This document shows positions 1-64,000 of a stretch of DNA of 64,000 bases, one piece after another. A program made the translations under genes and the position numbers. The stretch comes from a virus (Duplodnaviria > Caudoviricetes): positions 1 through 64,000 of IMG/VR virus record IMGVR_UViG_3300012041_000002; one strand, given 5' to 3'. Positions within the stretch are counted from its first letter, which is position 1, and every line of letters starts with the position of its first letter. The notes under the pieces were generated by a model that saw only the letters and a program-made list of their open reading frames with translations, was not told the origin of the DNA and searched no databases.

Positions 1-146
1 TCGGCATACTGCCGGGCCAGCAATATCTGCTGCTGTTGCTGCGGCCCAAACTCATTCACCCACCCTGTAAACTTTTCCGGTGCAAACCTCTCCCCGGCCA
101 ACGGGGTTGCCGTTACGACTCCATTCTTGAACTCAAACTGTATCAC
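1..146 (-). CDS. hypothetical protein, 5' part only (runs off window)
   Basis: GTG at 146 after AAGGAG; open to position 1 (VIQFEFKNGVVTATPLAGERF...). An in-frame ATG at 248 with its own AAGGAG is an alternative start. Confidence 0.55.
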   Translation of the reverse strand, partial: MIQFEFKNGVVTATPLAGERFAPEKFTGWVNEFGPQQQQQILLARQYA

Positions 147-194
147 TGCATCACTCCTTAGATTACCCCGCAGGGCACGATTACACTCCCCACC

Positions 195-223
195 AATATA
201 CCCGATTATCAACGCTAAGTCAA
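195..223 (-). promoter_or_regulatory. sigma70-type promoter, leftward
   Basis: TTGACT-17 bp-TATATT on minus strand. Confidence 0.6.
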
Positions 224-278
224 TCCTACATATTTGATTGCCCCTCATACCCTCACTCCTTTACCTGCTATGCCTGGA

Positions 279-307
279 TTGACAATCTATCGAGAAGAGT
301 GTAAAGT
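279..307 (+). promoter_or_regulatory. sigma70-type promoter, rightward toward tRNA fragment/integrase
   Basis: TTGACA(279-284)-17 bp-TAAAGT(302-307). Confidence 0.6.
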
Positions 308-353
308 ATACTGTAAAAGTACACTCTATTGGGTTGACAGTGTAAAATCCGCG

Positions 354-367
354 CTCAAATAAATGAG
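354..367. promoter_or_regulatory. operator-like imperfect palindrome
   Basis: CTCAAATAAATGAG within GCGCTCA-N6-TGAGCGC; resembles CTCAAATATTTGAG at 41726. Confidence 0.45.
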
Positions 368-380
368 CGCGTGGTTGACG

Positions 381-400
381 AATGTTCTGGTAATGTTCTG
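381..400 (+). repeat. tandem 9-bp direct repeat
   Basis: AATGTTCTG at 381-389 and 392-400 (11-bp period). Confidence 0.7.
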
Positions 401-419
401 ATGTGGGGTGTAATCTTGT

Positions 420-461
420 GGGCCTGTGGCGCAGCGGTAGCGCAGGCGACTCATAATCGGT
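420..461 (+). tRNA. 5' half of a tRNA with CAT anticodon (Ile2-like), truncated after the anticodon arm; probable attP core
   Basis: GGGCCTG-TG-GCGC-AGCGGTA-GCGC-A-GGCGA-CTCATAA-TCG gives acceptor 5' strand, D-arm and anticodon arm. The anticodon arm matches E. coli ileX as recalled; C4 and C5 fit Ile2/TilS determinants. Confidence 0.85.
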
Positions 462-522
462 ATACACCCCCTCTCTACAACATCTTACCCGGTATAGGGT
501 ATGAGAATAAGGGGTGAGGGAT

Positions 523-1632
523 ATGGGACACCAAGCGACAGATTTTACACCTTTTACAGGCACTCTCCCGACATACATCGACAACTTTTTGTTAGACAGA
601 CGGGTGAGGGGCAAATCCCCTCGCACCGTCCACTTCTACAAGCGTCACCTTACCAAATTCCTCTGGTTCATGCAAGAGTATGAGTTTCCTATGGAGATGC
701 ACCTGCTCGACTCCTACCATCTACGCAAATTCTTCATCTATCTGCAAGAGGAGCAGCGCTGGGGTGGTGGGACTCCCTCGGCGCGTAAATGTCTCAATCA
801 AGGGGGCATAGCCGCTTATGCCCGTGCTGTAAAGGCGTTTCTCAACTGGGCCTGTATCGAGGCAGGGCTGGAGAAGAATCCTTTACAAAATATGAGACTC
901 CCCAGTGGGCGTAAGGAGTGGAAGGTAGAGGTATATAACGACGCCGAAATAGTGCGCATCTTTCAGGTGGCAGGAGAGGCTCATACGCCATTCATCGCAG
1001 CGCGCAATCGCCTCATATTGGCACTGCTCTTCGACACCGGCCTGCGGGCTTCTGAGCTGCTCTCCCTGCGGGTTGGACAGGTGACGCCGGCCATGAATTG
1101 CTTCACCATCGTCGGCAAGGGTAACCGGGAAAGAGTTTTGCCTCTGAGCGGCTTTGTGAGGGCCGAACTGGCCTCTTACCTTGCCCTGAGACACGAATCG
1201 TCCGGTTGGCTCCTCCTGACTCACCACGGCATCCCCCTGAGCTACTGGGGATTGAGGACTATGTTCAGCCGGTTGCAAAACAAATGTGGGCCCCTTCACA
1301 TCAATATTTACGCCCATGCCATGAGACACACCGCGGCCACCAAGATGCACCGCAACGGTATGCGCCTCTCCTCCTTGCAACAGATACTCGGCCATGCCAA
1401 GTTCGACACCACGAAGAGCTACTATCTGAACATCGAGCAGGACGAGATGCTTGAGGAACATGCCAAGTATAGCCCCATGCAGGGTTTGTCGAGGGAGCTG
1501 CATAAGCCCTCGCCGGGGCTGCTACCGGAGAAGGAGAGGCTCCGTAAAGAGGTACAGGCCACCAGCTTGCGCTCGGTGGCCGCTAAATACGGGGTGAGCC
1601 ACACTACGGTGGCAAACTACCTGAAAAAATAG
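523..1632 (+). CDS. int: tyrosine recombinase/integrase with extra C-terminal HTH
   Basis: Motifs LFDTGLRASEL, GKGNRER, HAMRHTAAT, LGHAKFDTTKSY; N-terminal SAM-like region. GTG at 514 is an alternative start. Confidence 0.93.
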   Translation: MGHQATDFTPFTGTLPTYIDNFLLDRRVRGKSPRTVHFYKRHLTKFLWFMQEYEFPMEMHLLDSYHLRKFFIYLQEEQRWGGGTPSARKCLNQGGIAAYARAVKAFLNWACIEAGLEKNPLQNMRLPSGRKEWKVEVYNDAEIVRIFQVAGEAHTPFIAARNRLILALLFDTGLRASELLSLRVGQVTPAMNCFTIVGKGNRERVLPLSGFVRAELASYLALRHESSGWLLLTHHGIPLSYWGLRTMFSRLQNKCGPLHINIYAHAMRHTAATKMHRNGMRLSSLQQILGHAKFDTTKSYYLNIEQDEMLEEHAKYSPMQGLSRELHKPSPGLLPEKERLRKEVQATSLRSVAAKYGVSHTTVANYLKK

Positions 1633-1640
1633 GCCCACCA
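1630..1640 (+). other. tRNA acceptor-stem 3' strand + discriminator + CCA, overlapping integrase stop
   Basis: TAGGCCC-A-CCA pairs with GGGCCTG (420-426): 6 Watson-Crick pairs plus one G.U. Confidence 0.75.
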
Positions 1641-1643
1641 CAT

Positions 1644-1679
1644 TACCGGACAGTTACTGAGACTGTCCGGTATTTTTTT
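1644..1679 (+). terminator. rho-independent terminator
   Basis: TACCGGACAGT-7 nt-ACTGTCCGGTA followed by T7. Confidence 0.9.
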
Positions 1680-1913
1680 GTGCCCGAATGCTACAATTGG
1701 GGCTTACGCGTGCGCGTATTGTTGCTATAGACGTGTCCGACACTCCCCGTACTTCACGCCTAGGCCAAGGGAATTTAGCCGGGGGCACCCCATTGCTTTT
1801 TGGGGCTGCCAGATATGCCGCCATACTGTGGCTGCCGCCGAAAAGCGAAGCGGCGAACAACAAGCGAAAGTGAGGCAAGCACATGAACCTTAGATACGCT
1901 CTTGACGCTCAAC

Positions 1914-1931
1914 TTAGCACACATGTGCTAA
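1914..1931. promoter_or_regulatory. palindromic operator candidate
   Basis: TTAGCACA-CA-TGTGCTAA just downstream of TTGACG (1902-1907). Confidence 0.5.
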
Positions 1932-1989
1932 CTCGCAAGCGCAATCGGACACTCGATTTTATCACATACATGAAAGGCAGGTACACACA

Positions 1990-2517
1990 ATGGCTAGCAC
2001 ATACGAGGTAGTGCGTGGGGCGACACAGGCAGAAATCGCAAGCGGGCTTGCGGTGCAAGGGAACGGCGCGGTACACGTCCCGCTGTTCAGATGTGACGGG
2101 TTGGACGTCACGCAGGATTTGACGCAGGACGCGAAGTTCGTGCAAGCGTGTTTGAACGCAGATGGGCGTGGATACGCCGTCAAGCGAGTGACGCTTGGGC
2201 AAAATGGCAAGCGGCTGTGGGTGACGTTCGACGTGCCCAAGCCCACAGGCGGCACTGGCGGGCGTAGTAAGGCCGATGCGGGCACGTCACAGGAACGCAT
2301 GCTTGAGCAGTTCCGCGAGTGGCTCGTGCCTGTACTGGTAGGCGTGTATAACATGGACGCTACCACGCTCGACTTGGACGCTTGCGTAGCCGCCGCCCAA
2401 GCGCACGAAGCCGCGAAGGTGCGGGCACGTGAGTTAGACGCCCTCGCCACGCTTGAGACTGAAATGGCCGCGCTCAAGGCACGCTTGGGGCTGGTGGACG
2501 TACAGCCCGCCAAGTAG
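1990..2517 (+). CDS. hypothetical protein with C-terminal coiled coil
   Basis: 175-aa ORF; no recognisable family. Confidence 0.75.
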   Translation: MASTYEVVRGATQAEIASGLAVQGNGAVHVPLFRCDGLDVTQDLTQDAKFVQACLNADGRGYAVKRVTLGQNGKRLWVTFDVPKPTGGTGGRSKADAGTSQERMLEQFREWLVPVLVGVYNMDATTLDLDACVAAAQAHEAAKVRARELDALATLETEMAALKARLGLVDVQPAK

Positions 2518-2529
2518 CTCTCACACACA

Positions 2530-2551
2530 GGGGTGGGCTTGCACCCACCCC
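2530..2551 (+). repeat. GGGGTGGG/CCCACCCC hairpin (copy 1 of 3)
   Basis: 8-bp stem just after a stop codon; same stem at 49307 and 60981. Confidence 0.6.
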
Positions 2552-2665
2552 TCCCCACGAGGGGTAGCACACACGAGAAGGGGAAGGCCCCTTATAAATC
2601 TCGGCCAAAAGCGCGTCAGGGGGTGGGAAATTTTGCGACTTGGCGCATACACACAGGAGAATACC

Positions 2666-2974
2666 ATGCAACGCACGAGGCACGCTCCTCGCTTGACGGA
2701 GCGCAGTTATAACACGCCCTCATACAGGGCACGCATGGAGAGGCTTCGCACTCTCCCAAGCATCGAGATACGTGTGGTGTATCAGCCCAAGTCGGGTAAG
2801 GGCACTACGGTACATACGTATCATAACCTCCAGCGCACTCTCGACAATTTGCGAGCAAGGGGGTATACGTGTGAGGTTTCCCAACCCGAAGCAGGCTTCG
2901 CCCTTGTCTACGCTAGGGACGTAGAGCATTCAGGTACGGATAAGACGCGATTTATCCCTGTCTCCTACGCATAG
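2666..2974 (+). CDS. hypothetical protein
   Basis: ATG after CAGGAG within ORF 2453-2974. Confidence 0.65.
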   Translation: MQRTRHAPRLTERSYNTPSYRARMERLRTLPSIEIRVVYQPKSGKGTTVHTYHNLQRTLDNLRARGYTCEVSQPEAGFALVYARDVEHSGTDKTRFIPVSYA

Positions 2975-3033
2975 TAGCCACAGGCCGGGTTTGACGGGGC
3001 TTTTGCCCCGTCTACGCTACAAGGAGTTGCAAG

Positions 3034-3189
3034 ATGCTGTTCCAGATTATACGTGATGAGCGGGGCGTCTACTTCGGGCTGCTCATTGAGAAGGCTACGG
3101 AGTTCCTCGTCTACAGGAGTGCAGGATACCGGACGGCTCACGAGGCCGAGGTGTCCGTGAACAGGTTTCGTGCCTACTGTCTCCGCTAA
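3034..3189 (+). CDS. small hypothetical protein (51 aa)
   Basis: AAGGAG RBS; MLFQIIRDERGVYFGLLIEK... Confidence 0.6.
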   Translation: MLFQIIRDERGVYFGLLIEKATEFLVYRSAGYRTAHEAEVSVNRFRAYCLR

Positions 3190-3382
3190 GTGTGGACAAG
3201 TGTAGACAAGATAGACACGATAAAGGGTGCGCAGGGGGCGAAAAAGAGGGTTTTTAGACTACCCTAAAAATATATACACACACCTGCGCACCCCGTTGAG
3301 CGTAAATCACGACACTTGGCCCTGTCTACGCTCATATGCACGAACAAATCTTACAATCGCCTGAACTACGTGTATAAAAGGG

Positions 3383-3412
3383 TTGACAAACATTTACGCG
3401 ATGGCATATTAT
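3383..3412 (+). promoter_or_regulatory. sigma70-type promoter heading the early operon
   Basis: TTGACA(3383-3388)-18 bp-TATTAT. Confidence 0.55.
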
Positions 3413-3424
3413 TGCCAGTAATAC

Positions 3425-3577
3425 ATGGAGCGACAAATGGACTGGTTAGATAAATGCGCACTCATAGGGCTGCTGCTCATACTAGCGTGCATCGCATTAT
3501 TTATGTCTACGGCCCCCATCATGCGGGTATGGGACGAGTTGTGGCAAATGGCTGAGTTACTCGGCCACACATTATGA
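3425..3577 (+). CDS. small membrane peptide (50 aa)
   Basis: MERQMDWLDKCALIGLLLILACIALFMSTAP; one hydrophobic stretch. Confidence 0.5.
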   Translation: MERQMDWLDKCALIGLLLILACIALFMSTAPIMRVWDELWQMAELLGHTL

Positions 3578-3588
3578 GGAGGTTTGAG

Positions 3589-3696
3589 ATGCAATTCATA
3601 GAGTTATGCCTGTCCATCGTCCACTACGTACAGTACGCAATGTACTCCGGCGACTGGCTCAATGACTGGCTAACACACATATGGGGTGCGTTATGA
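3589..3696 (+). CDS. small hypothetical peptide (35 aa)
   Basis: GGAGG RBS; stop overlaps next start. Confidence 0.4.
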   Translation: MQFIELCLSIVHYVQYAMYSGDWLNDWLTHIWGAL

Positions 3697-3878
3697 ATGA
3701 AGAATACGCAGTTGTCAAGACAACTGCGCACGGTGTTTGTGAGGAACGTCGGTTCGCATCATACAAGCGTGCCATGGAGTATCGGGGTATGCTGAACAGT
3801 CGGTACTCCACACGCGATGTCTATTATGGGATACACATCGCCAAGCGTCCAGGCAAGATTACCAAATTCTTCGCATAA
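3693..3878 (+). CDS. hypothetical protein
   Basis: MNEEYAVVKT...; ATGA coupling. Confidence 0.6.
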   Translation: MNEEYAVVKTTAHGVCEERRFASYKRAMEYRGMLNSRYSTRDVYYGIHIAKRPGKITKFFA

Positions 3879-3888
3879 GGGGGTTGAG

Positions 3889-4353
3889 ATGCCGATTGTT
3901 TACACACAAGGTGACATTTTGGAGAGTGACGCTGATATGCTCGTCAACCCGGTGAATTGTGTGGGTGTGATGGGTGCTGGGCTTGCGAAGCAATTCGCCA
4001 AACGTTACCCAACACTTGTGCAACCTTACAAAACTGCCTGCGAATTTGGTGGGGTTGCTATCGGTGCGGAGCGCAACAGGTTGTTTGATTTTTACGTGGA
4101 AGGCAAGTGCATTGTCTGCTTTCCCACAAAGCAGCATTGGCACGACAACTCCACACTACTCATCATCGAAAAAAGCCTCATTACACTACGTGGCTGGCTG
4201 CTTGATGAACATGAGTGGCAAACCTCAGTTGCCCTTCCGCCTATCGGCTGCGGGCTTGGTGGCCTTGACTGGAAGAACGTAAAGCCCCTCGTCGAGAAGC
4301 ATCTGGGCGATTTGCCCAACATGGTTTACGTATACGAGCCTAAAAGGAGTTGA
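3889..4353 (+). CDS. macrodomain protein, DarG-like ADP-ribosylhydrolase
   Basis: GDILES.AD.LVNPVNCVGVMGAGLAKQF, FPTK.HW, ALPPIGCGLGGLDW. Confidence 0.9.
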   Translation: MPIVYTQGDILESDADMLVNPVNCVGVMGAGLAKQFAKRYPTLVQPYKTACEFGGVAIGAERNRLFDFYVEGKCIVCFPTKQHWHDNSTLLIIEKSLITLRGWLLDEHEWQTSVALPPIGCGLGGLDWKNVKPLVEKHLGDLPNMVYVYEPKRS

Positions 4354-4355
4354 GA

Positions 4356-4766
4356 ATGAACTGTCCAACGTGCGGTAAGAGTGGCGCTGATGCCACACAC
4401 AGGGAATTAGAGTGCCTCTACTGTGTAGGCATACTGGAACTCAACTATTCGTGGCGACTGGCCTATGTGAAGGGTGGATTTGCCTACTGCCAGTCTACGT
4501 GGAACCCCGATAGATGGATACGTGCCTACATAGGCTACGGCACCACCGATACTATCGCAGCACGATGGAAGATAGTCTCCCTCGCGCTCGACAAGGCTAA
4601 CTGGGCCGAGGCTCGCCCACACCCTGAGAGTATACGTCGTGCGTATGGGGATTTGATTATCCACCCATCTGATGAGTGCCCGCCATTCCGTGGGCGTAAC
4701 CCATTCTTAGTCACGTCTGATATGCCTAATGTGGTGGCTTATCCCGTGAATTATGCGAGGAGGTAA
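4356..4766 (+). CDS. hypothetical protein with N-terminal Zn-ribbon
   Basis: CPTC...CLYC. Confidence 0.7.
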   Translation: MNCPTCGKSGADATHRELECLYCVGILELNYSWRLAYVKGGFAYCQSTWNPDRWIRAYIGYGTTDTIAARWKIVSLALDKANWAEARPHPESIRRAYGDLIIHPSDECPPFRGRNPFLVTSDMPNVVAYPVNYARR

Positions 4767-4769
4767 GTC

Positions 4770-5108
4770 GTGGAACAAATCAAATTGTCCGAGGCCATTC
4801 GCAAGGGTGCCAAGATGCATCCCAAGTGCCGCGGAAAGCTGTATACAAGCCGCTGGGACAAGCAAGAGAAACGGTGTGTCGTAACGGGCACATGCGCGAT
4901 GGGGGCTGCTTACTTCGGTGCTGGGTTACACCCCGGCCACGGTGCGTTCATCGAAAGTGCCCTTGGGTATAGCACAAGTTATGTTATGGCTCAACACCCC
5001 ATCACAAACGACACGCTGCCCCTTGACAACATCATAACACGTTTGAATGATTTTTTCGGGTGGAGCCGGCCTCGCATAGCTCGCTGGCTAGAAAGTATCG
5101 GGTACTAG
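4770..5108 (+). CDS. paralogue family, subtype A (A1)
   Basis: KLSEAIRKGAKMHP...TCAMGAA...LNDFFGWSRPRIARWLESIGY. Confidence 0.8.
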   Translation: MEQIKLSEAIRKGAKMHPKCRGKLYTSRWDKQEKRCVVTGTCAMGAAYFGAGLHPGHGAFIESALGYSTSYVMAQHPITNDTLPLDNIITRLNDFFGWSRPRIARWLESIGY

Positions 5109-5109
5109 C

Positions 5110-5358
5110 ATGATTACACCCAGACTAGCCACGTATTGTATGGAGAGATGGAACGGTTCCACATGGGAACCGTTCCCTACAAGGGTTGCTGATAAACAGG
5201 GGTTTCGCCTGCTTCACCACAATGCCGACGCCGAGGTGGTTGTCAGCAGGGCAGGTACGTACAGGGTAGCACGAGGCAATTCCTACACAAGGCCATTCCC
5301 TGTGGCTCACGGTAAAAGTGTGGTGTTCGGTTTTCATGGGTATGTGCGCACCGCATAG
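5110..5358 (+). CDS. hypothetical protein
   Basis: 82-aa ORF in operon. Confidence 0.6.
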   Translation: MITPRLATYCMERWNGSTWEPFPTRVADKQGFRLLHHNADAEVVVSRAGTYRVARGNSYTRPFPVAHGKSVVFGFHGYVRTA

Positions 5359-5591
5359 TGCGTAGGTGAGGATTAGCTTCCTCACTAATGCTCCCCCACC
5401 TACCATCTTCCTCAATACGTAGCTCCTCCTGTGTGCGTATGCTTGTGTGGTTTGGTGTTGGGGCATCAGTGAGGGGGTTCCCCTCTTGTTGAGCATGTGA
5501 TACCGGGCTTTTTTATGGAGTGGCAAAGAGCGTGTGTCACATGGGAAATTTTGCTACTGGGGCATCAGCCCATATGGGAAAGGAGATATGT

Positions 5592-5951
5592 ATGCCTGAG
5601 CAACCCGAAACTCGTAAGTTATCAGCCCTCATACGAGAAGGGGCCAAGTTACACCCCCAGGGGTTTGGGGCTTATCGTACCTGGGATAAGGGTGTTCTGG
5701 AGTCTACATGTGTCGTTGGGGCGGCTATGGAAGCTGCTCACCTATCTGTGAGTACGTGGGGCTACACCCCAACAAGTCGAGACTTGAACAAGGTTCTTGG
5801 GTGGAAAAGAAGTAGCGACGTTCCCATCATACCATACCCAAACGGTGAATTTTCACCTAGCCGAATTTATTCGGTAATTATCTACCTCAATGATATGTGT
5901 GGGTGGAGCCGTGAGGCCATAGCAGATTATCTCGCTAGTAAAGGGCTGTAG
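5592..5951 (+). CDS. paralogue family, subtype A (A2)
   Basis: KLSALIREGAKLHPQGFG...TCVVGAA...LNDMCGWSREAIADYLASKGL. Confidence 0.8.
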   Translation: MPEQPETRKLSALIREGAKLHPQGFGAYRTWDKGVLESTCVVGAAMEAAHLSVSTWGYTPTSRDLNKVLGWKRSSDVPIIPYPNGEFSPSRIYSVIIYLNDMCGWSREAIADYLASKGL

Positions 5952-6045
5952 CCTTCTATACGCATGAGGTAGAGGAGTGAGGGTGTGGGGGCTGGTGCTG
6001 GGAGTGTCATTATGCGGTATCCGCACATATCGAAAGGAGAAATGT

Positions 6046-6312
6046 ATGCCACAACTCACCGTCGAGGATATTGTACGTGTGCCTGACTTTGATGAACAGG
6101 CAACCATCACCCTGCCTGTCTGGAAGATAACCCACGCAATCACGGCTGCGATAGTGGCCCTCGGGGGTACTGACATAGATGCCGAGATAGATGTTCGTGG
6201 GGATATAGGGGAGAGTGCCTGCGAGATGCTCTGGGCTCTCTTCCATGATACCGTGGGCGGGGAACGCACCCTGCTCTGGGAAGCAAACCTAAAGGAGAAA
6301 CTAAATGTCTAA
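6046..6312 (+). CDS. hypothetical protein
   Basis: AAGGAG RBS; acidic 88 aa. Confidence 0.65.
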   Translation: MPQLTVEDIVRVPDFDEQATITLPVWKITHAITAAIVALGGTDIDAEIDVRGDIGESACEMLWALFHDTVGGERTLLWEANLKEKLNV

Positions 6313-6706
6313 GCGTCTTACACCATATCGACAAGTGGCCGAGGATTTGCAGGCTGCATACGATTGGCTCGACTCACCTGAGAAGCACTGCACTAATGGC
6401 TACTTCGGTACCAGTAATGGAGGGGATGATTGGCACATGGAAACCGATGTCCTAATCCAACGTGCCGAGCAGGGTAGCGTCAAGTGTGCCTGCCTGTACG
6501 GGGCGTTGTGCATCGTCACCAAAAACCCCAACATACCCACAATGACTCGCCATCAGCAGCTCATCGAGGATTATGCCACCAGCAAGTATAACCTGGAAGC
6601 AACGATAGTCAACGATAAGAAGGGGTACGAGGCCGCTAGAGATATTCTGGCCGGTGCCCGTAGGTTAGCCTTACGCATGGGGAGGGTGAAACACAATGTC
6701 GGCTAA
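6305..6706 (+). CDS. paralogue family, subtype B (B1; DUF6197-like)
   Basis: HCTNGYFG...CACLYGAL...VNDKKGYEAARDILAGARRLA. Confidence 0.8.
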   Translation: MSKRLTPYRQVAEDLQAAYDWLDSPEKHCTNGYFGTSNGGDDWHMETDVLIQRAEQGSVKCACLYGALCIVTKNPNIPTMTRHQQLIEDYATSKYNLEATIVNDKKGYEAARDILAGARRLALRMGRVKHNVG

Positions 6707-7109
6707 TTATACACAAATCGCAGAGGACTTCGGCAAAGCATATGACTGGCTGAATAAGCGCAGCCGCCACTGCACTAATGGCAGCTTTGGTGTCTACGAA
6801 AGTGGTGCCTCCAGTGGCACATATAGCCTTTATTTTCTGTTGCAGCATAAGGACGAGGTAAAGTGCGCCTGCGTGTACGGAGCACTTGCCATTGCGACTG
6901 ATAATCCGAAGGTAAACCTTCCAATCACTGTACACGAGCAGATACTCGAGACTGCCGCTCGGGCACTGGCCGACAAAAAGGGCTGGGAAGAACACTGGGC
7001 CACACAAATCAATGATACCTATGGCTACGCAGCCGCACGCCAGCTATTGCGCAGCGCCAGAAAATTGGCTTTGCAAAGGGCAAAGGAGGAAGCCGGTGAA
7101 CAAGTTTAG
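6696..7109 (+). CDS. paralogue family, subtype B (B2)
   Basis: HCTNGSFG...CACVYGAL...INDTYGYAAARQLLRSARKLA; visible DNA similarity to B1. Confidence 0.8.
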   Translation: MSANYTQIAEDFGKAYDWLNKRSRHCTNGSFGVYESGASSGTYSLYFLLQHKDEVKCACVYGALAIATDNPKVNLPITVHEQILETAARALADKKGWEEHWATQINDTYGYAAARQLLRSARKLALQRAKEEAGEQV

Positions 7110-7455
7110 CAAGGTATCGGACGCGATAGAGGCAGGTATCCCCCTGTGTGAGCAATGTTTCGGGTTCACATCTGATGTTGATAAAAATCAGGCGTGCGCA
7201 CTGGGAACCGCTGCCGTAGCTGTACTAGGGGAGCTAAAGGGGCCGAATATTTACATGGGGAAGGCTTTGGACATATGCCAAGAAGCCGTGGTGCCCCTGT
7301 TGGACGCCGTGCCCCCAACAGCTCAACATTATGAGGAAGCTACTGAGGGTGGTGGAGATGGGCTCAGGGTTTATTCGTATGTTCTCTACCTGAACGATGA
7401 GCTCCATTTATCCCGGGAGAATATCATTCAACTCCTGCGAGAGCAGGGGCTGTAA
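7096..7455 (+). CDS. paralogue family, subtype A (A3)
   Basis: KVSDAIEAG...ACALGTAA...LNDELHLSRENIIQLLREQGL. Confidence 0.75.
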   Translation: MNKFSKVSDAIEAGIPLCEQCFGFTSDVDKNQACALGTAAVAVLGELKGPNIYMGKALDICQEAVVPLLDAVPPTAQHYEEATEGGGDGLRVYSYVLYLNDELHLSRENIIQLLREQGL

Positions 7456-7465
7456 GGAGAAAATA

Positions 7466-7843
7466 GTGAACAAACCGTCTGAGAATTTGCGCAGGGCTTT
7501 GCGCTTCCTGAACACCCACCATATCTGCCGCAACGGTACGTTCGGCACTAATGTAAGGGGTGGGTGTTTTCTCACCCCCCAGGCCACCCAGGCATGCCCG
7601 GAAGAGGATGTCTACTCGGTATGTGCTATTGGTGCTTTGGCTAGGTTTGTATCTCACCGGCACAGTCCCTGGAGCACCAGTGAGGGTATGCTCTTAGATA
7701 GAGCTGCCAAGGAATATTCCAAGGATAACCAGATAGGTTATGGGGTGATAACCAGCATCAACGATAACCTGGGCAAGAATGCTGTCCGGTGGATATACAA
7801 GCGTGCCATCGAGCTGGCCGAGGCTAACGAAAGGAGTAGCTAA
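7466..7843 (+). CDS. paralogue family, subtype B (B3)
   Basis: CRNGTFG...VCAIGAL...INDNLGKNAVRWIYKRAIELA. Confidence 0.75.
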   Translation: MNKPSENLRRALRFLNTHHICRNGTFGTNVRGGCFLTPQATQACPEEDVYSVCAIGALARFVSHRHSPWSTSEGMLLDRAAKEYSKDNQIGYGVITSINDNLGKNAVRWIYKRAIELAEANERSS

Positions 7844-7844
7844 C

Positions 7845-8060
7845 ATGTACTGCGATATAAACTTCCCAACCAAGAAATCCCTACGAGAGGCTGTCAAGGA
7901 GAATCGCAGGGTGGGTGTCTACCAGCCGAATAATTTTTTCGGTGTAACCCCTCCCCTGAACGGTGAGGTAGTTGTCGTAGGCCCACACTTCCCAAAACCC
8001 CATACGTGGGGTGCGACGGTGGAGTTGCGAGAGGGCTGGATTGTAAGGGTGGTGAGATAG
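7845..8060 (+). CDS. conserved phage hypothetical protein
   Basis: NFPTKKSLREAV...GPHFPKPHTW; recalled as a common phage family. Confidence 0.7.
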   Translation: MYCDINFPTKKSLREAVKENRRVGVYQPNNFFGVTPPLNGEVVVVGPHFPKPHTWGATVELREGWIVRVVR

Positions 8061-8062
8061 CC

Positions 8063-8446
8063 ATGCCAAGACAAATATCTGCTATTAGTATCCTGCGCAA
8101 AGCAGACAAGTGGTTCAACAGCTCCAAACGGCTGACTCGTGACGGCTCATTTGGGCACACGGAATCTGGTTTGAGAATACTCCACGCATCTGATATGTCC
8201 TTGTATGTGTCACCAGAAACCCCCATGAAGTGCATGTGCTCATTGGGGGCTGTGTACTATTTCGGCAAGAATAGCTATAACCCCGGCTCCTTACGTGCTG
8301 AAAGTCTACTTAGCAATGCTGCTAACGAGATTTTCAACACAGGCATAGTCACTGTCAACGATTTGTACGGCTTCGATGCCGTGAAGAAGGTATTCTCCCG
8401 TGCAATCGAAATGGAAGATGGAGGGTATACGCATGAAACCATCTGA
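8063..8446 (+). CDS. paralogue family, subtype B (B4)
   Basis: TRDGSFG...CMCSLGAV...VNDLYGFDAVKKVFSRAIEM. Confidence 0.78.
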   Translation: MPRQISAISILRKADKWFNSSKRLTRDGSFGHTESGLRILHASDMSLYVSPETPMKCMCSLGAVYYFGKNSYNPGSLRAESLLSNAANEIFNTGIVTVNDLYGFDAVKKVFSRAIEMEDGGYTHETI

Positions 8447-8816
8447 GCTTATAGGCAAAGTCGAAGCCTACTTCGAGAACCCCAACCATTTTACACAGGG
8501 TGCCTGGGGGAAGGATGCAAAGGGTAATACTCTTGGGTTTGATGAGTTGCAGGAGATAGCCAGAGGTACAGATGCCCGGAGGCGTAGTGTTAATTGCATG
8601 TGTACCAAAGGTGCCCTTGGCTACTTCGCAGCCGAAACTGTTACACGGTGGGAAGATGAGGACGAGGCCGATATATGTTTACAGAGGGCCATACTCGAAG
8701 TACCCTCACCATTCGCTTATATCAGTGTAACAACCTTCAACGACAATTCCCAGCTAGAAGATATACGCGGAGTCTTGAAGCGTGCTAGGGAACTTGCCCT
8801 AGCCAACAATCGCTAG
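8433..8816 (+). CDS. paralogue family, subtype B (B5; DUF6197-like)
   Basis: FTQGAWGKDAKGN...CMCTKGAL...FNDNSQLEDIRGVLKRARELA. Confidence 0.8.
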   Translation: MKPSELIGKVEAYFENPNHFTQGAWGKDAKGNTLGFDELQEIARGTDARRRSVNCMCTKGALGYFAAETVTRWEDEDEADICLQRAILEVPSPFAYISVTTFNDNSQLEDIRGVLKRARELALANNR

Positions 8817-8829
8817 AAAGGAGAATAAT

Positions 8830-9184
8830 ATGCCAAAAGCCAACATGCCGCTCTCCCAGGCTATGAGGGAGGGGGCTAAATTGCACCCCCCAAGCCTTCG
8901 GTAAACTACGAAAATCGTGTGGGGGTAGCTATTGCACCTGCGCCCTTGGTGCTGCCCTTGAAGCTACAGGGGTAAAGCCAAAAGGTTTTACGTATAACCT
9001 CCTTGTAGAGAAATTTCCCTTTCTGATGATTTATGGGCAACACACGAATGGGGTTGTAAAAACGGCAACGAATCCTATGACTGGGCAGACTACTCTGCTT
9101 AGACATGTCATAGCCAACCTCAACGATACTCACAAATGGACACGAGAAGCAATCGCGGATTGGCTGGAAGAGCAGGGCTACTAA
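8830..9184 (+). pseudogene. paralogue family, subtype A (A4), frameshifted by one extra C in a C6 run at 8886-8891
   Basis: Reads MPKANMPLSQAMREGAKLHPPSLR*. Removing one C gives a 117-aa ORF with TCALGAA...LNDTHKWTREAIADWLEEQGY. Confidence 0.8.
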
Positions 9185-9312
9185 TATGCGCAGATATTGG
9201 GTACACATAGACAAGAGGTTGTTGGGTGGTTATGTGATAATTGTAGCCCAAGATTTCAAATTCCACCTGGGAAACCTTCACAAACGAGTAATCAGTAGAA
9301 GGTGGCACTAAT

Positions 9313-9687
9313 ATGGACATTTGGATTGGTATCACCAGCATAAATGAATCAGAGGGGTACACAATTTATAAGGAGGGCCCGAAACCTTATGAGGGGAAGG
9401 CTACCTCCCTCGGGGAGCTGTTCAGGGACTTGCAGGAGGAACATGGCCGGTGTGTGGGTAAGGTGTACGTGGACACCAAGAATGTAGAGGCTATACCTGT
9501 GGGGTGGGTATTCGAGAAGAAGGAGCTGTATCGGGACATCGATGAGCACTACACCAAGGCTACGTGGGTTTCGCTATACGAACCCCCACCCCCACCCCCA
9601 CGAATACACTACCACCCGTTAGAGGTGAGTCAATATAAGGGTAACGCCGAGGGCAGGAGGTTACGGTATGAGACAGGTAGTAATTGA
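9313..9687 (+). CDS. conserved phage hypothetical protein
   Basis: GELFRDLQEEHGRCVGKVYVD...PVGWVFEK. Confidence 0.7.
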   Translation: MDIWIGITSINESEGYTIYKEGPKPYEGKATSLGELFRDLQEEHGRCVGKVYVDTKNVEAIPVGWVFEKKELYRDIDEHYTKATWVSLYEPPPPPPRIHYHPLEVSQYKGNAEGRRLRYETGSN

Positions 9688-9943
9688 CAATCATGGGTAC
9701 GAGTTCGGAATTTATGCACACGAGGCTTGTACCCTGATGAATGACAGGGCAATTGTGCCCTGCCTTGAAGCCCACTGCACTCGCAACTATACCCGCAAGG
9801 CTTACCACCTGCCGGCATGGGGTGAGGGCTACGATGCACAGTGGGAGAGGACGAAACGGCTTCTCGCAGTGAGGAGATACATGGATAAGCAGAAAGGAGT
9901 TACGCATGGAACCGGGCAACTATCAGGGAGAATTAGAGCTTAA
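9668..9943 (+). CDS. hypothetical protein
   Basis: 91-aa ORF with His/Cys residues. Confidence 0.6.
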   Translation: MRQVVIDNHGYEFGIYAHEACTLMNDRAIVPCLEAHCTRNYTRKAYHLPAWGEGYDAQWERTKRLLAVRRYMDKQKGVTHGTGQLSGRIRA

Positions 9944-10009
9944 GCATGGGGTGTGGGAAGAGGTATCCCTACCAGAGGAAGCGATTACGAAATAGCTTAG
10001 GAGAAACCA

Positions 10010-10225
10010 ATGCCGTATTTCATCAAACATGTGCCCGTGGAAAGCTGGCTCGTCTATGTCGTAAAGGGTGCAGATGAGAACGAAGCGCTCGAGGATGATG
10101 AGGGCGAGTACCTTGGGTGCTTTGACACTGACAGTGGTAAAGCCTCAGAAATCGCCGCCGGGCCGTTCAATAAGCGTAGTGATGCCCTGGAAGATAGTGC
10201 AGCCGACGTGGAGTGGGAGGGGTAA
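10010..10225 (+). CDS. small acidic protein
   Basis: AGGAG RBS; D/E-rich. Confidence 0.7.
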   Translation: MPYFIKHVPVESWLVYVVKGADENEALEDDEGEYLGCFDTDSGKASEIAAGPFNKRSDALEDSAADVEWEG

Positions 10226-10227
10226 TC

Positions 10228-10497
10228 ATGGATAAGTTGCCAAATAGCGGGCGTCGAGCCCGCGTAGCTATGGGGTTTATAGGCAAGAGCAGCATTATCG
10301 GGAGAGGGGTGTGCCTCGGCCAAACCAACGTTCTGAACCCAAAGGCAGGGGCCGGCAATAGCACAATGACGTTCGCAATCGACGAGATAGTTGTTACAGA
10401 TGGACAAGGTGAGAAATCCTGCTTCCGACTGACACCGGGGTACAAGAAGGTTATCGTTGCGAAGAGCAACTTTTACTACAATTGGGAGGATACATGA
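10228..10497 (+). CDS. hypothetical protein
   Basis: tightly coupled ORF. Confidence 0.6.
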   Translation: MDKLPNSGRRARVAMGFIGKSSIIGRGVCLGQTNVLNPKAGAGNSTMTFAIDEIVVTDGQGEKSCFRLTPGYKKVIVAKSNFYYNWEDT

Positions 10498-10739
10498 GCA
10501 GAAAGAGGTTTCTTGGTAGGTATACCTTTAGGGGGAATACGTACCTACTAAGCTACACGGAAGGTGATACGTATCCTTTGAGGGCTTGCAGACTTAGTAT
10601 CTTTGGGATGGAGTCTTGTTTAGTTGGAACCGTCGAAGGAGTCAGTATGTATGTAATAGAGGCATTCGAGCCGGAGTTGCCCCCGCTACTCGCAGCATAC
10701 AAGCTCGCTACCCAACGTGGATATATAAAGGGGAACTAA
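10494..10739 (+). CDS. hypothetical protein
   Basis: GGAGG RBS; ATGA overlap. Confidence 0.6.
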   Translation: MSRKRFLGRYTFRGNTYLLSYTEGDTYPLRACRLSIFGMESCLVGTVEGVSMYVIEAFEPELPPLLAAYKLATQRGYIKGN

Positions 10740-10740
10740 A

Positions 10741-11232
10741 ATGTCATCACCCTGGCTAATAGGCGTCCTCAACGAGGACGGCACAGTGCGGAGCATCTCC
10801 GTTCACTGTGATGGTGGGGTGCAGCACGGTGGGCGTATTTTACACGCACATTACCTCACTATGCCCAAAATTGCGGCCCTCATAGAACTGGGCAACCTCT
10901 CAATACTCGGCCCGGAGATAGGGAAGGAACACGACTGGGACGAATATCGGGACACAATGAGTAATCCTGATGGTATGTATCAGAGGGGCTGGTGCAACTC
11001 CCGTCTACGGGACAGGAAGTATTGGTGGGATACCCCCGTCACATTCAACTCTGAGCAGGAGTATCGTCGAGAAACAAGTTACGGCGATTGGGAACAAGTG
11101 TATCTCTTCAAAAGCGGCGAATGGTGGCTCATAGATTACATGGACGATTTTGAAAATAAGTTCGGCTGGGTGAGGGTTGCCGACGCCCTGGCCGAATATG
11201 AAAGGAGCAATTTCAGTGCAGCGAATAGTTAG
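10741..11232 (+). CDS. conserved phage hypothetical protein
   Basis: IGVLNEDGTVRSISVHCDG...G.IL.AHY...LIELGNLSILG; resembles the common YCHWDG-type family. Confidence 0.7.
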   Translation: MSSPWLIGVLNEDGTVRSISVHCDGGVQHGGRILHAHYLTMPKIAALIELGNLSILGPEIGKEHDWDEYRDTMSNPDGMYQRGWCNSRLRDRKYWWDTPVTFNSEQEYRRETSYGDWEQVYLFKSGEWWLIDYMDDFENKFGWVRVADALAEYERSNFSAANS

Positions 11233-11698
11233 ACACAATCCACACCTGGTAGCGGCGATAGTAGCTCTGGCAGCGGTGATGCTGTTGGCCCATTATACGG
11301 ACTCCCAATTCTACCGGAGCCAGGCTTCCCGCACCCTCCCACCTTTGTCTCCTACACACGAGGAGGCACCACCTATTCCATGCAGGGAAGTAAGTTACAG
11401 GGGGTTCAGCAGGGACGTACTATCGGACAGAATAGCCCTCGTAACAATGCCCTACTTCGACTCAACCGACACACTGGACGCCGAGGGGTATATAGAGCCT
11501 GACTGGGGCGAGATACCCAAGAATAGGATTACATTCGCGTGCTGGGGGCTAAGTTTCGATGAACGTACCGGACACTGGGCTTACTCCTGCGGGCCATTCT
11601 ATGGCCCCGGGCAGAACCACGGACAACCATTCCTAATACTGGAACAGGATATGGCACTGCTCTTCGCGGAGTATGGTGCTTACGCAATAACCCGCTAG
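11216..11698 (+). CDS. membrane-anchored/secreted hypothetical protein
   Basis: N-terminal hydrophobic LVAAIVALAAVMLLA. Confidence 0.6.
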   Translation: MQRIVRHNPHLVAAIVALAAVMLLAHYTDSQFYRSQASRTLPPLSPTHEEAPPIPCREVSYRGFSRDVLSDRIALVTMPYFDSTDTLDAEGYIEPDWGEIPKNRITFACWGLSFDERTGHWAYSCGPFYGPGQNHGQPFLILEQDMALLFAEYGAYAITR

Positions 11699-11711
11699 GG
11701 GGGAGGTAAGT

Positions 11712-11951
11712 ATGCTTTACCGTCATGAGTTTACAGCCGTAATTTTCTCGGGGATAGAAGATACGGACACGCTAATAGGCGCACTGGATTCTGAATTGGA
11801 CATCTTTGTGGAGTCTGGTGAGAATGCCGATGGAGTACACCACATACATTTCGAGTGTGATGAAGGTAGGCCGGCTACTCCCGACGAGATAGAGGAGTAT
11901 GTGCCTGATGATGCGGAGGAGGAGGAATATGCCAACAATCAAGGTTCCTAA
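11712..11951 (+). CDS. small highly acidic protein
   Basis: GGAGG RBS; DEIEEYVPDDAEEEEY. Confidence 0.7.
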   Translation: MLYRHEFTAVIFSGIEDTDTLIGALDSELDIFVESGENADGVHHIHFECDEGRPATPDEIEEYVPDDAEEEEYANNQGS

Positions 11952-12408
11952 CTACACAGCCGGGCAGTTTTCGCCTACACAGTGGGCTACCGCTGCCGAA
12001 AAGGCCCGGTGCCTGAAAGCCTTGTGTTCATGGATTGTGGAGGGTATGCCACAGAAACGCTTCATCAGTACGAACAAGCCCCTCTACCATATGCTTTATC
12101 AGCATATGGGGCACATGGCCCATTATGACAGGTGGGGGTTTTACGACGCATGGTTTAGCAACCCTGTACACCAGCTGGATTTCTTGCAGTATCACGCACG
12201 ACAAGCTGTTTATGGTTCTCCAGAACATACGTGGAGTGATGCTGAGTTGGCTTTCAAGGAGTGGGTACTCAGCTCGGGTATCCTGAGCATTTATCGGGAC
12301 AAAGCCGCCGAATATACCATGCGCATGGACGTAGCGACAGCCCAACATGCCCTGGCTAACCTGCCGGAAGAAGCCAGACAGAAAATTATAGAGCAGTTCA
12401 GTGGATAA
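11929..12408 (+). CDS. conserved hypothetical protein
   Basis: LYHMLYQHMGHMAHYDRWGFYDAWF. Confidence 0.7.
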   Translation: MPTIKVPNYTAGQFSPTQWATAAEKARCLKALCSWIVEGMPQKRFISTNKPLYHMLYQHMGHMAHYDRWGFYDAWFSNPVHQLDFLQYHARQAVYGSPEHTWSDAELAFKEWVLSSGILSIYRDKAAEYTMRMDVATAQHALANLPEEARQKIIEQFSG

Positions 12409-12664
12409 TACCATGCCTCGCTTAGGAAGTTTCTACTACACGGACAACGAGTGGGAGGTGCTCAAGTATGGGTTCAGCCTTGCCGAGCGTAACAAGGCCA
12501 TTGAACTCATAGGGGCCGGCAAACCTGTTGACGAGGCGATTTCGTGGCACCGTAGATACTCACACAGATTGGGTACGTTGGAAGAATTAGCCCGGGCGGA
12601 AATAGACAGACGATGTATGGAGGAGGTGCAGCAATGCCTGATGAAACACTACCAGACGAGATAG
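12401..12664 (+). CDS. hypothetical protein
   Basis: 87-aa coupled ORF. Confidence 0.55.
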   Translation: MDNTMPRLGSFYYTDNEWEVLKYGFSLAERNKAIELIGAGKPVDEAISWHRRYSHRLGTLEELARAEIDRRCMEEVQQCLMKHYQTR

Positions 12665-12912
12665 GTTACACCAACCTGAATCTTGCGAAGATTTTAGGGT
12701 TTTACGCCACTCGAGTAGGTACCACCGACTACTGGAATGTATTCAACGATAGCAAGAGGCGCGTGGGAAGTATCAAACGAGAGAAGTGTAGCTTTCCCAA
12801 GTGCCCGAATGACAAGTTTACCGTACTCACCAACTTGGGGTATACGGACAATTCCAAGCATAACTCACTCGACAGGGCTGTGGAGTGGTTCGTGAAGAAC
12901 GAAGGGAGGTAG
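12613..12912 (+). CDS. hypothetical protein (start uncertain)
   Basis: ORF filling gap in operon. Confidence 0.5.
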   Translation: MYGGGAAMPDETLPDEIGYTNLNLAKILGFYATRVGTTDYWNVFNDSKRRVGSIKREKCSFPKCPNDKFTVLTNLGYTDNSKHNSLDRAVEWFVKNEGR

Positions 12913-12914
12913 CT

Positions 12915-13157
12915 ATGCCGAAGATTACACACCTGGAAGATGGCACCAAGGAGCTAAAGCTGGTTCTGGTGCTCAGGGAGATGCCTGAGTATGACGATAC
13001 CTTTGCTACCTTTTCGGCCACCTTTGAGGGGTGGCGTGAAGATGTCGAGGCGCTGGCCCATGCCCCGGGAGAAGCAGCGTCCATTCTTGTCAACGCCATA
13101 GCGGAGGGTATAGACGAGGGCAAGGAAGATTTTTTAGCGTTGTTCGATAAGGAGTGA
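12915..13157 (+). CDS. acidic hypothetical protein
   Basis: GGAGG RBS. Confidence 0.65.
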   Translation: MPKITHLEDGTKELKLVLVLREMPEYDDTFATFSATFEGWREDVEALAHAPGEAASILVNAIAEGIDEGKEDFLALFDKE

Positions 13158-13160
13158 GAT

Positions 13161-13421
13161 ATGCCACAGTACGAGATTATGAAGGTGTCCACCGTCAAGG
13201 AGCGTTTTTACATAGAGGCGCCCAATGAAAAGGAAGCTGTAGAGGCTGTCGAAGATAGGGACGCCGACGATGAGGATTGGAACCTCGACTATACATTCAT
13301 ACGTGGGTGTAAGTTTGAGGAAAAGGTATACGAATCGGTGTTGGGTAGCAGCTTCACTATCGGCAGCCGCCACTCAGACGAGGAATTTAGGGAGTACGTG
13401 GAGGAAGAAGATGCCGACTAG
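13161..13421 (+). CDS. small highly acidic protein
   Basis: AAGGAG RBS; EDRDADDED...EEEDAD. Confidence 0.7.
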   Translation: MPQYEIMKVSTVKERFYIEAPNEKEAVEAVEDRDADDEDWNLDYTFIRGCKFEEKVYESVLGSSFTIGSRHSDEEFREYVEEEDAD

Positions 13422-13692
13422 CACTATTTTGTTTGACAACACAGCCTGCTCTCTGCCAATCCATGCGCTGGAATGCGAAGAACATGTGGAATTTCATCTC
13501 AAACCTATAGGCGTGGAGGTTGGGGTAGCTCACGGCACTATACAGCAAGCGATAGTCCTGCTGCAAATAATGTCTGTGGGGGTTAGGAATCGAGAGGATG
13601 GCACAGAGAATTATGCTGAACTGGAGTCGTCTACGGAACCCCTGGTAATCAGGATTCCATACCAGGACATCGAGAAATACTTGGTTACGTAG
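13411..13692 (+). CDS. hypothetical protein
   Basis: coupled ORF. Confidence 0.55.
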   Translation: MPTSTILFDNTACSLPIHALECEEHVEFHLKPIGVEVGVAHGTIQQAIVLLQIMSVGVRNREDGTENYAELESSTEPLVIRIPYQDIEKYLVT

Positions 13693-13748
13693 AAGTGCCT
13701 ATAAGCCCGGCCTGAACAACCGGGTTTCGCAAATGAGGGTAGACATAG

Positions 13749-14456
13749 ATGCTAAAAAAGCCCATTCTGCGCGGGAGGTTATCTCGCGCCGTTGAGAGAA
13801 CTGGAAATTCCAAACTAGGTGACGCCGCGGCCACCTATGTATCTAAAATCACCTGTCCTGTAGAATGCCCTTTGCTGAACAATGGCTGTTACGCACAGGG
13901 TGGACGGGTAGCCCTACAAACCCGAGAACTGAACTCCGACACCGAAGGTTACACACCCAAAGATGCGGCCATCGAAGAAGCTGGCTTTATCCGAACGTTG
14001 GCGGCGCTTACTCGTCGCCCCCTGCGGTTACATGTTGATGGTGACTCACCCACAGATGAGTGCGCCAGTATCGTCGGCGAAGCTGCCGAGGAGTATCACG
14101 GCTGGGTTTGGACATATACACACGCATGGAGGCGTGTGAAGCGAATAAGTTGGAGGAAGAAAGTATCGGTTCTGGCTTCATGTGAGAACATGGGCCAGGT
14201 TGAGAAGGCCCACAAGCGCGGCTATGGAGCAGCTATAGTAGTGCCTGACTTTCCCAACGGTAAAAAAGCGTGGAAAGAGGGTGATTTCACCCTCATACCA
14301 TGCCCGAATATGTCGGACAAAACCATCACCTGCACCGACTGCCGGCTATGCTTCAACGATACCGGGCTGCACGAACGCAAAGCTGTGATTGCGTTCAAGG
14401 TGCATGGTAATCGCAAGAAGCGAGCAATTGAAGTGATACAGGAGGCATTCAAATGA
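13749..14456 (+). CDS. Cys-rich GP88/DUF7227-like protein (possible Fe-S binding)
   Basis: GNSKLG...TCPVECPLLNNGCYA...RLHVDGD...WTYTH...CP..TCTDCRLC. Confidence 0.65.
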   Translation: MLKKPILRGRLSRAVERTGNSKLGDAAATYVSKITCPVECPLLNNGCYAQGGRVALQTRELNSDTEGYTPKDAAIEEAGFIRTLAALTRRPLRLHVDGDSPTDECASIVGEAAEEYHGWVWTYTHAWRRVKRISWRKKVSVLASCENMGQVEKAHKRGYGAAIVVPDFPNGKKAWKEGDFTLIPCPNMSDKTITCTDCRLCFNDTGLHERKAVIAFKVHGNRKKRAIEVIQEAFK

Positions 14457-14680
14457 GCAACACAGAATACGTAGAGGTTAGTCACTTCACCCCCAACCAT
14501 ACCATACAGGTGAACTGCCTCGGTGGGTTGGTTGAGATACGAATAGAACAAACCGTCACTGGCCGCAGAGTAGTAATCATAAACCTCATAGACGACTATA
14601 GCTACTCAATCCTTCCTGTGTGGGAAGTATGCGCGGGGGGAACGAAACTGAGGATTGACAACATTCTGGATTATGACTGA
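14453..14680 (+). CDS. hypothetical protein
   Basis: ATGA coupling. Confidence 0.6.
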   Translation: MSNTEYVEVSHFTPNHTIQVNCLGGLVEIRIEQTVTGRRVVIINLIDDYSYSILPVWEVCAGGTKLRIDNILDYD

Positions 14681-14692
14681 GAGGAGTGGTAT

Positions 14693-14971
14693 ATGGATAG
14701 GCTAATTTTGGAAGCTGGTGTTTTGAAGCGCATCCACGTCAACAAGCACGTCATAGCCTCAAATCGCAAGCACGGTACCCAGGAGCCGGTGTACACCACC
14801 AAGTGTAAGGGCAAGACTTACATCAGTGAGTCTGTACACATAGAAGGCCCCTCGAAGGCAATCTATACCCCGGAAAAGCCACTGTCCTGTGGAGCAGTGG
14901 CCTACATAACCACTGTGGGGGCAGTCTGCCTCATCAATGTGAAGGTTAAGGAAAAAGTATGCTCACTGTAG
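14693..14971 (+). CDS. conserved phage hypothetical protein
   Basis: IHVNKHVI.SN.KHG..EPV...IEGPS...PEKPLSCGA. Confidence 0.75.
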   Translation: MDRLILEAGVLKRIHVNKHVIASNRKHGTQEPVYTTKCKGKTYISESVHIEGPSKAIYTPEKPLSCGAVAYITTVGAVCLINVKVKEKVCSL

Positions 14972-15297
14972 ATAATCTTACGCACACACCATACCCAACA
15001 CGCAGCCGGTACATCAACAGCTTCACCTACTTGCAGGGTGTCCTCGAGCAGAAACGAAACTTCATTTGCACGTTCAGAGTGGATGAGCAAAGCCTGGGTG
15101 CATGGGGGATGGTGCGTATCTACTTCTTGCACGATGAAGCTCCTGTAGAGATTACCGAGCATGTTGCCAACATTCTGGACTACGGCTGCTGTGGTGAGGG
15201 CATATTCGTGTCTCCCCAGCATAGGTATTCCATACCGGGAATGGTGGGTAGACTCCTGTTCGACAATGTGAGCAAATTCTATGCAGCCTGGCTGTGA
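14959..15297 (+). CDS. hypothetical protein
   Basis: 112-aa coupled ORF. Confidence 0.6.
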   Translation: MLTVDNLTHTPYPTRSRYINSFTYLQGVLEQKRNFICTFRVDEQSLGAWGMVRIYFLHDEAPVEITEHVANILDYGCCGEGIFVSPQHRYSIPGMVGRLLFDNVSKFYAAWL

Positions 15298-15324
15298 TAA
15301 GCAGTCAAGGGTAAGGAGTGAGGG

Positions 15325-15624
15325 ATGGGGAGCAAGAAATCGAAAACTCAGGTGTACCTGGGCTGCAAAGTGTTCTTCATAGAGATGCCATCGAACGGTA
15401 CAAAACATGGTATAAGGCTCATCAGCAACGAGGAGAAGTTCTGGGACTTGCTAACTTACGACGAAGCGTTCTATGAGCCGGAGGGCCCACTGGTAAACGG
15501 ACTTTATGTAGTGAAGGTGTACCCAGAAATCTCCGATGAGTACGCCATCAAACATATACGTAAGTGCATCAAGAAGGCCGGGCTAACCCCGATGGGCCTG
15601 ATTGGCACGAGTGGTAAGGAGTAG
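15325..15624 (+). CDS. hypothetical protein
   Basis: AAGGAG RBS. Confidence 0.65.
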   Translation: MGSKKSKTQVYLGCKVFFIEMPSNGTKHGIRLISNEEKFWDLLTYDEAFYEPEGPLVNGLYVVKVYPEISDEYAIKHIRKCIKKAGLTPMGLIGTSGKE

Positions 15625-15626
15625 AT

Positions 15627-15839
15627 ATGGATACGAAGCTGGAAGAGTTGAAGGCACTGCTCGACACCTTTCGAGGGTGTGATGCTAGTGCCGTATGTGC
15701 TTTCCTGCCCTACGAAAGTAGCTACAAGAAGATGTCCAAGAGGACAGCTCGCTTCTATCGCCTGATAAACGAGCTGATGCTCGTCATGCGTGACGATGGG
15801 CGGCCTTATTACATATTCGAGGAGGACGAAGATGCCTAA
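15627..15839 (+). CDS. hypothetical protein
   Basis: AAGGAG RBS. Confidence 0.6.
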   Translation: MDTKLEELKALLDTFRGCDASAVCAFLPYESSYKKMSKRTARFYRLINELMLVMRDDGRPYYIFEEDEDA

Positions 15840-16140
15840 AATAGGAAAGTACGTGCTCAAGAGTGACGACTACAATGATTATTCCCTTGTGGGGAGTTCA
15901 GTGTGGATAAGTGTTGACAATATCAGCGTTTACATACGTCGCCGGTTGGGGGATAGTGGGGTGTATGTTGAATTGATGCCTCGTGGGTATGAGGCTAACG
16001 TTGATGGCATCCTGAATGAAGCCTCGGCTTCGTCCGAGGACGCGCAGCGATACATAGACAGGAAAGTGCTAGAAGAGGAAGCTGCTCGTGAGGAAATTGA
16101 GCTGGCGGAAGCTGCTCGAGAGAAGGCCGAAGATGCCTAA
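15832..16140 (+). CDS. hypothetical protein
   Basis: GGAGG RBS; acidic C-terminus. Confidence 0.65.
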   Translation: MPKIGKYVLKSDDYNDYSLVGSSVWISVDNISVYIRRRLGDSGVYVELMPRGYEANVDGILNEASASSEDAQRYIDRKVLEEEAAREEIELAEAAREKAEDA

Positions 16141-16456
16141 ATATAACGTCCATATATACACCATCGTGCGTGTGAAGGTGTGCGGTGTAGAGGCCGAGTC
16201 GCCGGTGGAAGCCATTGAAGAAGCCAGAAAGAAACCCCACTACTACGACTTGTTCGACTATATACCAAACCTGAAACAGTATGGTGTGCGTGAGGCGGGG
16301 TGGGGTGCGAAGCATGACGGCTATCTGGTGGACGAAGAGGGTGACGAGGAGTATGAGAACTCCAAGTATTACAAGGACATCGGCGGCAACCCCGTAGAGG
16401 AGGTAGTGCCAACCTATGACGAACTCATCGAAGCTGACGGTACGCAGGCGCCGTAG
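16133..16456 (+). CDS. hypothetical protein
   Basis: MPKYNVHIYTIVRVKV..VEAES..EAI. Confidence 0.65.
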   Translation: MPKYNVHIYTIVRVKVCGVEAESPVEAIEEARKKPHYYDLFDYIPNLKQYGVREAGWGAKHDGYLVDEEGDEEYENSKYYKDIGGNPVEEVVPTYDELIEADGTQAP

Positions 16457-16682
16457 GCTAAACTCGGCCAACATACGTGTGTACAGGACTAATGATGCCG
16501 GTACCGGGTTTCGTTACGAAGCTCAGGATAGTGCCGGAAAGCTGATTGGGGGTTGTGCGGAAACCGCACTCTCTGGCAGTGAGGGTAGCAGGCGCTCGGC
16601 TCTTATGGCTGTTGTGCGGTGCGTGGAGGATACCGGAAGGTTTGACAGGGTTTCCCTGCCCACCGAGCTTACAGAACTCTAG
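16416..16682 (+). CDS. hypothetical protein (start uncertain)
   Basis: 88-aa ORF. Confidence 0.45.
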   Translation: MTNSSKLTVRRRRRLNSANIRVYRTNDAGTGFRYEAQDSAGKLIGGCAETALSGSEGSRRSALMAVVRCVEDTGRFDRVSLPTELTEL

Positions 16683-16689
16683 CATAACG

Positions 16690-16713
16690 CTCAAATATTT
16701 GATATAATTTGAG
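16690..16713 (+). promoter_or_regulatory. extended -10 promoter overlapped by operator palindrome
   Basis: TCAAATATTTGA (16691-16702) overlapping and abutting TG-A-TATAAT (16703-16708 hexamer). Confidence 0.6.
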
Positions 16714-16733
16714 TGACACTCAAAGGAGGTAGG

Positions 16734-17066
16734 ATGTCTGATTACTTGTTTACAAGACAGTTCTTTGGTTACGCAGACACCGACAAGAAGCGTACCGTAG
16801 AGGATAGGTTGCAAGAGGCGATGCTCAGGTATACGGAAAAGTACGGCAACCAGCCCGATATGATAGTGGTGAACGCATCGGACGTCGAGCAACTTGTTGC
16901 GGAGATGCGCAATAAGCCTTTCTTGGTAGAGGGGCAGCCACCTGCCGAGGCACCCCTTGATGCCATGGCCGAGGTTGGTAAGTTCTGCGGAGTGGGTGTC
17001 TACACCCGGCCATACATACGCCCCGGCCACTTTTGGCTGGGTATCCATGAGGAGAAAGTAGCATGA
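16734..17066 (+). CDS. small conserved protein resembling a Chloroflexota hypothetical family
   Basis: A..RY.EKYG..PD...VN...V...PGHFWLG pattern (from memory). Confidence 0.6.
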   Translation: MSDYLFTRQFFGYADTDKKRTVEDRLQEAMLRYTEKYGNQPDMIVVNASDVEQLVAEMRNKPFLVEGQPPAEAPLDAMAEVGKFCGVGVYTRPYIRPGHFWLGIHEEKVA

Positions 17067-17269
17067 GTTGGGACGACATAGACGACGATAATTACTCAGA
17101 CGGTATGACACCCCCACACTACAATGCCGGCAACGCCGGCTGGATACCACTCGACGATGATAGGAACTTTGACAGCTACTGCACATGTGGATGCCAATGT
17201 GAGCAGAAAGTTGAAGATGAGGGAAGGTGTGAGGACTGCCGCAAGGGTAACCACGTAGAGGCTTGTTGA
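17063..17269 (+). CDS. small acidic Cys-rich (Zn-binding?) protein
   Basis: CTCGCQC...CEDC...H. Confidence 0.6.
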   Translation: MSWDDIDDDNYSDGMTPPHYNAGNAGWIPLDDDRNFDSYCTCGCQCEQKVEDEGRCEDCRKGNHVEAC

Positions 17270-17487
17270 TAATGTGTGCCAAACCGTGGAGTGAGGCAGC
17301 GCACCTCACTCGCCTGGACAAGCATATCAGCAAATGCTTCGATATGAACACCCCGGCCTCGAAGAGCAGTTCAGAACGTTTCCGTAAATGGTACGAGAAA
17401 CGTAGCCAGGAGCCGGGATTTGTCGAAGAGTTCAAGGAATACAAGCGCAACAAGATGCGCGAGTATCGAACAAAAAGGAGAAAGTAA
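17263..17487 (+). CDS. basic hypothetical protein
   Basis: K/R-rich C-terminus. Confidence 0.5.
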   Translation: MLIMCAKPWSEAAHLTRLDKHISKCFDMNTPASKSSSERFRKWYEKRSQEPGFVEEFKEYKRNKMREYRTKRRK

Positions 17488-18233
17488 TGACTAGCTTTGC
17501 GATACCAGTACAACGCGGCTGTGGGAGCCGCCAGAAGGGGGGCGTTTACTTCGAGACTGCCCATGGCCCCGGAGGAAAGCCTGTGGAGTTCTTCCTGATA
17601 GACTCTCCCCTGCCGGTGCCCGCGGAACTGAACCTCTCTTCCATAGGGGTGCAGCTCGTGGAGTTCAACGGTGTCTACCACCTGATAGATGTCGTGGGCA
17701 AGGAGTATTACCCGAACGTGGCCGATTTTGTAGAGGAGGTGCGCAGGTTTGGGGTGTCTCGCCGGCTACCTTCTTCGCTCGACTTTTCGAAGATTACTCC
17801 CGAAACCAACCTTTATGCAGTGCATGACAGGGCCATAGTCAAAAACACCGGTGACTGGTTTGAGTATCCGGGCAACGAGTCTCCTGTCTGCCCCAAGGGG
17901 CTGGAGAACCACCCTCGAGGCGTGGAGTGCTGCGCCTGGGTGTGGTGGAATGATGTGGAAGGTGGGCACACACCCTCGCTGGCCGACTCCCTATTCGGCC
18001 CGGAAGAGTTGACAGACGTGTATGATTTGGAAAAAACCCGCATAGTGCGGGCTATGCCCTCGTTCACCTACCGGGCACACTCTCGCCCGGAGAAGATTAC
18101 CCCCAACTATGAGAGGGGCTTCTTCGCACGCTTCCCCATTGGTAGGCTGGTGGTGGTGAAGGGTGAGGATAACACCGAAAAGTTAGACAAGGTGCGCAAG
18201 GCACACACGCTGGTGGAGGAAGTGGATGAGTAA
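17487..18233 (+). CDS. conserved hypothetical protein
   Basis: RGCGSRQKGGVY...YPNVADFVEEVRRFGVSRR. Confidence 0.75.
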   Translation: MTSFAIPVQRGCGSRQKGGVYFETAHGPGGKPVEFFLIDSPLPVPAELNLSSIGVQLVEFNGVYHLIDVVGKEYYPNVADFVEEVRRFGVSRRLPSSLDFSKITPETNLYAVHDRAIVKNTGDWFEYPGNESPVCPKGLENHPRGVECCAWVWWNDVEGGHTPSLADSLFGPEELTDVYDLEKTRIVRAMPSFTYRAHSRPEKITPNYERGFFARFPIGRLVVVKGEDNTEKLDKVRKAHTLVEEVDE

Positions 18234-18735
18234 ATCTACCACAGCGCAACGTATCGCCACCCTGGAAAATGCTCTGAAAGAAACCCTGTGGATGGCGAGG
18301 AGATATGCCGATGGCCGCGCTACTTACGCGGCCAGCTCCTACAATTCCGTAGTTCGACAGTTACTGGAACTGGGGGTGAGCCTGCCAAAAACGGACGGCA
18401 CACTTTGGGCGCGTGATGGGATGGGGCGCAGGTATGATGGGCTGACTGACGCCGAGGCCGAGGAAGGCGCCAAACCACCAGATTGGCGTGAGGTGCTCAA
18501 CACCCAGATACAGCTAAGGTTGCAGGAGAGGGTGTGGGAATTAGAGGGGGCGCTCGATAGGGTTGATTGGAGAGATGTGGGCCCCATAAACAACGATATG
18601 TGCAGGGAGTGTGAGGCCACCATTGACGCCGAAACCCAAGAATTAGCTGACGGGAGCGGGTGGGATTACATAGTCCACAAAGCCGACTGCCCTATAGCCG
18701 TACTAAAAGGAGTGAAAAGTGAGAAAACTATCTGA
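18226..18735 (+). CDS. hypothetical protein with C-terminal Zn-binding motif
   Basis: CREC...HKADCP. Confidence 0.7.
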   Translation: MSKSTTAQRIATLENALKETLWMARRYADGRATYAASSYNSVVRQLLELGVSLPKTDGTLWARDGMGRRYDGLTDAEAEEGAKPPDWREVLNTQIQLRLQERVWELEGALDRVDWRDVGPINNDMCRECEATIDAETQELADGSGWDYIVHKADCPIAVLKGVKSEKTI

Positions 18736-19099
18736 ACTGATACATGAGGGTAGCCAGTGCCGCCCGCAAGGCTTCAATGGCTTCGTACAACTAGCCGGGG
18801 AGAATGACGAAATACGCACCTGTGCCATCGGCGCCGCTATGGAGGCTGTTGCTTCTGCTCCAACCCGTGATGGTTGTTCCTATTCATTCCATAGTTGGGA
18901 ATCGAAAGGGTATACAGGGTTACGCGAAGCACTTGGGATAGACATAGAGGACGATGATGAAGCCAGCATACCCTACCCACCAGAGTTAGGTTACAAGAGA
19001 GAACGCGACTGTATTCTGGAGGTTGTCGCTGTTCTGAACGATGAATATAAGTGGACGCGAGAGAAGATAGCCGATTACCTCGAAAGTATAGGATATTAG
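18719..19099 (+). CDS. paralogue family, subtype A (A5)
   Basis: KLSELIHEG...PQGF...TCAIGAAMEA...LNDEYKWTREKIADYLESIGY. Confidence 0.8.
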   Translation: MRKLSELIHEGSQCRPQGFNGFVQLAGENDEIRTCAIGAAMEAVASAPTRDGCSYSFHSWESKGYTGLREALGIDIEDDDEASIPYPPELGYKRERDCILEVVAVLNDEYKWTREKIADYLESIGY

Positions 19100-19107
19100 G
19101 GGGAACC

Positions 19108-19335
19108 ATGAAACTCGCTATGTCACCGGAAGAGTTTAGCGCGTGGCTTGAGAGGGAAAACTCCTGGCAATTCCCGGCCAAACCATACACAGATTGGCAG
19201 TGGTGGCTCGCAAGGGTTGATACACTAGCCAACCAGGAGATTACCCAACAGACAACCCTCAAAGAATTATCAGAAATCCATGATGCACGTTACATACTTG
19301 AACGCTTCGCAGCGTTCTCCGAAAAGCCCACTTAG
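19108..19335 (+). CDS. hypothetical protein
   Basis: 75-aa ORF. Confidence 0.55.
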   Translation: MKLAMSPEEFSAWLERENSWQFPAKPYTDWQWWLARVDTLANQEITQQTTLKELSEIHDARYILERFAAFSEKPT

Positions 19336-19344
19336 GAGGAACAA

Positions 19345-20178
19345 ATGAACACCGTAATCGAAGAAACAACCCAACTCAAACTAACCCCGGACACCCCTTA
19401 CACACCTGAACTACGCAGCATCTTCCTGACGCTGCTGCCACCAGACGAGGAGATATTTAGCAAGGAGCCGTCGCCTTCATTCGTGCGCAGCGTCGAGGCT
19501 TTTGGGGTGCTGCAACCTATCGGAGTGGTGCCCAGCACCGTATCCCCAGGTGGGTATGAGATAGGATTCGGCAGGCGCCGCGTCAAGTCTGCCCGCAAGG
19601 TAGGTATGCTGGAGATACCTGCTCTGGTGTTTCCCGAGGGCACACCGCTGCATATCCTGGCCGAGATAGAGAACAACCAGCGCTCTACTGACAAAACTCA
19701 GGACTTGCGCTTCATTTCTCAAATGGTTCGTGACGGGGCAGACGAGAAGGAAATCTCCAACATCACTGGCATGGCGATACCCACTATACGTAAGATGCTG
19801 CGCTTCACTTCGCTGGTGCCGGAGCTGCAAGAAGCCTTTATGGACGGGCGCATGGCCCTGACTGCCGCTGAGAGGGCTGTGAGACTGCCCAAGAGCAGCC
19901 AGCAGGAGCTGGTGGGGGTGCTGGAACAGGCGGGCAAACTCACCGAAAAGGATGTCCACACAGCCAACAAGGTATCCTCGGCAGCAGCTCTGCAATCCGT
20001 AAGTAGCCTGTTCGATGCAGCCCCGGAAGAGGTGCCCTGGTACATGCGCGTCAAGGACGACATCACCCGAGCCCTCGGCGCCATACACCCGGCACACCCA
20101 CGCCGGGCGGAGTGGGAGAGAAAGTTGGAGGAGCTGGTGGGGGAAATCTACGCAGACGGAGCAAAGTACAATGCCTAA
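19345..20178 (+). CDS. ParB/Spo0J-family protein
   Basis: SV..FGVLQPIGV, GRRRVKSA..G..EIPA, ENNQRS, then HTH region. Confidence 0.85.
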   Translation: MNTVIEETTQLKLTPDTPYTPELRSIFLTLLPPDEEIFSKEPSPSFVRSVEAFGVLQPIGVVPSTVSPGGYEIGFGRRRVKSARKVGMLEIPALVFPEGTPLHILAEIENNQRSTDKTQDLRFISQMVRDGADEKEISNITGMAIPTIRKMLRFTSLVPELQEAFMDGRMALTAAERAVRLPKSSQQELVGVLEQAGKLTEKDVHTANKVSSAAALQSVSSLFDAAPEEVPWYMRVKDDITRALGAIHPAHPRRAEWERKLEELVGEIYADGAKYNA

Positions 20179-20674
20179 ACATATGTACGAAGTATACAAT
20201 TTGCTAGGGGTTGTCGAGATAAACGTAGCTCTGGCCTGGGCGCTTATCGAGTCTGACGGCAGAGAGCCCAGCGGGTACGCCGATGTGCAGGAGCAGGGGC
20301 TCAAAATGTTCGGGCCACTGGTGGAGGAAGAGGAAGCTCCCAAATACATAAACCTGTTCTCTTACTATGTGGACAAAGAAAAAGCCCTCACCGACGAATC
20401 CGTAGATGTCACAGTGCCGGTGATTCTCGCGGATATTGGGGAGTACGGCACCCCTATTATCGATGGTGTCCATCGCATGTATAAGGCGTATGCCACCGGG
20501 GTAGAAACTATACCGGTGCATAAACTGTCTGCGATAGAAACCTACTGTCTCATGGGAGAGGGCAGGAGCCTTCTCTTCCACAATGATGGGCAAACACGCA
20601 ACAATAGTCGCATAGAAGAGATAAAGCAACTCCAGAAGAAGCTCAAGCCGCTGAAAGGAGCGATAGCAGCATGA
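20171..20674 (+). CDS. ParB/sulfiredoxin-like domain protein
   Basis: PVILAD...IIDGVHRMYKA..TGVETIPV. Confidence 0.65.
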   Translation: MPKHMYEVYNLLGVVEINVALAWALIESDGREPSGYADVQEQGLKMFGPLVEEEEAPKYINLFSYYVDKEKALTDESVDVTVPVILADIGEYGTPIIDGVHRMYKAYATGVETIPVHKLSAIETYCLMGEGRSLLFHNDGQTRNNSRIEEIKQLQKKLKPLKGAIAA

Positions 20675-21012
20675 TGAAAGCATCAGAACTGTTACGAGAA
20701 ACACGAAAACTCATCGAAAAACCCGAAAACTGGACAACCGGCGCCTGGGCAAAGGACGCCAAAGGCAAGAATACACACGAAACCAGCCCAAACGCGGTTT
20801 GTTGGTGTGCCTTCGGGGCGTTCCTGAAAGCATCGGATGCGGCTTATAACTCTGGCGAGTATAGAGAGCAACTTTACTTCGCTGCGGAGGCTCTAACCAA
20901 GTGTGCTGGTGGTAGTGTCATAACCTTCAACGATTTGCACACCCACGAAGAGGTACTGGCCCTGTTTGACACCACTATAGCACAGCTGGAAGCTGTCGAG
21001 GCAGCAGCATGA
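20671..21012 (+). CDS. paralogue family, subtype B (B6; DUF6197-like)
   Basis: WTTGAWAKDAKG...AVCWCAFGAF...FNDLHTHEEVLALFD. Confidence 0.8.
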   Translation: MMKASELLRETRKLIEKPENWTTGAWAKDAKGKNTHETSPNAVCWCAFGAFLKASDAAYNSGEYREQLYFAAEALTKCAGGSVITFNDLHTHEEVLALFDTTIAQLEAVEAAA

Positions 21013-21413
21013 GCCTCATACTTCCACCGCACGTCGAAGAAGCACGACGTAAGCAGTCTCTGGCAGGCACCTACACCCCTCTTCCCTTACCCTCAGAAGT
21101 CAAGGAGGTACTCCTGCCCAACGGAGTGAAACTCCGACAGAGGGAAATAGTGCGAATGTCCAACGGAGAGCCGGGGGTGTGGTATGTAGCTTCACGTACC
21201 GGCCTGCGTGTACTGGCAACCACCCGTGTACAGGAGGAATCCAGGATACTGCTAGTCTCCCTGTCCTACAAGAATAAGCCACCCTCTCTGGCAGACGTCT
21301 GGAATGTACGGGCAGGTTTCTACCCTAACGAAGTGCCGGTAGTTATATATGTCGGCGATAAATTTGCCGACGATGCCGAGCATAATGTGGTGGAGTTGAG
21401 GCAGGCCGGGTAA
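21009..21413 (+). CDS. hypothetical protein
   Basis: LLVSLSYKNKPPS..DV..VR..F. Confidence 0.7.
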   Translation: MSLILPPHVEEARRKQSLAGTYTPLPLPSEVKEVLLPNGVKLRQREIVRMSNGEPGVWYVASRTGLRVLATTRVQEESRILLVSLSYKNKPPSLADVWNVRAGFYPNEVPVVIYVGDKFADDAEHNVVELRQAG

Positions 21414-22027
21414 TGAGCAAAATTTACCTGGATAGCTTCGATATAGAGGTAGAAAAGGCAGTGCTCATAGATTCTATTGCGAAGAAAAACGACGCCTTCT
21501 GGCGTGAAAATACGTATATCGCAGCCGAGGTGAGTGCTGCTCTGGCTAATAATCAGTTTGTGTCTCTGGAGAGGGCAGAAAGGTTCCTGCACCGTATGGT
21601 ACACAAGTATCGTAGGGAAATAGCGGTGGGGTTCAATAGTCGGGGAGAGTATGCGTTCAACATTACGGGTGGGGAGTATTCGATAGAAATCCCGGACTCC
21701 ATGATGGAGGAGATAAAGGAGGGAGGGGTGCTTACGCATTCTCACCCGGACGATGAGCCACTGAGCTGGAACGATATTTACTCCTCGGCAATTTGGGGGC
21801 TGTGGGAAATCAGAGCCGTTACACCGTGCGGTACGGTTCACACTATATCGGCTCCCACCAATCTTGGTGGGAAGATTAGGGCTTTAGAAAAATTTGTGGA
21901 GGAACATGGTTGCAGTATGTACACCACCGAACGAATCCTAACAATCTTCGCCCAGGAACATAATCTGCATTACACAACATTACACATAGGAGGGGGTATT
22001 GAACACGAATCTGGAAACCACGGCTAG
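21413..22027 (+). CDS. JAB/MPN-like metal-binding domain protein
   Basis: E...THSHP....SWND...GLWEIRAV. Confidence 0.55.
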   Translation: MSKIYLDSFDIEVEKAVLIDSIAKKNDAFWRENTYIAAEVSAALANNQFVSLERAERFLHRMVHKYRREIAVGFNSRGEYAFNITGGEYSIEIPDSMMEEIKEGGVLTHSHPDDEPLSWNDIYSSAIWGLWEIRAVTPCGTVHTISAPTNLGGKIRALEKFVEEHGCSMYTTERILTIFAQEHNLHYTTLHIGGGIEHESGNHG

Positions 22028-22400
22028 TCACATGGAAGCCAGCTACAATCTTGGGTATGAAACCGCGAAGAAGGATTATGAGTATGGCCCACCCATCTTC
22101 AACAACTACTCGTGGTTTATTCGCAGGAAGATGACACTTTTACCAGTTCCCACAAGCTACGACGATTTTTGCCGTGGCTACACACAGTTTATCCGAGAGC
22201 AAACCACTTACCTTGCTTACAAAGATGATACAGGGGAGGTTTACGTATTCCATGACATAGCAACCGACACCTTCGGGTACGACATTATATTCACCCCGCA
22301 GAACCGGACTGCCTACTCAGCAGGGCAAACTACGGGGTTCAACACAACCTACTTCGCCGAACTGGAAGGTAGGAAAATTCTAGCATTAGGAGCAAGCTAA
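21999..22400 (+). CDS. hypothetical protein
   Basis: 133-aa ORF. Confidence 0.6.
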   Translation: MNTNLETTASHMEASYNLGYETAKKDYEYGPPIFNNYSWFIRRKMTLLPVPTSYDDFCRGYTQFIREQTTYLAYKDDTGEVYVFHDIATDTFGYDIIFTPQNRTAYSAGQTTGFNTTYFAELEGRKILALGAS

Positions 22401-22401
22401 C

Positions 22402-23037
22402 ATGGCAGATACATTTGGAGCCACCACAGAAGCAACAATCAACCCGAACGCCTTGAAACCTCCCGTACCGGCCCTGTACGGGGGCCGGGGGCTACGCCCG
22501 CTGGCGGAGATACAAGAGGACTTGAAACGCCCCATACCGGCAGAGCTACTCTTCTGGAAACCCGGTAAGGGTGGCAGCAAAATGCTACTCTACTGGCCCT
22601 GGTGGGTTGGTGTCCGGGCATTCGACAAGATGGCCCCCGGGTGGAGTTTGGAACTCTCCTCACCGGTAATCTCCTCCGACGGGCACGTTTCGATAGTCGC
22701 CAAAGTGTTCATACCCTGTCTGGAAAATTCCTACCCGGGGTTCTTCAAATCCTCGAGCGGGGGTGATTACGAGGGAACCAAAGAGGCCCAGCAGGTGCAG
22801 GGCAGCAGCGGAACGTACACCAAGGAAGCCACTTTTGGCAAGGGATTTGACCCGGTTCTGGACGCCGAACGGCAGGCAATGTGCCGGGCTATGTCCAACT
22901 GGGGGTTCGGCTTTGATTTGTACGTACCGGAGAAGCTCAGGTTACACAAGTGGGTTGAGCCACCCCCGCCAGATGATGAGCCGTGGAAATACCCCAATCG
23001 CCAGCAGGGGGGGAGCTACAAGGGTAAGGGGCGTTAG
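22402..23037 (+). CDS. Rad52/Sak/DdrA-like single-strand annealing protein
   Basis: LKRPIP....WKP...Y.....FD...PGWS...AERQAMCRAMSNWGFGFDLY. Confidence 0.75.
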   Translation: MADTFGATTEATINPNALKPPVPALYGGRGLRPLAEIQEDLKRPIPAELLFWKPGKGGSKMLLYWPWWVGVRAFDKMAPGWSLELSSPVISSDGHVSIVAKVFIPCLENSYPGFFKSSSGGDYEGTKEAQQVQGSSGTYTKEATFGKGFDPVLDAERQAMCRAMSNWGFGFDLYVPEKLRLHKWVEPPPPDDEPWKYPNRQQGGSYKGKGR

Positions 23038-23298
23038 ATGGCTACCAAAACCATCACAGTATGTGACTTTTGTGGAGAGGTGTTGGAGGAAAAGCGGGCG
23101 GTGATTGAGGTAAAGTCTACCGAAATTGTGCTCAATCCGCACAATGGGATAGCGGATAATATGTACGAGGAGCTGGATATGTGTATGTATTGTGTAGAGT
23201 ATGGGCTAGAACACCTTCTCAAACAAATCAATTACCAGCAGACAGTCGAATGGAGAACTTCCCTGAAAAATAAATGCGACGATAGAATCTACTCCTAA
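23038..23298 (+). CDS. hypothetical protein (Zn-binding CxxC pairs)
   Basis: CDFC...CMYC. Confidence 0.6.
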   Translation: MATKTITVCDFCGEVLEEKRAVIEVKSTEIVLNPHNGIADNMYEELDMCMYCVEYGLEHLLKQINYQQTVEWRTSLKNKCDDRIYS

Positions 23299-23320
23299 CC
23301 ACCAATATCCATTACTTAGT

Positions 23321-23349
23321 ACCCCCGAGCGCATTGCTCGGGGGTTTTT
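23321..23349 (+). terminator. rho-independent terminator
   Basis: ACCCCCGAGC-GCATT-GCTCGGGGGT then TTTT. Confidence 0.85.
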
Positions 23350-23427
23350 GTATCTCTGAAAGGGGGTGGTTTATGAAAGGGTAACCTCGTCGGCAGTATC
23401 AGCAACACTAACATAAAGGAGAAAATC

Positions 23428-24063
23428 GTGCAGTTCAAATCGACAGCCAGAAAGTTCCTGGCATTAATCCTGGGTGTGTCTGCCCTGGCCGGTATCGCGC
23501 ACCCGTATAGTGCGCAAGCAGAGGCAGAGCAGCCCCAGTCTCCGGGCTTTACCACCGAAACAAAGCCTATAGACGACCCGAACATTATGCGCCTCACAGT
23601 ACAATTCAACTTGCAGGGGTTACCCCAGGGGATTATTTGTGACTCCAGGCGCAGCACAAGGTTCGTAGCCATTCAGTTTACTCTGAACGGTAACATTTAC
23701 GATTGGTACCCTCAAACCGACTGTTTGGGTAGGGCCGAGGTTGACTTACCCAATGGATACGGGCAGTTCGAATTATGGGCCAAGGCGGATTCGTGGTTGG
23801 CGGCTCGTGGCTCATTCACATGGCCCGGCCCAGGCTATAACCTCGTTATAATCAGTGACCCGCTAGATGGTGGGGATGCGAACGCCGACAACATCATAAA
23901 CATTGTTGACTTCAATGTTTATGTGAACACGTTTGGGTGTTCCTGGGTGGATTCATGTTACCAGCTCTTCGCCGATATTGACAGAAACCACTTCATCAGT
24001 GTGACGGACTTCAACATCTTCCAGGGAAACCATGGAAATGCTGGCGCACCACCGATACACTAA
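23428..24063 (+). CDS. secreted protein with C-terminal dockerin-like (paired EF-hand) domain
   Basis: Signal peptide; GDANADNIINIVDF...ADIDRNHFISVTDF. Confidence 0.8.
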   Translation: MQFKSTARKFLALILGVSALAGIAHPYSAQAEAEQPQSPGFTTETKPIDDPNIMRLTVQFNLQGLPQGIICDSRRSTRFVAIQFTLNGNIYDWYPQTDCLGRAEVDLPNGYGQFELWAKADSWLAARGSFTWPGPGYNLVIISDPLDGGDANADNIINIVDFNVYVNTFGCSWVDSCYQLFADIDRNHFISVTDFNIFQGNHGNAGAPPIH

Positions 24064-24127
24064 CACGTTTTGATAGTCTCGTAGCTCATGTGGTACAATT
24101 ATCCTTGAATCCCTTGGAGGTATACAC

Positions 24128-24310
24128 ATGAGCTACAAACTAACCATATCCGCGGCACTGGTGTTGGTGCTGGTAACTGTATTGGCCGGGTGCAATATCC
24201 AACCCCCACTCACAGTATCTAGTAGGTTGGTACCTGCGCGTTATACGTATATGGTTCCGACACCGGGGCCGACAATTCCAGAGGCAATAGAAACAGGGGA
24301 GCCCAAATAA
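24128..24310 (+). CDS. small lipoprotein
   Basis: Hydrophobic signal ending in LAGC lipobox; GGAGG RBS. Confidence 0.7.
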   Translation: MSYKLTISAALVLVLVTVLAGCNIQPPLTVSSRLVPARYTYMVPTPGPTIPEAIETGEPK

Positions 24311-24369
24311 TAGCAATTCCTGCAACTCATGTGGTATACTGTTTCCCAAATCTTACGGAGGGTAGATAC

Positions 24370-24537
24370 ATGGATTGCAGGGACTGTTCACGCTGCCATG
24401 AACGAGCGGCTATAGGAATGTCAATGGGGTGCATTCGCGTAATGTGGGCCCTGACAACCATTCCGTTCTGGATTGACTTATTCAGGAAAAAGTGCCCGTA
24501 CTGCGGGCACCCCATTAGTTGGCACAAGTTTGTATAG
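24370..24537 (+). CDS. small Cys-rich membrane protein
   Basis: MDCRDCSRC...hydrophobic core...CPYCGH. Confidence 0.6.
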   Translation: MDCRDCSRCHERAAIGMSMGCIRVMWALTTIPFWIDLFRKKCPYCGHPISWHKFV

Positions 24538-24546
24538 GAGAAAATA

Positions 24547-24819
24547 ATGCCTCAGTATAAAGTTCTGGACAAAAATGCTCTGCGCAGGTTCAGTAAAGAA
24601 GCCGAGAAGCGTGGGATAACGGGCGCCAGTGTGGAGAGGCTTGATAAGCTGCTAGAGAAACAGCCCGACGATACCCTGTACCCTATTGGCTTTTCGTACC
24701 TGCATAATGACAAAGATGTGAGGTGTTCGGTAACACTCAACGAAGATAGCGAATCTGTGCTACTGGACATTCCTCTGCAAAACTTCAACCACCTGCCAAG
24801 TGTAGAGGTTGATGAATGA
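24547..24819 (+). CDS. hypothetical protein
   Basis: AGGAG RBS. Confidence 0.65.
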   Translation: MPQYKVLDKNALRRFSKEAEKRGITGASVERLDKLLEKQPDDTLYPIGFSYLHNDKDVRCSVTLNEDSESVLLDIPLQNFNHLPSVEVDE

Positions 24820-25088
24820 TGGAAATGACAGTCGAAGAGGCAATATCTCACCTAAACTACAGTCTTGCGGTTGGTTATGAAGAGGATACTAAGCCTCACA
24901 CCTTGCAAGAGCTAGATGCTATAGCATACTTAGTGTTGTCAAAAGAGATGCTCCGACTGCGAGGGATAATCTGCAAGGCCGGGGTTATGATGAGAGAGGC
25001 TGGTGTCAATAGTGGTAGATACACAGACGAAGTGCTCGCCGAATCCACCAAGTATGACAGATACGGAAAAATAAAGGGAGGGGGCTAA
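24816..25088 (+). CDS. hypothetical protein
   Basis: coupled ORF. Confidence 0.6.
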   Translation: MMEMTVEEAISHLNYSLAVGYEEDTKPHTLQELDAIAYLVLSKEMLRLRGIICKAGVMMREAGVNSGRYTDEVLAESTKYDRYGKIKGGG

Positions 25089-25099
25089 TTAGCCCCCTC
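25078..25099. terminator. 22-bp perfect palindrome at convergence of operons (bidirectional terminator-like)
   Basis: GAGGGGGCTAA-TTAGCCCCCTC. Confidence 0.65.
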
Positions 25100-25103
25100 T
25101 TCC

Positions 25104-25385
25104 TCATCCTGCCAAGTCTATCACCCTCTCGTGCATGTACTCCTTGGCTGCGGTGTACAGGGCGCCCTCTGCTTCACTGTCAATCCACTCCAATTGGGTG
25201 GCCCCATCGTGCCCGTGGACATCAATGGCAGCCGCGATACTATCGAAAATAACATACGAGCGGTTATCCCCTACACACCAGCGCATCGCCACACGCCCGT
25301 CGGAGAACTCAACACCCTCCACAACCACCCCCGGGCCGGAGTAGCCGCTGATGTCCTGATACCGAACGAATACAAACCTACGCAC
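25104..25385 (-). CDS. conserved phage hypothetical protein
   Basis: R..DISG.SG.G.V.EGVEFSDG.VAMRW. Confidence 0.75.
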   Translation of the reverse strand: MRRFVFVRYQDISGYSGPGVVVEGVEFSDGRVAMRWCVGDNRSYVIFDSIAAAIDVHGHDGATQLEWIDSEAEGALYTAAKEYMHERVIDLAG

Positions 25386-26092
25386 TATCCTTCCTCCAAT
25401 AACTTATAGTCACCTTCTACGATGTCCATATACTCAGGCATACGCTCCTTACGCCTGCGAGAGCCGCTGATGAGCCTCTCGTAAAGCCCCCGGGCCACCA
25501 TCTCCAACGCCTGCTTACCACTGACAGGCTCACCACCGTCGAGTAGCTGACTGACGCGGGCAATCTCCTCGATGATAATCATGGCGTCGGAGTCGAGCTG
25601 CTGCACCATAATCACCTGCGTGTCCGACAACTGCCCCAGAGCCTTCATGAGGGTGGTAATCTGGGCGTTGAGGGTTTCGCCACCTTTGAACGCTGCATTC
25701 CACTTGAGCGGGTCACCAGTTTTGAGAGGTAGCCGGCCACATTCACGGCACCGGCCAAAGTGCTCATCATGTTCCCAGTCACCGTGAAACCCAATCTCGG
25801 CTTGCAGGGCATTCTGCAAAAACTCCGTCCTACGGATGGCACGCTTGATTACATCGAACGTATCCATGGCCTTTTCGAACGCAGCATCGCGCTTATCCTG
25901 GGCCACGTCCGAGGCCGGCTCAATCATTTTTTTCGTAAGCCTGCCCAGCCTCTCCAACTGCTCCTTGTACCGGAACACCGTTTTCGAAGAGATACCCAAT
26001 TCCTCGGCAATCTGTGGGTACGTCATGCCCTTGCCAATCATTTCCTCAATCATGCCGAGGCGTACTGTGTCATAATTGTCGCCTGTTGCCAA
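25385..26092 (-). CDS. HTH DNA-binding protein; possible small terminase subunit
   Basis: GMTYPQIAEELGISSKTVFRY; helical middle; CRECG motif. Confidence 0.6.
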   Translation of the reverse strand: MATGDNYDTVRLGMIEEMIGKGMTYPQIAEELGISSKTVFRYKEQLERLGRLTKKMIEPASDVAQDKRDAAFEKAMDTFDVIKRAIRRTEFLQNALQAEIGFHGDWEHDEHFGRCRECGRLPLKTGDPLKWNAAFKGGETLNAQITTLMKALGQLSDTQVIMVQQLDSDAMIIIEEIARVSQLLDGGEPVSGKQALEMVARGLYERLISGSRRRKERMPEYMDIVEGDYKLLEEG

Positions 26093-26103
26093 TGCTTCCT
26101 CCC

Positions 26104-26388
26104 CTACTCTAGGGTATCTATACCCATATGGCGCTTGAGTCTGTTGACTTTCTCGGCCAAATCCTTACGGTGGGCCAACTCCACAAACTCAATCAACTCG
26201 GCCAGCTCTTGCGACACATAGGCTGCACACGCCAGCCACCCCCAGGCCATCGTGGAGCGCTTTACCCCACGGCTATCCCGCGTGCGCAGGATTGGAGCCA
26301 TATCCTTCCACACCGTTACAAAACCCTTGTGTCGCAGCTGGAAGTGCCGGAACTCCTCGTCGGTTATGAACTGTATTGGCCTACCCAT
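26104..26388 (-). CDS. hypothetical protein
   Basis: GGAG RBS; MGRPIQF... Confidence 0.6.
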   Translation of the reverse strand: MGRPIQFITDEEFRHFQLRHKGFVTVWKDMAPILRTRDSRGVKRSTMAWGWLACAAYVSQELAELIEFVELAHRKDLAEKVNRLKRHMGIDTLE

Positions 26389-26734
26389 ATGGTAGCTTCT
26401 CCGGGGATACTTGCTGCACAAAAGTTTGAATGCTGTACGATTTGCCCTCTTGCACATGGTAGAAGTTGTCGACAGGGCAGATGTACAGTTTATAGTCCCG
26501 CTCCGTGTATCGAACCTGATACTTGTTCCACAGGTACTGACGAGCCAACTCGGCAGCTTTCATATAATCCTCAGCCACTATGGGAAAGGAGTTGAACTCA
26601 ACTATGTCCTGGGTGTTTATGGGGGCAATTGCCGGTGGGACGGTAACCTGAACAGCCTCCACACGAATCGGTGGGAGTACAGTCACGCGCTTGTACACGG
26701 CATAGTTGGCTATGTAAAGTTTTAGTTTGTCCAT
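26381..26734 (-). CDS. hypothetical protein
   Basis: MDKLKLYIANYAV...; coupled. Confidence 0.6.
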   Translation of the reverse strand: MDKLKLYIANYAVYKRVTVLPPIRVEAVQVTVPPAIAPINTQDIVEFNSFPIVAEDYMKAAELARQYLWNKYQVRYTERDYKLYICPVDNFYHVQEGKSYSIQTFVQQVSPEKLPYG

Positions 26735-26822
26735 GTTGCCAACACCACAATTGTTCCAATAGCTATGGCCCATACGATAATACTAATAGCTATGATTTGA
26801 AGTACATTCAGCCTATCTTTAC

Positions 26823-28745
26823 TCATCGTGCCTCCGGCAAAATATAGTTGGTGGTGAGGGGGAAGTTAGTCCTAAAGTTGGGCATAACCCCGCTTGTCAC
26901 CAGCATCACTCCGATATAAACAGGCATTCCGCCTATGTTCTCACCCTCCGGGCCGACTATTCGAACTATGCCAACCTCGCCATCGTCGTCGGTGGAAATT
27001 TGTGACGTGTCAACACGTAAGTCTAGGCGCTGTATCCCACCAACTGCCGGTGGAAACACCGTGCCCTCTGACGGAGATACACTCAGCCAGTCTCCAGCGT
27101 CGCCCAGTACCTCGGCCTGCCAACTCTGCTCACTGGCCGCGGCATTGTACAGATAGGTGGTGAAAGTGTAGATGCCGGTGGAACGGGCGTCTATGCGCAC
27201 ATTGTTAGACGTGACATTCACCATACCGTGTGCCTCGTGTGGGGCAGGGGTTGGGAATCTGGGACTGAATGAGGTTTCAGTCTCTAGCTGGAAGTTAGAA
27301 AGTTGTGCGTTTTGCGCACGAACGTATATCTGGTTCAGCCCCGAGTATAATTTGCCCGGAGGTATCTCGACATAATTCAGATGCTCCAGATAGCATGGTG
27401 TGCCTGTACACGAACGTACCGGCACGTCAATCCAGCCGGTGGTGTTCACCTTTACCTGTATACTGCCGGAGTCAGCGTTACCCACGAACAGTAATCGTGT
27501 TCGACGTTCAAGTTGCGGTTCTCCGGGCCACCAGATAAAGATGCGGCGCTCACGAAGGCTGCTGAAATCCAGCCTCGGGCAGTCCTGCACCCTGTCAACT
27601 TCCATGCGTGTAACCGGAGGGCAGCCCTGATACCCAGTCACTGCGGTGCCCAGAGAGGTGCCGGCAGGCCCATCGAAGATAATATTATCCCAATGCACCA
27701 CTTGATTGGCTACAGGTGCGGTTATCCTATCTCTGGCCGAGTACCATGTACGGTGGGCCAGAATAAAGTACCCTCGGGTGAATGGTAGTGGAGCAGGAAA
27801 TGTCGCCTGAGCCACAAGCTGCTGGTTTATGTAGAACTTGGCTCCGCGACGGCTAACCTCAATCTTTACAGGTAGCCTGATATTCACCGGGGTGAAAAGT
27901 TCCTGTGTGGATATATAATTTACTTCCGTTCCGCCCAAATTCAGGCCAATTCCGGGGAAATTGGAAGTATTACCACCCCTGTCAAAACGTGTGGAAAATT
28001 CCACCGAGTTAGGGTGCCCGTCACCCTCGCCGGCGCCAAACTCCTGCGCACTCCAAGGAACATTGTCCTCCCCTACCAGATGTATCTCGGGCCACTTGCC
28101 TTCGATGTGGTGCGTGGCCGAAAAGTCCATCTCGGTAATCAGAGTACGTGTCATATTGTCAGACAAATCCACCTGCACTCGGGGGCGGATGTACAGCTCC
28201 CCCCGTTGCTTGCCGCCGAGCATCTGCGTATGAATGTGGAGCTCCGACACGAACGTTAGGAATTTATCCGCCTGATTGACGCTCTCTGGGCGCTGCCCAC
28301 TACCATATGAGGTGCGTATATCGTACAAGTTGCTCGACATAGCCCCGGGTACTGCTTCGTTGAAATTGTCGTTGAAGGCTTCATTCGGCAAATGTGTGGG
28401 GGCAGAGGTGTACTCCATGACACTTCCACCAAAGATTCTGGTACCGTCAGGCGACAGGCCGGACACCGTAACCGTGTACGGGTGCATAGGTTCCAGCCCA
28501 TTCGCCTGTATAGCCCGGGCGTTGCCGGAGGTAATCTTCGACTGTTGTAGCTCCCCGGTGGAGGCATCATGCACCTCGAGCAGGGTGAACTGCTGGCTAT
28601 TCGTGCCGCCTATGTCAACGTGCAGGGTGGAGTCGAGAGCCACCACCCCGAGAATAATTGGCGGGGAGGGTGCTGCCCCCGCTAATGCAATCAGTAGAAC
28701 CGGCAAAACTCCGGCTAATATAACCAAGCGCCCTAATTTGCTCAT
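26823..28745 (-). CDS. large secreted protein: FN3-like + ConA-like beta-sandwich + BACON-like domains
   Basis: Signal peptide; ANGLEPMHPYTVTV (FN3); SWQA...DWLSVSPSEGTV...LDLRVD (BACON-like). Confidence 0.75.
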   Translation of the reverse strand: MSKLGRLVILAGVLPVLLIALAGAAPSPPIILGVVALDSTLHVDIGGTNSQQFTLLEVHDASTGELQQSKITSGNARAIQANGLEPMHPYTVTVSGLSPDGTRIFGGSVMEYTSAPTHLPNEAFNDNFNEAVPGAMSSNLYDIRTSYGSGQRPESVNQADKFLTFVSELHIHTQMLGGKQRGELYIRPRVQVDLSDNMTRTLITEMDFSATHHIEGKWPEIHLVGEDNVPWSAQEFGAGEGDGHPNSVEFSTRFDRGGNTSNFPGIGLNLGGTEVNYISTQELFTPVNIRLPVKIEVSRRGAKFYINQQLVAQATFPAPLPFTRGYFILAHRTWYSARDRITAPVANQVVHWDNIIFDGPAGTSLGTAVTGYQGCPPVTRMEVDRVQDCPRLDFSSLRERRIFIWWPGEPQLERRTRLLFVGNADSGSIQVKVNTTGWIDVPVRSCTGTPCYLEHLNYVEIPPGKLYSGLNQIYVRAQNAQLSNFQLETETSFSPRFPTPAPHEAHGMVNVTSNNVRIDARSTGIYTFTTYLYNAAASEQSWQAEVLGDAGDWLSVSPSEGTVFPPAVGGIQRLDLRVDTSQISTDDDGEVGIVRIVGPEGENIGGMPVYIGVMLVTSGVMPNFRTNFPLTTNYILPEAR

Positions 28746-28746
28746 C

Positions 28747-29124
28747 CTATTCCTCCACCCGGTTGATACTGGCATCGCTGGAAAACTTATCCCCGTACCT
28801 CTCGCGTAACTTCTTGATATTAGCCCCCATAATCTCCGGCAAAGTGACGTCGATGGTATCCGCGGCCAGGGCCAGGTACCACATCACATCCCCCATCTCT
28901 TTCACTACTTTTTCCTTGTCCAGCGAGTGCCCGTGGATAACGTGTTTCTTCATATGTTCGGTGAATCCACCTGCGTGGGTTACCAAGTTCATAACCGCAC
29001 ACAACAACTCTGCTGCCTCTCCACTCAGGCCAAATGCGGAAGCCATTAGCTGTTCTTCCGTCGGGGCCACTTTTGCAGTCTGTATCGCCATCCTTTGGTA
29101 TTCCAGTGCGCTGCGTATTTCCAT
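28747..29124 (-). CDS. MazG-like nucleotide pyrophosphohydrolase
   Basis: GLSGEAAE...KKH..HGH.LD.E.V.KEMGDVMWYLA...NIKKLRERY. Confidence 0.88.
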   Translation of the reverse strand: MEIRSALEYQRMAIQTAKVAPTEEQLMASAFGLSGEAAELLCAVMNLVTHAGGFTEHMKKHVIHGHSLDKEKVVKEMGDVMWYLALAADTIDVTLPEIMGANIKKLRERYGDKFSSDASINRVEE

Positions 29125-29422
29125 GTGCTTTCCCCTTTCTTCTCCTCTTGGCGCCCACCTTGACGCCTTTGTATGGCACTGCCATCTCCAAATCTATCTC
29201 GCCCGACTCCACCATAGCGTCCAGGCTTATCACACGCCACGAGGTGGCTATACGGTGGCGCTCCCTATCCTTCTCTTGTTTCAAGAACCTCATCCACTCC
29301 GGCATAGGGTGCCCACCATACTGGTGCCAGCACGTCGAACAGAATGGCATGGCTGCGTTGAGCGGTAGTCGAGTGCAGCCGGGTATTGCGCACCTGGCAC
29401 CATGTAGCTGTGTCTGATTCAC
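28820..29422 (-). CDS. Zn-finger hypothetical protein; 3' part overlaps MazG gene in another frame
   Basis: CAIPGC...FCSTCW. Confidence 0.5.
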   Translation of the reverse strand: MNQTQLHGARCAIPGCTRLPLNAAMPFCSTCWHQYGGHPMPEWMRFLKQEKDRERHRIATSWRVISLDAMVESGEIDLEMAVPYKGVKVGAKRRRKGKAHGNTQRTGIPKDGDTDCKSGPDGRTANGFRIWPEWRGSRVVVCGYELGNPRRWIHRTYEETRYPRALAGQGKSSERDGGCDVVPGPGRGYHRRHFAGDYGG

Positions 29423-29685
29423 CAGATAACCCCACCAAGTAGAAACCCAACTACGAGGGCTAACAGGAAACTGTGCATAAACTTGAAGGGGTAATTGCGG
29501 AGTGACAGGTACATGAAATGCCAGTCACCTATCTGTACCCGCCATCGAAACCGCCCTGACGGCTTATCGAACAACCACCTGCCCTTCGTCATGGAGAACC
29601 CCCACTTGAACAGGAAAAATATCCACCCGTCACGCAGCCTATGGATTTGAATAGGCCCCCAGGTTTCGTGAAACATTTTAGCCAT
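29419..29685 (-). CDS. hypothetical membrane protein
   Basis: Aromatic-rich; C-terminal TM segment. Confidence 0.6.
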   Translation of the reverse strand: MAKMFHETWGPIQIHRLRDGWIFFLFKWGFSMTKGRWLFDKPSGRFRWRVQIGDWHFMYLSLRNYPFKFMHSFLLALVVGFLLGGVIW

Positions 29686-30519
29686 CTACCGTCCCTCCCG
29701 GGCTATCTGGGCACAGAGGCCCGCTACTGGGCACCAGGGCGCCTTCCCGCGCCAGCCGGTGCATTTCCACACACTGTCCGAGTCCAGCTCCGCATCGAGT
29801 ACAGGGGGCAGCAACTCGTCCACGTCATACGTTCCGTCGAACACCCCGACAAATTTAGAGATACGTGCGTCCAGATACTCTTTGGTTTGCCCCAAAGGCC
29901 ATAGCTCCAGTGCTGTGCGATGCGGGCGCTTCATGGAGAACTGCTGGATAAGGGCTCGGGTAACTTCAATCGGCCCCTCAGTCTCCCACGTTTCCAGAGC
30001 CTCACCGTCAGGGCACTCGTGCATAAACTCATGCGGCTGGGCCAGCATGTACCTGTACACGGATAGCTGGGGAACCCAGTAGGGCTTCTTCTTGCCTACA
30101 TCGTCGTCCTTGATGCTCTTGTAATCTATGAGTAACTTCTGCCCTGGAATCACCTTGTCCGGTTTACCACGAAGGTACATCCACCCCCCACCCGGAATCT
30201 CGTAAGTTATGCGAATAGCCCTCTCCACAAGGGCATCATCTTCCTGGGTACCATCGTCGAGGAAGGCGTGTATCATCGTGCCCCGGTAGGCAGCGTAGGC
30301 ATACTCAAGAGGCACCCAGTAGTCACTCTGCTGCTTGAGTACAATAGCCCGCGGGCAGTCAGAAAGCATCGTAGGAGAGATGTAGTCGCGCTCTTCCTGC
30401 ACAAACATCTTCTCCACCGTCTGGGGTGTGTAGGGGAAGTCGTCAGGGTAGGTTCTCGCCAACTCGAGTATCTCCTCGTGAGTCCACCGTCGGCCATCCC
30501 AAATCCAACCGATTTGCAT
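29686..30519 (-). CDS. PD-(D/E)XK Cas4-like exonuclease
   Basis: SPTMLSDCPR, RGTMIH, GKPD..LIDYKS, QLSVY, C-terminal WKC..WCP..C. Confidence 0.82.
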   Translation of the reverse strand: MQIGWIWDGRRWTHEEILELARTYPDDFPYTPQTVEKMFVQEERDYISPTMLSDCPRAIVLKQQSDYWVPLEYAYAAYRGTMIHAFLDDGTQEDDALVERAIRITYEIPGGGWMYLRGKPDKVIPGQKLLIDYKSIKDDDVGKKKPYWVPQLSVYRYMLAQPHEFMHECPDGEALETWETEGPIEVTRALIQQFSMKRPHRTALELWPLGQTKEYLDARISKFVGVFDGTYDVDELLPPVLDAELDSDSVWKCTGWRGKAPWCPVAGLCAQIAREGR

Positions 30520-30704
30520 TATCCTACCCTCTTTTTTTCGTAGGCTTCCAGCGCCCGCAAGGTAGCCCGCACCGTACATTTCGTAACCTTCAACACCAGT
30601 GTATCTCCGGCTTCATTCTTGATAAGTACGGTGTTGTTGTCCGGCCTCATGAATATCTCAACTATGCGACTCCCCTTGAAAGTCACCGGCTTCTTGTCGC
30701 TCAC
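30519..30704 (-). CDS. small hypothetical protein
   Basis: GTG start coupled to upstream stop. Confidence 0.5.
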   Translation of the reverse strand: MSDKKPVTFKGSRIVEIFMRPDNNTVLIKNEAGDTLVLKVTKCTVRATLRALEAYEKKRVG

Positions 30705-31219
30705 TGTAGCTGTCCCTGCATCACAGGCAACCCTTCGTGGTACTCGGTTCCCGGAACCTCTCGAAGGATTACCTCTATCGGCACGGTGTGCCCGGTAGAC
30801 ATATAGAGGGTTCGTTTCTCCCGCTCCCCCTTGGTGCCCACCACCTTCTCCGGGTAAGACAGTAAATGCTCGGCCATCCACGATTTGAGGGCCGGCACCG
30901 GTATGAGCAGCAGCTTCCCGCTTGTCACGAAGTAATAGGCAACCACATCGGCGCAGGTGTAAATCATGCAGCCGGGGTTGCCCTTTGAATTGTTCGACAC
31001 CCGCTCGAGGTAAACATTGCCGCTCGTCCACCTGTCACCCTTTACCTCGCACAGGCGTATACCATCGCTGCTCTCCAGCAGCAAATCCACATCCAAAAGC
31101 TGGAAGAATTTATCATCCTGAACGTCATGCACTTCACACTGGCTCTGGGACTTCACCCATGTGGAGAAGGACTGTACCGCCCAATCCCCTATCTTCGCGG
31201 CTTTGGAGAACGTTAGCAT
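30701..31219 (-). CDS. restriction-endonuclease-like PD-(D/E)XK protein
   Basis: VQDDKFFQLLDVD...EVKGD..SGNVYLE..S...G..YTCAD...YYF. Confidence 0.72.
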   Translation of the reverse strand: MLTFSKAAKIGDWAVQSFSTWVKSQSQCEVHDVQDDKFFQLLDVDLLLESSDGIRLCEVKGDRWTSGNVYLERVSNNSKGNPGCMIYTCADVVAYYFVTSGKLLLIPVPALKSWMAEHLLSYPEKVVGTKGEREKRTLYMSTGHTVPIEVILREVPGTEYHEGLPVMQGQLQ

Positions 31220-31737
31220 TACTTCTTTTTCCTCTTGGCCTCGGAAGATGCTTTTATGGCGCATTGGGCACACAGCTTCTTACCGAAGCGTTCCACAGAC
31301 AAAGCCTCAACTTGCGCGGAGCTAATCTCGGCAGTGCCGCTGAAATAAGATTTGATGGCGTGTGGCTCACCATCCCCCTCACATTTCGTATACCCGTAAG
31401 ACTCGGGGCTCTCGTCTACAGCGTCCCACTGTATACCTGTGGGTTCCGCCTCGACTTCTTCCTTCGGGGCTTCAATCTGATGCGCGTAATCAACGTCTAC
31501 ACCGGCAGTTCTCAGGCACTCATCGATAGCGTCGTCAAGCACATGCTTGACAGAACTTGTATTCAAAGTTAGGGCACCTATTTGCATGGTGCTCCAGTAA
31601 CTGTACTCACCCCTCTCTGTTACCACCTGCGCGATAACCGTAACCATTTCGCTATCCTGCTCCAGCATTACAATCTGGGTAGTGATGGACAGCTTCGAAA
31701 ACTTCCTGTGCGCGGCTTTTACCAGTTCAGTGCTCAA
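31219..31737 (-). CDS. hypothetical protein with C-terminal Zn-binding motif
   Basis: YTKC...ERFGKKLCAQCA. Confidence 0.65.
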   Translation of the reverse strand: MSTELVKAAHRKFSKLSITTQIVMLEQDSEMVTVIAQVVTERGEYSYWSTMQIGALTLNTSSVKHVLDDAIDECLRTAGVDVDYAHQIEAPKEEVEAEPTGIQWDAVDESPESYGYTKCEGDGEPHAIKSYFSGTAEISSAQVEALSVERFGKKLCAQCAIKASSEAKRKKK

Positions 31738-31755
31738 CCTAGCTCCTTTTGTAAA

Positions 31756-31782
31756 GAGCGGGGGCTGTGGTGGCCCCCGCTC
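31756..31782 (-). terminator. hairpin downstream of ssb
   Basis: GAGCGGGGGC-7 nt-GCCCCCGCTC then TTT on minus strand. Confidence 0.6.
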
Positions 31783-31794
31783 CGTCAGTTAGTC

Positions 31795-32250
31795 CTAGAA
31801 AGGCAAGTCGTCGTTTGGTGCCGATGCCTGGGTAGCCTCGCCACTCCCCATACTTTCCCGCAAAGCCTTGAAATCAACGCCACCACCAGTCTCAGGTGAG
31901 GAGGTGCCACTATCCCCACGCCTGTTCGGCGAGGAGAGGAACACTATGTTCTGAACAACATACTCGTTCGTTGTTACCTGAATACCGTCCTTCTCGTATT
32001 GACGATTCTGCGCACGCCCTACAACCTCGACGTGTGAGCCTTTTTCCGTATAATCCCTCACCAGTTCGGCCTGCTTGCCAAAAGCAACGATGTTGAACCA
32101 ATCGGTTTTGTTCTTACCATCGGCGTCCTTTGTAAAGCCCGTTACCCCTATTGAGAACGAGGCAGTCACCTTGTCACCGTTAGTGAAGATTTTCGGGTCA
32201 CGTCCTAGATACCCACTGAACACGCAATTATTCAATCCTGGGTTTGCCAC
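31795..32250 (-). CDS. ssb: single-stranded DNA-binding protein
   Basis: N.C..SGYLGRDP...TDWFNIVAFGKQAE..Y..KGS.V.V.GR; acidic DDLPF tail. Confidence 0.95.
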   Translation of the reverse strand: MANPGLNNCVFSGYLGRDPKIFTNGDKVTASFSIGVTGFTKDADGKNKTDWFNIVAFGKQAELVRDYTEKGSHVEVVGRAQNRQYEKDGIQVTTNEYVVQNIVFLSSPNRRGDSGTSSPETGGGVDFKALRESMGSGEATQASAPNDDLPF

Positions 32251-32294
32251 TTCATTTACTCCTTTTCGTTCATACTAAGTATATACTATCAAGC

Positions 32295-32343
32295 ATACTT
32301 TGACTATCAATCAAAGTATAGCACACGTTTGCCCGGCTGTCAA
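32295..32343 (-). promoter_or_regulatory. sigma70 promoter of ssb operon with overlapping inverted repeat
   Basis: TTGACA-17-TATACT with TG extension; ATACTTTGA-N7-TCAAAGTAT (32295-32319). Confidence 0.75.
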
Positions 32344-33323
32344 GGACGCATTTGAAAGATGGTGCTGAATGCCTTTGGCTGCACACCTTCCAGCGGTTGG
32401 AACTCCCCCCTAAAGTTCACATAACCTGCCTTGACAAGTTCGGAAATGTCCTTGCCGTATGTCGGGCTCCATGTAACCCGGTACGACTCGATACCAATGT
32501 TACGCATGACTCTCCACAGCCGCCTGCTGGCCTCGCGGCCCGCGGCGTCGGCGTCATAGCAGATATAAACACGCATCTCTGTCAGCTCCCCCAATATTGG
32601 CAGAGCTGCCTTCGACAGCAAGTTTCGACACCCGGAAGTGCAGGAGATGGCAACCCCACCTGCCTGCACCATAGCCAGAGCATCAAACTCCCCCTCGACG
32701 AGGGCAACCTTCTTGCACCCATTTGCCAGCAGGGGCCACCTCACCCCCGGCGGTATGTACCACCTTGGTGGGCTTCCACACCCCTCTGCGTGCCAGTATT
32801 TGTTTTGAGTGTTACGCCAGTTGTCCTCGTCTACCCTGTACCGTATGTTCACCAGCTTCCCGTTATAGTCAAACACCGGTATGGTGTACGCGAAGCCTGT
32901 CCACCCTATACGTGCTTCCCGAATGGTTTCGGGAAGCAGCCCATACTTGTTACATAGCCAACCAATCTTGTTTGGGTGTTCGTCCAATAATTTAGCAAAG
33001 CTATCAATGGTTGATGGGTTTAGGGTAAGGGGTGAGGGGAGGGGAGCGTCTGGCCCGCTCTCACCGTTGCACAACGCGGAGGCTATCTCCAGCGCATCTA
33101 TCTTGCTACATTCACGCACCCTCATGATGTGCTCGAGGGCCTTCTCGCGGAATCCGCACACGAAGCAGTAGGTGTTGCTCGGGTATACGGCCAGGTTTGG
33201 CTTGTTCTTGTCTGTGTGCGCGGGGCACCTGACGAACACGGGGTTGCCGCGTTCCCCCGGGTACAAGCCACGCAAGTCCACACGCCTGGCTAAGTCAGGC
33301 ACGAGATACTGTGTAGCAACCAT
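32340..33323 (-). CDS. DNA primase (CHC2 Zn finger + Toprim)
   Basis: CPAH.DK.KP...YCFVCG; LVEGEFDAL; ICYDADAAG. Confidence 0.9.
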   Translation of the reverse strand: MVATQYLVPDLARRVDLRGLYPGERGNPVFVRCPAHTDKNKPNLAVYPSNTYCFVCGFREKALEHIMRVRECSKIDALEIASALCNGESGPDAPLPSPLTLNPSTIDSFAKLLDEHPNKIGWLCNKYGLLPETIREARIGWTGFAYTIPVFDYNGKLVNIRYRVDEDNWRNTQNKYWHAEGCGSPPRWYIPPGVRWPLLANGCKKVALVEGEFDALAMVQAGGVAISCTSGCRNLLSKAALPILGELTEMRVYICYDADAAGREASRRLWRVMRNIGIESYRVTWSPTYGKDISELVKAGYVNFRGEFQPLEGVQPKAFSTIFQMRP

Positions 33324-33386
33324 ACTCTCACTCCTTTCTGGCTCCAGTCGAGGTGGCCTCGGTTTTGACAGCGACTGACAAAATGG

Positions 33387-33415
33387 AGTATAACCGAAGG
33401 ATATTTGATTGTCAA
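33387..33415 (-). promoter_or_regulatory. sigma70 promoter for primase operon
   Basis: TTGACA-17-TATACT. Confidence 0.8.
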
Positions 33416-33441
33416 TACTTTTGCCAATTTTGGTTTGGCTA

Positions 33442-33470
33442 TTGACAAAGTTGGCAGAATGTTTTATCAT
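33442..33470 (+). promoter_or_regulatory. sigma70 promoter for helicase/polymerase operon
   Basis: TTGACA-17-TATCAT. Confidence 0.75.
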
Positions 33471-33728
33471 CAGTCAAAGGGGTTGGGGTTGGAGCTGGAA
33501 AGAGGCAATACCTCTAACCTTGAAGAATATATTACTCTAATCCCTTTTCAGGGATTAGAACTAAAAGGAGTAGCCTATTAGTATTGCAGAATGTCTTATT
33601 AGTTAGAGAGTAAACACACCTAGGTTGCAGAGTTAAAGGGGTGAGAGTATAGGACATACGTGCTATGTGTATAGATACCCTCCCCATCCCTCACACCTTT
33701 ACCTACTACGTTACGTAAGGAGAGTTTT

Positions 33729-34664
33729 ATGAACTTGGAGGCGACTGTTACGAAGTTGAAGAAACTGAGTGCGGAGAACACGTTTGAGAAGATTAAGTTG
33801 TTTCGTGAGAAGCCCGGGTTTATACCGGGCATAAGTACGGGGTACCCAAAACTGGACAGGAAGCTGGGCGGCTTACAGGCGCGAACGTTTACACTTCTGG
33901 CCGCCCGTCCGAAGGTGGGTAAGAGTGCGCTGGTGCTCAACATAGTGCTCAATGCTGGGCTGGATGGCAAACGGGTGGCTTTTTTCTCGCAGGAAATGTC
34001 TGAGGACCAGCTACTGTGGCGTCTGGCGTCCATGACGTCCGGGATACCCGGGCAGGCGATACGGGAGGGGTTCAGGTACGAACATGGCGTTGAGGTGCCC
34101 TTGCAGGAGTATGAGTACGAGCTGTTCCAGAAGGGGGCCGAGTATGCCACCACCCTACCAATCGGGCTGCACGTAGGGGGCATCACCACAGACGCCATGT
34201 GGAAGGTACTCGAGGAGCTTGAAGGCAGAATAGACATTGCGGTAACCGACCATATCGGGCTGCACACTGATATGCCCACGGCATCTCCATACCAGCGTGT
34301 TACGGCAGTCACCCGCTCCCTCAAGGATATGAAACTGCGGTTCAACATTCCGATACTGGGTGTAGCGCAACTCTCGCGCTCGGTAGAGCAGCGAGAGGAT
34401 AAGAGGCCACAGATTTATGATTTGCGGGACTCCGGTAGCGCCGAGCAAGACGCAGACACTATCCTGCTCATGTACCGTGCGGATTATTACGTGCCACAGG
34501 ACGATGCTGCCGCTGCCAAGCCGTCAGATGTGGAGTTGAATGTGGCGGCTAACCGGGATGGGCCTACTGGAGTAGTGCATTTTCATTACGACAGGGCCAC
34601 CCAGAGGTTCACGGAGAAAGGGAGCGATGGCAGCCAGACGAGTGAGGACGAAGCGCCTTTCTGA
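33729..34664 (+). CDS. DnaB-like replicative helicase (C-terminal RecA domain only)
   Basis: TGYPKLD..LGG; LAARPKVGKS; FSQEM; DHIGL; AQLSR..E.R.DKRP...DLRDSGSAEQDAD. Confidence 0.93.
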   Translation: MNLEATVTKLKKLSAENTFEKIKLFREKPGFIPGISTGYPKLDRKLGGLQARTFTLLAARPKVGKSALVLNIVLNAGLDGKRVAFFSQEMSEDQLLWRLASMTSGIPGQAIREGFRYEHGVEVPLQEYEYELFQKGAEYATTLPIGLHVGGITTDAMWKVLEELEGRIDIAVTDHIGLHTDMPTASPYQRVTAVTRSLKDMKLRFNIPILGVAQLSRSVEQREDKRPQIYDLRDSGSAEQDADTILLMYRADYYVPQDDAAAAKPSDVELNVAANRDGPTGVVHFHYDRATQRFTEKGSDGSQTSEDEAPF

Positions 34665-34786
34665 AATTGCGGTTGTAGAGAGGCGTGTATCAGGGTTGCG
34701 TACACGAAAATTGTTTCTACTGGACGACGAACGCGGGCAACTTGTAGCGCTGGAGTGGGTTCTCAGGTTGCTAAAAGGTGAATTGA

Positions 34787-34990
34787 ATGAAATGGATTAC
34801 CGATAGGTGCGCGGTGGTGGAATGCAGTAAGAAGGCGCCCAAGGATGCAGAGCTTCTGGACGAGTGGACAGAACTCAACAGTACAGCCTCGGTAGACGGG
34901 CGTGTAGTTAGCATCACGGTGCTTGTGTGCCCGCAGTGCGCGAAGAAAGTGTTAGCGCACCAGAAGGGAGAGATTAGCCTTGTCAAGTGA
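34787..34990 (+). CDS. small Zn-binding protein
   Basis: CAVVEC...CPQC. Confidence 0.6.
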   Translation: MKWITDRCAVVECSKKAPKDAELLDEWTELNSTASVDGRVVSITVLVCPQCAKKVLAHQKGEISLVK

Positions 34991-35507
34991 GCATGAAGAG
35001 CAGGTAGCCTTCTTCCGTATGGTGCGCCAGTACCGTGACTACCCAGAGTACCACAAGTTGCAGGCGGTGTTCGCTGTGCCCAACGGTAACAAGCGCGAGG
35101 GTGCGGTGGCCCAGTCCCTGTCCGACGAGGGTGTGGAGCCGGGTGTGCCGGATGTGCTAATCCTTGCCTACGGGGAAGATAACTCTTTCTCCGAGTCGGA
35201 ATTTGTTGAAGTGTACGGGTTCGCTGCCATAGAGTTCAAGAAGCCAGGGCGTGAGAAAGAACGTGCCCGTATGGGTAACGTTGAGCCATTCTACGTTGGC
35301 AAGTCTGAGATACGCCCGATTGGTTTGAGGGACTCAAACAAGATGGTTACAACCGGGGGGTTCTCGGACTACCAGCTTGGGTGGGCAACCATAATTTCTG
35401 AGAACAGTGGAGACTACTTCGCTGCTTACAACTGGGTAGACGCATGGAATTACCTGTGTGACTATCTGGATTACCCAGCACTAAAAGTGAATAAGGAGGC
35501 AGCATAG
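34980..35507 (+). CDS. VRR-NUC family nuclease
   Basis: EHEEQ...FAVPNG.KR...EGVEPGVPDV...IEFK. Confidence 0.85.
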   Translation: MSSEHEEQVAFFRMVRQYRDYPEYHKLQAVFAVPNGNKREGAVAQSLSDEGVEPGVPDVLILAYGEDNSFSESEFVEVYGFAAIEFKKPGREKERARMGNVEPFYVGKSEIRPIGLRDSNKMVTTGGFSDYQLGWATIISENSGDYFAAYNWVDAWNYLCDYLDYPALKVNKEAA

Positions 35508-36436
35508 TGCCTGAAATCATAGACGGTGAGTATGAAGTGCTCGACGATGATGGCCCTGTGACATTTCTGGACGAGGCGCCAATACCCCCGGGTGAGGTGT
35601 ACGTCGGCGAGAGCGATAAGGGTATTTTTCTGGATGCTTCGGACATCGAGGAGTTGATAAAGGACTCGTCGCTTGTGAATGTGGCCCAGGAGCAGAACCC
35701 ACAAACCCTCGATATTCTGGCCGAGGCTTTTCCCAGCCTGCGCCCGGGAATAGACGAAGCCAAGCATGAGCGGTTGTTACTGTGCAAGGACGACATCACC
35801 AACGCCCTGCGCATCAGCAATTCCATGATGATGTTTGTGGCTGGCAAGGTTCTTCTAATCGAGAGGGAGCGCCTGTACGAGGCCGAGATAAACCAACGTA
35901 CAGGAGAGCCGTACAAGTCCATGTACGAATACTACCCGGACTTGCTCGACGAACTGCGCTCTACGGTGATGCACAAGCTGTCCAAGCGGCAGGTGCAAGC
36001 CTACGTGGCTATACACAAGGTGCTGGTGGAGGGGCTCGGGGTTACCACGGACACCATTGAGCAAATCGGGGTGTCCAACGCCACCGAGCTGCTCGAGGCC
36101 ACCGATTACAACCCACGCACTGGACAGGTTGCCGAGGAGCCACGCCCGGGCAAGCTGGGCAAGGTTGAGGTACTGGATATGCTGGCCCAGATAGCCGACG
36201 AAGCGTGGGATTACAAACAAACGAGGCAGGCGCTCGGAGAGGCCCGCGGGGTTATGCAGCGCACTGTACACGTCAACTGGGAGCCGTCCGGCATACCAAA
36301 GGGCTCCACCCTGGCGCTCACAGGAATCACCATCTTCGAAGATGGGGTGCCACAGGGCTACATGGCATACAAGCCTGAGCTGGCCGAGTGGTTGACTAAG
36401 AAGCTGGGTGCGACTAGCAATCTGGAGGAGTTGTAG
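35507..36436 (+). CDS. hypothetical protein
   Basis: 309-aa acidic ORF with AAGGAGG RBS. Confidence 0.75.
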   Translation: MPEIIDGEYEVLDDDGPVTFLDEAPIPPGEVYVGESDKGIFLDASDIEELIKDSSLVNVAQEQNPQTLDILAEAFPSLRPGIDEAKHERLLLCKDDITNALRISNSMMMFVAGKVLLIERERLYEAEINQRTGEPYKSMYEYYPDLLDELRSTVMHKLSKRQVQAYVAIHKVLVEGLGVTTDTIEQIGVSNATELLEATDYNPRTGQVAEEPRPGKLGKVEVLDMLAQIADEAWDYKQTRQALGEARGVMQRTVHVNWEPSGIPKGSTLALTGITIFEDGVPQGYMAYKPELAEWLTKKLGATSNLEEL

Positions 36437-36693
36437 TGGTTACGAAGATTAGGATTACCGGGCTGTGGACTGGGGGCATTGCCCCGTTCGTGGCCGAGGT
36501 GGATTGGGGTGACGACAGCACCATGCTGAAACTTCCCCTCAGTTTGGAGAACGCTGTGGTGCTGCCTGGGGTAGCAGGCCCCTTTGGGGGTGTTGAGATG
36601 GAGTCAAGCGGGGTGGTGTCAGGGTACAACCTGATGGGTGAGTGGGTGGACATACCGGCTGGGCCATACCCGGCTTATTCTGAGGCCAAATGA
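36436..36693 (+). CDS. hypothetical protein
   Basis: GGAGG RBS. Confidence 0.6.
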   Translation: MVTKIRITGLWTGGIAPFVAEVDWGDDSTMLKLPLSLENAVVLPGVAGPFGGVEMESSGVVSGYNLMGEWVDIPAGPYPAYSEAK

Positions 36694-36724
36694 CTTTTTC
36701 GCGGGGGCGAGAGATGAAGATTAG

Positions 36725-37042
36725 TTGCCAGAATACGTGCGTATCGAATATACGCGATACATTATCGAGAACGTGCTCAAGAATTTTCCTGAGCTTTACA
36801 CCATGTCCCGACACGGGAACATCGGTGACGGAACCAGCACGCAGTTGATTACCATCATGCTGTGTGACATTGAGAAGGCAGGTGCGCAGGTGCCCAAGGA
36901 TTTACATCCTTACATCACTTCCCTGTTCGTGGCCGGCGACGGTGCGCTAGTCGGCGAGCCTTATGCTGCCTGTTCTGGGCAGGACTTCGAGAACATCTGT
37001 AACGAGATGTACGAGGTGCTCAACATTATCGGGCTTGATTAG
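36725..37042 (+). CDS. hypothetical protein
   Basis: 105-aa ORF. Confidence 0.55.
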   Translation: MPEYVRIEYTRYIIENVLKNFPELYTMSRHGNIGDGTSTQLITIMLCDIEKAGAQVPKDLHPYITSLFVAGDGALVGEPYAACSGQDFENICNEMYEVLNIIGLD

Positions 37043-37054
37043 AGGGGGAACATT

Positions 37055-37726
37055 ATGCAGTGTATAGCAATTAGCGGTAAGTTTTGTAGCGGAAAGGATA
37101 GCCTGGCTAACGAGTTGATTGCGTTGGACGAGCGCTACCGCCGTATAAGCCTGGCCGACGCCTTGAAGCAAGATATTTGCGATTTGTGCTGTGTGCCTCT
37201 GGCTACACTAAACGCCAACAAGCATATCTATCGTGGGCTGTTACAGGCATACGGGGTGGTGATGCGCGACGTTTGGGGTGACGACTACTGGGTGGACAGG
37301 CTTTTCGATGATGCTCGGGCAGCAGGGAATGAGCACCTGATTATAGCAGACGTGCGCTTTCCCAGCGAGGTACTGGGCATAAAGGGTTTCCTTGGTGAGG
37401 AGAACACTCACCTGATAAGGCTCACCGCACCTATAGAGGTGCTGGTGGAGCGCTATAAGGAGATTTATGGAACGGAACCTACTGAGGAGCAACTTCGGCA
37501 CTCGTCCGAAACAGCTCTTGATGATTATGTTGCGCCGGGCGTCAGCTTTCATCAGTACCTTCGCTCTGACTTGGGTAGCCCTAAATTGCTGGCACGCATT
37601 GTTGCAGACACCCTCGCGTCGAAGGGCTTTGATTTCGGCCCGGCTCCGGTTGTGCAGGAAGCAGTGGTTTTGGAAGCATATAAGGGAACTGATGGAGGAC
37701 AAGATGCCGATAGTGCAGCCGCGTAA
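37055..37726 (+). CDS. deoxynucleoside monophosphate kinase
   Basis: ISGKFCSGKD; LADALK; R.LLQ.YG..R; IIADVRF..E; HSSETALD. Confidence 0.88.
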   Translation: MQCIAISGKFCSGKDSLANELIALDERYRRISLADALKQDICDLCCVPLATLNANKHIYRGLLQAYGVVMRDVWGDDYWVDRLFDDARAAGNEHLIIADVRFPSEVLGIKGFLGEENTHLIRLTAPIEVLVERYKEIYGTEPTEEQLRHSSETALDDYVAPGVSFHQYLRSDLGSPKLLARIVADTLASKGFDFGPAPVVQEAVVLEAYKGTDGGQDADSAAA

Positions 37727-38321
37727 GGTAGCCATTATAGACATAGACGGGGTGCTGTGCTGCACCTGCCCAACCGCGATGAACAAGCTGCGGAAGGCCG
37801 AGGGGCTGCTGCCCGTGCCCCCTCCTACGGAGTATGGGCTTAGTGATTACTTCTCCACCGAGCGGGAATACTGCCTCAAGGCTTTCAAGGAGCCGAAGGT
37901 ATACGAGTTGTGCGAGCCGTTCGAGGGGGCTGTTGATGCCGTCAAGGAGATAGCCACCAAGTTCGATATTTGTTATTTTACTGCCCGAGGGGTTGACTAT
38001 AATCAAACTATCGATGATAATAGTATCGGTGATGTTACCCTGAGATGGCTTCGGCAGCAAGGCTTCCCGGAAGCGCCTACGTGCTTCCTCGGGCCTGGGG
38101 AAACGAAAGTACAGGTGGCTAAATCCCACTATGGGAACGACATAGCCTTCATAGTCGAGGATAAGTTTGCCACGGCAAATGACTTCGCAGAAGCGGGGAT
38201 AGAGGCTTTCCTTGTGCGCTACCCATACAACTGGCAAGCGCAGTACCCGTCGAAGGTTATACCGGTAGGCTCAATCAAGGACGTACCGTTCTGGGCGAAG
38301 CTGCTGGGAATGGAGAAGTAA
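37704..38321 (+). CDS. HAD-family 5'(3')-deoxyribonucleotidase-like protein
   Basis: IDIDGVL; P.EGAV.AV; TAR; FIVED; PYN. Confidence 0.82.
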   Translation: MPIVQPRKVAIIDIDGVLCCTCPTAMNKLRKAEGLLPVPPPTEYGLSDYFSTEREYCLKAFKEPKVYELCEPFEGAVDAVKEIATKFDICYFTARGVDYNQTIDDNSIGDVTLRWLRQQGFPEAPTCFLGPGETKVQVAKSHYGNDIAFIVEDKFATANDFAEAGIEAFLVRYPYNWQAQYPSKVIPVGSIKDVPFWAKLLGMEK

Positions 38322-38322
38322 G

Positions 38323-40470
38323 GTGGTGTTAGTGGAATCCGTTGCGTATGAACTGTTTGAGGCACCGAGGATTGAGGCCAGCCCTGCTAGTAAATACGTG
38401 TATGTGCGTGATGGAGTGGAGTTTTGCAACTGGATGGGGGATATATACGCGAATACCCACAGGATACTTTCGTTCGATGTTGAGACTACCGGGCTGCAAG
38501 CCGTGGCCGAGAAGCTGGTGTTGGTGCAGATTCACCATCGGGACTTCCCAACTATCGTTGCCGATGCCCGCTACATATCACCTAAGCACCTCATTATGGG
38601 GCTGGTGGACATCATGCAGGATGAGAAGTGGCTCAAGATTGCGCACAACGCCCAGTTCGACTACGGGTTCATTCTGCACCACCTGAAAGTACGCACCGTG
38701 CGTATGTACGACACCATGCTGGCCGAGAAGCTCATCACGGCAGGGTACCTGTTCGGTGGTAACACTCTGGCAGACGTCGCCCGCAAATACTGCGGGCACA
38801 TCATGGACAAGAGTGTGCGTATGGACTTCCCTACGCTTGGCGACAAGGACTTGACAGAGGTGCAGTTAGAATATGCTGCCTCGGACGTGCAGGTTTTGGA
38901 AGGCATTATGAACCTCCAGATACCCAAGCTAAAGGAGCGAGAGCTGATGAAGGTTGCCAAACTGGAGTTTGCCCTCATCCCCGCGCTATCCGAAGCGCAC
39001 CTGCACGGAGTGTCGGTGGACAGGGAACGGTGGATGGAGCACCTTGCGTATCTGGAGGGGGAAGAGAAGCGTCGTGGGGAGGCTCTCGTAGCGGAGCTAC
39101 AACCATACCACCAGATGTACCAGTCGGAGAAGTATGCCGAGCAGGAGGCTGTGTACAATACGAAACTGGCCCAGTATCAGGCCGAGAAGGACTTACGAGC
39201 GCAGCGTGGGGCAGAGTTCAAGAAGGCTATGATTGAAAACGGCAAGAGTAGCGGAGAGGCACAGAAGCTGCTCAACGCATGGAAGAAGGACAATCCACCC
39301 CCGAAGAAACCCCCGGCACCCGGCGATTTGCGTGAGGAGCCCATCAACCTTGGTTCCAGTAACCAGCTTGGTGGGGCGTTGAAGATGTACACGGTGCCAG
39401 TCAAGCAGAATGAGCTGGGTAACTTCTCCATCGACAAGGAAACCTTGAAGCTACTTTCTGCGGAGTTCCCCATATGTCAGGATATACTCGACTGGCGGGA
39501 AGTGCAGACGATACTCGAATCGTTTGGCACGAATGTTTTAGAGAGGGCTTCGTTCGACGGCAGGTTGCACCCCACATTCAAGCAGTACGGGGCAGTGTCA
39601 GGGCGTATGGCCTGTGCGGAACCAAACGTGCAGCAGATACCGGGGAACGAGATAGGTGGGGAGCTGCGGCGATGCTTTGTTGCCGGGCCGGGGAACGTGC
39701 TACTCGACTTGGACTATTCCAACATTGAGCTGCGTATACTGGCCGACTTGGCAAACGCCCGTGGGATGATAAAAGCCTTCCACGATGGAGTGGATTTGCA
39801 CTCCGTAACCGCCTGCAAAATGTTCGGGTTCAACTACGATGATATGGTGAGGGTGCTGGCACTCGAACACCCCGAAGGAGAGGATGTCAAGAAAGCGGCT
39901 ACCTACAACAAGCATCGCAAGATTGCCAAGACAATCAACTTCGGAGTTCCTTACGGGCAGTCTCCAGCCGGGTTTGCCCGCCACCTGAACCTTCCTTACA
40001 TGAAGGCTAAGGAATACATGGAAGCCTACTTTGACGCCAACCCGGAGGTAGAGAGGTGGCTAAAGCAAAATTCCATGTACTGCCTGCGGCTGGGTTACAC
40101 GGAGACATTGCTTGGGCGCAAGCGTTTCTTTGACGTACCTCGGATGCCCTTCAACCCGGACGATATACCCGACTACAAAAGGCAGATTGGCTCAATCAAG
40201 CGCTGGAGCAATAACCACCCCATTCAGGGGCTATCGGCTGACATCACCAAGCTGGCTATTGTCAAGCTGTACAAGGCTTTACGCGAGAGGGGGCTAAAGT
40301 CCAAGATGATTATGTTCGTCCATGACGAGATTGTAATCGAGTCACCTGTGGAAGAGGCCGAGGAGGTTATGGCCCTCGCATCCACAAAGATGCGAGAGGC
40401 CGGAGAATACTTCATCACCAAGGTGCCTGTGGAGATAGGCACCAAGAGTGGAGTGTACTGGAGTCACTAA
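38323..40470 (+). CDS. DNA polymerase family A with 3'-5' exonuclease
   Basis: SFDVETTGL, HNAQFD, YAASDV; GRMAC.EPN.QQIP; DYSNIELR; RKIAKTINFG.PYG; N.PIQG.SAD.TK; HDEIV. Confidence 0.96.
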   Translation: MVLVESVAYELFEAPRIEASPASKYVYVRDGVEFCNWMGDIYANTHRILSFDVETTGLQAVAEKLVLVQIHHRDFPTIVADARYISPKHLIMGLVDIMQDEKWLKIAHNAQFDYGFILHHLKVRTVRMYDTMLAEKLITAGYLFGGNTLADVARKYCGHIMDKSVRMDFPTLGDKDLTEVQLEYAASDVQVLEGIMNLQIPKLKERELMKVAKLEFALIPALSEAHLHGVSVDRERWMEHLAYLEGEEKRRGEALVAELQPYHQMYQSEKYAEQEAVYNTKLAQYQAEKDLRAQRGAEFKKAMIENGKSSGEAQKLLNAWKKDNPPPKKPPAPGDLREEPINLGSSNQLGGALKMYTVPVKQNELGNFSIDKETLKLLSAEFPICQDILDWREVQTILESFGTNVLERASFDGRLHPTFKQYGAVSGRMACAEPNVQQIPGNEIGGELRRCFVAGPGNVLLDLDYSNIELRILADLANARGMIKAFHDGVDLHSVTACKMFGFNYDDMVRVLALEHPEGEDVKKAATYNKHRKIAKTINFGVPYGQSPAGFARHLNLPYMKAKEYMEAYFDANPEVERWLKQNSMYCLRLGYTETLLGRKRFFDVPRMPFNPDDIPDYKRQIGSIKRWSNNHPIQGLSADITKLAIVKLYKALRERGLKSKMIMFVHDEIVIESPVEEAEEVMALASTKMREAGEYFITKVPVEIGTKSGVYWSH

Positions 40471-40481
40471 GGAGTAATTAC

Positions 40482-40709
40482 ATGAAGATGTGGTTTTTGT
40501 CGACAGCAATACTGTTTGCGCTGGCCTTTATTCTTGGGCTGCACATATATCTCATACTACTCGTGGGGGAAACCTACGGGGGCGCAGCGGCTATATTGTA
40601 CGGGTTCTCCCCGATTATTGTTGCCGTGCTTGTAGCATTTGTGGGGGTTATACATACTGCTCTAACGAAAGGCACAGATGAACACCAGAATAACACAGGA
40701 GTACATTGA
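40482..40709 (+). CDS. small two-TM membrane protein
   Basis: two hydrophobic segments; AAGGAG RBS. Confidence 0.6.
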   Translation: MKMWFLSTAILFALAFILGLHIYLILLVGETYGGAAAILYGFSPIIVAVLVAFVGVIHTALTKGTDEHQNNTGVH

Positions 40710-40944
40710 AACTATAGTGGAGTCTTACTCACGTTCTGGCCCGCTAATATTGAAAGGCGATGCTAAGATTAGCAGGTTGCCGCAAATTGTACGGTGTGAG
40801 TATTGTAAGAGGGGGGCTTACGATACCCGGTTTGTGTGCGAAGGGTGTGGGGCGCCACTCCCAGTAGTAGAGCACCCCATGCTTCATTTATCTTACGTGG
40901 ATAAGTTCGACGAAGATTTGATAGTGCGATTTGGTGATAACTAA
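40678..40944 (+). CDS. Zn-ribbon hypothetical protein
   Basis: CEYC...CEGCGAP. Confidence 0.6.
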   Translation: MNTRITQEYIETIVESYSRSGPLILKGDAKISRLPQIVRCEYCKRGAYDTRFVCEGCGAPLPVVEHPMLHLSYVDKFDEDLIVRFGDN

Positions 40945-40965
40945 TGCTACACGAGGAGAACAAAG

Positions 40966-41709
40966 TTGAACCTGAAAAATAGTAGTACCAACGCTAATCC
41001 GTTTGTATTAGTAGAGCGGCCTTCGTTGGTAAACGTCGCCCCCGCGAACTTGCGAGGGCCAATCTCCTTATCCACCTCCGCCGGTGAGGGTACCTCTCCC
41101 AAAGGGGATAAAGAAATAGAGGACAACCGAAGGTTCCTGGAAACCTGTGGGGAGTTCTTTCTTTACTCGGAGATTGACGACAAAACCTACGAGTTAGCAG
41201 TCGCTATGCAGCGCTTCGCCCACTCCCACAAGGGTAAGAGCAACAAACCCCGTATCAAGCTGCACATTTCCTCCGGTGGAGGCAACATTGACGTGGGGTT
41301 GTCGCTGGGTGGGATGATTACCTCCATCAGGAACACCTACGGGGTTCTCACCGACACATACATACAGGGGCTGGCCGCATCCATGGCCGGTATCCTGGCC
41401 CAGTTCGGTAACCACCGCTACATCGACTCCAACTCCCAGTTCATGGTGCATGACATCTCCATAGGCGGGCGTTACAGGTTCGACACCCGGGACATTCTGG
41501 ATTTGACTCACATGGTTGACAACACCCGTAGCATCATAGCCAACATTTACGCAAGACGTAACACAGCCGGGTATACCAGCGCAGAAGATTGGATTACCAA
41601 GTATATGAACGGGCGTGACTACTGGCTCACGGCTCAGGAGGCTCTGGATATGGGGTTGGTAGACTCTATACTACCCGATTGCCCGGAGATGGTGAATGAA
41701 GCTCAATAA
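40966..41709 (+). CDS. ClpP-like serine protease
   Basis: I.S.GG....G; GLAASMA; FMVHD; DYWLTAQEALDMGLVD. Confidence 0.88.
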   Translation: MNLKNSSTNANPFVLVERPSLVNVAPANLRGPISLSTSAGEGTSPKGDKEIEDNRRFLETCGEFFLYSEIDDKTYELAVAMQRFAHSHKGKSNKPRIKLHISSGGGNIDVGLSLGGMITSIRNTYGVLTDTYIQGLAASMAGILAQFGNHRYIDSNSQFMVHDISIGGRYRFDTRDILDLTHMVDNTRSIIANIYARRNTAGYTSAEDWITKYMNGRDYWLTAQEALDMGLVDSILPDCPEMVNEAQ

Positions 41710-41724
41710 GTGCATAAAAGAGAA

Positions 41725-41740
41725 CCTCAAATATTTGAGG
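41725..41740. promoter_or_regulatory. 16-bp perfect palindrome, operator-like
   Basis: CCTCAAATATTTGAGG. Confidence 0.6.
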
Positions 41741-41785
41741 CGCCCTACAGCTATGTCTGTAGCCTTTGAGAAGTATTTACAGGAT

Positions 41786-41817
41786 AAAGAAAAGGGTAAG
41801 GCTGGTTAGCCTTACCC
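41786..41817 (-). terminator. terminator of the BlaI-like gene
   Basis: GGGTAAGGCT-4 nt-AGCCTTACCC then TTTTCTTT on minus strand. Confidence 0.75.
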
Positions 41818-42207
41818 CCTTTGGTTTACTGCGCTTTTCACAGCCTCGACACCAAACGTGTCGAACATGGCTTCCACAACCTTGTGTAGTTGGGAGTTCA
41901 TGTATTCGTCGTAGTTTTGGGTAACCGTATACCGGTAGGCTACGTCGGTTCTGTCTTGCCTTAGAAGCCCCTTCTTCACCAGTCTCACAAGTGTGGTGGT
42001 GATAGTCGGATAGGAGGGCTCTTCGTCCTCCACAGAGCGCGACAGCATTTCTTTGAACACCTGGGTAACCGTGGCGGAGTTCTTCTGCCACATGATGTCC
42101 ATTATTTCTTCTTCGAGGGAACCCAGGGCATTGATTCCCTCTATATCCAATCGGTTTGATTGTCCTCGAAGTACCTTCATTTCTAGTTGCTCACTCGTCA
42201 TTAGCAT
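41812..42207 (-). CDS. BlaI/MecI/CopY-family winged-helix transcriptional regulator
   Basis: LGSLEEEIMDIMW....TV..V...YPTITTTL.RLVKKGLL......AY.Y. Confidence 0.88.
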   Translation of the reverse strand: MLMTSEQLEMKVLRGQSNRLDIEGINALGSLEEEIMDIMWQKNSATVTQVFKEMLSRSVEDEEPSYPTITTTLVRLVKKGLLRQDRTDVAYRYTVTQNYDEYMNSQLHKVVEAMFDTFGVEAVKSAVNQRG

Positions 42208-42274
42208 TTATTGCCCTCCTTTGATTATACGTCTAACGTTACTCCTTGGGTAGTGGTAATAGTTTTCCACATTT

Positions 42275-42303
42275 AGTATACCACTTATCCACATACATTG
42301 CAA
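42275..42303 (-). promoter_or_regulatory. sigma70 promoter for BlaI-like gene
   Basis: TTGCAA-17-TATACT with TG extension. Confidence 0.7.
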
Positions 42304-42335
42304 TATCTGTGCCACAATAAATCCCCCTTTCCAAT

Positions 42336-44345
42336 ATGTCCTACCCTAAAATAGACGCCTCCGAATACAGCAGCCTGTTAGAGCGTGTATATACGCAGAT
42401 ACAGATAATGGTTGAGGACGGCAACCCGGTTGACATTGTTACGTTCATCGAGAGCAAGGAGTACCTGGGGCAAACCCTGTACCCGCGCCAGCGCTTACTA
42501 CTCAAAATTTATTATAAATTAGATTTATCTTCGTACCCCTGCTGGTGTCTACGCGAGAGTAAAGAGAACATCGGCAACCCCGATTGCAACCTGTGCGCAG
42601 GTTCCGGCCTCTACGATGAGTTGTCGGACGTCAAGCATCTTCTATCCTGCAAAAATAAATATGCCAAGCTGCACTTCCCGCTACTCTGCCGGCACCATGT
42701 TCTCGGCGAGTGTACCAACGAAAAGTGCCATCTGGTTAAGTATTCTCACGACTATAGAATCCTCCCCGACGACGAACTACGCCAACGGCTACAGAACCAC
42801 CACGCCCATATTTTCCTCGGCATAGCCGGGAGGCGTGGTTCCAAATCGGCCCTCGGCGCCTTTATCAACGCTTACGAGCAGTATATGCTCAACCGCGACG
42901 CCAACCCACAGCTAACCTGGGGGCTGCTCCCCGGACAGGCGATTGGTACCGGCAACGTAGCTGCCGACGAGCAGCAGGCGTTGATACTCTTCAAGCAGTT
43001 CAAAGCCATACTCGACAACTCCCCCTGGTTTCAGAAGATACGCTACCGAGCGCTGGAAACAGTCGTAGAGTTTCCTGGGCGCTCTCTGTACGCCCGTTCC
43101 ATGCACTCCAACTCCTCCTCGGTGCGTGGACAAACCCTCAAAGCCATCTTTCTGGATGAGTTCTGCCACTTCAACCGCACAGGCGGCAAGCTGTCGGACA
43201 AGGCCATGTGGGCGGCTCTCGCCCCGTCTGTCATAACCTTCAAGGGGCTCGCCCGTATTGTAGTGTTCTCCTCCCCCCTCAACAAGGCCGGGCAGGCTTA
43301 CGAGCTATTCGAGCTGGCCGAGAAGGGCGAGGCTTTACATGTTATAGCCGTCCAGCTGGCTACGTGGGAGATGAACCCCACAGTTACGCAGGACAACCCA
43401 GAAATCGTATCCGCTCGAATGCTTTCTCCAGAATATGCGGAGATGGAATACGGTGCCCAGTGGGCCGAATCCGCAGGGCAGTTCATACCCGAAGAGGCCA
43501 TCGTGGCCTGCGTCGACAAGAATGGCCGAGGCGCCAACACCTTCGGCCTGCCGGACGTCAAGTATCAGCTACACCTAGACTTATCCAAGAGGCGCGACAG
43601 AACCGGCCTGGTGGTTACCCACTGGGACAGGGAACGCAGGAAAGTCGTGGTTGACTTGGTAGTGGAATTTGACCCGCAAAAAGGCCCGGACTTCGGACAC
43701 AACGGCGATGTTGTAAATGAGTTAGGAGAGATAGACGTTGAGAAGCTGTTCGAGTATGTGCGAAATCTGCACACGCTACACAAATTCCACTTCAACTCCA
43801 TCACCTGCGACCAGTTCAATTCAGTATGGCTGGTGCAGGCACTACGTAAGCACTTCGGCGACGTCAAGGGAGACTGGGTTGGGGAACTCCACATCACAGA
43901 TAAGCTCAACCGCGAAGCCTTTGGAAATCTACGTTCCATCATCGTCCAAGGCGGCCTCGACTTATACCGCCACCACGAACTTATCTCCCAACTTACCCTT
44001 CTCGCCCAGATAATAAAAGACTCCGGCGCATGGAAGGTTGAAGCCCCTCCCGGCTACCATGACGATTTGGCCGACTCCCTGGCTTTCGCTGTGCTGCGCT
44101 GCCTGCAACTATCTCTCGGCATAACCTCTGGCATAGTGCTGATAGATATGCCCAAAGAGGAAAAACCGGAAGCCCCCATACCAGAAGAGAATGTATACGA
44201 CGAGCGCAAGCGCATCGTACCACAAGAATTATTCGAGGCCGGTGTGCGCCACTCCCAGGATTGCCGCCCAGACTCGTGTGTTTATAACTGCCCCGTATTA
44301 CAAGCCCACATGCGAGCCCATAGGCACAGTCCTGCGGGCCCATAG
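42336..44345 (+). CDS. terL: terminase large subunit
   Basis: LYPRQ; AGRRGSKS (Walker A-like); FLDEF; FSSP; C-terminal nuclease HLDLS..RDRT, HDDLADSLA. Confidence 0.92.
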   Translation: MSYPKIDASEYSSLLERVYTQIQIMVEDGNPVDIVTFIESKEYLGQTLYPRQRLLLKIYYKLDLSSYPCWCLRESKENIGNPDCNLCAGSGLYDELSDVKHLLSCKNKYAKLHFPLLCRHHVLGECTNEKCHLVKYSHDYRILPDDELRQRLQNHHAHIFLGIAGRRGSKSALGAFINAYEQYMLNRDANPQLTWGLLPGQAIGTGNVAADEQQALILFKQFKAILDNSPWFQKIRYRALETVVEFPGRSLYARSMHSNSSSVRGQTLKAIFLDEFCHFNRTGGKLSDKAMWAALAPSVITFKGLARIVVFSSPLNKAGQAYELFELAEKGEALHVIAVQLATWEMNPTVTQDNPEIVSARMLSPEYAEMEYGAQWAESAGQFIPEEAIVACVDKNGRGANTFGLPDVKYQLHLDLSKRRDRTGLVVTHWDRERRKVVVDLVVEFDPQKGPDFGHNGDVVNELGEIDVEKLFEYVRNLHTLHKFHFNSITCDQFNSVWLVQALRKHFGDVKGDWVGELHITDKLNREAFGNLRSIIVQGGLDLYRHHELISQLTLLAQIIKDSGAWKVEAPPGYHDDLADSLAFAVLRCLQLSLGITSGIVLIDMPKEEKPEAPIPEENVYDERKRIVPQELFEAGVRHSQDCRPDSCVYNCPVLQAHMRAHRHSPAGP

Positions 44346-44368
44346 CGCTCACCGGAGAAATTTGAAAC

Positions 44369-46555
44369 ATGCCAACGAACTCGATTGACATGATAGTTGA
44401 GGATTCCGCCAAATACTATCAAGACATCTCCGGCTTATTCCTACCCAAATTCAAAGCCCAGGAGTCCAACTCCAAGGCGATAGCTGTCAACCACGCGGCC
44501 ATGCCGCTGACGTTTGAGCAGCACGTCCGTGCCCAGGTGGAACAGTCTCGACGCAGATATTTTATTTTCCACGAGCTGTACCGCCAGCACGTTTGGACTC
44601 GTGCCGTGGTTGACTATATTGTTCGCCGCGGCAACAAAGGCCAGGACAGGCTGGTGGATGAGGCCGACCCGCTCAACCCGGACATCGCAAAGATAAAGAA
44701 GTTCTTCAAAACCTGCCACAGACTAAAAAGTTTCAAGCAACTCAAAGCCTCCGCCATGCGCGACGTGCTGGTTCAGGGACAGGCGTACTGGTTCATCGAG
44801 AAGAATGGCAAGGGGGAACCCATAGCCCTCCACGAGATGGACGCCAGGATTTCCTTCCCCATTACCGACTTGCACGGCATGGTTATCGCCCACGTACAGG
44901 TGTACAACGGGCAGGTAGTGCTGTTCGACACCTCTGAGGTAATCTACTTCTTCACCTCGAACAACGGCTCCCTGCCTAACTCCATCTCTCCGCTGGAATC
45001 TCTGGTAAATCCCATCGCCGCCGAGCTGAACGCTCACCTGTACAACGCGATGCTGTTCGAGAACAACCTCAACATAGGTGCGGTATTCTCCATACCGGAC
45101 GCAACCGACGAGCAGATTGAGTCCAACAAGGAATACCTCCGCGACCAGTATTCCACCCCCGCAAACGCCCACCGGCCTCTCATACTGAAAGGCGACGCCA
45201 AGTTGCTCCGTGACGGGGCACTGGCCCTCAAAGACATCAACTTTACGGAGATGATTGCACTCACGCGCCACTCCGTGTGCGCTGTGTACGGCATCCCGGA
45301 ATCGTTGGTAGGTATCTCTACCAGTGTCAATCGTTCAGAAGGCGACAACAATGAGTACGACGCCTACGTAAACACCATCCTTCCTCTTCGGGAAGATAGG
45401 AATGAGCAGATAAGCTCCCAGCTTATCCAGTCACCTGAGAACTTCAACTCCCAGGACGTGTGCCTGGAAGTGCCTCTGTCGAGCAAGTTACCCACTCCAC
45501 AGCATCTAAAAGCCGTATCCTCGGCAGCTGACTTGGGTGTGTACACCTTCAACGAGATGCGCGAGATGTCAGAAGCCGAGCCTGTGCCGAACGGTGATGT
45601 GCATGTAATGAAGATACCCGGTGCGGGTGGGTTTATCCGCCCGGACTTGACGGCTCTTCCAGGGCTTGGTGACCCGCATTGGGATATGGAAGCCTACCAA
45701 CTGGAGCACCTGGCCGAAACCCAGATGCAGAAGGAAGCCTCAGACGAGGCTGCTATGCAAGGCATACAGCTACAGGCACCACAGCCCGACACCCCCTACA
45801 TACCACCACGCCCACAGGAACGAATCCAGCAAGAGCACATCGCCTCTCGGATAGTAAATGTAGCCCGCGCAAAGGAAGTAGATAAAGGAGTGAGGGATGG
45901 GGAGGCTGGTGGCAACTTTGTCTACCGCCGAACCCCCATGCTGCCCGGCACTCGTGGTGGGAAACCCTACGTAACCAGTACCGGCAGGACACGCTATGGC
46001 CCTCCACCGAAGGGCAAGCAAGCCCCGATAAACGCCCCCGACGGCTCACCAAATGCTAACACCCTCACCAACCCACGCGACCCGAACTCCCCCAAGCGAC
46101 TAACCCCCGAGGAGAAGCTGGGTGTACACGCGGCTCAGGCGCAGGTGCAGTTCACCCTGCGCAAGGCCCAGCAAGAGAACTGGGACGACGAGCAGTTTAT
46201 AAGTGAGTTAGAGAGCCACGGGTGGCAACCCGCTTCGGGCACGCAGGAATCGTTCTACGACTCCCACGACGCCCTGGCCGAGGCCCGGCGCCTGGCCGAG
46301 CTATATTCAGACAAGGTATACACCCTGTTAGGTGCCGACGGCACCTACTTTATTCTGGAAAACGACTTATCCTCGTTTGTATCCAAAGGGCAGGAAAAAA
46401 TCAAAGAAGGCAATTCCAAGCCAGCAAAACCCCCAGTCAAATCCCCGTCCCTCAGTGTGGCACGTTCTGCCCTGAAACCTCCCCCACCCTCACCCCTTAA
46501 TCTTGACTGGCTAACCAGGATGAGACTTTTCGTAGAAGGAGATAACTATGGGTAA
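44369..46555 (+). CDS. portal protein with long C-terminal extension
   Basis: LVQGQAYWFIE; SPLE.L..I..EL; VCAVYGIP..LVG; T.NEMRE...EPVPNGD. Confidence 0.88.
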   Translation: MPTNSIDMIVEDSAKYYQDISGLFLPKFKAQESNSKAIAVNHAAMPLTFEQHVRAQVEQSRRRYFIFHELYRQHVWTRAVVDYIVRRGNKGQDRLVDEADPLNPDIAKIKKFFKTCHRLKSFKQLKASAMRDVLVQGQAYWFIEKNGKGEPIALHEMDARISFPITDLHGMVIAHVQVYNGQVVLFDTSEVIYFFTSNNGSLPNSISPLESLVNPIAAELNAHLYNAMLFENNLNIGAVFSIPDATDEQIESNKEYLRDQYSTPANAHRPLILKGDAKLLRDGALALKDINFTEMIALTRHSVCAVYGIPESLVGISTSVNRSEGDNNEYDAYVNTILPLREDRNEQISSQLIQSPENFNSQDVCLEVPLSSKLPTPQHLKAVSSAADLGVYTFNEMREMSEAEPVPNGDVHVMKIPGAGGFIRPDLTALPGLGDPHWDMEAYQLEHLAETQMQKEASDEAAMQGIQLQAPQPDTPYIPPRPQERIQQEHIASRIVNVARAKEVDKGVRDGEAGGNFVYRRTPMLPGTRGGKPYVTSTGRTRYGPPPKGKQAPINAPDGSPNANTLTNPRDPNSPKRLTPEEKLGVHAAQAQVQFTLRKAQQENWDDEQFISELESHGWQPASGTQESFYDSHDALAEARRLAELYSDKVYTLLGADGTYFILENDLSSFVSKGQEKIKEGNSKPAKPPVKSPSLSVARSALKPPPPSPLNLDWLTRMRLFVEGDNYG

Positions 46556-48098
46556 ACCTGCCAGGGCACCTGGCGAGTTCAAGTTCGTAATTCCTCTCGA
46601 CGGTACGTATGTTGTTCGTTCAGAGGTAGGAGCCACCGGCGCTGAACGCAGGTGGCTTGTTTTGCGGGGGTGGGCAAGCGACGCAGGTGTAGACAAATGG
46701 GACGGGCAGATGGCCCCCGAGTGTGTAGTGGGCATGGTGCGTGCCGTAAATGAACGTTCAAATACCGCTACACCGGTGTTTGAGAATGAACGCAAAGCTA
46801 ATAGCGCTACTATCCGAGGCCCGGTTGGGGTGGACATCGACCATTCCAATATATGGAACCACCAGATAGGATACGTGACTAGAGCTGCCGTCCTCAACGA
46901 GTCAGACATCCCCAAAGAATTACACGGAAAAGTTACTCCTCCCGTTATGGAAGTGGAGTTGGAAGTGGACTTGGGGTATTCCTCCGGGCGTGACATACAA
47001 CACGCCATAGACACCGGGCGCAAACTGGGGCTATCCGTGTACGGTGAAATCAAACAAGGCAAGAGGGTTCTGCGTTCCAACCCAGACGGTACCACGAAAT
47101 CTATTCAATATTTTCAGAATGTCGATTTGCACAAGATTGCGGTAACTACCCAGCCAATCAACAACGCCACCTGGGTGGAAGTTGTGCGGCGCTCAATGTC
47201 AGGAGATTATTTAGACGATATGGAAACTGAGGAAATTATCGAAGAGGAAGCAGCCGAAGAGGTTGCCGCCCCTCCAGAAGAAACGCCCGTTGCTGATGAG
47301 ATTGCGGCCCCGGTTGAGGGCAATTTGCCGGAAGCAGTCGCCAGTGATGAGCCGCCCCTGTTCCTTTCCGAGGACAACCACGAAGCTGTTTCAGCACCTT
47401 TGGACGTGGAGACACCTGAACCTGCACCGGAAGTTGTGCTGGAGCCCGAAACGGTTCCCGATACAGCCGTCCCGGAGCCTGTGGAGGTTACCCTGCCAGA
47501 GCCTGTGGAACCAGCCGAGGTGGTAGCCCGAGCCGAGTCGGAACCGGAAACGCCAGCCGAAGAGCAGCCCGCAGAAGGGCAGTGGCTTATGCGTGCCGAG
47601 TACGACAGCAACATGAACGAGTTGCGCGAGATACTCAGGCCCATGCCTGATTTCGTCGCCCGAGCCGAAGAAGTATTCGGACTTGTAAATACCCTAAACT
47701 CACTGACGCAGAGCCAGGCCACTCTAATAGAGTCGCAGGCTTCTACTATCAATGAGTTGTCCTCACGTATCGAGGTACTAGAAAATCGTCGCAGTGGCTC
47801 CCGCACCCTTACTGTAAACGGGGCTGTCGGTGAGCTTGTGATGCGTTCTGAGGCCGAGATTGAGGCTATAAGAGTAGCGGAACTTGAGCGTAAAGCAGCC
47901 ATGATTGACGCGGTTGCTCGTGGGGATTATCGAGAGGTTGAGAACAATGTGTTTGGCAGGTTTATGAACCTACCTTCCCCCGCATCCAACCCCTACCCCA
48001 ACGCAGTTTCCTCTTCTCTGGAGACAGCTTCTCCCGTAAAAGCTACAGACGCTAGTGCTGAAACCGCCGCTGAACCGGCGGCCACCCCAACCGAATAA
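46548..48098 (+). CDS. prohead protease fused to acidic Pro/Glu-rich scaffold region
   Basis: L.GWASD.GVDK.D.QM; DIDH; GLSVYG; L.KIAVT.QP.N; position between portal and capsid. Confidence 0.8.
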   Translation: MGKPARAPGEFKFVIPLDGTYVVRSEVGATGAERRWLVLRGWASDAGVDKWDGQMAPECVVGMVRAVNERSNTATPVFENERKANSATIRGPVGVDIDHSNIWNHQIGYVTRAAVLNESDIPKELHGKVTPPVMEVELEVDLGYSSGRDIQHAIDTGRKLGLSVYGEIKQGKRVLRSNPDGTTKSIQYFQNVDLHKIAVTTQPINNATWVEVVRRSMSGDYLDDMETEEIIEEEAAEEVAAPPEETPVADEIAAPVEGNLPEAVASDEPPLFLSEDNHEAVSAPLDVETPEPAPEVVLEPETVPDTAVPEPVEVTLPEPVEPAEVVARAESEPETPAEEQPAEGQWLMRAEYDSNMNELREILRPMPDFVARAEEVFGLVNTLNSLTQSQATLIESQASTINELSSRIEVLENRRSGSRTLTVNGAVGELVMRSEAEIEAIRVAELERKAAMIDAVARGDYREVENNVFGRFMNLPSPASNPYPNAVSSSLETASPVKATDASAETAAEPAATPTE

Positions 48099-48158
48099 AC
48101 CCCCGGCCCGAGAGGGCCATTTTTATTCCCCAAATTTATCCCCTAAACGGAGAACAAA

Positions 48159-49298
48159 GTGACTCTACCCTTGAGTGGTAATTATATTGAGCGCAGGGAT
48201 GATGAGCCGTACTTCAATACGGTTGCCCGCGCCATTACCTCTCCCATGACTACTGCCGCGTATGTCGATAGCGCTACTACCGACTACCACCGGCTAGATG
48301 TGTCTGAGGTAATGCTTGTGTGCGCCAATGAGGTTATTCCTCTGGTGCAGACATTTTCCCGCCGCGAAGATGCCGCGGCTACCAAGCACGAATGGTTTGA
48401 GCAGTACATCCCTGACGATGCCGGCACAGTGTTCCTTGCGGAAACAGCTGACCCGGCTGCGCAGGTTGCTACTGTGCCTACGCGCTTTAGTAACACAATG
48501 GCGAAGATGGGCCGCCTGTTCATCATGTCAGATGAGGCCCAGGTAATCGCACAGGCCCGCGGCCTTCATGCTGTGGGTGTGGACGAGTTTGCTCGCCAGA
48601 TGTCCATTCAGACGCGCCAGCTTGTGCGCGATACTGAGAAAGCCCTTATCGAAGCTGTTGAAAGCACCAGTTCCCCTCGCGGTTTCCGCGGCATTCTGGG
48701 TGCCTATAAGCCTTCGGCTGGTGCTACCCTCAACGGCTGGATTGGTGGCGTGGTAACTGCTACCACGCTTGACTTGGGTGGCGACAAGATTGTTGCCAGC
48801 GGCGCAACTTCCGGCCAGCGCAACGTCGAAGATGTGCTGAACCAGTTCATGCTCCAGCTGTACCTGCTCTTCGCAGGCCCCATGCCCAACACCCTCTATG
48901 TGCCCCCGCGTTTCCTGAAAATCATGCAGGACGCCGCTTCGGCCAAGATTCAAATCAACCTGTCTCAGGACGATTTGGCTAGGCAGATAAAGTACAACCT
49001 GGGTGGCGCAACCGGCAAGTTCTACACGAACTTTGGCCTTATGAATGTGGTAGCCCACCCGAGGCTGCTCGGCGCTACCGCCACCCCTGGTTCAGGCGAT
49101 AACGTGCCTGCTGCTTCCCGGTTGCTTGCGCTGGAGACTAACTCTTTCAGCATTATCGACTATGTGAACAACGGCGGCTTCCGTGTGGAGCAGCGTGCCA
49201 AGACTGGCCCCACCGACACACGCCTCATCTCCCAGTACCTCACTCTGGAAGTGCGGAACCTGAACAGCCACGGCTGTATCAAGAACTTCTGGTTCTAA
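48159..49298 (+). CDS. major capsid protein (SU10/DUF5309-like HK97 fold)
   Basis: TKHEWFEQ; FSNT..KM.R...SD.AQ; RD.EKALI; EYTLEVRN-like end; synteny. Confidence 0.85.
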   Translation: MTLPLSGNYIERRDDEPYFNTVARAITSPMTTAAYVDSATTDYHRLDVSEVMLVCANEVIPLVQTFSRREDAAATKHEWFEQYIPDDAGTVFLAETADPAAQVATVPTRFSNTMAKMGRLFIMSDEAQVIAQARGLHAVGVDEFARQMSIQTRQLVRDTEKALIEAVESTSSPRGFRGILGAYKPSAGATLNGWIGGVVTATTLDLGGDKIVASGATSGQRNVEDVLNQFMLQLYLLFAGPMPNTLYVPPRFLKIMQDAASAKIQINLSQDDLARQIKYNLGGATGKFYTNFGLMNVVAHPRLLGATATPGSGDNVPAASRLLALETNSFSIIDYVNNGGFRVEQRAKTGPTDTRLISQYLTLEVRNLNSHGCIKNFWF

Positions 49299-49306
49299 AA
49301 ATCTTT

Positions 49307-49330
49307 GGGGGTGGGTGAAAACCCACCCCC
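49307..49330 (+). repeat. GGGGGTGGGT-GAAA-ACCCACCCCC hairpin (copy 2 of 3)
   Basis: directly after capsid stop; no U-tract. Confidence 0.75.
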
Positions 49331-49349
49331 ATTCCCAAATGGAGAAAAC

Positions 49350-49646
49350 ATGAAATTTGTAAAACTTTCCCTCGAAGAGGGTACTTACCCCCTGGCTGAT
49401 GGTAGTTTTCTAACAACCTCCGGCAATGGTGTTCTGGTATCCGAGGATTTGGTTGACAGTCTACTGGCCGCGGGAGCTGAACTTGTGGAAGAGATAGAAG
49501 TAGAGGATACCCTCTCCTATCCCACAGGCCCCACTGCCGGCCCTCTGGCGAAGAAAGCCAAGGAACCTAAGAAGTCCCACAAAGAGGATAAAGAGCCCCC
49601 CACTCTGACGTCCGATATGTTCATCGATGGAGCCCCACCCGCGTAA
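49350..49646 (+). CDS. hypothetical virion protein
   Basis: GGAG RBS; follows capsid. Confidence 0.65.
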   Translation: MKFVKLSLEEGTYPLADGSFLTTSGNGVLVSEDLVDSLLAAGAELVEEIEVEDTLSYPTGPTAGPLAKKAKEPKKSHKEDKEPPTLTSDMFIDGAPPA

Positions 49647-49655
49647 GGAGGCACT

Positions 49656-50237
49656 GTGGCTAACTATTGCTCCCCGCAGGATGTCACGGATATGCAGTCC
49701 GGCGCCAACATAGTTGTGAAAGACTGGTGGTTGGATGCTATTGACAGGCTAATGGAGCGCTACACTTCGCAGGGTTACAAGGGTGCTGAACGTATCTTTG
49801 AGTATACCGGTGACAGTAATAACCGTATGCGCCTTCCCTCCATTCCAGACGAAGTTACGGAAGTAACGGAGGATGATGAGGTTCTGGACGATTCGGAGTA
49901 TTACATTAGCAACAAGAAGTATCTCTGTCGTAACCAGTCCTTTCTCAGCACCGGAAGGTGGCTGAAAGGTGTGCGTTACAAGGTGACTTACACGGAGCCG
50001 GACTTTGAAGCTGACGCAGAGCTGCTGCCCGATGAGTGGCGCCTGTGCGCTGCTGAGTGTGTTTCGATAGTTGTTTCCTGGGCCAAGAAGCGCAAGCAGT
50101 TTGGTTCAGCCCTCACCGCTACAGAATCCGGCGACGCCGGCAAGGTAGCCTCCAGTACCTCATTCTCTTTCCCCTCATCTGTGGGAGAGGAACTCAAACG
50201 CACAATTCAAAATTTACTGCGCAGAGACTCATTCTAG
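49656..50237 (+). CDS. head-tail connector/adaptor (putative)
   Basis: MANYCS.QDV pattern; synteny. Confidence 0.65.
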   Translation: MANYCSPQDVTDMQSGANIVVKDWWLDAIDRLMERYTSQGYKGAERIFEYTGDSNNRMRLPSIPDEVTEVTEDDEVLDDSEYYISNKKYLCRNQSFLSTGRWLKGVRYKVTYTEPDFEADAELLPDEWRLCAAECVSIVVSWAKKRKQFGSALTATESGDAGKVASSTSFSFPSSVGEELKRTIQNLLRRDSF

Positions 50238-50247
50238 GAGAAGGAAT

Positions 50248-50775
50248 ATGCCGATTATGTCGGGCGTAACGATGAACGCTGTGAAGCTCGCCCTCGCTTT
50301 GGAACGTTCATTGAAAGCCAATATCCCGGCCCTCGTAGACGAGATAAATGCGTTTGTGGATGCGGATGCGCCTGAACTACAGGACTACCCGCTTATTTAC
50401 CCTGTGACTATCGAACTTGGTATCACCAACCGGCTCATCAAGAAAGGCGCTGACGAACTGCCCGCCATTGCGTGCGGGGTGTATTCTCGTGAGCCCGATG
50501 AGGAATACGAGCAGGGTAACATCTCGACGGTACTCTATCCTTACATGATAGAGGTGTATATAGCAGACGCCAACGACAAAGCCTGTTACATCAGGAGCCT
50601 CAAATGGCACGCAGTTCTCGACGCCTTTGTAGAGAGATATTGCCAGAACCTTGTGTATGGCTTCCTTACTGCGGAGTCTGCTACAACTGACATAACTTTT
50701 GCCCTCGAAAAATCCTCGGAAGAAATCTTCAAGCAGGTAATTGCTGCGGTAGGCGTATGGAAAGGCCCTGAGTAA
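50248..50775 (+). CDS. neck/tail terminator protein (putative)
   Basis: synteny; 175 aa. Confidence 0.5.
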   Translation: MPIMSGVTMNAVKLALALERSLKANIPALVDEINAFVDADAPELQDYPLIYPVTIELGITNRLIKKGADELPAIACGVYSREPDEEYEQGNISTVLYPYMIEVYIADANDKACYIRSLKWHAVLDAFVERYCQNLVYGFLTAESATTDITFALEKSSEEIFKQVIAAVGVWKGPE

Positions 50776-51764
50776 TGGCCGGAGATTTGGATTTCGGTTT
50801 CCGTGTTGGCAGAGGTACTTTCGATGTACGTTTCACAACTCTGAACGCAAGGCTACGTTCCATGACTCCCGGCTCGATTGACGCCGAGGGGGAGAAGATA
50901 GTAGCCGCCGAGTTTCGCCGATTGCGCAAGTTGGTTGAGGAAACCCTCAAAGCGTATGCCCCGGTTGGCCCTGAACCTATCACTGTGCAGTTTGCCAACG
51001 GCACTTCCAAAACATTCTTCGAAGGCCCGCACCTGCGGGACACTATCGAGGCAAGAGTGGTTAGGAATGTGCTCGAAGCACGTATGGCCTGGTGGGGATT
51101 TGTCACCACCGAAGGCCGAGGCGCTCTACCCGATAGAGGCCGCGACGAGAATGGCCGACGCAAGACTTACCCGGTTTGGGTACCTGGCCGAGGCTTGGAG
51201 TTTCACCCAATAGTAGGCCCGGCTACCACACACTCCGACGGTGGATTATCCGCCAGGGAGCGTATGGACTGGCTGAAACGCGCCAACAATGAGTTGTTCA
51301 ACGGTGGCGTGGTGGAAGTTACTGCCACAATAATCGCCGAACGTATCGCGGATATGTTGGCCCTGTCAGGTTCTGGGTATGACTCCCTGACGTCCCGAAA
51401 GTTAGCCCGCCCCGCTCAGGGGATGCGTGCAAAGCAGAAGGCGCTCGTCAAGAGACAGAAATCCCAGGCCAGGTATCGTGCAAGACGACGCAGGCTGGGC
51501 CCTGGGGCTACTACCCCAAGACGTATCAAGGCCGAGGCAACTCGCCGGAAAAAGTTGAGCACAAGGCCCGAGCTGGAAGCAGAGGACGTTAGGGGTGGGG
51601 TGTACCGCCTTACCGCTAAAGCCACACGTAGGGCTCATGGGCTACATCGCCCTGCCCGAAGATATGGCACGTTGCTGCGCCAAATGATGCGAGAAAGACG
51701 ACAGTATTTTAGCAGACTTATGGAAGAGCTGCCGGAGCCAAACTATAACGTGTTTGAGGACTAA
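50775..51764 (+). CDS. neck/tail completion protein (HK97 gp10-like N-terminus) with Arg/Lys-rich C-terminus
   Basis: LKAYAPV...GPHLRDTI; basic tail. Confidence 0.5.
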   Translation: MAGDLDFGFRVGRGTFDVRFTTLNARLRSMTPGSIDAEGEKIVAAEFRRLRKLVEETLKAYAPVGPEPITVQFANGTSKTFFEGPHLRDTIEARVVRNVLEARMAWWGFVTTEGRGALPDRGRDENGRRKTYPVWVPGRGLEFHPIVGPATTHSDGGLSARERMDWLKRANNELFNGGVVEVTATIIAERIADMLALSGSGYDSLTSRKLARPAQGMRAKQKALVKRQKSQARYRARRRRLGPGATTPRRIKAEATRRKKLSTRPELEAEDVRGGVYRLTAKATRRAHGLHRPARRYGTLLRQMMRERRQYFSRLMEELPEPNYNVFED

Positions 51765-51766
51765 AC

Positions 51767-52021
51767 ATGCCAAAAGAAAAAGAATTTCAGGATTTGCCTG
51801 AACTCACCCCCAAACCAGACAGCCCCGCGAAGAGCGAGGCTGCTCCATTTAAGGGCTTTGCCCTCGTCCTCATCGAGGGCGCCAGTGCCAATCTAGTCTT
51901 TCCCCTGTCAGGCGGAGAGTACCTGCTCAAACCGGGGGAGTATCTGCCTCTGCCAGAGGCTGACATTGAGCAACTCGTGTCCCTTTATCCCCAATATTTC
52001 GCAAAGGAGCTATTTAGCTAA
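51767..52021 (+). CDS. small hypothetical virion protein
   Basis: synteny. Confidence 0.6.
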   Translation: MPKEKEFQDLPELTPKPDSPAKSEAAPFKGFALVLIEGASANLVFPLSGGEYLLKPGEYLPLPEADIEQLVSLYPQYFAKELFS

Positions 52022-53001
52022 TGGCAGCAACTCAGGCCCAAATTGATGCCCTCAAGAGGCTAGTCAATCAGGCTGAAATTTATCTGAACGTTCAGAAGCC
52101 CGCCACCGGCACCCCCCTCTATCTGATGAGTGGTGTAAACGCCGGCAAGCCACCCCTGAAAGACAGCGCTACTGAACCGGCCACATGGGTAGGCACAACT
52201 TCCGGTGGTTCGGTTGTGTCGTACAAGCCCGAATACGACGCCATAGAAATCGAGCAGGCAACAGGCAAGGTTGCCCCTCGTATGAAGGGTGAGTCCGTTA
52301 CCGTTGAGTTCATGGCCGCGGAAGCGGTGTGGGAGAATATCAAGGCCGGTATCGGTGCTGCACAGCACACCACTGTAGCCCCAGCGGCTGCTATCGCCAA
52401 CCCCACAACCGCCCCCACCGGTTCGGCTGCTTCCGGTACCACCCCATTCGGTACCGGTAATATCACCGTCAAGTACGGTTTCCGCAACGCACGCGGCACA
52501 ACCACTCTTTCCAACGCCCTCACTGTGGCTGTTACATCTACCCAGCAAATCAACATAACAGTTGCTGTTTCTCCCCCTGGTGGGTGTTCGGTGGACTGGT
52601 ATGTTTCTCCTGCTACAGGGGATTCTGCTGTAGAGTTCTACGCCAACAACGACGGCTCCACGTTCTCTATCGTTGACTTCGGTAGTGGCAACATGGCCCC
52701 GGTTGTCAACACGACAGCCCTCGTAAGCCAGATTGACTTGCTGACAGTCGGTGGACAGACGTTCATCGAAGAGCAGTGTGTCGCTCTCGTGAGTGAGATT
52801 GGCTCGTGGGATAATGGTGGCCCGGTTATCCTGTACGAAGTAGTGTGTATCTACAATTGTCTCTCCACCAACGGTGTCGAGATAACCTGGAAGCGCACGG
52901 ATACTCGTATGGTGAAAATTACGCTAACAGGCTACGCCGATGTAACCCGTAACGTAAATGACCAGCTTTACCAGCATTATCAGATGTCAGAGCCTGCATA
53001 A
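52021..53001 (+). CDS. major tail (tube) protein with inserted Thr/Ala-rich domain
   Basis: VG.TSGGS.VSYKPEY..IEIEQ; synteny before chaperones and TMP. Confidence 0.78.
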   Translation: MAATQAQIDALKRLVNQAEIYLNVQKPATGTPLYLMSGVNAGKPPLKDSATEPATWVGTTSGGSVVSYKPEYDAIEIEQATGKVAPRMKGESVTVEFMAAEAVWENIKAGIGAAQHTTVAPAAAIANPTTAPTGSAASGTTPFGTGNITVKYGFRNARGTTTLSNALTVAVTSTQQINITVAVSPPGGCSVDWYVSPATGDSAVEFYANNDGSTFSIVDFGSGNMAPVVNTTALVSQIDLLTVGGQTFIEEQCVALVSEIGSWDNGGPVILYEVVCIYNCLSTNGVEITWKRTDTRMVKITLTGYADVTRNVNDQLYQHYQMSEPA

Positions 53002-53014
53002 TCCTGAATAGGAT

Positions 53015-53050
53015 GAGCCCCCTCCAGATAATGGAGGGGGCTCTTTTTTT
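53015..53050 (+). terminator. rho-independent terminator
   Basis: GAGCCCCCTCCA-GATAA-TGGAGGGGGCTC then T7. Confidence 0.9.
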
Positions 53051-53118
53051 ATTGCAAATATCCTCCGTTTGTATTACGAGGGGGCGACACTCTCGCCCAT
53101 GCAAAATATCAAAGGAGT

Positions 53119-53778
53119 ATGAATTTGGCTAACTATGATGATATGAGCCTGCGCGAGCGTCGTGATATTGACGACAGAATCGAGCTAGGCCACGGAGAGC
53201 TTGTGACTATCAAGTACCCCGTCATGCGTGACGAGGAATTTGAAGTCGAGGAGAAGATTGAGGTTCCTAACCCCGATGGTGGGGAGCCGAAGTACGAAAC
53301 CGTCAAGCGTATTGAGAAGCGTCGCGTGAAGGTAGAAGTTACCGAGCGCCACTATGTAGGCAAGATGGGCGCCGGGGAGACAGGCGCCATTCTTGGTATC
53401 CTGGGCGCTGTGTTCGTGAACGGCTCCACAGCCAAGCAGGACGCAGCCCGCAAGGATAACATGGTTTTCCTGGAGTTCCTCGACGAGTACCACATCAACC
53501 TGCTACTGTCCCTTATCCTCAAGGTGGAGCAGGACTGGGTGCGCAAGCATTTCGACTTAGATGGCTGGGTAATCGACGTGGTTACTGCCTTTTTCAGGTA
53601 CAACAATTTTTTCAAACTTCTCACCCGGGTGATGGAAACGGCGACAAAGATGGGGTTGACGGAACAAGCCGTTCAAAATATCGCCTTGGGCGAGAGTCAG
53701 AATTCACAGAACTTGGAGCCTTCCGACTCTACATCGGAGACTGCATCCACATTATTCGTGCTGCCTACACAGGCATAA
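53119..53778 (+). CDS. tail assembly chaperone (gpG-like)
   Basis: position before TMP; overlapping -1 frame ORF. Confidence 0.7.
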   Translation: MNLANYDDMSLRERRDIDDRIELGHGELVTIKYPVMRDEEFEVEEKIEVPNPDGGEPKYETVKRIEKRRVKVEVTERHYVGKMGAGETGAILGILGAVFVNGSTAKQDAARKDNMVFLEFLDEYHINLLLSLILKVEQDWVRKHFDLDGWVIDVVTAFFRYNNFFKLLTRVMETATKMGLTEQAVQNIALGESQNSQNLEPSDSTSETASTLFVLPTQA

Positions 53779-54131
53779 CCGAGGACGAAATTCTTTGGGA
53801 GCATGATTGGTACTGGGTGTACGAAACCATCAACCGTATAGATTACGATAAACGAGAACAGCGTAAGTGGGACTTGCAATCCAGACTGGCGGTTGGGCGA
53901 CTAACCTCGTTTGGTGCTGATGAGGGAGCTGGAGAGTTTTTCCAAAACCTGTGGAGTAGTTTGGAGACTGAGAACGAAGAATCTGCTGCCATAGATGCCG
54001 AGATGAAGGCAAGAGAGAAGGAGTTGGAGAAACGCAACGCCGAACTTATTGCCAAGTTTCGTGCCAAAGAGCAGGCAGGAACTGCTTCCACACCCGGGGG
54101 TGGGACTATTATCATGCTGGATGGTAAGTAA
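53607..54131 (+). CDS. tail chaperone frameshift extension (gpGT-like), -1 frame
   Basis: -1 frame open from 53460 to 54131; T TTT TTC heptamer at 53607-53613 in correct phase. Confidence 0.55.
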   Translation, partial: FFQTSHPGDGNGDKDGVDGTSRSKYRLGRESEFTELGAFRLYIGDCIHIIRAAYTGITEDEILWEHDWYWVYETINRIDYDKREQRKWDLQSRLAVGRLTSFGADEGAGEFFQNLWSSLETENEESAAIDAEMKAREKELEKRNAELIAKFRAKEQAGTASTPGGGTIIMLDGK

Positions 54132-54138
54132 AGTTGTT

Positions 54139-54172
54139 AGTCCCCTAACCAATACGGTTAGGGGGCTTTTTT
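54139..54172 (+). terminator. terminator/attenuator before TMP
   Basis: CCCCTAACC-AATAC-GGTTAGGGG then T6. Confidence 0.8.
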
Positions 54173-54206
54173 ATTTAGGGGTAGACACACCAAAAGAGAG
54201 TGAAAC

Positions 54207-57200
54207 ATGGCAGATAGAACCGTCAAGGCAGTGGTTCGAGTAACCGGTGACTCCAAGCAGGCTACAGATGCTATCCAGAAAACTGTCAAGGCTATGCAGG
54301 ATGCCGGGGCTGCCTCCGTAAAGGTTACCAACACCGTAGCTCAGAGGGCTGTCAAAGCCAATTCTGATATGGACGCCAGCCAGAAGAAGCTGGCCGGGGC
54401 CATAACCAACACCACCTCCATAACCTCCAAGTGGGTGAAGGCCAACGCAGACAGTAAAGGCGTTATGGCCGGTGTAACCGCTCAGGTGAGGGCAGCCGGA
54501 CAGTCCTACAGGGAGTTTGGTACCCACGCCCAGAATTCTCTCACACAGTTGGGTGGGGCCGGACGTTCCCTCGGACAGGCTATTGCTACAATTGTTAGGG
54601 AAGCCAGAACCATCGCCCCTATTTTCACCTCAACCGCCCGCAGCGGGGTGGGGCTTCGCCAGCAACTTCGCTCTCTTGGTGGTGATTTACGTAATGTTGG
54701 GCTCATCATGCGCACCAGTCTGGCCGCGGGTGGTGGGCAGGTTAGGCAGGTGTTCGTCAACCTTGGAGGAGCCTTCCATGCGTTCCTCAAATCCATCCCT
54801 CTGGCTATTCGTGGCACGGTGGCCCTGGCCCAGGCTATGGGTAAGGTGGCCTCTGCCTCTCTGGGTGTAGTTGCCGGAGTAGGTAAGGCAGGGGCGGCTG
54901 TACACGCGGCTGCTGCACGCTTCATGGGCTTTGGGAAAAGCACCGGGGGCAGTTTTGCTACCGTTGGTACTCACATGGCCGGGCTCGCGGTGCGCCTGCA
55001 AGGTATGCAGACAGGGTTGTACGCTGTAGGCGGTGCAATGACGGTGCTCGCCAACAAAGCAAAAGAAGCGTTCGCAGACATACTGAACGTTGCCGGAGAG
55101 TTTGAGCAGAAAATGGTAACTCTCGGGGCTGTGCTTGGCAAGAGCGTCAGTGAAGGTACCAAGGCGGAACTACAAAAGTTCGCCATTCAGTTGGGGCAGT
55201 TCACCCCGATTTCCTCGAACGAAGCAGCAACCGTACTCAACACCCTAATCCGTGGTGGCAAGACAGTCACCGAGGTTATGAACGGAGCTGCATACGCAAC
55301 CATCGCTCTGGCTAAGGCCAACGAGATGGAGTTGCTCCCCGCTGCTCAGGCAGTAATCCAGGCCACTAATGTGTTTTCCGCACAAAATTTGGGTGCGGTA
55401 GATGCAGTCAACACCATGACTAAGGTGGCAAACGCCTCGTCCGTTGAAGTGAAGGACTTGGCCGATACCATGAAGAATGCCGGTTCCGCGGCTGCTGTGA
55501 TGCAGGTGGACTTCAAAGAGTTCATGCTACTGGCCGGAACACTAGGCGATATGGGTATCAAGGGTGGCGAGGCCGGTACGGCCATGCGCTACTTCTTCCT
55601 GAACCTCATACCCACTACGCAGAAGTCTATACGGCTCATGCGCGAGTACGGGTTGCTGGTGATTGACAACGCCAAGGCCACTACTCTACTGGGTGAGGCC
55701 GGTATCCAGTACACCAAAACCGAAGAGGGAATGCTCGAAGGTTTGTGGAAGATGGTGGGTGGCGTCAAGCAGCTTGGTAAGAGCTATGCCGAGTCGGTGT
55801 CTGATGGAGAGCCTGCTGTCAAGAAGTTTCAACAGTACCTCGTCCATCAGGGCATTGTCACTTCCAAATTTGTAGACACCCAGACAGGTAAGCTAAAAGC
55901 CTCCAGGGAAATTCTAAAAGAGCTATTTGAATCGTTTGGCAAGCTGACTCCTGTGCAAGCCGCCGATAAGATGGGCGAGATATTTGGTGTGCGTGGAGGT
56001 TTCAAATCCGCCGCACCACTCTTCATGGCGTATCAGGAGAACAGGAAAAAGATTGAGCTTGAGATTGAGAAAATCAACGAGCTCGAGCGCAAGAGATATA
56101 TTACCAAAGAGCAGGCCAACGCACAGATAGCTGCCCTCGAAAAGGAATCCGGGAACCTCATCGACAAGCTGATGGGGGAGATGGAGAACTATGGTAATGC
56201 AGTGGACATCATGCAGGAGCGCCAGAACACCTGGGTAGGCTCCAATGAGTATCTGCAATCGTCCCTCGAGGCACTCAAAGTGGTACTGGGCACACCTCTG
56301 CTCGACACTTTCTCCCCCATTATTCGTGGTATTGGCGACATAATCAACCAGCTTACCACCCTGGCCGAGGCCAACCCTGAGATAGTCAAGACACTCGGCC
56401 TTATCAGCATGGGCGCTGCCGCCTTCGCCGGACTTGCCGGCCCAATCATGGTGCTTTCGGCTGCATGGCCGTACCTGATGATGGGCCTGTCCTCGATGGC
56501 CGCGGGCATCTTTCCGGTGATAGGGTTACTCACCCTGCTTGCCGGGGCTGTTACAGCCGTTCTGGTAGCGGTGGCTGACCCGTCACTGGGTATCCTACCT
56601 GCTATCCAACAGGCGTCGGCTGCTTTAGGGGAGATGCTGCCGGCAGCTATAGCCATAGCCACACAGTTCTTCAACGAGATACTGCTGCCCATTGGCTACG
56701 CGATTGCCCTGTTCTTCCGAGACATCCTTCTCCCTGCCATCGTGGCTTTCGCCGGGTGGATGATAGACAACCTTCCGGCTGCCATCAGCGCAGCGTCAGA
56801 TGTTCTGACGAACGTGCTGATACCTGCCCTCGCTATGCTGTTCACCTGGCTGGCCGGATTTATCCCACAGGCTTTGAATATTATGGCAAGCCTGTGGAGC
56901 AACTTGATAGTGCCCATTCTGGGTTTCTTCGCCAACCTGATTGCTACGGTGGTAATACCGGCCCTGATGCAGCTTGGCAGTTGGCTTGGGCAGTTCCTGC
57001 CTGTAGCCATAGGAATCCTGGCCGACATCTGGAACGGTGTACTCGCACCGATAATCACCTTTCTGGCAGACGTTATCTTCAACCTGCTGCTCCCGGCCTT
57101 TATGGCCGTAGCGGAGTGGTTAGGGAGTATCCTTCCTCCGATTATCGCCTTCGTGTCTGATGCTGTTCAGCAGTTCATCATACCGGCCTTTCAAAAGGTT

Positions 57201-60200
57201 ATAGAGATACTTGGCCTGGTGCTCCCACCTATCCTGGCGGTAGTGGGCACTATCCTACAATTCCTGATACCAGCGTTCCAGATGGCGTGGAACATTATCG
57301 CCCCCATCGTCCTGTTCTTGCTCGACGTGATAATCATGGCGTGCCAGGGTATGGCGATAGCCTGGGGTAACTTCGTGGATTGGTGGCAGAACGGTACCGG
57401 CCTCATACACGACGCCCTGGTGTTCATCTGGGAGGCTGTCACCACCATCTTCGGTGCTATCTTCCAGGCCATAGGCTGGGTAGCCGAGAAGTTAGGTGAG
57501 TTCTTCGGTTGGCTGGCCGGTGCCAGCAGTGAGGCCGGTAAGAAAACCGGGGGTAACTTCACCAACGGTATCGTCGACGGCTGCGAAGAAGGCACTCCCA
57601 AGATTGGGCAGCAAGTGCTCAACATTGGCAAGGGGTTCCAGTCTCTGGAGTCGCCTTCGGGCGTGTCAGGGTACACCTCCGGTTTCAACTGGAGTGGTGG
57701 AATCCTAGACGGTATCAACGCCAATATCCCTGCGATTGAGAGTGCCGTCAATCAAGTAAATAATCTACTCAACAACCTCGCCATGCAGATGGAATCGGTG
57801 GCGAGGGCAGAGGAAGCAGGTGGAGACTCCTTCTTCCCGACAGATGCAGCTACCAAAGAGAAGCGGGCCAGGATGCTTTACTACCTGGCTACGCGCAAGA
57901 GAGACTTATCCGGCAATTTAGACATTGCCAAGAAAGCCCAGTTCAACCCGTTTGGTGGGCAATCATCAGGTGGGAGTGGACTACCCACAGGGTTCGACGG
58001 GTTGGGTGGTGGTGACGGTACCAGTCCTTACGAGCCCGGTGGCCCACTCGAGGGTGAATACCCTCATGCCCCAGCCGGTGGGGGTGGTGGGGGCGCTGGC
58101 GCCAGAGAAAAGTCAGCAGCCGAAGTAGCCGCCGACTTGGTGAAGAAAGTCGCCGACGGCATCAAATCAGGCATCGAAGCCATGCGCCAGCTGGCAGCTA
58201 TGGTAGTGCCCGCTAATGTCGCCGAGAAGGCCCAGCAGTTTGCCGTCGTAGTGAACGACATCGTTCAGGCCATACAGAAGATAGCCCTACAGTACAACAG
58301 CGAAGAAGGGTTGTCTGTGCTGGAAGCCACGGAGAAGTTCGCTGACGCCTCGGGCAAGGCCATGGGCTTGCTCTCCAAAGGTGTAGAAGCCTTCAAGGCC
58401 ATAAAGGATTTCGCTGCTCCGGCTAAAGAATCCGTGGCAATCTTCGTGGCCTCGGTGAACGATTTCATGGGGCAGTTCGTGCCCATGGCAGCATCGTTCG
58501 ATGTAGAGATGGTAGCCAAGAGCCAGGTGTTCGCTGACGCGGCTGACAAGGCTCTGGGGCTCATCTCCAAGGCAGTAGAGGGCTTCAAGGTGGTTCGGGG
58601 AATCCGAGCCCCTCTCGAGGCCGACATACAAACCCTGGTGGACTCCATCAGGATGTTGATGGATAAGGTTGCGCACATCTCTGATGTGCTGGCCCCTGAG
58701 CTAATAGACAGGAGCGCCATGTGGGCGGAAGCTGCCGGCAAGGTAGCCGACGCCATGCTAAAAGCCGCCACCTTCCTCAACACCCTCGCCAACCCCAAGT
58801 TTAGCATCAACGCCTCGGCAGAACGTGTGCAGCAGCTAGTCAACTCAGCCATGCACATAATGAACCTGCTGGGTGATTTGCTCACTGCCAACCCCGGGTG
58901 GACTATCGAGAATGCCGAGCGGGTAGCAGCTTTTGCGGAAACCGCGGGCAAAGTGGCGGAAGCTCTTGGCAAGGCTTCTACCTTCCTCTCGGAATTAGCG
59001 GCAGACAGAGGCCGGACTAAATTCTCCAGTCTCGCGGAGCGCGTACAGGAACTTGTCAACGCAGTAGTTGATATGGGCATCCGTATGCGCAACGCTGTGC
59101 AGGAAGAAGCCTTGGACAATGCACCACTCTTCGCAGAGGGTGCGGCCAAGGTTATCGACAGCCTCATCAAGGTTCTGGAACTGCTGCAAAAGTTGTCCGG
59201 CGCCAAGAAGCTGGGTGACTCTTCCAGAGTGGCCGAACTTTCCAAAGCTGTCGTAGACATGGTTGGGATGTTCAAGTCAGCACTCGCCGCCGCTGGCATC
59301 AAGGCTGACGAGACTACCGTAGAGGCAGACTCTCTGGTAGCCCAGCTATCCGAAACATACGCAAAGATACTCGAAGCGCCCACAAAGGCGCTCGAGCTGC
59401 TGGAGAAGCTCTCTCAGGCAGACGACATCTTCAAAAAGAACCCCACACGCTTCGTAGGCCAGCTCATCTCCGGTATGAAAGTGGTGTTGCAGGCATTCTC
59501 CGCTGCACGCACCGAACTGGAGGGTTTGGTTGATACGGAACTGGTGGAACTATCTGCCCTCATAGGTGGGGCAGTAGAGGGGCTCTCAAAACCCCTCGAT
59601 TTACTGAACGGATTAGTCTCCTTCCGTCCGGTGTCCGATGCCACAGTAGACAGGTTCATATCCTCTGTACGCACTCTGGTGCAGAAGCTGTCTATACTGC
59701 CACTGGAAATCGCACCTGCCCTTCTGGACATTGCTCAGGAGTGGGGTGAGAAACTCGGCCCTGCAATAGAGACTCTCGGCGCTGCCCTCGACTTGTTCAT
59801 AAACCTAGTCGGTGAAACTGACGAGGAAGGGAAGCGTAAGGGTGGACTGAGGCCAGTCGATGCTGACGCAATAGGCGAACTTACCGGGAAGCTGTGGCTG
59901 CTGCTGCAAAAGCTGCGCACAGACTTGCTGGAGAAGATTGCCCCTGAGATGCTTGACTTGGCGAAGGACTTCGGCGAAAAGGTTGGGCCGGCAGTTGAGA
60001 TGCTCGACAAGGCTCTGGGCCTGTTCATCGCTCTGGTGCCCGACTCAGAGGGCAAGGGTGGCCTCAAACCAATAGACGTTGACGCCATAGGCGCTCTCGT
60101 GGGCAACCTGTACATCCTCCTCCAGCATTACCGAAACGTAATAATGGGCGGGGAGTTCCAGGGTGACTTCGCCGAAAGGGCTGTGGCCTTCGCCGGCACT

Positions 60201-60974
60201 GCCTCAATAGTGCTGGATAGCCTCAACTCGGTTCTGCAACTGGCTAAAGACATCCAGACAGCCAACGAAAATGGGGCTATAGATAAACTGCCTGAGATGG
60301 TTCAGAAGCTGGCTACAGCCCTCGCAGCAGCTGCCAGCATAGAGTTCCCCAAACTTGGGGTTGATATGTCGAGCAGCGTGGGACAGATGTTCGCCTCTCT
60401 GGTGGCCCTGTTCCAGCAGCAGACTAACTCGGAAACACCCGGCACCATCGCCTACTACTTCTACGGAAAAAGCATGGAATCCCTGCTCTACCGTATGTGG
60501 TTCGCAGTGGAAGGCAAAGGCGGGCTTCGCCCCACTATGCGCCTGGCCTTCGAAGGCATGATGAACGAAATCGTGCAAGCCGTGCAGGGTTGGGCTACCC
60601 AGCTCAAGAACGTCTGGAATCAGGTTATGAGTGATATGCGTACCCTGGTGAGTAGCGGGTTGAACGAAATTCGTTCCATGCTCACCTCATTCACACAGGG
60701 CTCAATCACTATGACTATGACAGTTGACGGGTTGAATGTCCCTGCCCTGGCAAGCGGTGGAGTGGTAACGCGCCCCACCTATGCCTTCCTCGGCGAGGGT
60801 GGAGAACCGGAAGCGGTTATCCCCCTGTCCAAGCTGGAGAAGATGCTGGGAACCGGCGGAAACCAGACAAAGAACAAAACAGTCAACAATATCCGCGCAG
60901 CCTACTTCAACTCCTACGCAAATCAGAAAGAGTTGGATAGGCGCCAGAGACTTCTGGATACCAGTCCAGACTAA
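54207..60974 (+). CDS. tape measure protein (TP901-like core), 2255 aa
   Basis: FEQKM..LGAV; T..S.NEAA; AN.S.V.VKDL.D.MK.AG; amphipathic W/F repeats. Confidence 0.93.
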   Translation: MADRTVKAVVRVTGDSKQATDAIQKTVKAMQDAGAASVKVTNTVAQRAVKANSDMDASQKKLAGAITNTTSITSKWVKANADSKGVMAGVTAQVRAAGQSYREFGTHAQNSLTQLGGAGRSLGQAIATIVREARTIAPIFTSTARSGVGLRQQLRSLGGDLRNVGLIMRTSLAAGGGQVRQVFVNLGGAFHAFLKSIPLAIRGTVALAQAMGKVASASLGVVAGVGKAGAAVHAAAARFMGFGKSTGGSFATVGTHMAGLAVRLQGMQTGLYAVGGAMTVLANKAKEAFADILNVAGEFEQKMVTLGAVLGKSVSEGTKAELQKFAIQLGQFTPISSNEAATVLNTLIRGGKTVTEVMNGAAYATIALAKANEMELLPAAQAVIQATNVFSAQNLGAVDAVNTMTKVANASSVEVKDLADTMKNAGSAAAVMQVDFKEFMLLAGTLGDMGIKGGEAGTAMRYFFLNLIPTTQKSIRLMREYGLLVIDNAKATTLLGEAGIQYTKTEEGMLEGLWKMVGGVKQLGKSYAESVSDGEPAVKKFQQYLVHQGIVTSKFVDTQTGKLKASREILKELFESFGKLTPVQAADKMGEIFGVRGGFKSAAPLFMAYQENRKKIELEIEKINELERKRYITKEQANAQIAALEKESGNLIDKLMGEMENYGNAVDIMQERQNTWVGSNEYLQSSLEALKVVLGTPLLDTFSPIIRGIGDIINQLTTLAEANPEIVKTLGLISMGAAAFAGLAGPIMVLSAAWPYLMMGLSSMAAGIFPVIGLLTLLAGAVTAVLVAVADPSLGILPAIQQASAALGEMLPAAIAIATQFFNEILLPIGYAIALFFRDILLPAIVAFAGWMIDNLPAAISAASDVLTNVLIPALAMLFTWLAGFIPQALNIMASLWSNLIVPILGFFANLIATVVIPALMQLGSWLGQFLPVAIGILADIWNGVLAPIITFLADVIFNLLLPAFMAVAEWLGSILPPIIAFVSDAVQQFIIPAFQKVIEILGLVLPPILAVVGTILQFLIPAFQMAWNIIAPIVLFLLDVIIMACQGMAIAWGNFVDWWQNGTGLIHDALVFIWEAVTTIFGAIFQAIGWVAEKLGEFFGWLAGASSEAGKKTGGNFTNGIVDGCEEGTPKIGQQVLNIGKGFQSLESPSGVSGYTSGFNWSGGILDGINANIPAIESAVNQVNNLLNNLAMQMESVARAEEAGGDSFFPTDAATKEKRARMLYYLATRKRDLSGNLDIAKKAQFNPFGGQSSGGSGLPTGFDGLGGGDGTSPYEPGGPLEGEYPHAPAGGGGGGAGAREKSAAEVAADLVKKVADGIKSGIEAMRQLAAMVVPANVAEKAQQFAVVVNDIVQAIQKIALQYNSEEGLSVLEATEKFADASGKAMGLLSKGVEAFKAIKDFAAPAKESVAIFVASVNDFMGQFVPMAASFDVEMVAKSQVFADAADKALGLISKAVEGFKVVRGIRAPLEADIQTLVDSIRMLMDKVAHISDVLAPELIDRSAMWAEAAGKVADAMLKAATFLNTLANPKFSINASAERVQQLVNSAMHIMNLLGDLLTANPGWTIENAERVAAFAETAGKVAEALGKASTFLSELAADRGRTKFSSLAERVQELVNAVVDMGIRMRNAVQEEALDNAPLFAEGAAKVIDSLIKVLELLQKLSGAKKLGDSSRVAELSKAVVDMVGMFKSALAAAGIKADETTVEADSLVAQLSETYAKILEAPTKALELLEKLSQADDIFKKNPTRFVGQLISGMKVVLQAFSAARTELEGLVDTELVELSALIGGAVEGLSKPLDLLNGLVSFRPVSDATVDRFISSVRTLVQKLSILPLEIAPALLDIAQEWGEKLGPAIETLGAALDLFINLVGETDEEGKRKGGLRPVDADAIGELTGKLWLLLQKLRTDLLEKIAPEMLDLAKDFGEKVGPAVEMLDKALGLFIALVPDSEGKGGLKPIDVDAIGALVGNLYILLQHYRNVIMGGEFQGDFAERAVAFAGTASIVLDSLNSVLQLAKDIQTANENGAIDKLPEMVQKLATALAAAASIEFPKLGVDMSSSVGQMFASLVALFQQQTNSETPGTIAYYFYGKSMESLLYRMWFAVEGKGGLRPTMRLAFEGMMNEIVQAVQGWATQLKNVWNQVMSDMRTLVSSGLNEIRSMLTSFTQGSITMTMTVDGLNVPALASGGVVTRPTYAFLGEGGEPEAVIPLSKLEKMLGTGGNQTKNKTVNNIRAAYFNSYANQKELDRRQRLLDTSPD

Positions 60975-60980
60975 TAGTTT

Positions 60981-61002
60981 GGGGTGGGTGAAAGCCCACC
61001 CC
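60981..61002 (+). repeat. GGGGTGGGT-GAAA-GCCCACCCC hairpin (copy 3 of 3)
   Basis: directly after TMP stop; near-identical to 49307. Confidence 0.75.
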
Positions 61003-61019
61003 TATTGTAAGGAGTAAGT

Positions 61020-63062
61020 ATGCCATCTGCGTATGATGTGCTCATAAAGTATGGTGAGGATTTCGCATTCAGCCTGAACCTGAATGACAGAACCAACTAT
61101 TTCTGTAAGCCACACTCAGCCAACTCCAGCCCCGAACAATCTATAGAGTTGTCGGAGACTGAATACGCCTCGCCTTTTGTGCAAAGAGTTTCGATGAACG
61201 AGCGGGTGCTGTCTATCAACTTTACCATAAAAGCCGAGCCCTTCACTTTCTCCTACTACACCAAGCTGAACGCAGTCAAGAAAGCCCTCGGCAATGGCCC
61301 AATCAGGCTGGTGCTCACCCGTCAGGGTATCGGCGACTTGCTAATCGAGGCCGAGTCCGAGCAACTCATCGAAGGCGGGCACCCGTGTGACTTTGAGATA
61401 CACCTGCTTTCTGCCGACCCGGTGTGGACTTTACTGGGCACGGAGGAAGAGGAGAGCATCACGATTGGCTCCAGCCCCGTAAGCAACCCGGAGATACCCT
61501 TCCCACCTTATGTAGGCACGGCGCCCACCGAACCTGTCGTAACCTTTGAGGTTGACGGACACTCAGGGGTGTGGAGATATTACCGGGACATCACAATTAC
61601 CAACCGCTCCACCCTTCCCCTATCCTATTATCCAGTGTGCATTGACTTGGGTGACATCAGTGCTCAGGTGGGCACTAAATTCTTCGAGGTTGGTGGTGGA
61701 AACCAGCGTATCAAAGATATTCGTCTGGAGTCGCAGGGGGGTGCTGCCAAGCAATTCTACCAGCGAGACATAGGCGAGCGCGGGGGTACATGGCATACCT
61801 CAGTCAAACTGTGGACGGTTATCTACTCTCTGCAACCTGACGAGTCGAAAGTGCTGCGCGTGCTGTACGGCAATTCTTTGTGTTCCCCTCTGGTGGAGAA
61901 CTCCACCGTCAAGCCCATGTTCAACATGTACGACTCCAACAATGGGGAGTGGATATTCGCCGACTTTTTGCCGGCGCAAAACCAGTCACAGGAGCGCAAT
62001 ATGCCCTGGGGGCCATACACCCCAAACCGCATGAACATGGACTGGATAAAGTACCCGCACCCTCACTTCGACAACCCAAACGCCCCGTATGTAGTGCCCT
62101 GCGCGGGAGGGAAGGTGCAATACTTTGGCCGCGGCAGGGGGTTTGCCGGTGTGGGGCTCAACCTACCGGTGCCAATTGCCTCGGTTGACTTTGACTACCA
62201 ATTCTCAACTAACATCAAGGCTCCGTTAGTATTACGAAGGCTTTACCCGGACGGGCGCTACTTCGACGATTGGAGTATCCCGGACTCTGTGAATATTTTA
62301 GGTAAGAGTGTCTACGCCCAATTAGCGGCGAATGCCCTTACCGGTTACGTGAACATCACCCTCGATATGGTGACGAGGGGTGGGGATACGTTCGCTGTCA
62401 ACGACAGGGTAGCTATCAAGCTGGACAACGGCAGCACCCACCGCAGCCTGATTACCGCAGTAAACACCGGCACCAAGGTTATCACCTTGCAGACGGCAAT
62501 GCCCTCGAATGCCAGCATAGGCAACCGGGCGCAGCAGTTCCAGACAGGCAGCACTACGGTATCCTTCCCCACAACCGACTATCCCTATGGGGTGGTATTC
62601 GGGCTTCGGGTGGACTTGCCTGAGTACAATCTCGGCGATTGGTACTACGGTGCGGCCAATACGGCCACCATCAACTTCCAATCGTCCAAGACTCCCGGTG
62701 TAACCGCGTGGGGCTCGGCTACGGAAGTAGACTTGACTGTGGTTGGATACCAGCTCTCGGGACGCTTCGGCAACCCTATAGTTGGTGAGTACGTAGGCGT
62801 ACACACCATCCTTTCTACGGTTGGTGACAAGCTGGTTGTGGATTGCAAGAATAGAAGCGCCATTTATTACCACTGGAATGGTTCCGGCTACGATGAAGGG
62901 GTGGACAGGTTCGAGGCACTCTATTTTGACGAGGAAGTGCGCAGGTACTGGGTGCATGTGGCCCCCATTGACACCCTGCAAAGTATCGAGTTTATCGCCG
63001 ACTCCCAATCTAACTTCTCCAACATCACCGTCACAGCCCGCTATCCGATAAGGTATCTGTAA
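61020..63062 (+). CDS. distal tail/baseplate protein with inserted domains (DUF2341-like segment)
   Basis: follows TMP; WRYYRDITITN....LSYYPVCIDL. Confidence 0.7.
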   Translation: MPSAYDVLIKYGEDFAFSLNLNDRTNYFCKPHSANSSPEQSIELSETEYASPFVQRVSMNERVLSINFTIKAEPFTFSYYTKLNAVKKALGNGPIRLVLTRQGIGDLLIEAESEQLIEGGHPCDFEIHLLSADPVWTLLGTEEEESITIGSSPVSNPEIPFPPYVGTAPTEPVVTFEVDGHSGVWRYYRDITITNRSTLPLSYYPVCIDLGDISAQVGTKFFEVGGGNQRIKDIRLESQGGAAKQFYQRDIGERGGTWHTSVKLWTVIYSLQPDESKVLRVLYGNSLCSPLVENSTVKPMFNMYDSNNGEWIFADFLPAQNQSQERNMPWGPYTPNRMNMDWIKYPHPHFDNPNAPYVVPCAGGKVQYFGRGRGFAGVGLNLPVPIASVDFDYQFSTNIKAPLVLRRLYPDGRYFDDWSIPDSVNILGKSVYAQLAANALTGYVNITLDMVTRGGDTFAVNDRVAIKLDNGSTHRSLITAVNTGTKVITLQTAMPSNASIGNRAQQFQTGSTTVSFPTTDYPYGVVFGLRVDLPEYNLGDWYYGAANTATINFQSSKTPGVTAWGSATEVDLTVVGYQLSGRFGNPIVGEYVGVHTILSTVGDKLVVDCKNRSAIYYHWNGSGYDEGVDRFEALYFDEEVRRYWVHVAPIDTLQSIEFIADSQSNFSNITVTARYPIRYL

Positions 63063-64000
63063 ATGTATCACAGGATTGTAGCTCATAATCGCCTTGGGGA
63101 GCCGCTGGCGGAATTGCACAAAGCCTGGGCTGTCTCTCGCGCAGTGGCTCTCAACAAAGGTGGGGTACTCACCTTCAATATGTCCGTCGAGGACACCAAG
63201 TGTACCGAGGCAAACCTGGATTACAACAATCTCATAGGGGTGTACTCGGACGAGTTTGAGCCCTGGTGGGGTTACGTTGTCGAACATTCCCAGACAGGCG
63301 GGCAGATGGCTATTACCTGCCACCATATCCTGCACAGGCTTGGCAGGCGGCTCACTCGCCCCGGCAAGATGGAGAACGTCACTGCCGGGGCTATCTTCCG
63401 CTTCTTACTCGGGGAGGCTAATAGGGAAGAGTCGTGCGGCATCAATTTAGGAGAAGTGTTCGACGGTGGCAAGGTGTACACGATGGAGTTTGAGTACGAG
63501 AGTATCTATGACAAGATACAGGATTTGCTCGAAATGTCCGGGTGTTACTTGCAGATGGAAACCATTCGCCCCGGCCTGTGGGAGTTGAGCCTCGTGGAGA
63601 AGGTTGGCCGAGATTTGACGGATACGGTGGTTTTCTACCGGGGCATCGACTTCGACGGTAAGCCCGAGATGCGTGGTGACAACACGCAGTTCGCCAACAG
63701 AGTGTTCGCCCTGGGACAGCACGAGGAAAGTTCTGACGAAACCGAGCGCCCCATAGGTGAGTACACCGACTGGAATTCCGTGCAGGATGAAGGGCTGTCA
63801 GAGCTTCCCATTGAAGTATCTGATGTGTCGGACAGGCACACGCTGGACGTTTTAGCCAGGGCCGAGGTAAACAAGCGCTTGAAGGCTTACTACACCATAC
63901 CCATAACCCTCAACCGCAAACGCGAGTTGTGGAGCAAATTTACCGATGGGGATATTGTATGCGTCTATCTACCCGGGTACATGTTCAAGGGGGCAGTTCT
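63063..64000 (+). CDS. tail hub/Tal-like minor tail protein, truncated by window end
   Basis: open from ATG 63063 to window end; FANRVFALG; follows Dit-like gene. Confidence 0.72.
   Translation, partial: MYHRIVAHNRLGEPLAELHKAWAVSRAVALNKGGVLTFNMSVEDTKCTEANLDYNNLIGVYSDEFEPWWGYVVEHSQTGGQMAITCHHILHRLGRRLTRPGKMENVTAGAIFRFLLGEANREESCGINLGEVFDGGKVYTMEFEYESIYDKIQDLLEMSGCYLQMETIRPGLWELSLVEKVGRDLTDTVVFYRGIDFDGKPEMRGDNTQFANRVFALGQHEESSDETERPIGEYTDWNSVQDEGLSELPIEVSDVSDRHTLDVLARAEVNKRLKAYYTIPITLNRKRELWSKFTDGDIVCVYLPGYMFKGAV

What the first reader, a model, noticed from the sequence alone, without database searches (positions are those of the whole stretch)
4770..21012. Eleven-member family of small Cys-x-x-GA...ND paralogues in the early region
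Subtype A (4770, 5592, 7096, 8830 frameshifted, 18719) shares KLSxxIxxG, TC(A/V)xG(A/T)A and LNDxxxW(S/T)RExIAxxLxxxG(Y/L). Subtype B (6305, 6696, 7466, 8063, 8433, 20671; DUF6197-like from memory) shares a xxG(x)FG/GAW motif, (C)xCxxGA and (V/I/F)ND followed by an amphipathic helix. Both keep a Cys-x-x-Gly-small core and a terminal ND while the intervening sequence varies widely. Nine copies lie within 4.4 kb and A/B types are interleaved. Such expansion in a size-limited genome suggests diversifying selection. Inference: a panel of variant binders, for example anti-defence sponges, decoys or hetero-oligomers, each tuned to a different host target or signal molecule.
Basis: partly seen in the sequence, partly recalled or inferred. 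Interest (0 to 1): 0.8.

Follow-up and report, generated by a model that had tools for sequence, protein, structure and literature searches.

The report
Eleven-copy DUF6197-superfamily gene battery in phage
A 76-kb soil phage spends about 5% of its genome on eleven diverged copies of one small protein fold (six catalogued as DUF6197, five from a sister family absent from the Pfam copy used here); the copies are real, but what they do is still untested.

Summary
The 76,209-bp phage genome has exactly eleven members, all on the + strand. Five are type A, one of them frameshifted. Six are type B. Nine lie within 4770-9184.

Type B is Pfam DUF6197 / PHROG 762. B6 and B5 pass the curated cut-off. 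B1-B4 are divergent and join through profiles.

Type A has no model in the Pfam copy used here, but it shares the B fold:
- AlphaFold models have the same order of elements.
- At least 28 of the top 50 viral structure neighbours are shared.
- hhalign gives 62.8%.
- 20 of 88 A members touch the DUF6197 model.

The ends are conserved and the middle is variable.

The "diversifying selection" reading is not supported as stated. The paralogues are old (15-44% identity), and the A copies each sit beside a different outside relative. Type A also occurs as a single-copy, syntenic chromosomal gene in Acidobacteriota.

No known fold, enzyme family or defence family matches. Function is unknown. My best guess is a battery of early host-interaction binders on one scaffold. 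A thiol-dependent enzyme or ligand pocket is a close rival.

This scan has seen DUF6197 arrays in other phages before. New here are the A sister family, its cellular clade and its split forms.

The parts
4770..5108 (+). A1, 112 aa, type A (sister family of DUF6197)
   Evidence: A-family HMM E 8e-27. BLASTP to A4 1e-15 and to A2 2e-13. The same gene is called in sibling assemblies.
5592..5951 (+). A2, 119 aa, type A; the copy that was modelled
   Evidence: HMM E 2e-27. AlphaFold model has pLDDT 90.8 and pTM 0.83.
6305..6706 (+). B1, 133 aa, divergent DUF6197
   Evidence: Pfam DUF6197 20.8 bits, below the cut-off. B-profile E 2e-29. 44% identical to B2.
6696..7109 (+). B2, 137 aa, divergent DUF6197; overlaps B1 by 11 nt and A3 by 14 nt
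   Evidence: Pfam 18.9 bits. B-profile E 1e-27.
7096..7455 (+). A3, 119 aa, the most divergent type A copy (Trp after ND replaced by Leu)
   Evidence: A HMM E 5e-19. Pfam DUF6197 E 0.06 over residues 29-116. Long branch in the tree.
7466..7843 (+). B3, 125 aa, divergent DUF6197
   Evidence: Pfam 23.4 bits, just under the cut-off. B-profile E 4e-29. Also the best cross-hit of the A HMM, at E 8e-4.
8063..8446 (+). B4, 127 aa, divergent DUF6197
   Evidence: No Pfam hit alone. B-profile E 3e-28. BLASTP to B1 2e-12 and to B3 3e-12.
8433..8816 (+). B5, 127 aa, DUF6197; overlaps B4 by 14 nt
   Evidence: Pfam 30.9 bits, over the cut-off. PHROG 762 E 4e-4.
8830..9184 (+). A4, type A, frameshifted in this record
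   Evidence: Two frames join at the C run. The intact 117-aa allele is P0003. A HMM E 1e-26 on the downstream frame.
8886..8891 (+). C6 homopolymer that breaks A4 (C5 in the intact allele)
   Evidence: C5 in L035, L037, L038, L040 and L041. C6 in L036, L039 and the window. This C is the only difference from the window over the aligned stretch in L037, L038, L040 and L041; L035 has one further substitution; L036 and L039 are 100% identical.
18719..19099 (+). A5, 126 aa, type A, outlying copy
   Evidence: A HMM E 1e-29, the best of the five.
20671..21012 (+). B6, 113 aa, mainstream DUF6197, outlying copy; the copy that was modelled
   Evidence: Pfam 57.6 bits and PHROG 762 E 2e-15. AlphaFold model has pLDDT 95.9. 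Nests among ordinary DUF6197 in the tree.
3383..3412 (+). Promoter-like site upstream of the + strand block (context, inferred)
   Evidence: TTGACA-18-TATTAT, 11 of 12 matches. The total number of promoter-like sites in the region is at chance level, so this is a lead only.

Best explanation
The eleven genes encode small cytoplasmic proteins built on one scaffold, the DUF6197 superfamily.

The scaffold, in order:
- an N-terminal helix;
- a beta-hairpin carrying a Gln/Asn-Gly-x-Phe/Trp-Gly turn;
- a helix whose first turn is the invariant Cys-x-x-Gly-Ala;
- a variable insert;
- a helix ending in the invariant Asn-Asp;
- a last amphipathic helix.

Two old branches of this superfamily are interleaved in one densely packed + strand block of small genes. 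These are type B (DUF6197 proper) and type A (a sister family).

Most likely (inferred, not shown), each copy keeps the scaffold's junction: the Cys helix start and the Asn-Asp. The copies differ in the insert and in surface charge (pI 4.5 to 9.5). On this reading the set is a battery of stoichiometric binders or modulators aimed at different host macromolecules early in infection, for host takeover or counter-defence.

Shown here: the copies, the family links, the shared predicted fold, the conserved-ends and variable-middle pattern, and the unusual copy number.

Inferred: early expression, binding, and any target.
For: Copy number and family links:
- Exactly eleven members in the genome.
- B is DUF6197 / PHROG 762.

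A and B share a fold:
- The order of secondary-structure elements is the same in two confident models.
- At least 28 of the top 50 BFVD neighbours are shared.
- hhalign gives 62.8%, E 7e-5, with the three motifs in register.
- 20 of 88 A members hit Pfam DUF6197 at E<=1.
- 26 of the 30 nearest named ESM Atlas clusters carry DUF6197.

Variation between copies:
- Ends are conserved and the middle is variable.
- Surface charge is very diverse.

Distribution and context:
- Both families are mainly viral: the Atlas clusters are 50-100% viruses.
- They sit in early or accessory gene blocks of other phages, next to ERF, RusA, methylases and repressors.
- The DUF6197 profile reaches 31,607 cluster representatives, and 2-3-domain fused forms exist.
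- B1-B5 fall on one side of a tree branch (support 94), which fits duplication within this lineage.
- The genes are tightly packed, with 11-14 nt overlaps, and no convincing + strand terminator lies inside the block.
Against: - The Cys is invariant in all 88 type A and all 77 type B sequences aligned, with no Ser or Ala replacement. Together with the invariant Asn-Asp, and with Ser, Arg, Trp and Glu conserved in type A, this looks more like a chemical site than a scaffold alone.
- Type A is a single-copy, syntenic chromosomal gene in Acidobacteriota, without phage neighbours. Those copies form one tight clade under evident purifying constraint. A pure counter-defence role does not explain that.
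- The A copies are old and each has its own outside relative, so this is not a recent arms-race burst.
- No binding partner, oligomer state or expression datum is available.
Confidence: 0.4

Rival explanations
1. The superfamily is a small thiol-dependent enzyme or small-molecule-binding domain. The Cys at the start of a helix (lowered pKa), the Asn-Asp and the aromatic residue four positions later form one pocket. The variable insert sets substrate or ligand specificity, and the eleven copies handle different substrates or signals.
For: - Cys, Gly, Asn and Asp are invariant in both branches.
- Position Asp+4 is Trp in type A, His in mainstream type B, and Tyr, Phe, Lys or Leu in B1-B5.
- The cellular single-copy clade is strongly conserved, as expected for a biochemical function useful without a phage.
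- Each A paralogue has its own outside relatives, as expected for sub-functionalised enzymes.
- A Macro-domain gene lies directly upstream at 3817-4353. This is context only.
Against: - No similarity to any enzyme fold. Foldseek against the PDB gives nothing at E<=0.001, and VIA Z is at most 3.6 for A and 6.3 for B, all generic helical matches.
- No His is shared across the superfamily.
- The proteins are only 110-135 aa, with no cofactor motif.
- Cys-x-x-Gly-Ala is made of small residues and could serve close helix packing. Asn-Asp and Ser/Thr-x-x-Glu read as helix-capping boxes, which is a structural explanation.
Confidence: 0.3
2. The copies are subunits that pair with each other, as homo- or hetero-dimers or larger assemblies. 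The array encodes a combinatorial set of complexes rather than eleven independent proteins.
For: - Many top DUF6197 relatives are single chains with two or three copies of the domain.
- Type A occurs split in three viral contigs. One small gene for the N-half lies beside one to seven genes carrying only the C-half, some fused to larger unrelated N-terminal parts. This implies the two halves can meet as separate chains.
- Neighbouring genes in the window overlap by 11-14 nt, which suggests translational coupling.
Against: - Elsewhere the families are mostly single-copy: 1-2 per phage locus and one per Acidobacteriota genome. Partners of a second type are therefore not required.
- Fused forms can arise trivially from stop-codon loss in tandem arrays.
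Confidence: 0.15
3. The array is largely evolutionary debris: duplicated accessory genes drifting without distinct functions.
For: - A4 is frameshifted in this record and in two other assemblies.
- A3 and B4 sit on very long branches.
Against: - Ten of eleven frames are intact despite only 15-44% identity between copies.
- All copies keep the invariant residues.
- The A4 break is a single-base polymorphism, with the intact allele in five of eight assemblies.
- Genome space in a 76-kb phage is limited.
Confidence: 0.05

Closest known systems
Pfam DUF6197 (PF19698) / PHROG 762
   Same: B6 and B5 pass the curated cut-off, and B1-B4 join through profiles. The motif set is the same: hairpin Gly motif, Cys-x-x-Gly-Ala, Asn-Asp plus an amphipathic helix. 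The proteins are phage-borne, about 100-140 aa, and of unknown function.
   Different: B1-B5 are very divergent and lack the His-Thr-His that follows Asn-Asp in mainstream members. The five A copies do not reach the model (best E 0.06). Here the family is interleaved with its sister family.
Type A family: 'KLSEAIREGAK...CALGAA...LND..WTRE.IADWLE..GY'; absent from the local Pfam copy, possibly Pfam 38 DUF8296 (PF26948)
   Same: A1-A5 are clear members, with 680 relatives at E<=0.01 and none carrying a Pfam domain on record. ESM Atlas neighbours include clusters where 23-34% of members carry DUF8296.
   Different: Elsewhere there are 1-2 copies per phage and one per Acidobacteriota genome; here there are five. 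Many relatives carry a Cys-Pro-x-x-Cys knuckle in the insert, which the window's copies lack. Identity with DUF8296 could not be tested because the model is not in the library.
DUF6197 tandem arrays noted earlier by this scan in other phages (e1-2148048, e1-5369679, e1-5750380)
   Same: Several to many diverged DUF6197 copies lie side by side in a phage, with conserved ends and a variable middle.
   Different: Those notes describe DUF6197 only. Here a second, sister family is mixed into the array. The three B6-like viral records I checked myself held only 1-2 copies.
Phage signal sponges and decoys (Tad1, Tad2, Acb2 and similar), recalled from the literature
   Same: Small, early, cytoplasmic phage proteins.
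   Different: No sequence or fold match to any solved structure. Known sponges are, from recall, usually single-copy and oligomeric. Type A has a conserved chromosomal clade in bacteria.

Membership tests
Pfam DUF6197 (PF19698) | Score at or above the curated gathering cut-off (24.6 bits) | tested here: met
   B6 57.6 bits and B5 30.9 bits. B3 23.4, B1 20.8 and B2 18.9 are below the cut-off, and B4 has no hit. These four are members only through the B profile (E 1e-27 to 3e-28) and BLASTP chains.
Pfam DUF6197 (PF19698) | The same cut-off applied to the five type A copies | tested here: not met
   Best is A3 at 14.1 bits, E 0.06; the other A copies give no hit. The A copies are therefore filed as a sister family, not as DUF6197.
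DUF6197 superfamily (A plus B) | Same predicted fold and motif order | tested here: met
   Models are confident, at pLDDT 90.8 and 95.9, with the same element order. At least 28 of the top 50 BFVD neighbours are shared. hhalign gives 62.8%, E 7e-5. The Atlas DUF6197 cluster aligns at TM 0.50/0.56 over 89 residues. The two models could not be superposed directly because no coordinates are given.
Pfam DUF8296 (PF26948) | Match to the family model | not testable with these tools
   The model is absent from the local Pfam copy. The only pointer is an Atlas lead, with 23-34% of members of neighbouring clusters carrying the family.
Papain-like / NlpC-P60 cysteine peptidases | Cys at a helix start plus a conserved His and a third polar residue; papain-like fold | tested here: not met
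   No His is conserved in type A or in B1-B5. The Atlas structure match to an NlpC/P60 cluster has TM 0.41/0.26, and the PDB row for RipD has E 6.4.
Known anti-phage defence components (PADLOC-DB) | Match to any model | tested here: not met
   No hit at E<=0.1 for ten copies; A4, the frameshifted copy, was not submitted. The library holds defence proteins, not anti-defence proteins.
Solved anti-defence sponges or any solved fold | Sequence or structure similarity to a PDB chain | tested here: inconclusive
   Foldseek against the PDB gave no row at E<=0.001 for model A. VIA wide gave a best Z of 3.6 for A and 6.3 for B, all generic helical matches. Profile-against-PDB gave only designed alphaRep repeats for A and nothing for B.
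SAM domain / HEAT-like repeats | Match over a whole domain | tested here: not met
   Weak Pfam SAM_1/SAM_2 hits (best E 0.006) and the alphaRep hits cover only the last 30 or so residues, the Trp-Thr-Arg-Glu-x-Ile-Ala-Asp-Trp-Leu helix. This is a local likeness.

The most novel reading that the evidence does not exclude
The DUF6197 superfamily fold is a two-piece docking module. The N-half holds the hairpin and the Cys helix. The C-half holds the Asn-Asp helix and the last helix. The two halves lock together through the invariant residues.

Phages use this in three ways:
- whole, as in this window;
- fused in tandem;
- split, with one N-half 'hub' gene beside up to seven C-half genes carrying different N-terminal parts, to assemble variable cargo on a common partner.

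Under this reading, the eleven copies here would be a combinatorial host-targeting kit. The invariant Cys could add a covalent or redox-controlled lock.
Probability: 0.12. Interest if true: 0.75.

Novelty: new variant of a known kind. Interest (0 to 1): 0.5.

Why it matters
DUF6197 is one of the larger unexplained phage protein families. The B profile alone reaches about 31,600 cluster representatives.

This genome adds three handles for working on it:
- A sister family that widens the superfamily and pins down which residues are truly invariant.
- A conserved single-copy cellular clade in Acidobacteriota. It could in principle be studied by deleting the gene in a cultured member, if one carries it, without needing the phage.
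- Natural split and fused forms that show where the fold comes apart.

If the family turns out to be a counter-defence or host-takeover scaffold, or a new thiol enzyme, the result would annotate tens of thousands of phage genes.

Tried and rejected
No result:
- DNA and protein searches of GenBank phages gave nothing for 4000-22000, for A2, or for the capsid protein, so no cultured relative is known.
- PHROGs gave nothing for type A.
- NCBIfam and PADLOC gave nothing.
- The search for longer, fused relatives of B gave nothing.
- Literature: one genome announcement mentions DUF6197. Nothing was found for DUF8296 or PHROG 762, and a wider search on tandem paralogue arrays gave nothing useful.

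Rejected matches:
- The alphaRep hits of the A profile to the PDB were rejected. They come from one 30-residue helix motif repeated in a designed repeat protein.
- The Foldseek and VIA PDB rows were rejected as generic helical matches: TetR C-domains, eIF2B, GluRS anticodon domains.

Method notes:
- hhalign with only the window's copies was too shallow (4% and 15%). Deeper alignments were needed.
- The DUF6197 alignment was too variable for a collection scan.

Host:
- The integrase/tRNA-like stretch found only generic 40-nt tRNA matches in 401 Acidobacteriota genomes.


Full report
**What is there**

The window is bases 1-64000 of a 76,209-bp viral record; the first and last 123 bases are identical. 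It carries an integrase, a Macro-domain gene, family A DNA polymerase, primase, DnaB helicase, terminase, portal and an SU10-type capsid protein.

From about 3.4 kb to 24 kb, nearly all plausible genes are small and on the + strand. They lie behind a near-consensus promoter-like site at 3383-3412. The total count of such sites in the region is at chance level.

Gene calls on sibling assemblies give the same starts.

- BLASTP links all five A copies to each other and all six B copies to each other, but never A to B.
- HMMs built from wider alignments find exactly these eleven in the whole genome and nothing else.
- Together they take about 4.1 kb, roughly 5% of the genome.

**The frameshifted copy**

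A4 is broken by one extra C in a C6 run at 8886-8891. Seven other assemblies of the same phage exist.

- Five carry C5 and an intact 117-aa gene; two carry C6 like the window.
- Over up to 9.5 kb compared in the C5 assemblies (L037, L038, L040, L041), this C is the only difference from the window. The short contig L035 has one further substitution. The two C6 assemblies match 100% over up to 17 kb.
- So the break is a polymorphism or an assembly variation at a homopolymer, not an old pseudogene.

**Family assignment**

Type B is Pfam DUF6197 and PHROG 762.

- B6 (57.6 bits) and B5 (30.9 bits) pass the 24.6-bit cut-off.
- B3, B1 and B2 fall just below it, and B4 has no hit on its own.
- A profile of the B copies and their relatives reaches 31,607 cluster representatives at E<=0.001. 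Many of the best are single chains with two or three copies of the domain.

Type A has no Pfam, PHROG or NCBIfam model in the copies at hand. It is nonetheless a large, well-conserved family.

- It has 680 relatives at E<=0.01, none with a Pfam domain on record.
- ESM Atlas neighbours hint that Pfam 38 may now hold it, or a near relative, as DUF8296. That model is not in the local library, so I could not test it.

**Do A and B share a fold?**

Yes, on several partly independent lines.

1. AlphaFold models of A2 (pLDDT 90.8) and B6 (pLDDT 95.9) have the same order of elements. These are: N-terminal helix, beta-hairpin, a helix that starts at the invariant Cys, a helical or variable middle, a helix carrying Asn-Asp, and a last helix.
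2. Searched against predicted viral structures, at least 28 of the top 50 neighbours of the A model are also in the top 50 of the B model. They include the best B matches, such as the Lullwater, Motura and ACP17 proteins.
3. Profile-profile comparison rises with alignment depth from 4% to 62.8% (E 7e-5). A permissive alignment puts the three motifs in register: the Gln/Asn-Gly-x-Phe/Trp-Gly turn, Cys-x-x-Gly-Ala, and Asn-Asp.
4. Of 88 A members, 20 touch the Pfam DUF6197 model at E<=1, best 5.6e-5.
5. Within the genome, the next-best hits of each HMM after its own members are mostly copies of the other type.
6. In the ESM Atlas, 26 of the 30 nearest named clusters of A2 carry DUF6197. A DUF6197 cluster aligns to the Atlas model at TM 0.50/0.56.

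I could not superpose the two models directly, because the tools do not return coordinates.

**Pattern of conservation**

Both types have conserved ends (about 1.1-1.6 bits of column entropy) and a variable, gap-rich middle (3.0-3.7 bits).

- All five A copies end exactly 18 residues after Asn-Asp, while the Cys-to-Asn-Asp spacing runs from 51 to 72. In B the spacing is 40-47.
- Cys, Gly, Asn and Asp are invariant in the 88 A and 77 B sequences aligned. Type A also keeps a Ser, a Gly, an Arg, a Trp and a Glu.
- The residue four positions after Asp is Trp in A, His in mainstream B, and Tyr, Phe, Lys or Leu in B1-B5.
- Net charge differs widely among the eleven, with pI from 4.5 to 9.5.

**Age and origin of the copies**

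Pairwise identities are 15-44%.

- In a quick maximum-likelihood tree, the five A copies do not group. Each sits next to a different metagenomic protein, although most forks are weakly supported.
- B1-B5 fall on one side of a branch (SH-aLRT 94). Long-branch attraction is a caveat, and the outgroup set is biased towards B6-like sequences.
- B6 nests inside mainstream DUF6197.

This fits old duplication within the lineage for B1-B5. For the A copies and B6 it fits separate, long-standing lineages or acquisitions. It is not a recent burst.

Selection could not be measured, because the only close relatives are essentially identical.

**Copy number elsewhere**

| Sample | Copies found |
|---|---|
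| 29 viral loci holding type A | 1-2 within 10 kb on each side |
| 5 further phage-like contigs | 1-2 |
| 3 viral records with B6-like genes | 1-2 DUF6197 |
| 2 large A-bearing viral records | no DUF6197 |

The mixed eleven-copy set is therefore unusual in what I sampled. Earlier notes of this scan report DUF6197-only arrays of 4 to 17 copies in other phages. I did not re-test those.

**A cellular clade**

A scan of one genome per prokaryote species found type A in 52 loci, mostly Acidobacteriota (many Vicinamibacterales). Each locus with a full-length match holds one copy, bar one short contig with two, and none has DUF6197 nearby.

- The flanks are ordinary chromosomal genes: cyclophilin, M3 oligopeptidase, DUF349, YajQ-like DUF520, 2-thiouracil desulfurase, a Rieske oxygenase, a LytTR response regulator and homoserine dehydrogenase.
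- At least four different syntenic arrangements occur, each shared by four to nine genomes.
- Four whole genomes hold exactly one copy each.
- In a sample of 121 genomes of that order, 42 have a match. Forty have a single match; the other two have a pair of partial matches.
- 47 of the 50 copies form one well-supported clade with short branches.
- This clade, like many other relatives, carries a Cys-Pro-x-x-Cys knuckle in the variable insert. The window's copies lack it.

So type A is not confined to phages, and it has a function that is kept in uninfected cells.

**Split forms**

In three viral contigs the type A fold is split.

- L031 and L033 each have a 293-339-aa protein that ends in the C-half: the insert end, Asn-Asp and the last helix. 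Right after it comes a 75-82-aa ORF for the N-half: helix, hairpin and Cys helix.
- L030 has seven consecutive C-half genes with different N-terminal parts and one N-half gene.

Together with the fused tandem DUF6197 chains, this shows that the fold comes apart at the variable middle. It suggests, by inference only, that the halves can meet as separate chains.

**What it does**

No tool result gives a function.

- There is no match to a solved structure beyond generic helical bundles.
- There is no defence-system model, no informative domain fusion and no paper.
- The complex predictor was closed.

I rank the readings as follows.

1. A battery of early host-interaction binders on one scaffold (0.4). 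This is favoured by the phage bias, the position in an accessory block, the variable middle and the diverse surface charge.
2. A thiol-dependent enzyme or ligand pocket (0.3). This is favoured by the never-substituted Cys, the other invariant polar residues and the conserved cellular clade.
3. Subunits that pair (0.15). This is favoured by the fused and split forms and by the overlapping neighbour genes.
4. Drifting duplicates (0.05).

The invariant residues also have a plain structural reading. Cys-x-x-Gly-Ala is a run of small residues suited to tight helix packing, and Asn-Asp and Ser/Thr-x-x-Glu look like helix caps. I therefore do not treat them as proof of catalysis.

**Verdict**

The selection and anti-defence claims remain untested and are partly weakened.

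DUF6197 arrays are not new to this scan. What is new is the sister family, its mixing with DUF6197 in one array, its chromosomal clade in Acidobacteriota, and its split forms.

Noticed in passing
L030:9737-12350; L031:9101-10310; L033:9347-10446: Type A fold split into separate genes. One small N-half gene (helix, hairpin, Cys helix) lies beside one to seven genes that carry only the C-half (Asn-Asp helix plus last helix). Some C-halves sit at the end of 225-339-aa proteins. In this subfamily the C-halves end in a shared Asp-Leu-Ser/Glu-Phe tail instead of Ile-Gly-Tyr.
   Followed up: partly
L043-L092 (for example L051:7965-8348, L076:7986-8333): Single-copy chromosomal type A genes in Acidobacteriota MAGs. 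They fall in at least four conserved synteny groups next to housekeeping genes and form one tight clade. They carry a Cys-Pro-x-x-Cys knuckle in the insert, possibly a zinc site.
   Followed up: partly
window 8886-8891: C5/C6 length variation is the only difference from the window in L037, L038, L040 and L041 across up to 9.5 kb (L035 has one further substitution). It switches A4 between intact and broken. This could be real population heterogeneity or homopolymer assembly noise.
   Followed up: partly
window 3817-4353: Macro-domain protein (Pfam E 2e-10; PHROG 335, annotated 'phosphatase', E 4e-38) directly upstream of the array, followed by a 138-aa Cys-rich protein at 4350-4766 with no family hit.
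   Followed up: partly
window 5110-5358, 5977-6312, 7845-8060: Three small + strand ORFs (82, 111 and 71 aa) lie inside the array and belong to neither type. The first two have no PHROG hit; the third was not scanned.
   Followed up: partly
window 19345-20178: A ParB-like gene (ParB_N plus HTH_ParB) lies between the outlying copies A5 and B6. The adjacent ORF at 20168-20674 has no Pfam hit.
   Followed up: partly
type A C-terminal helix, e.g. window 5901-5948: The Trp-Ser/Thr-Arg-Glu-x-Ile-Ala-Asp-Trp-Leu-Glu-x-x-Gly motif gives weak hits to the first helix of SAM domains and to HEAT-like designed alphaRep proteins. This is a local likeness only and a trap for automated annotation.
   Followed up: yes
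window 13749-14456: 235-aa protein matching DUF7227 and GP88 in the same + strand block.
   Followed up: no
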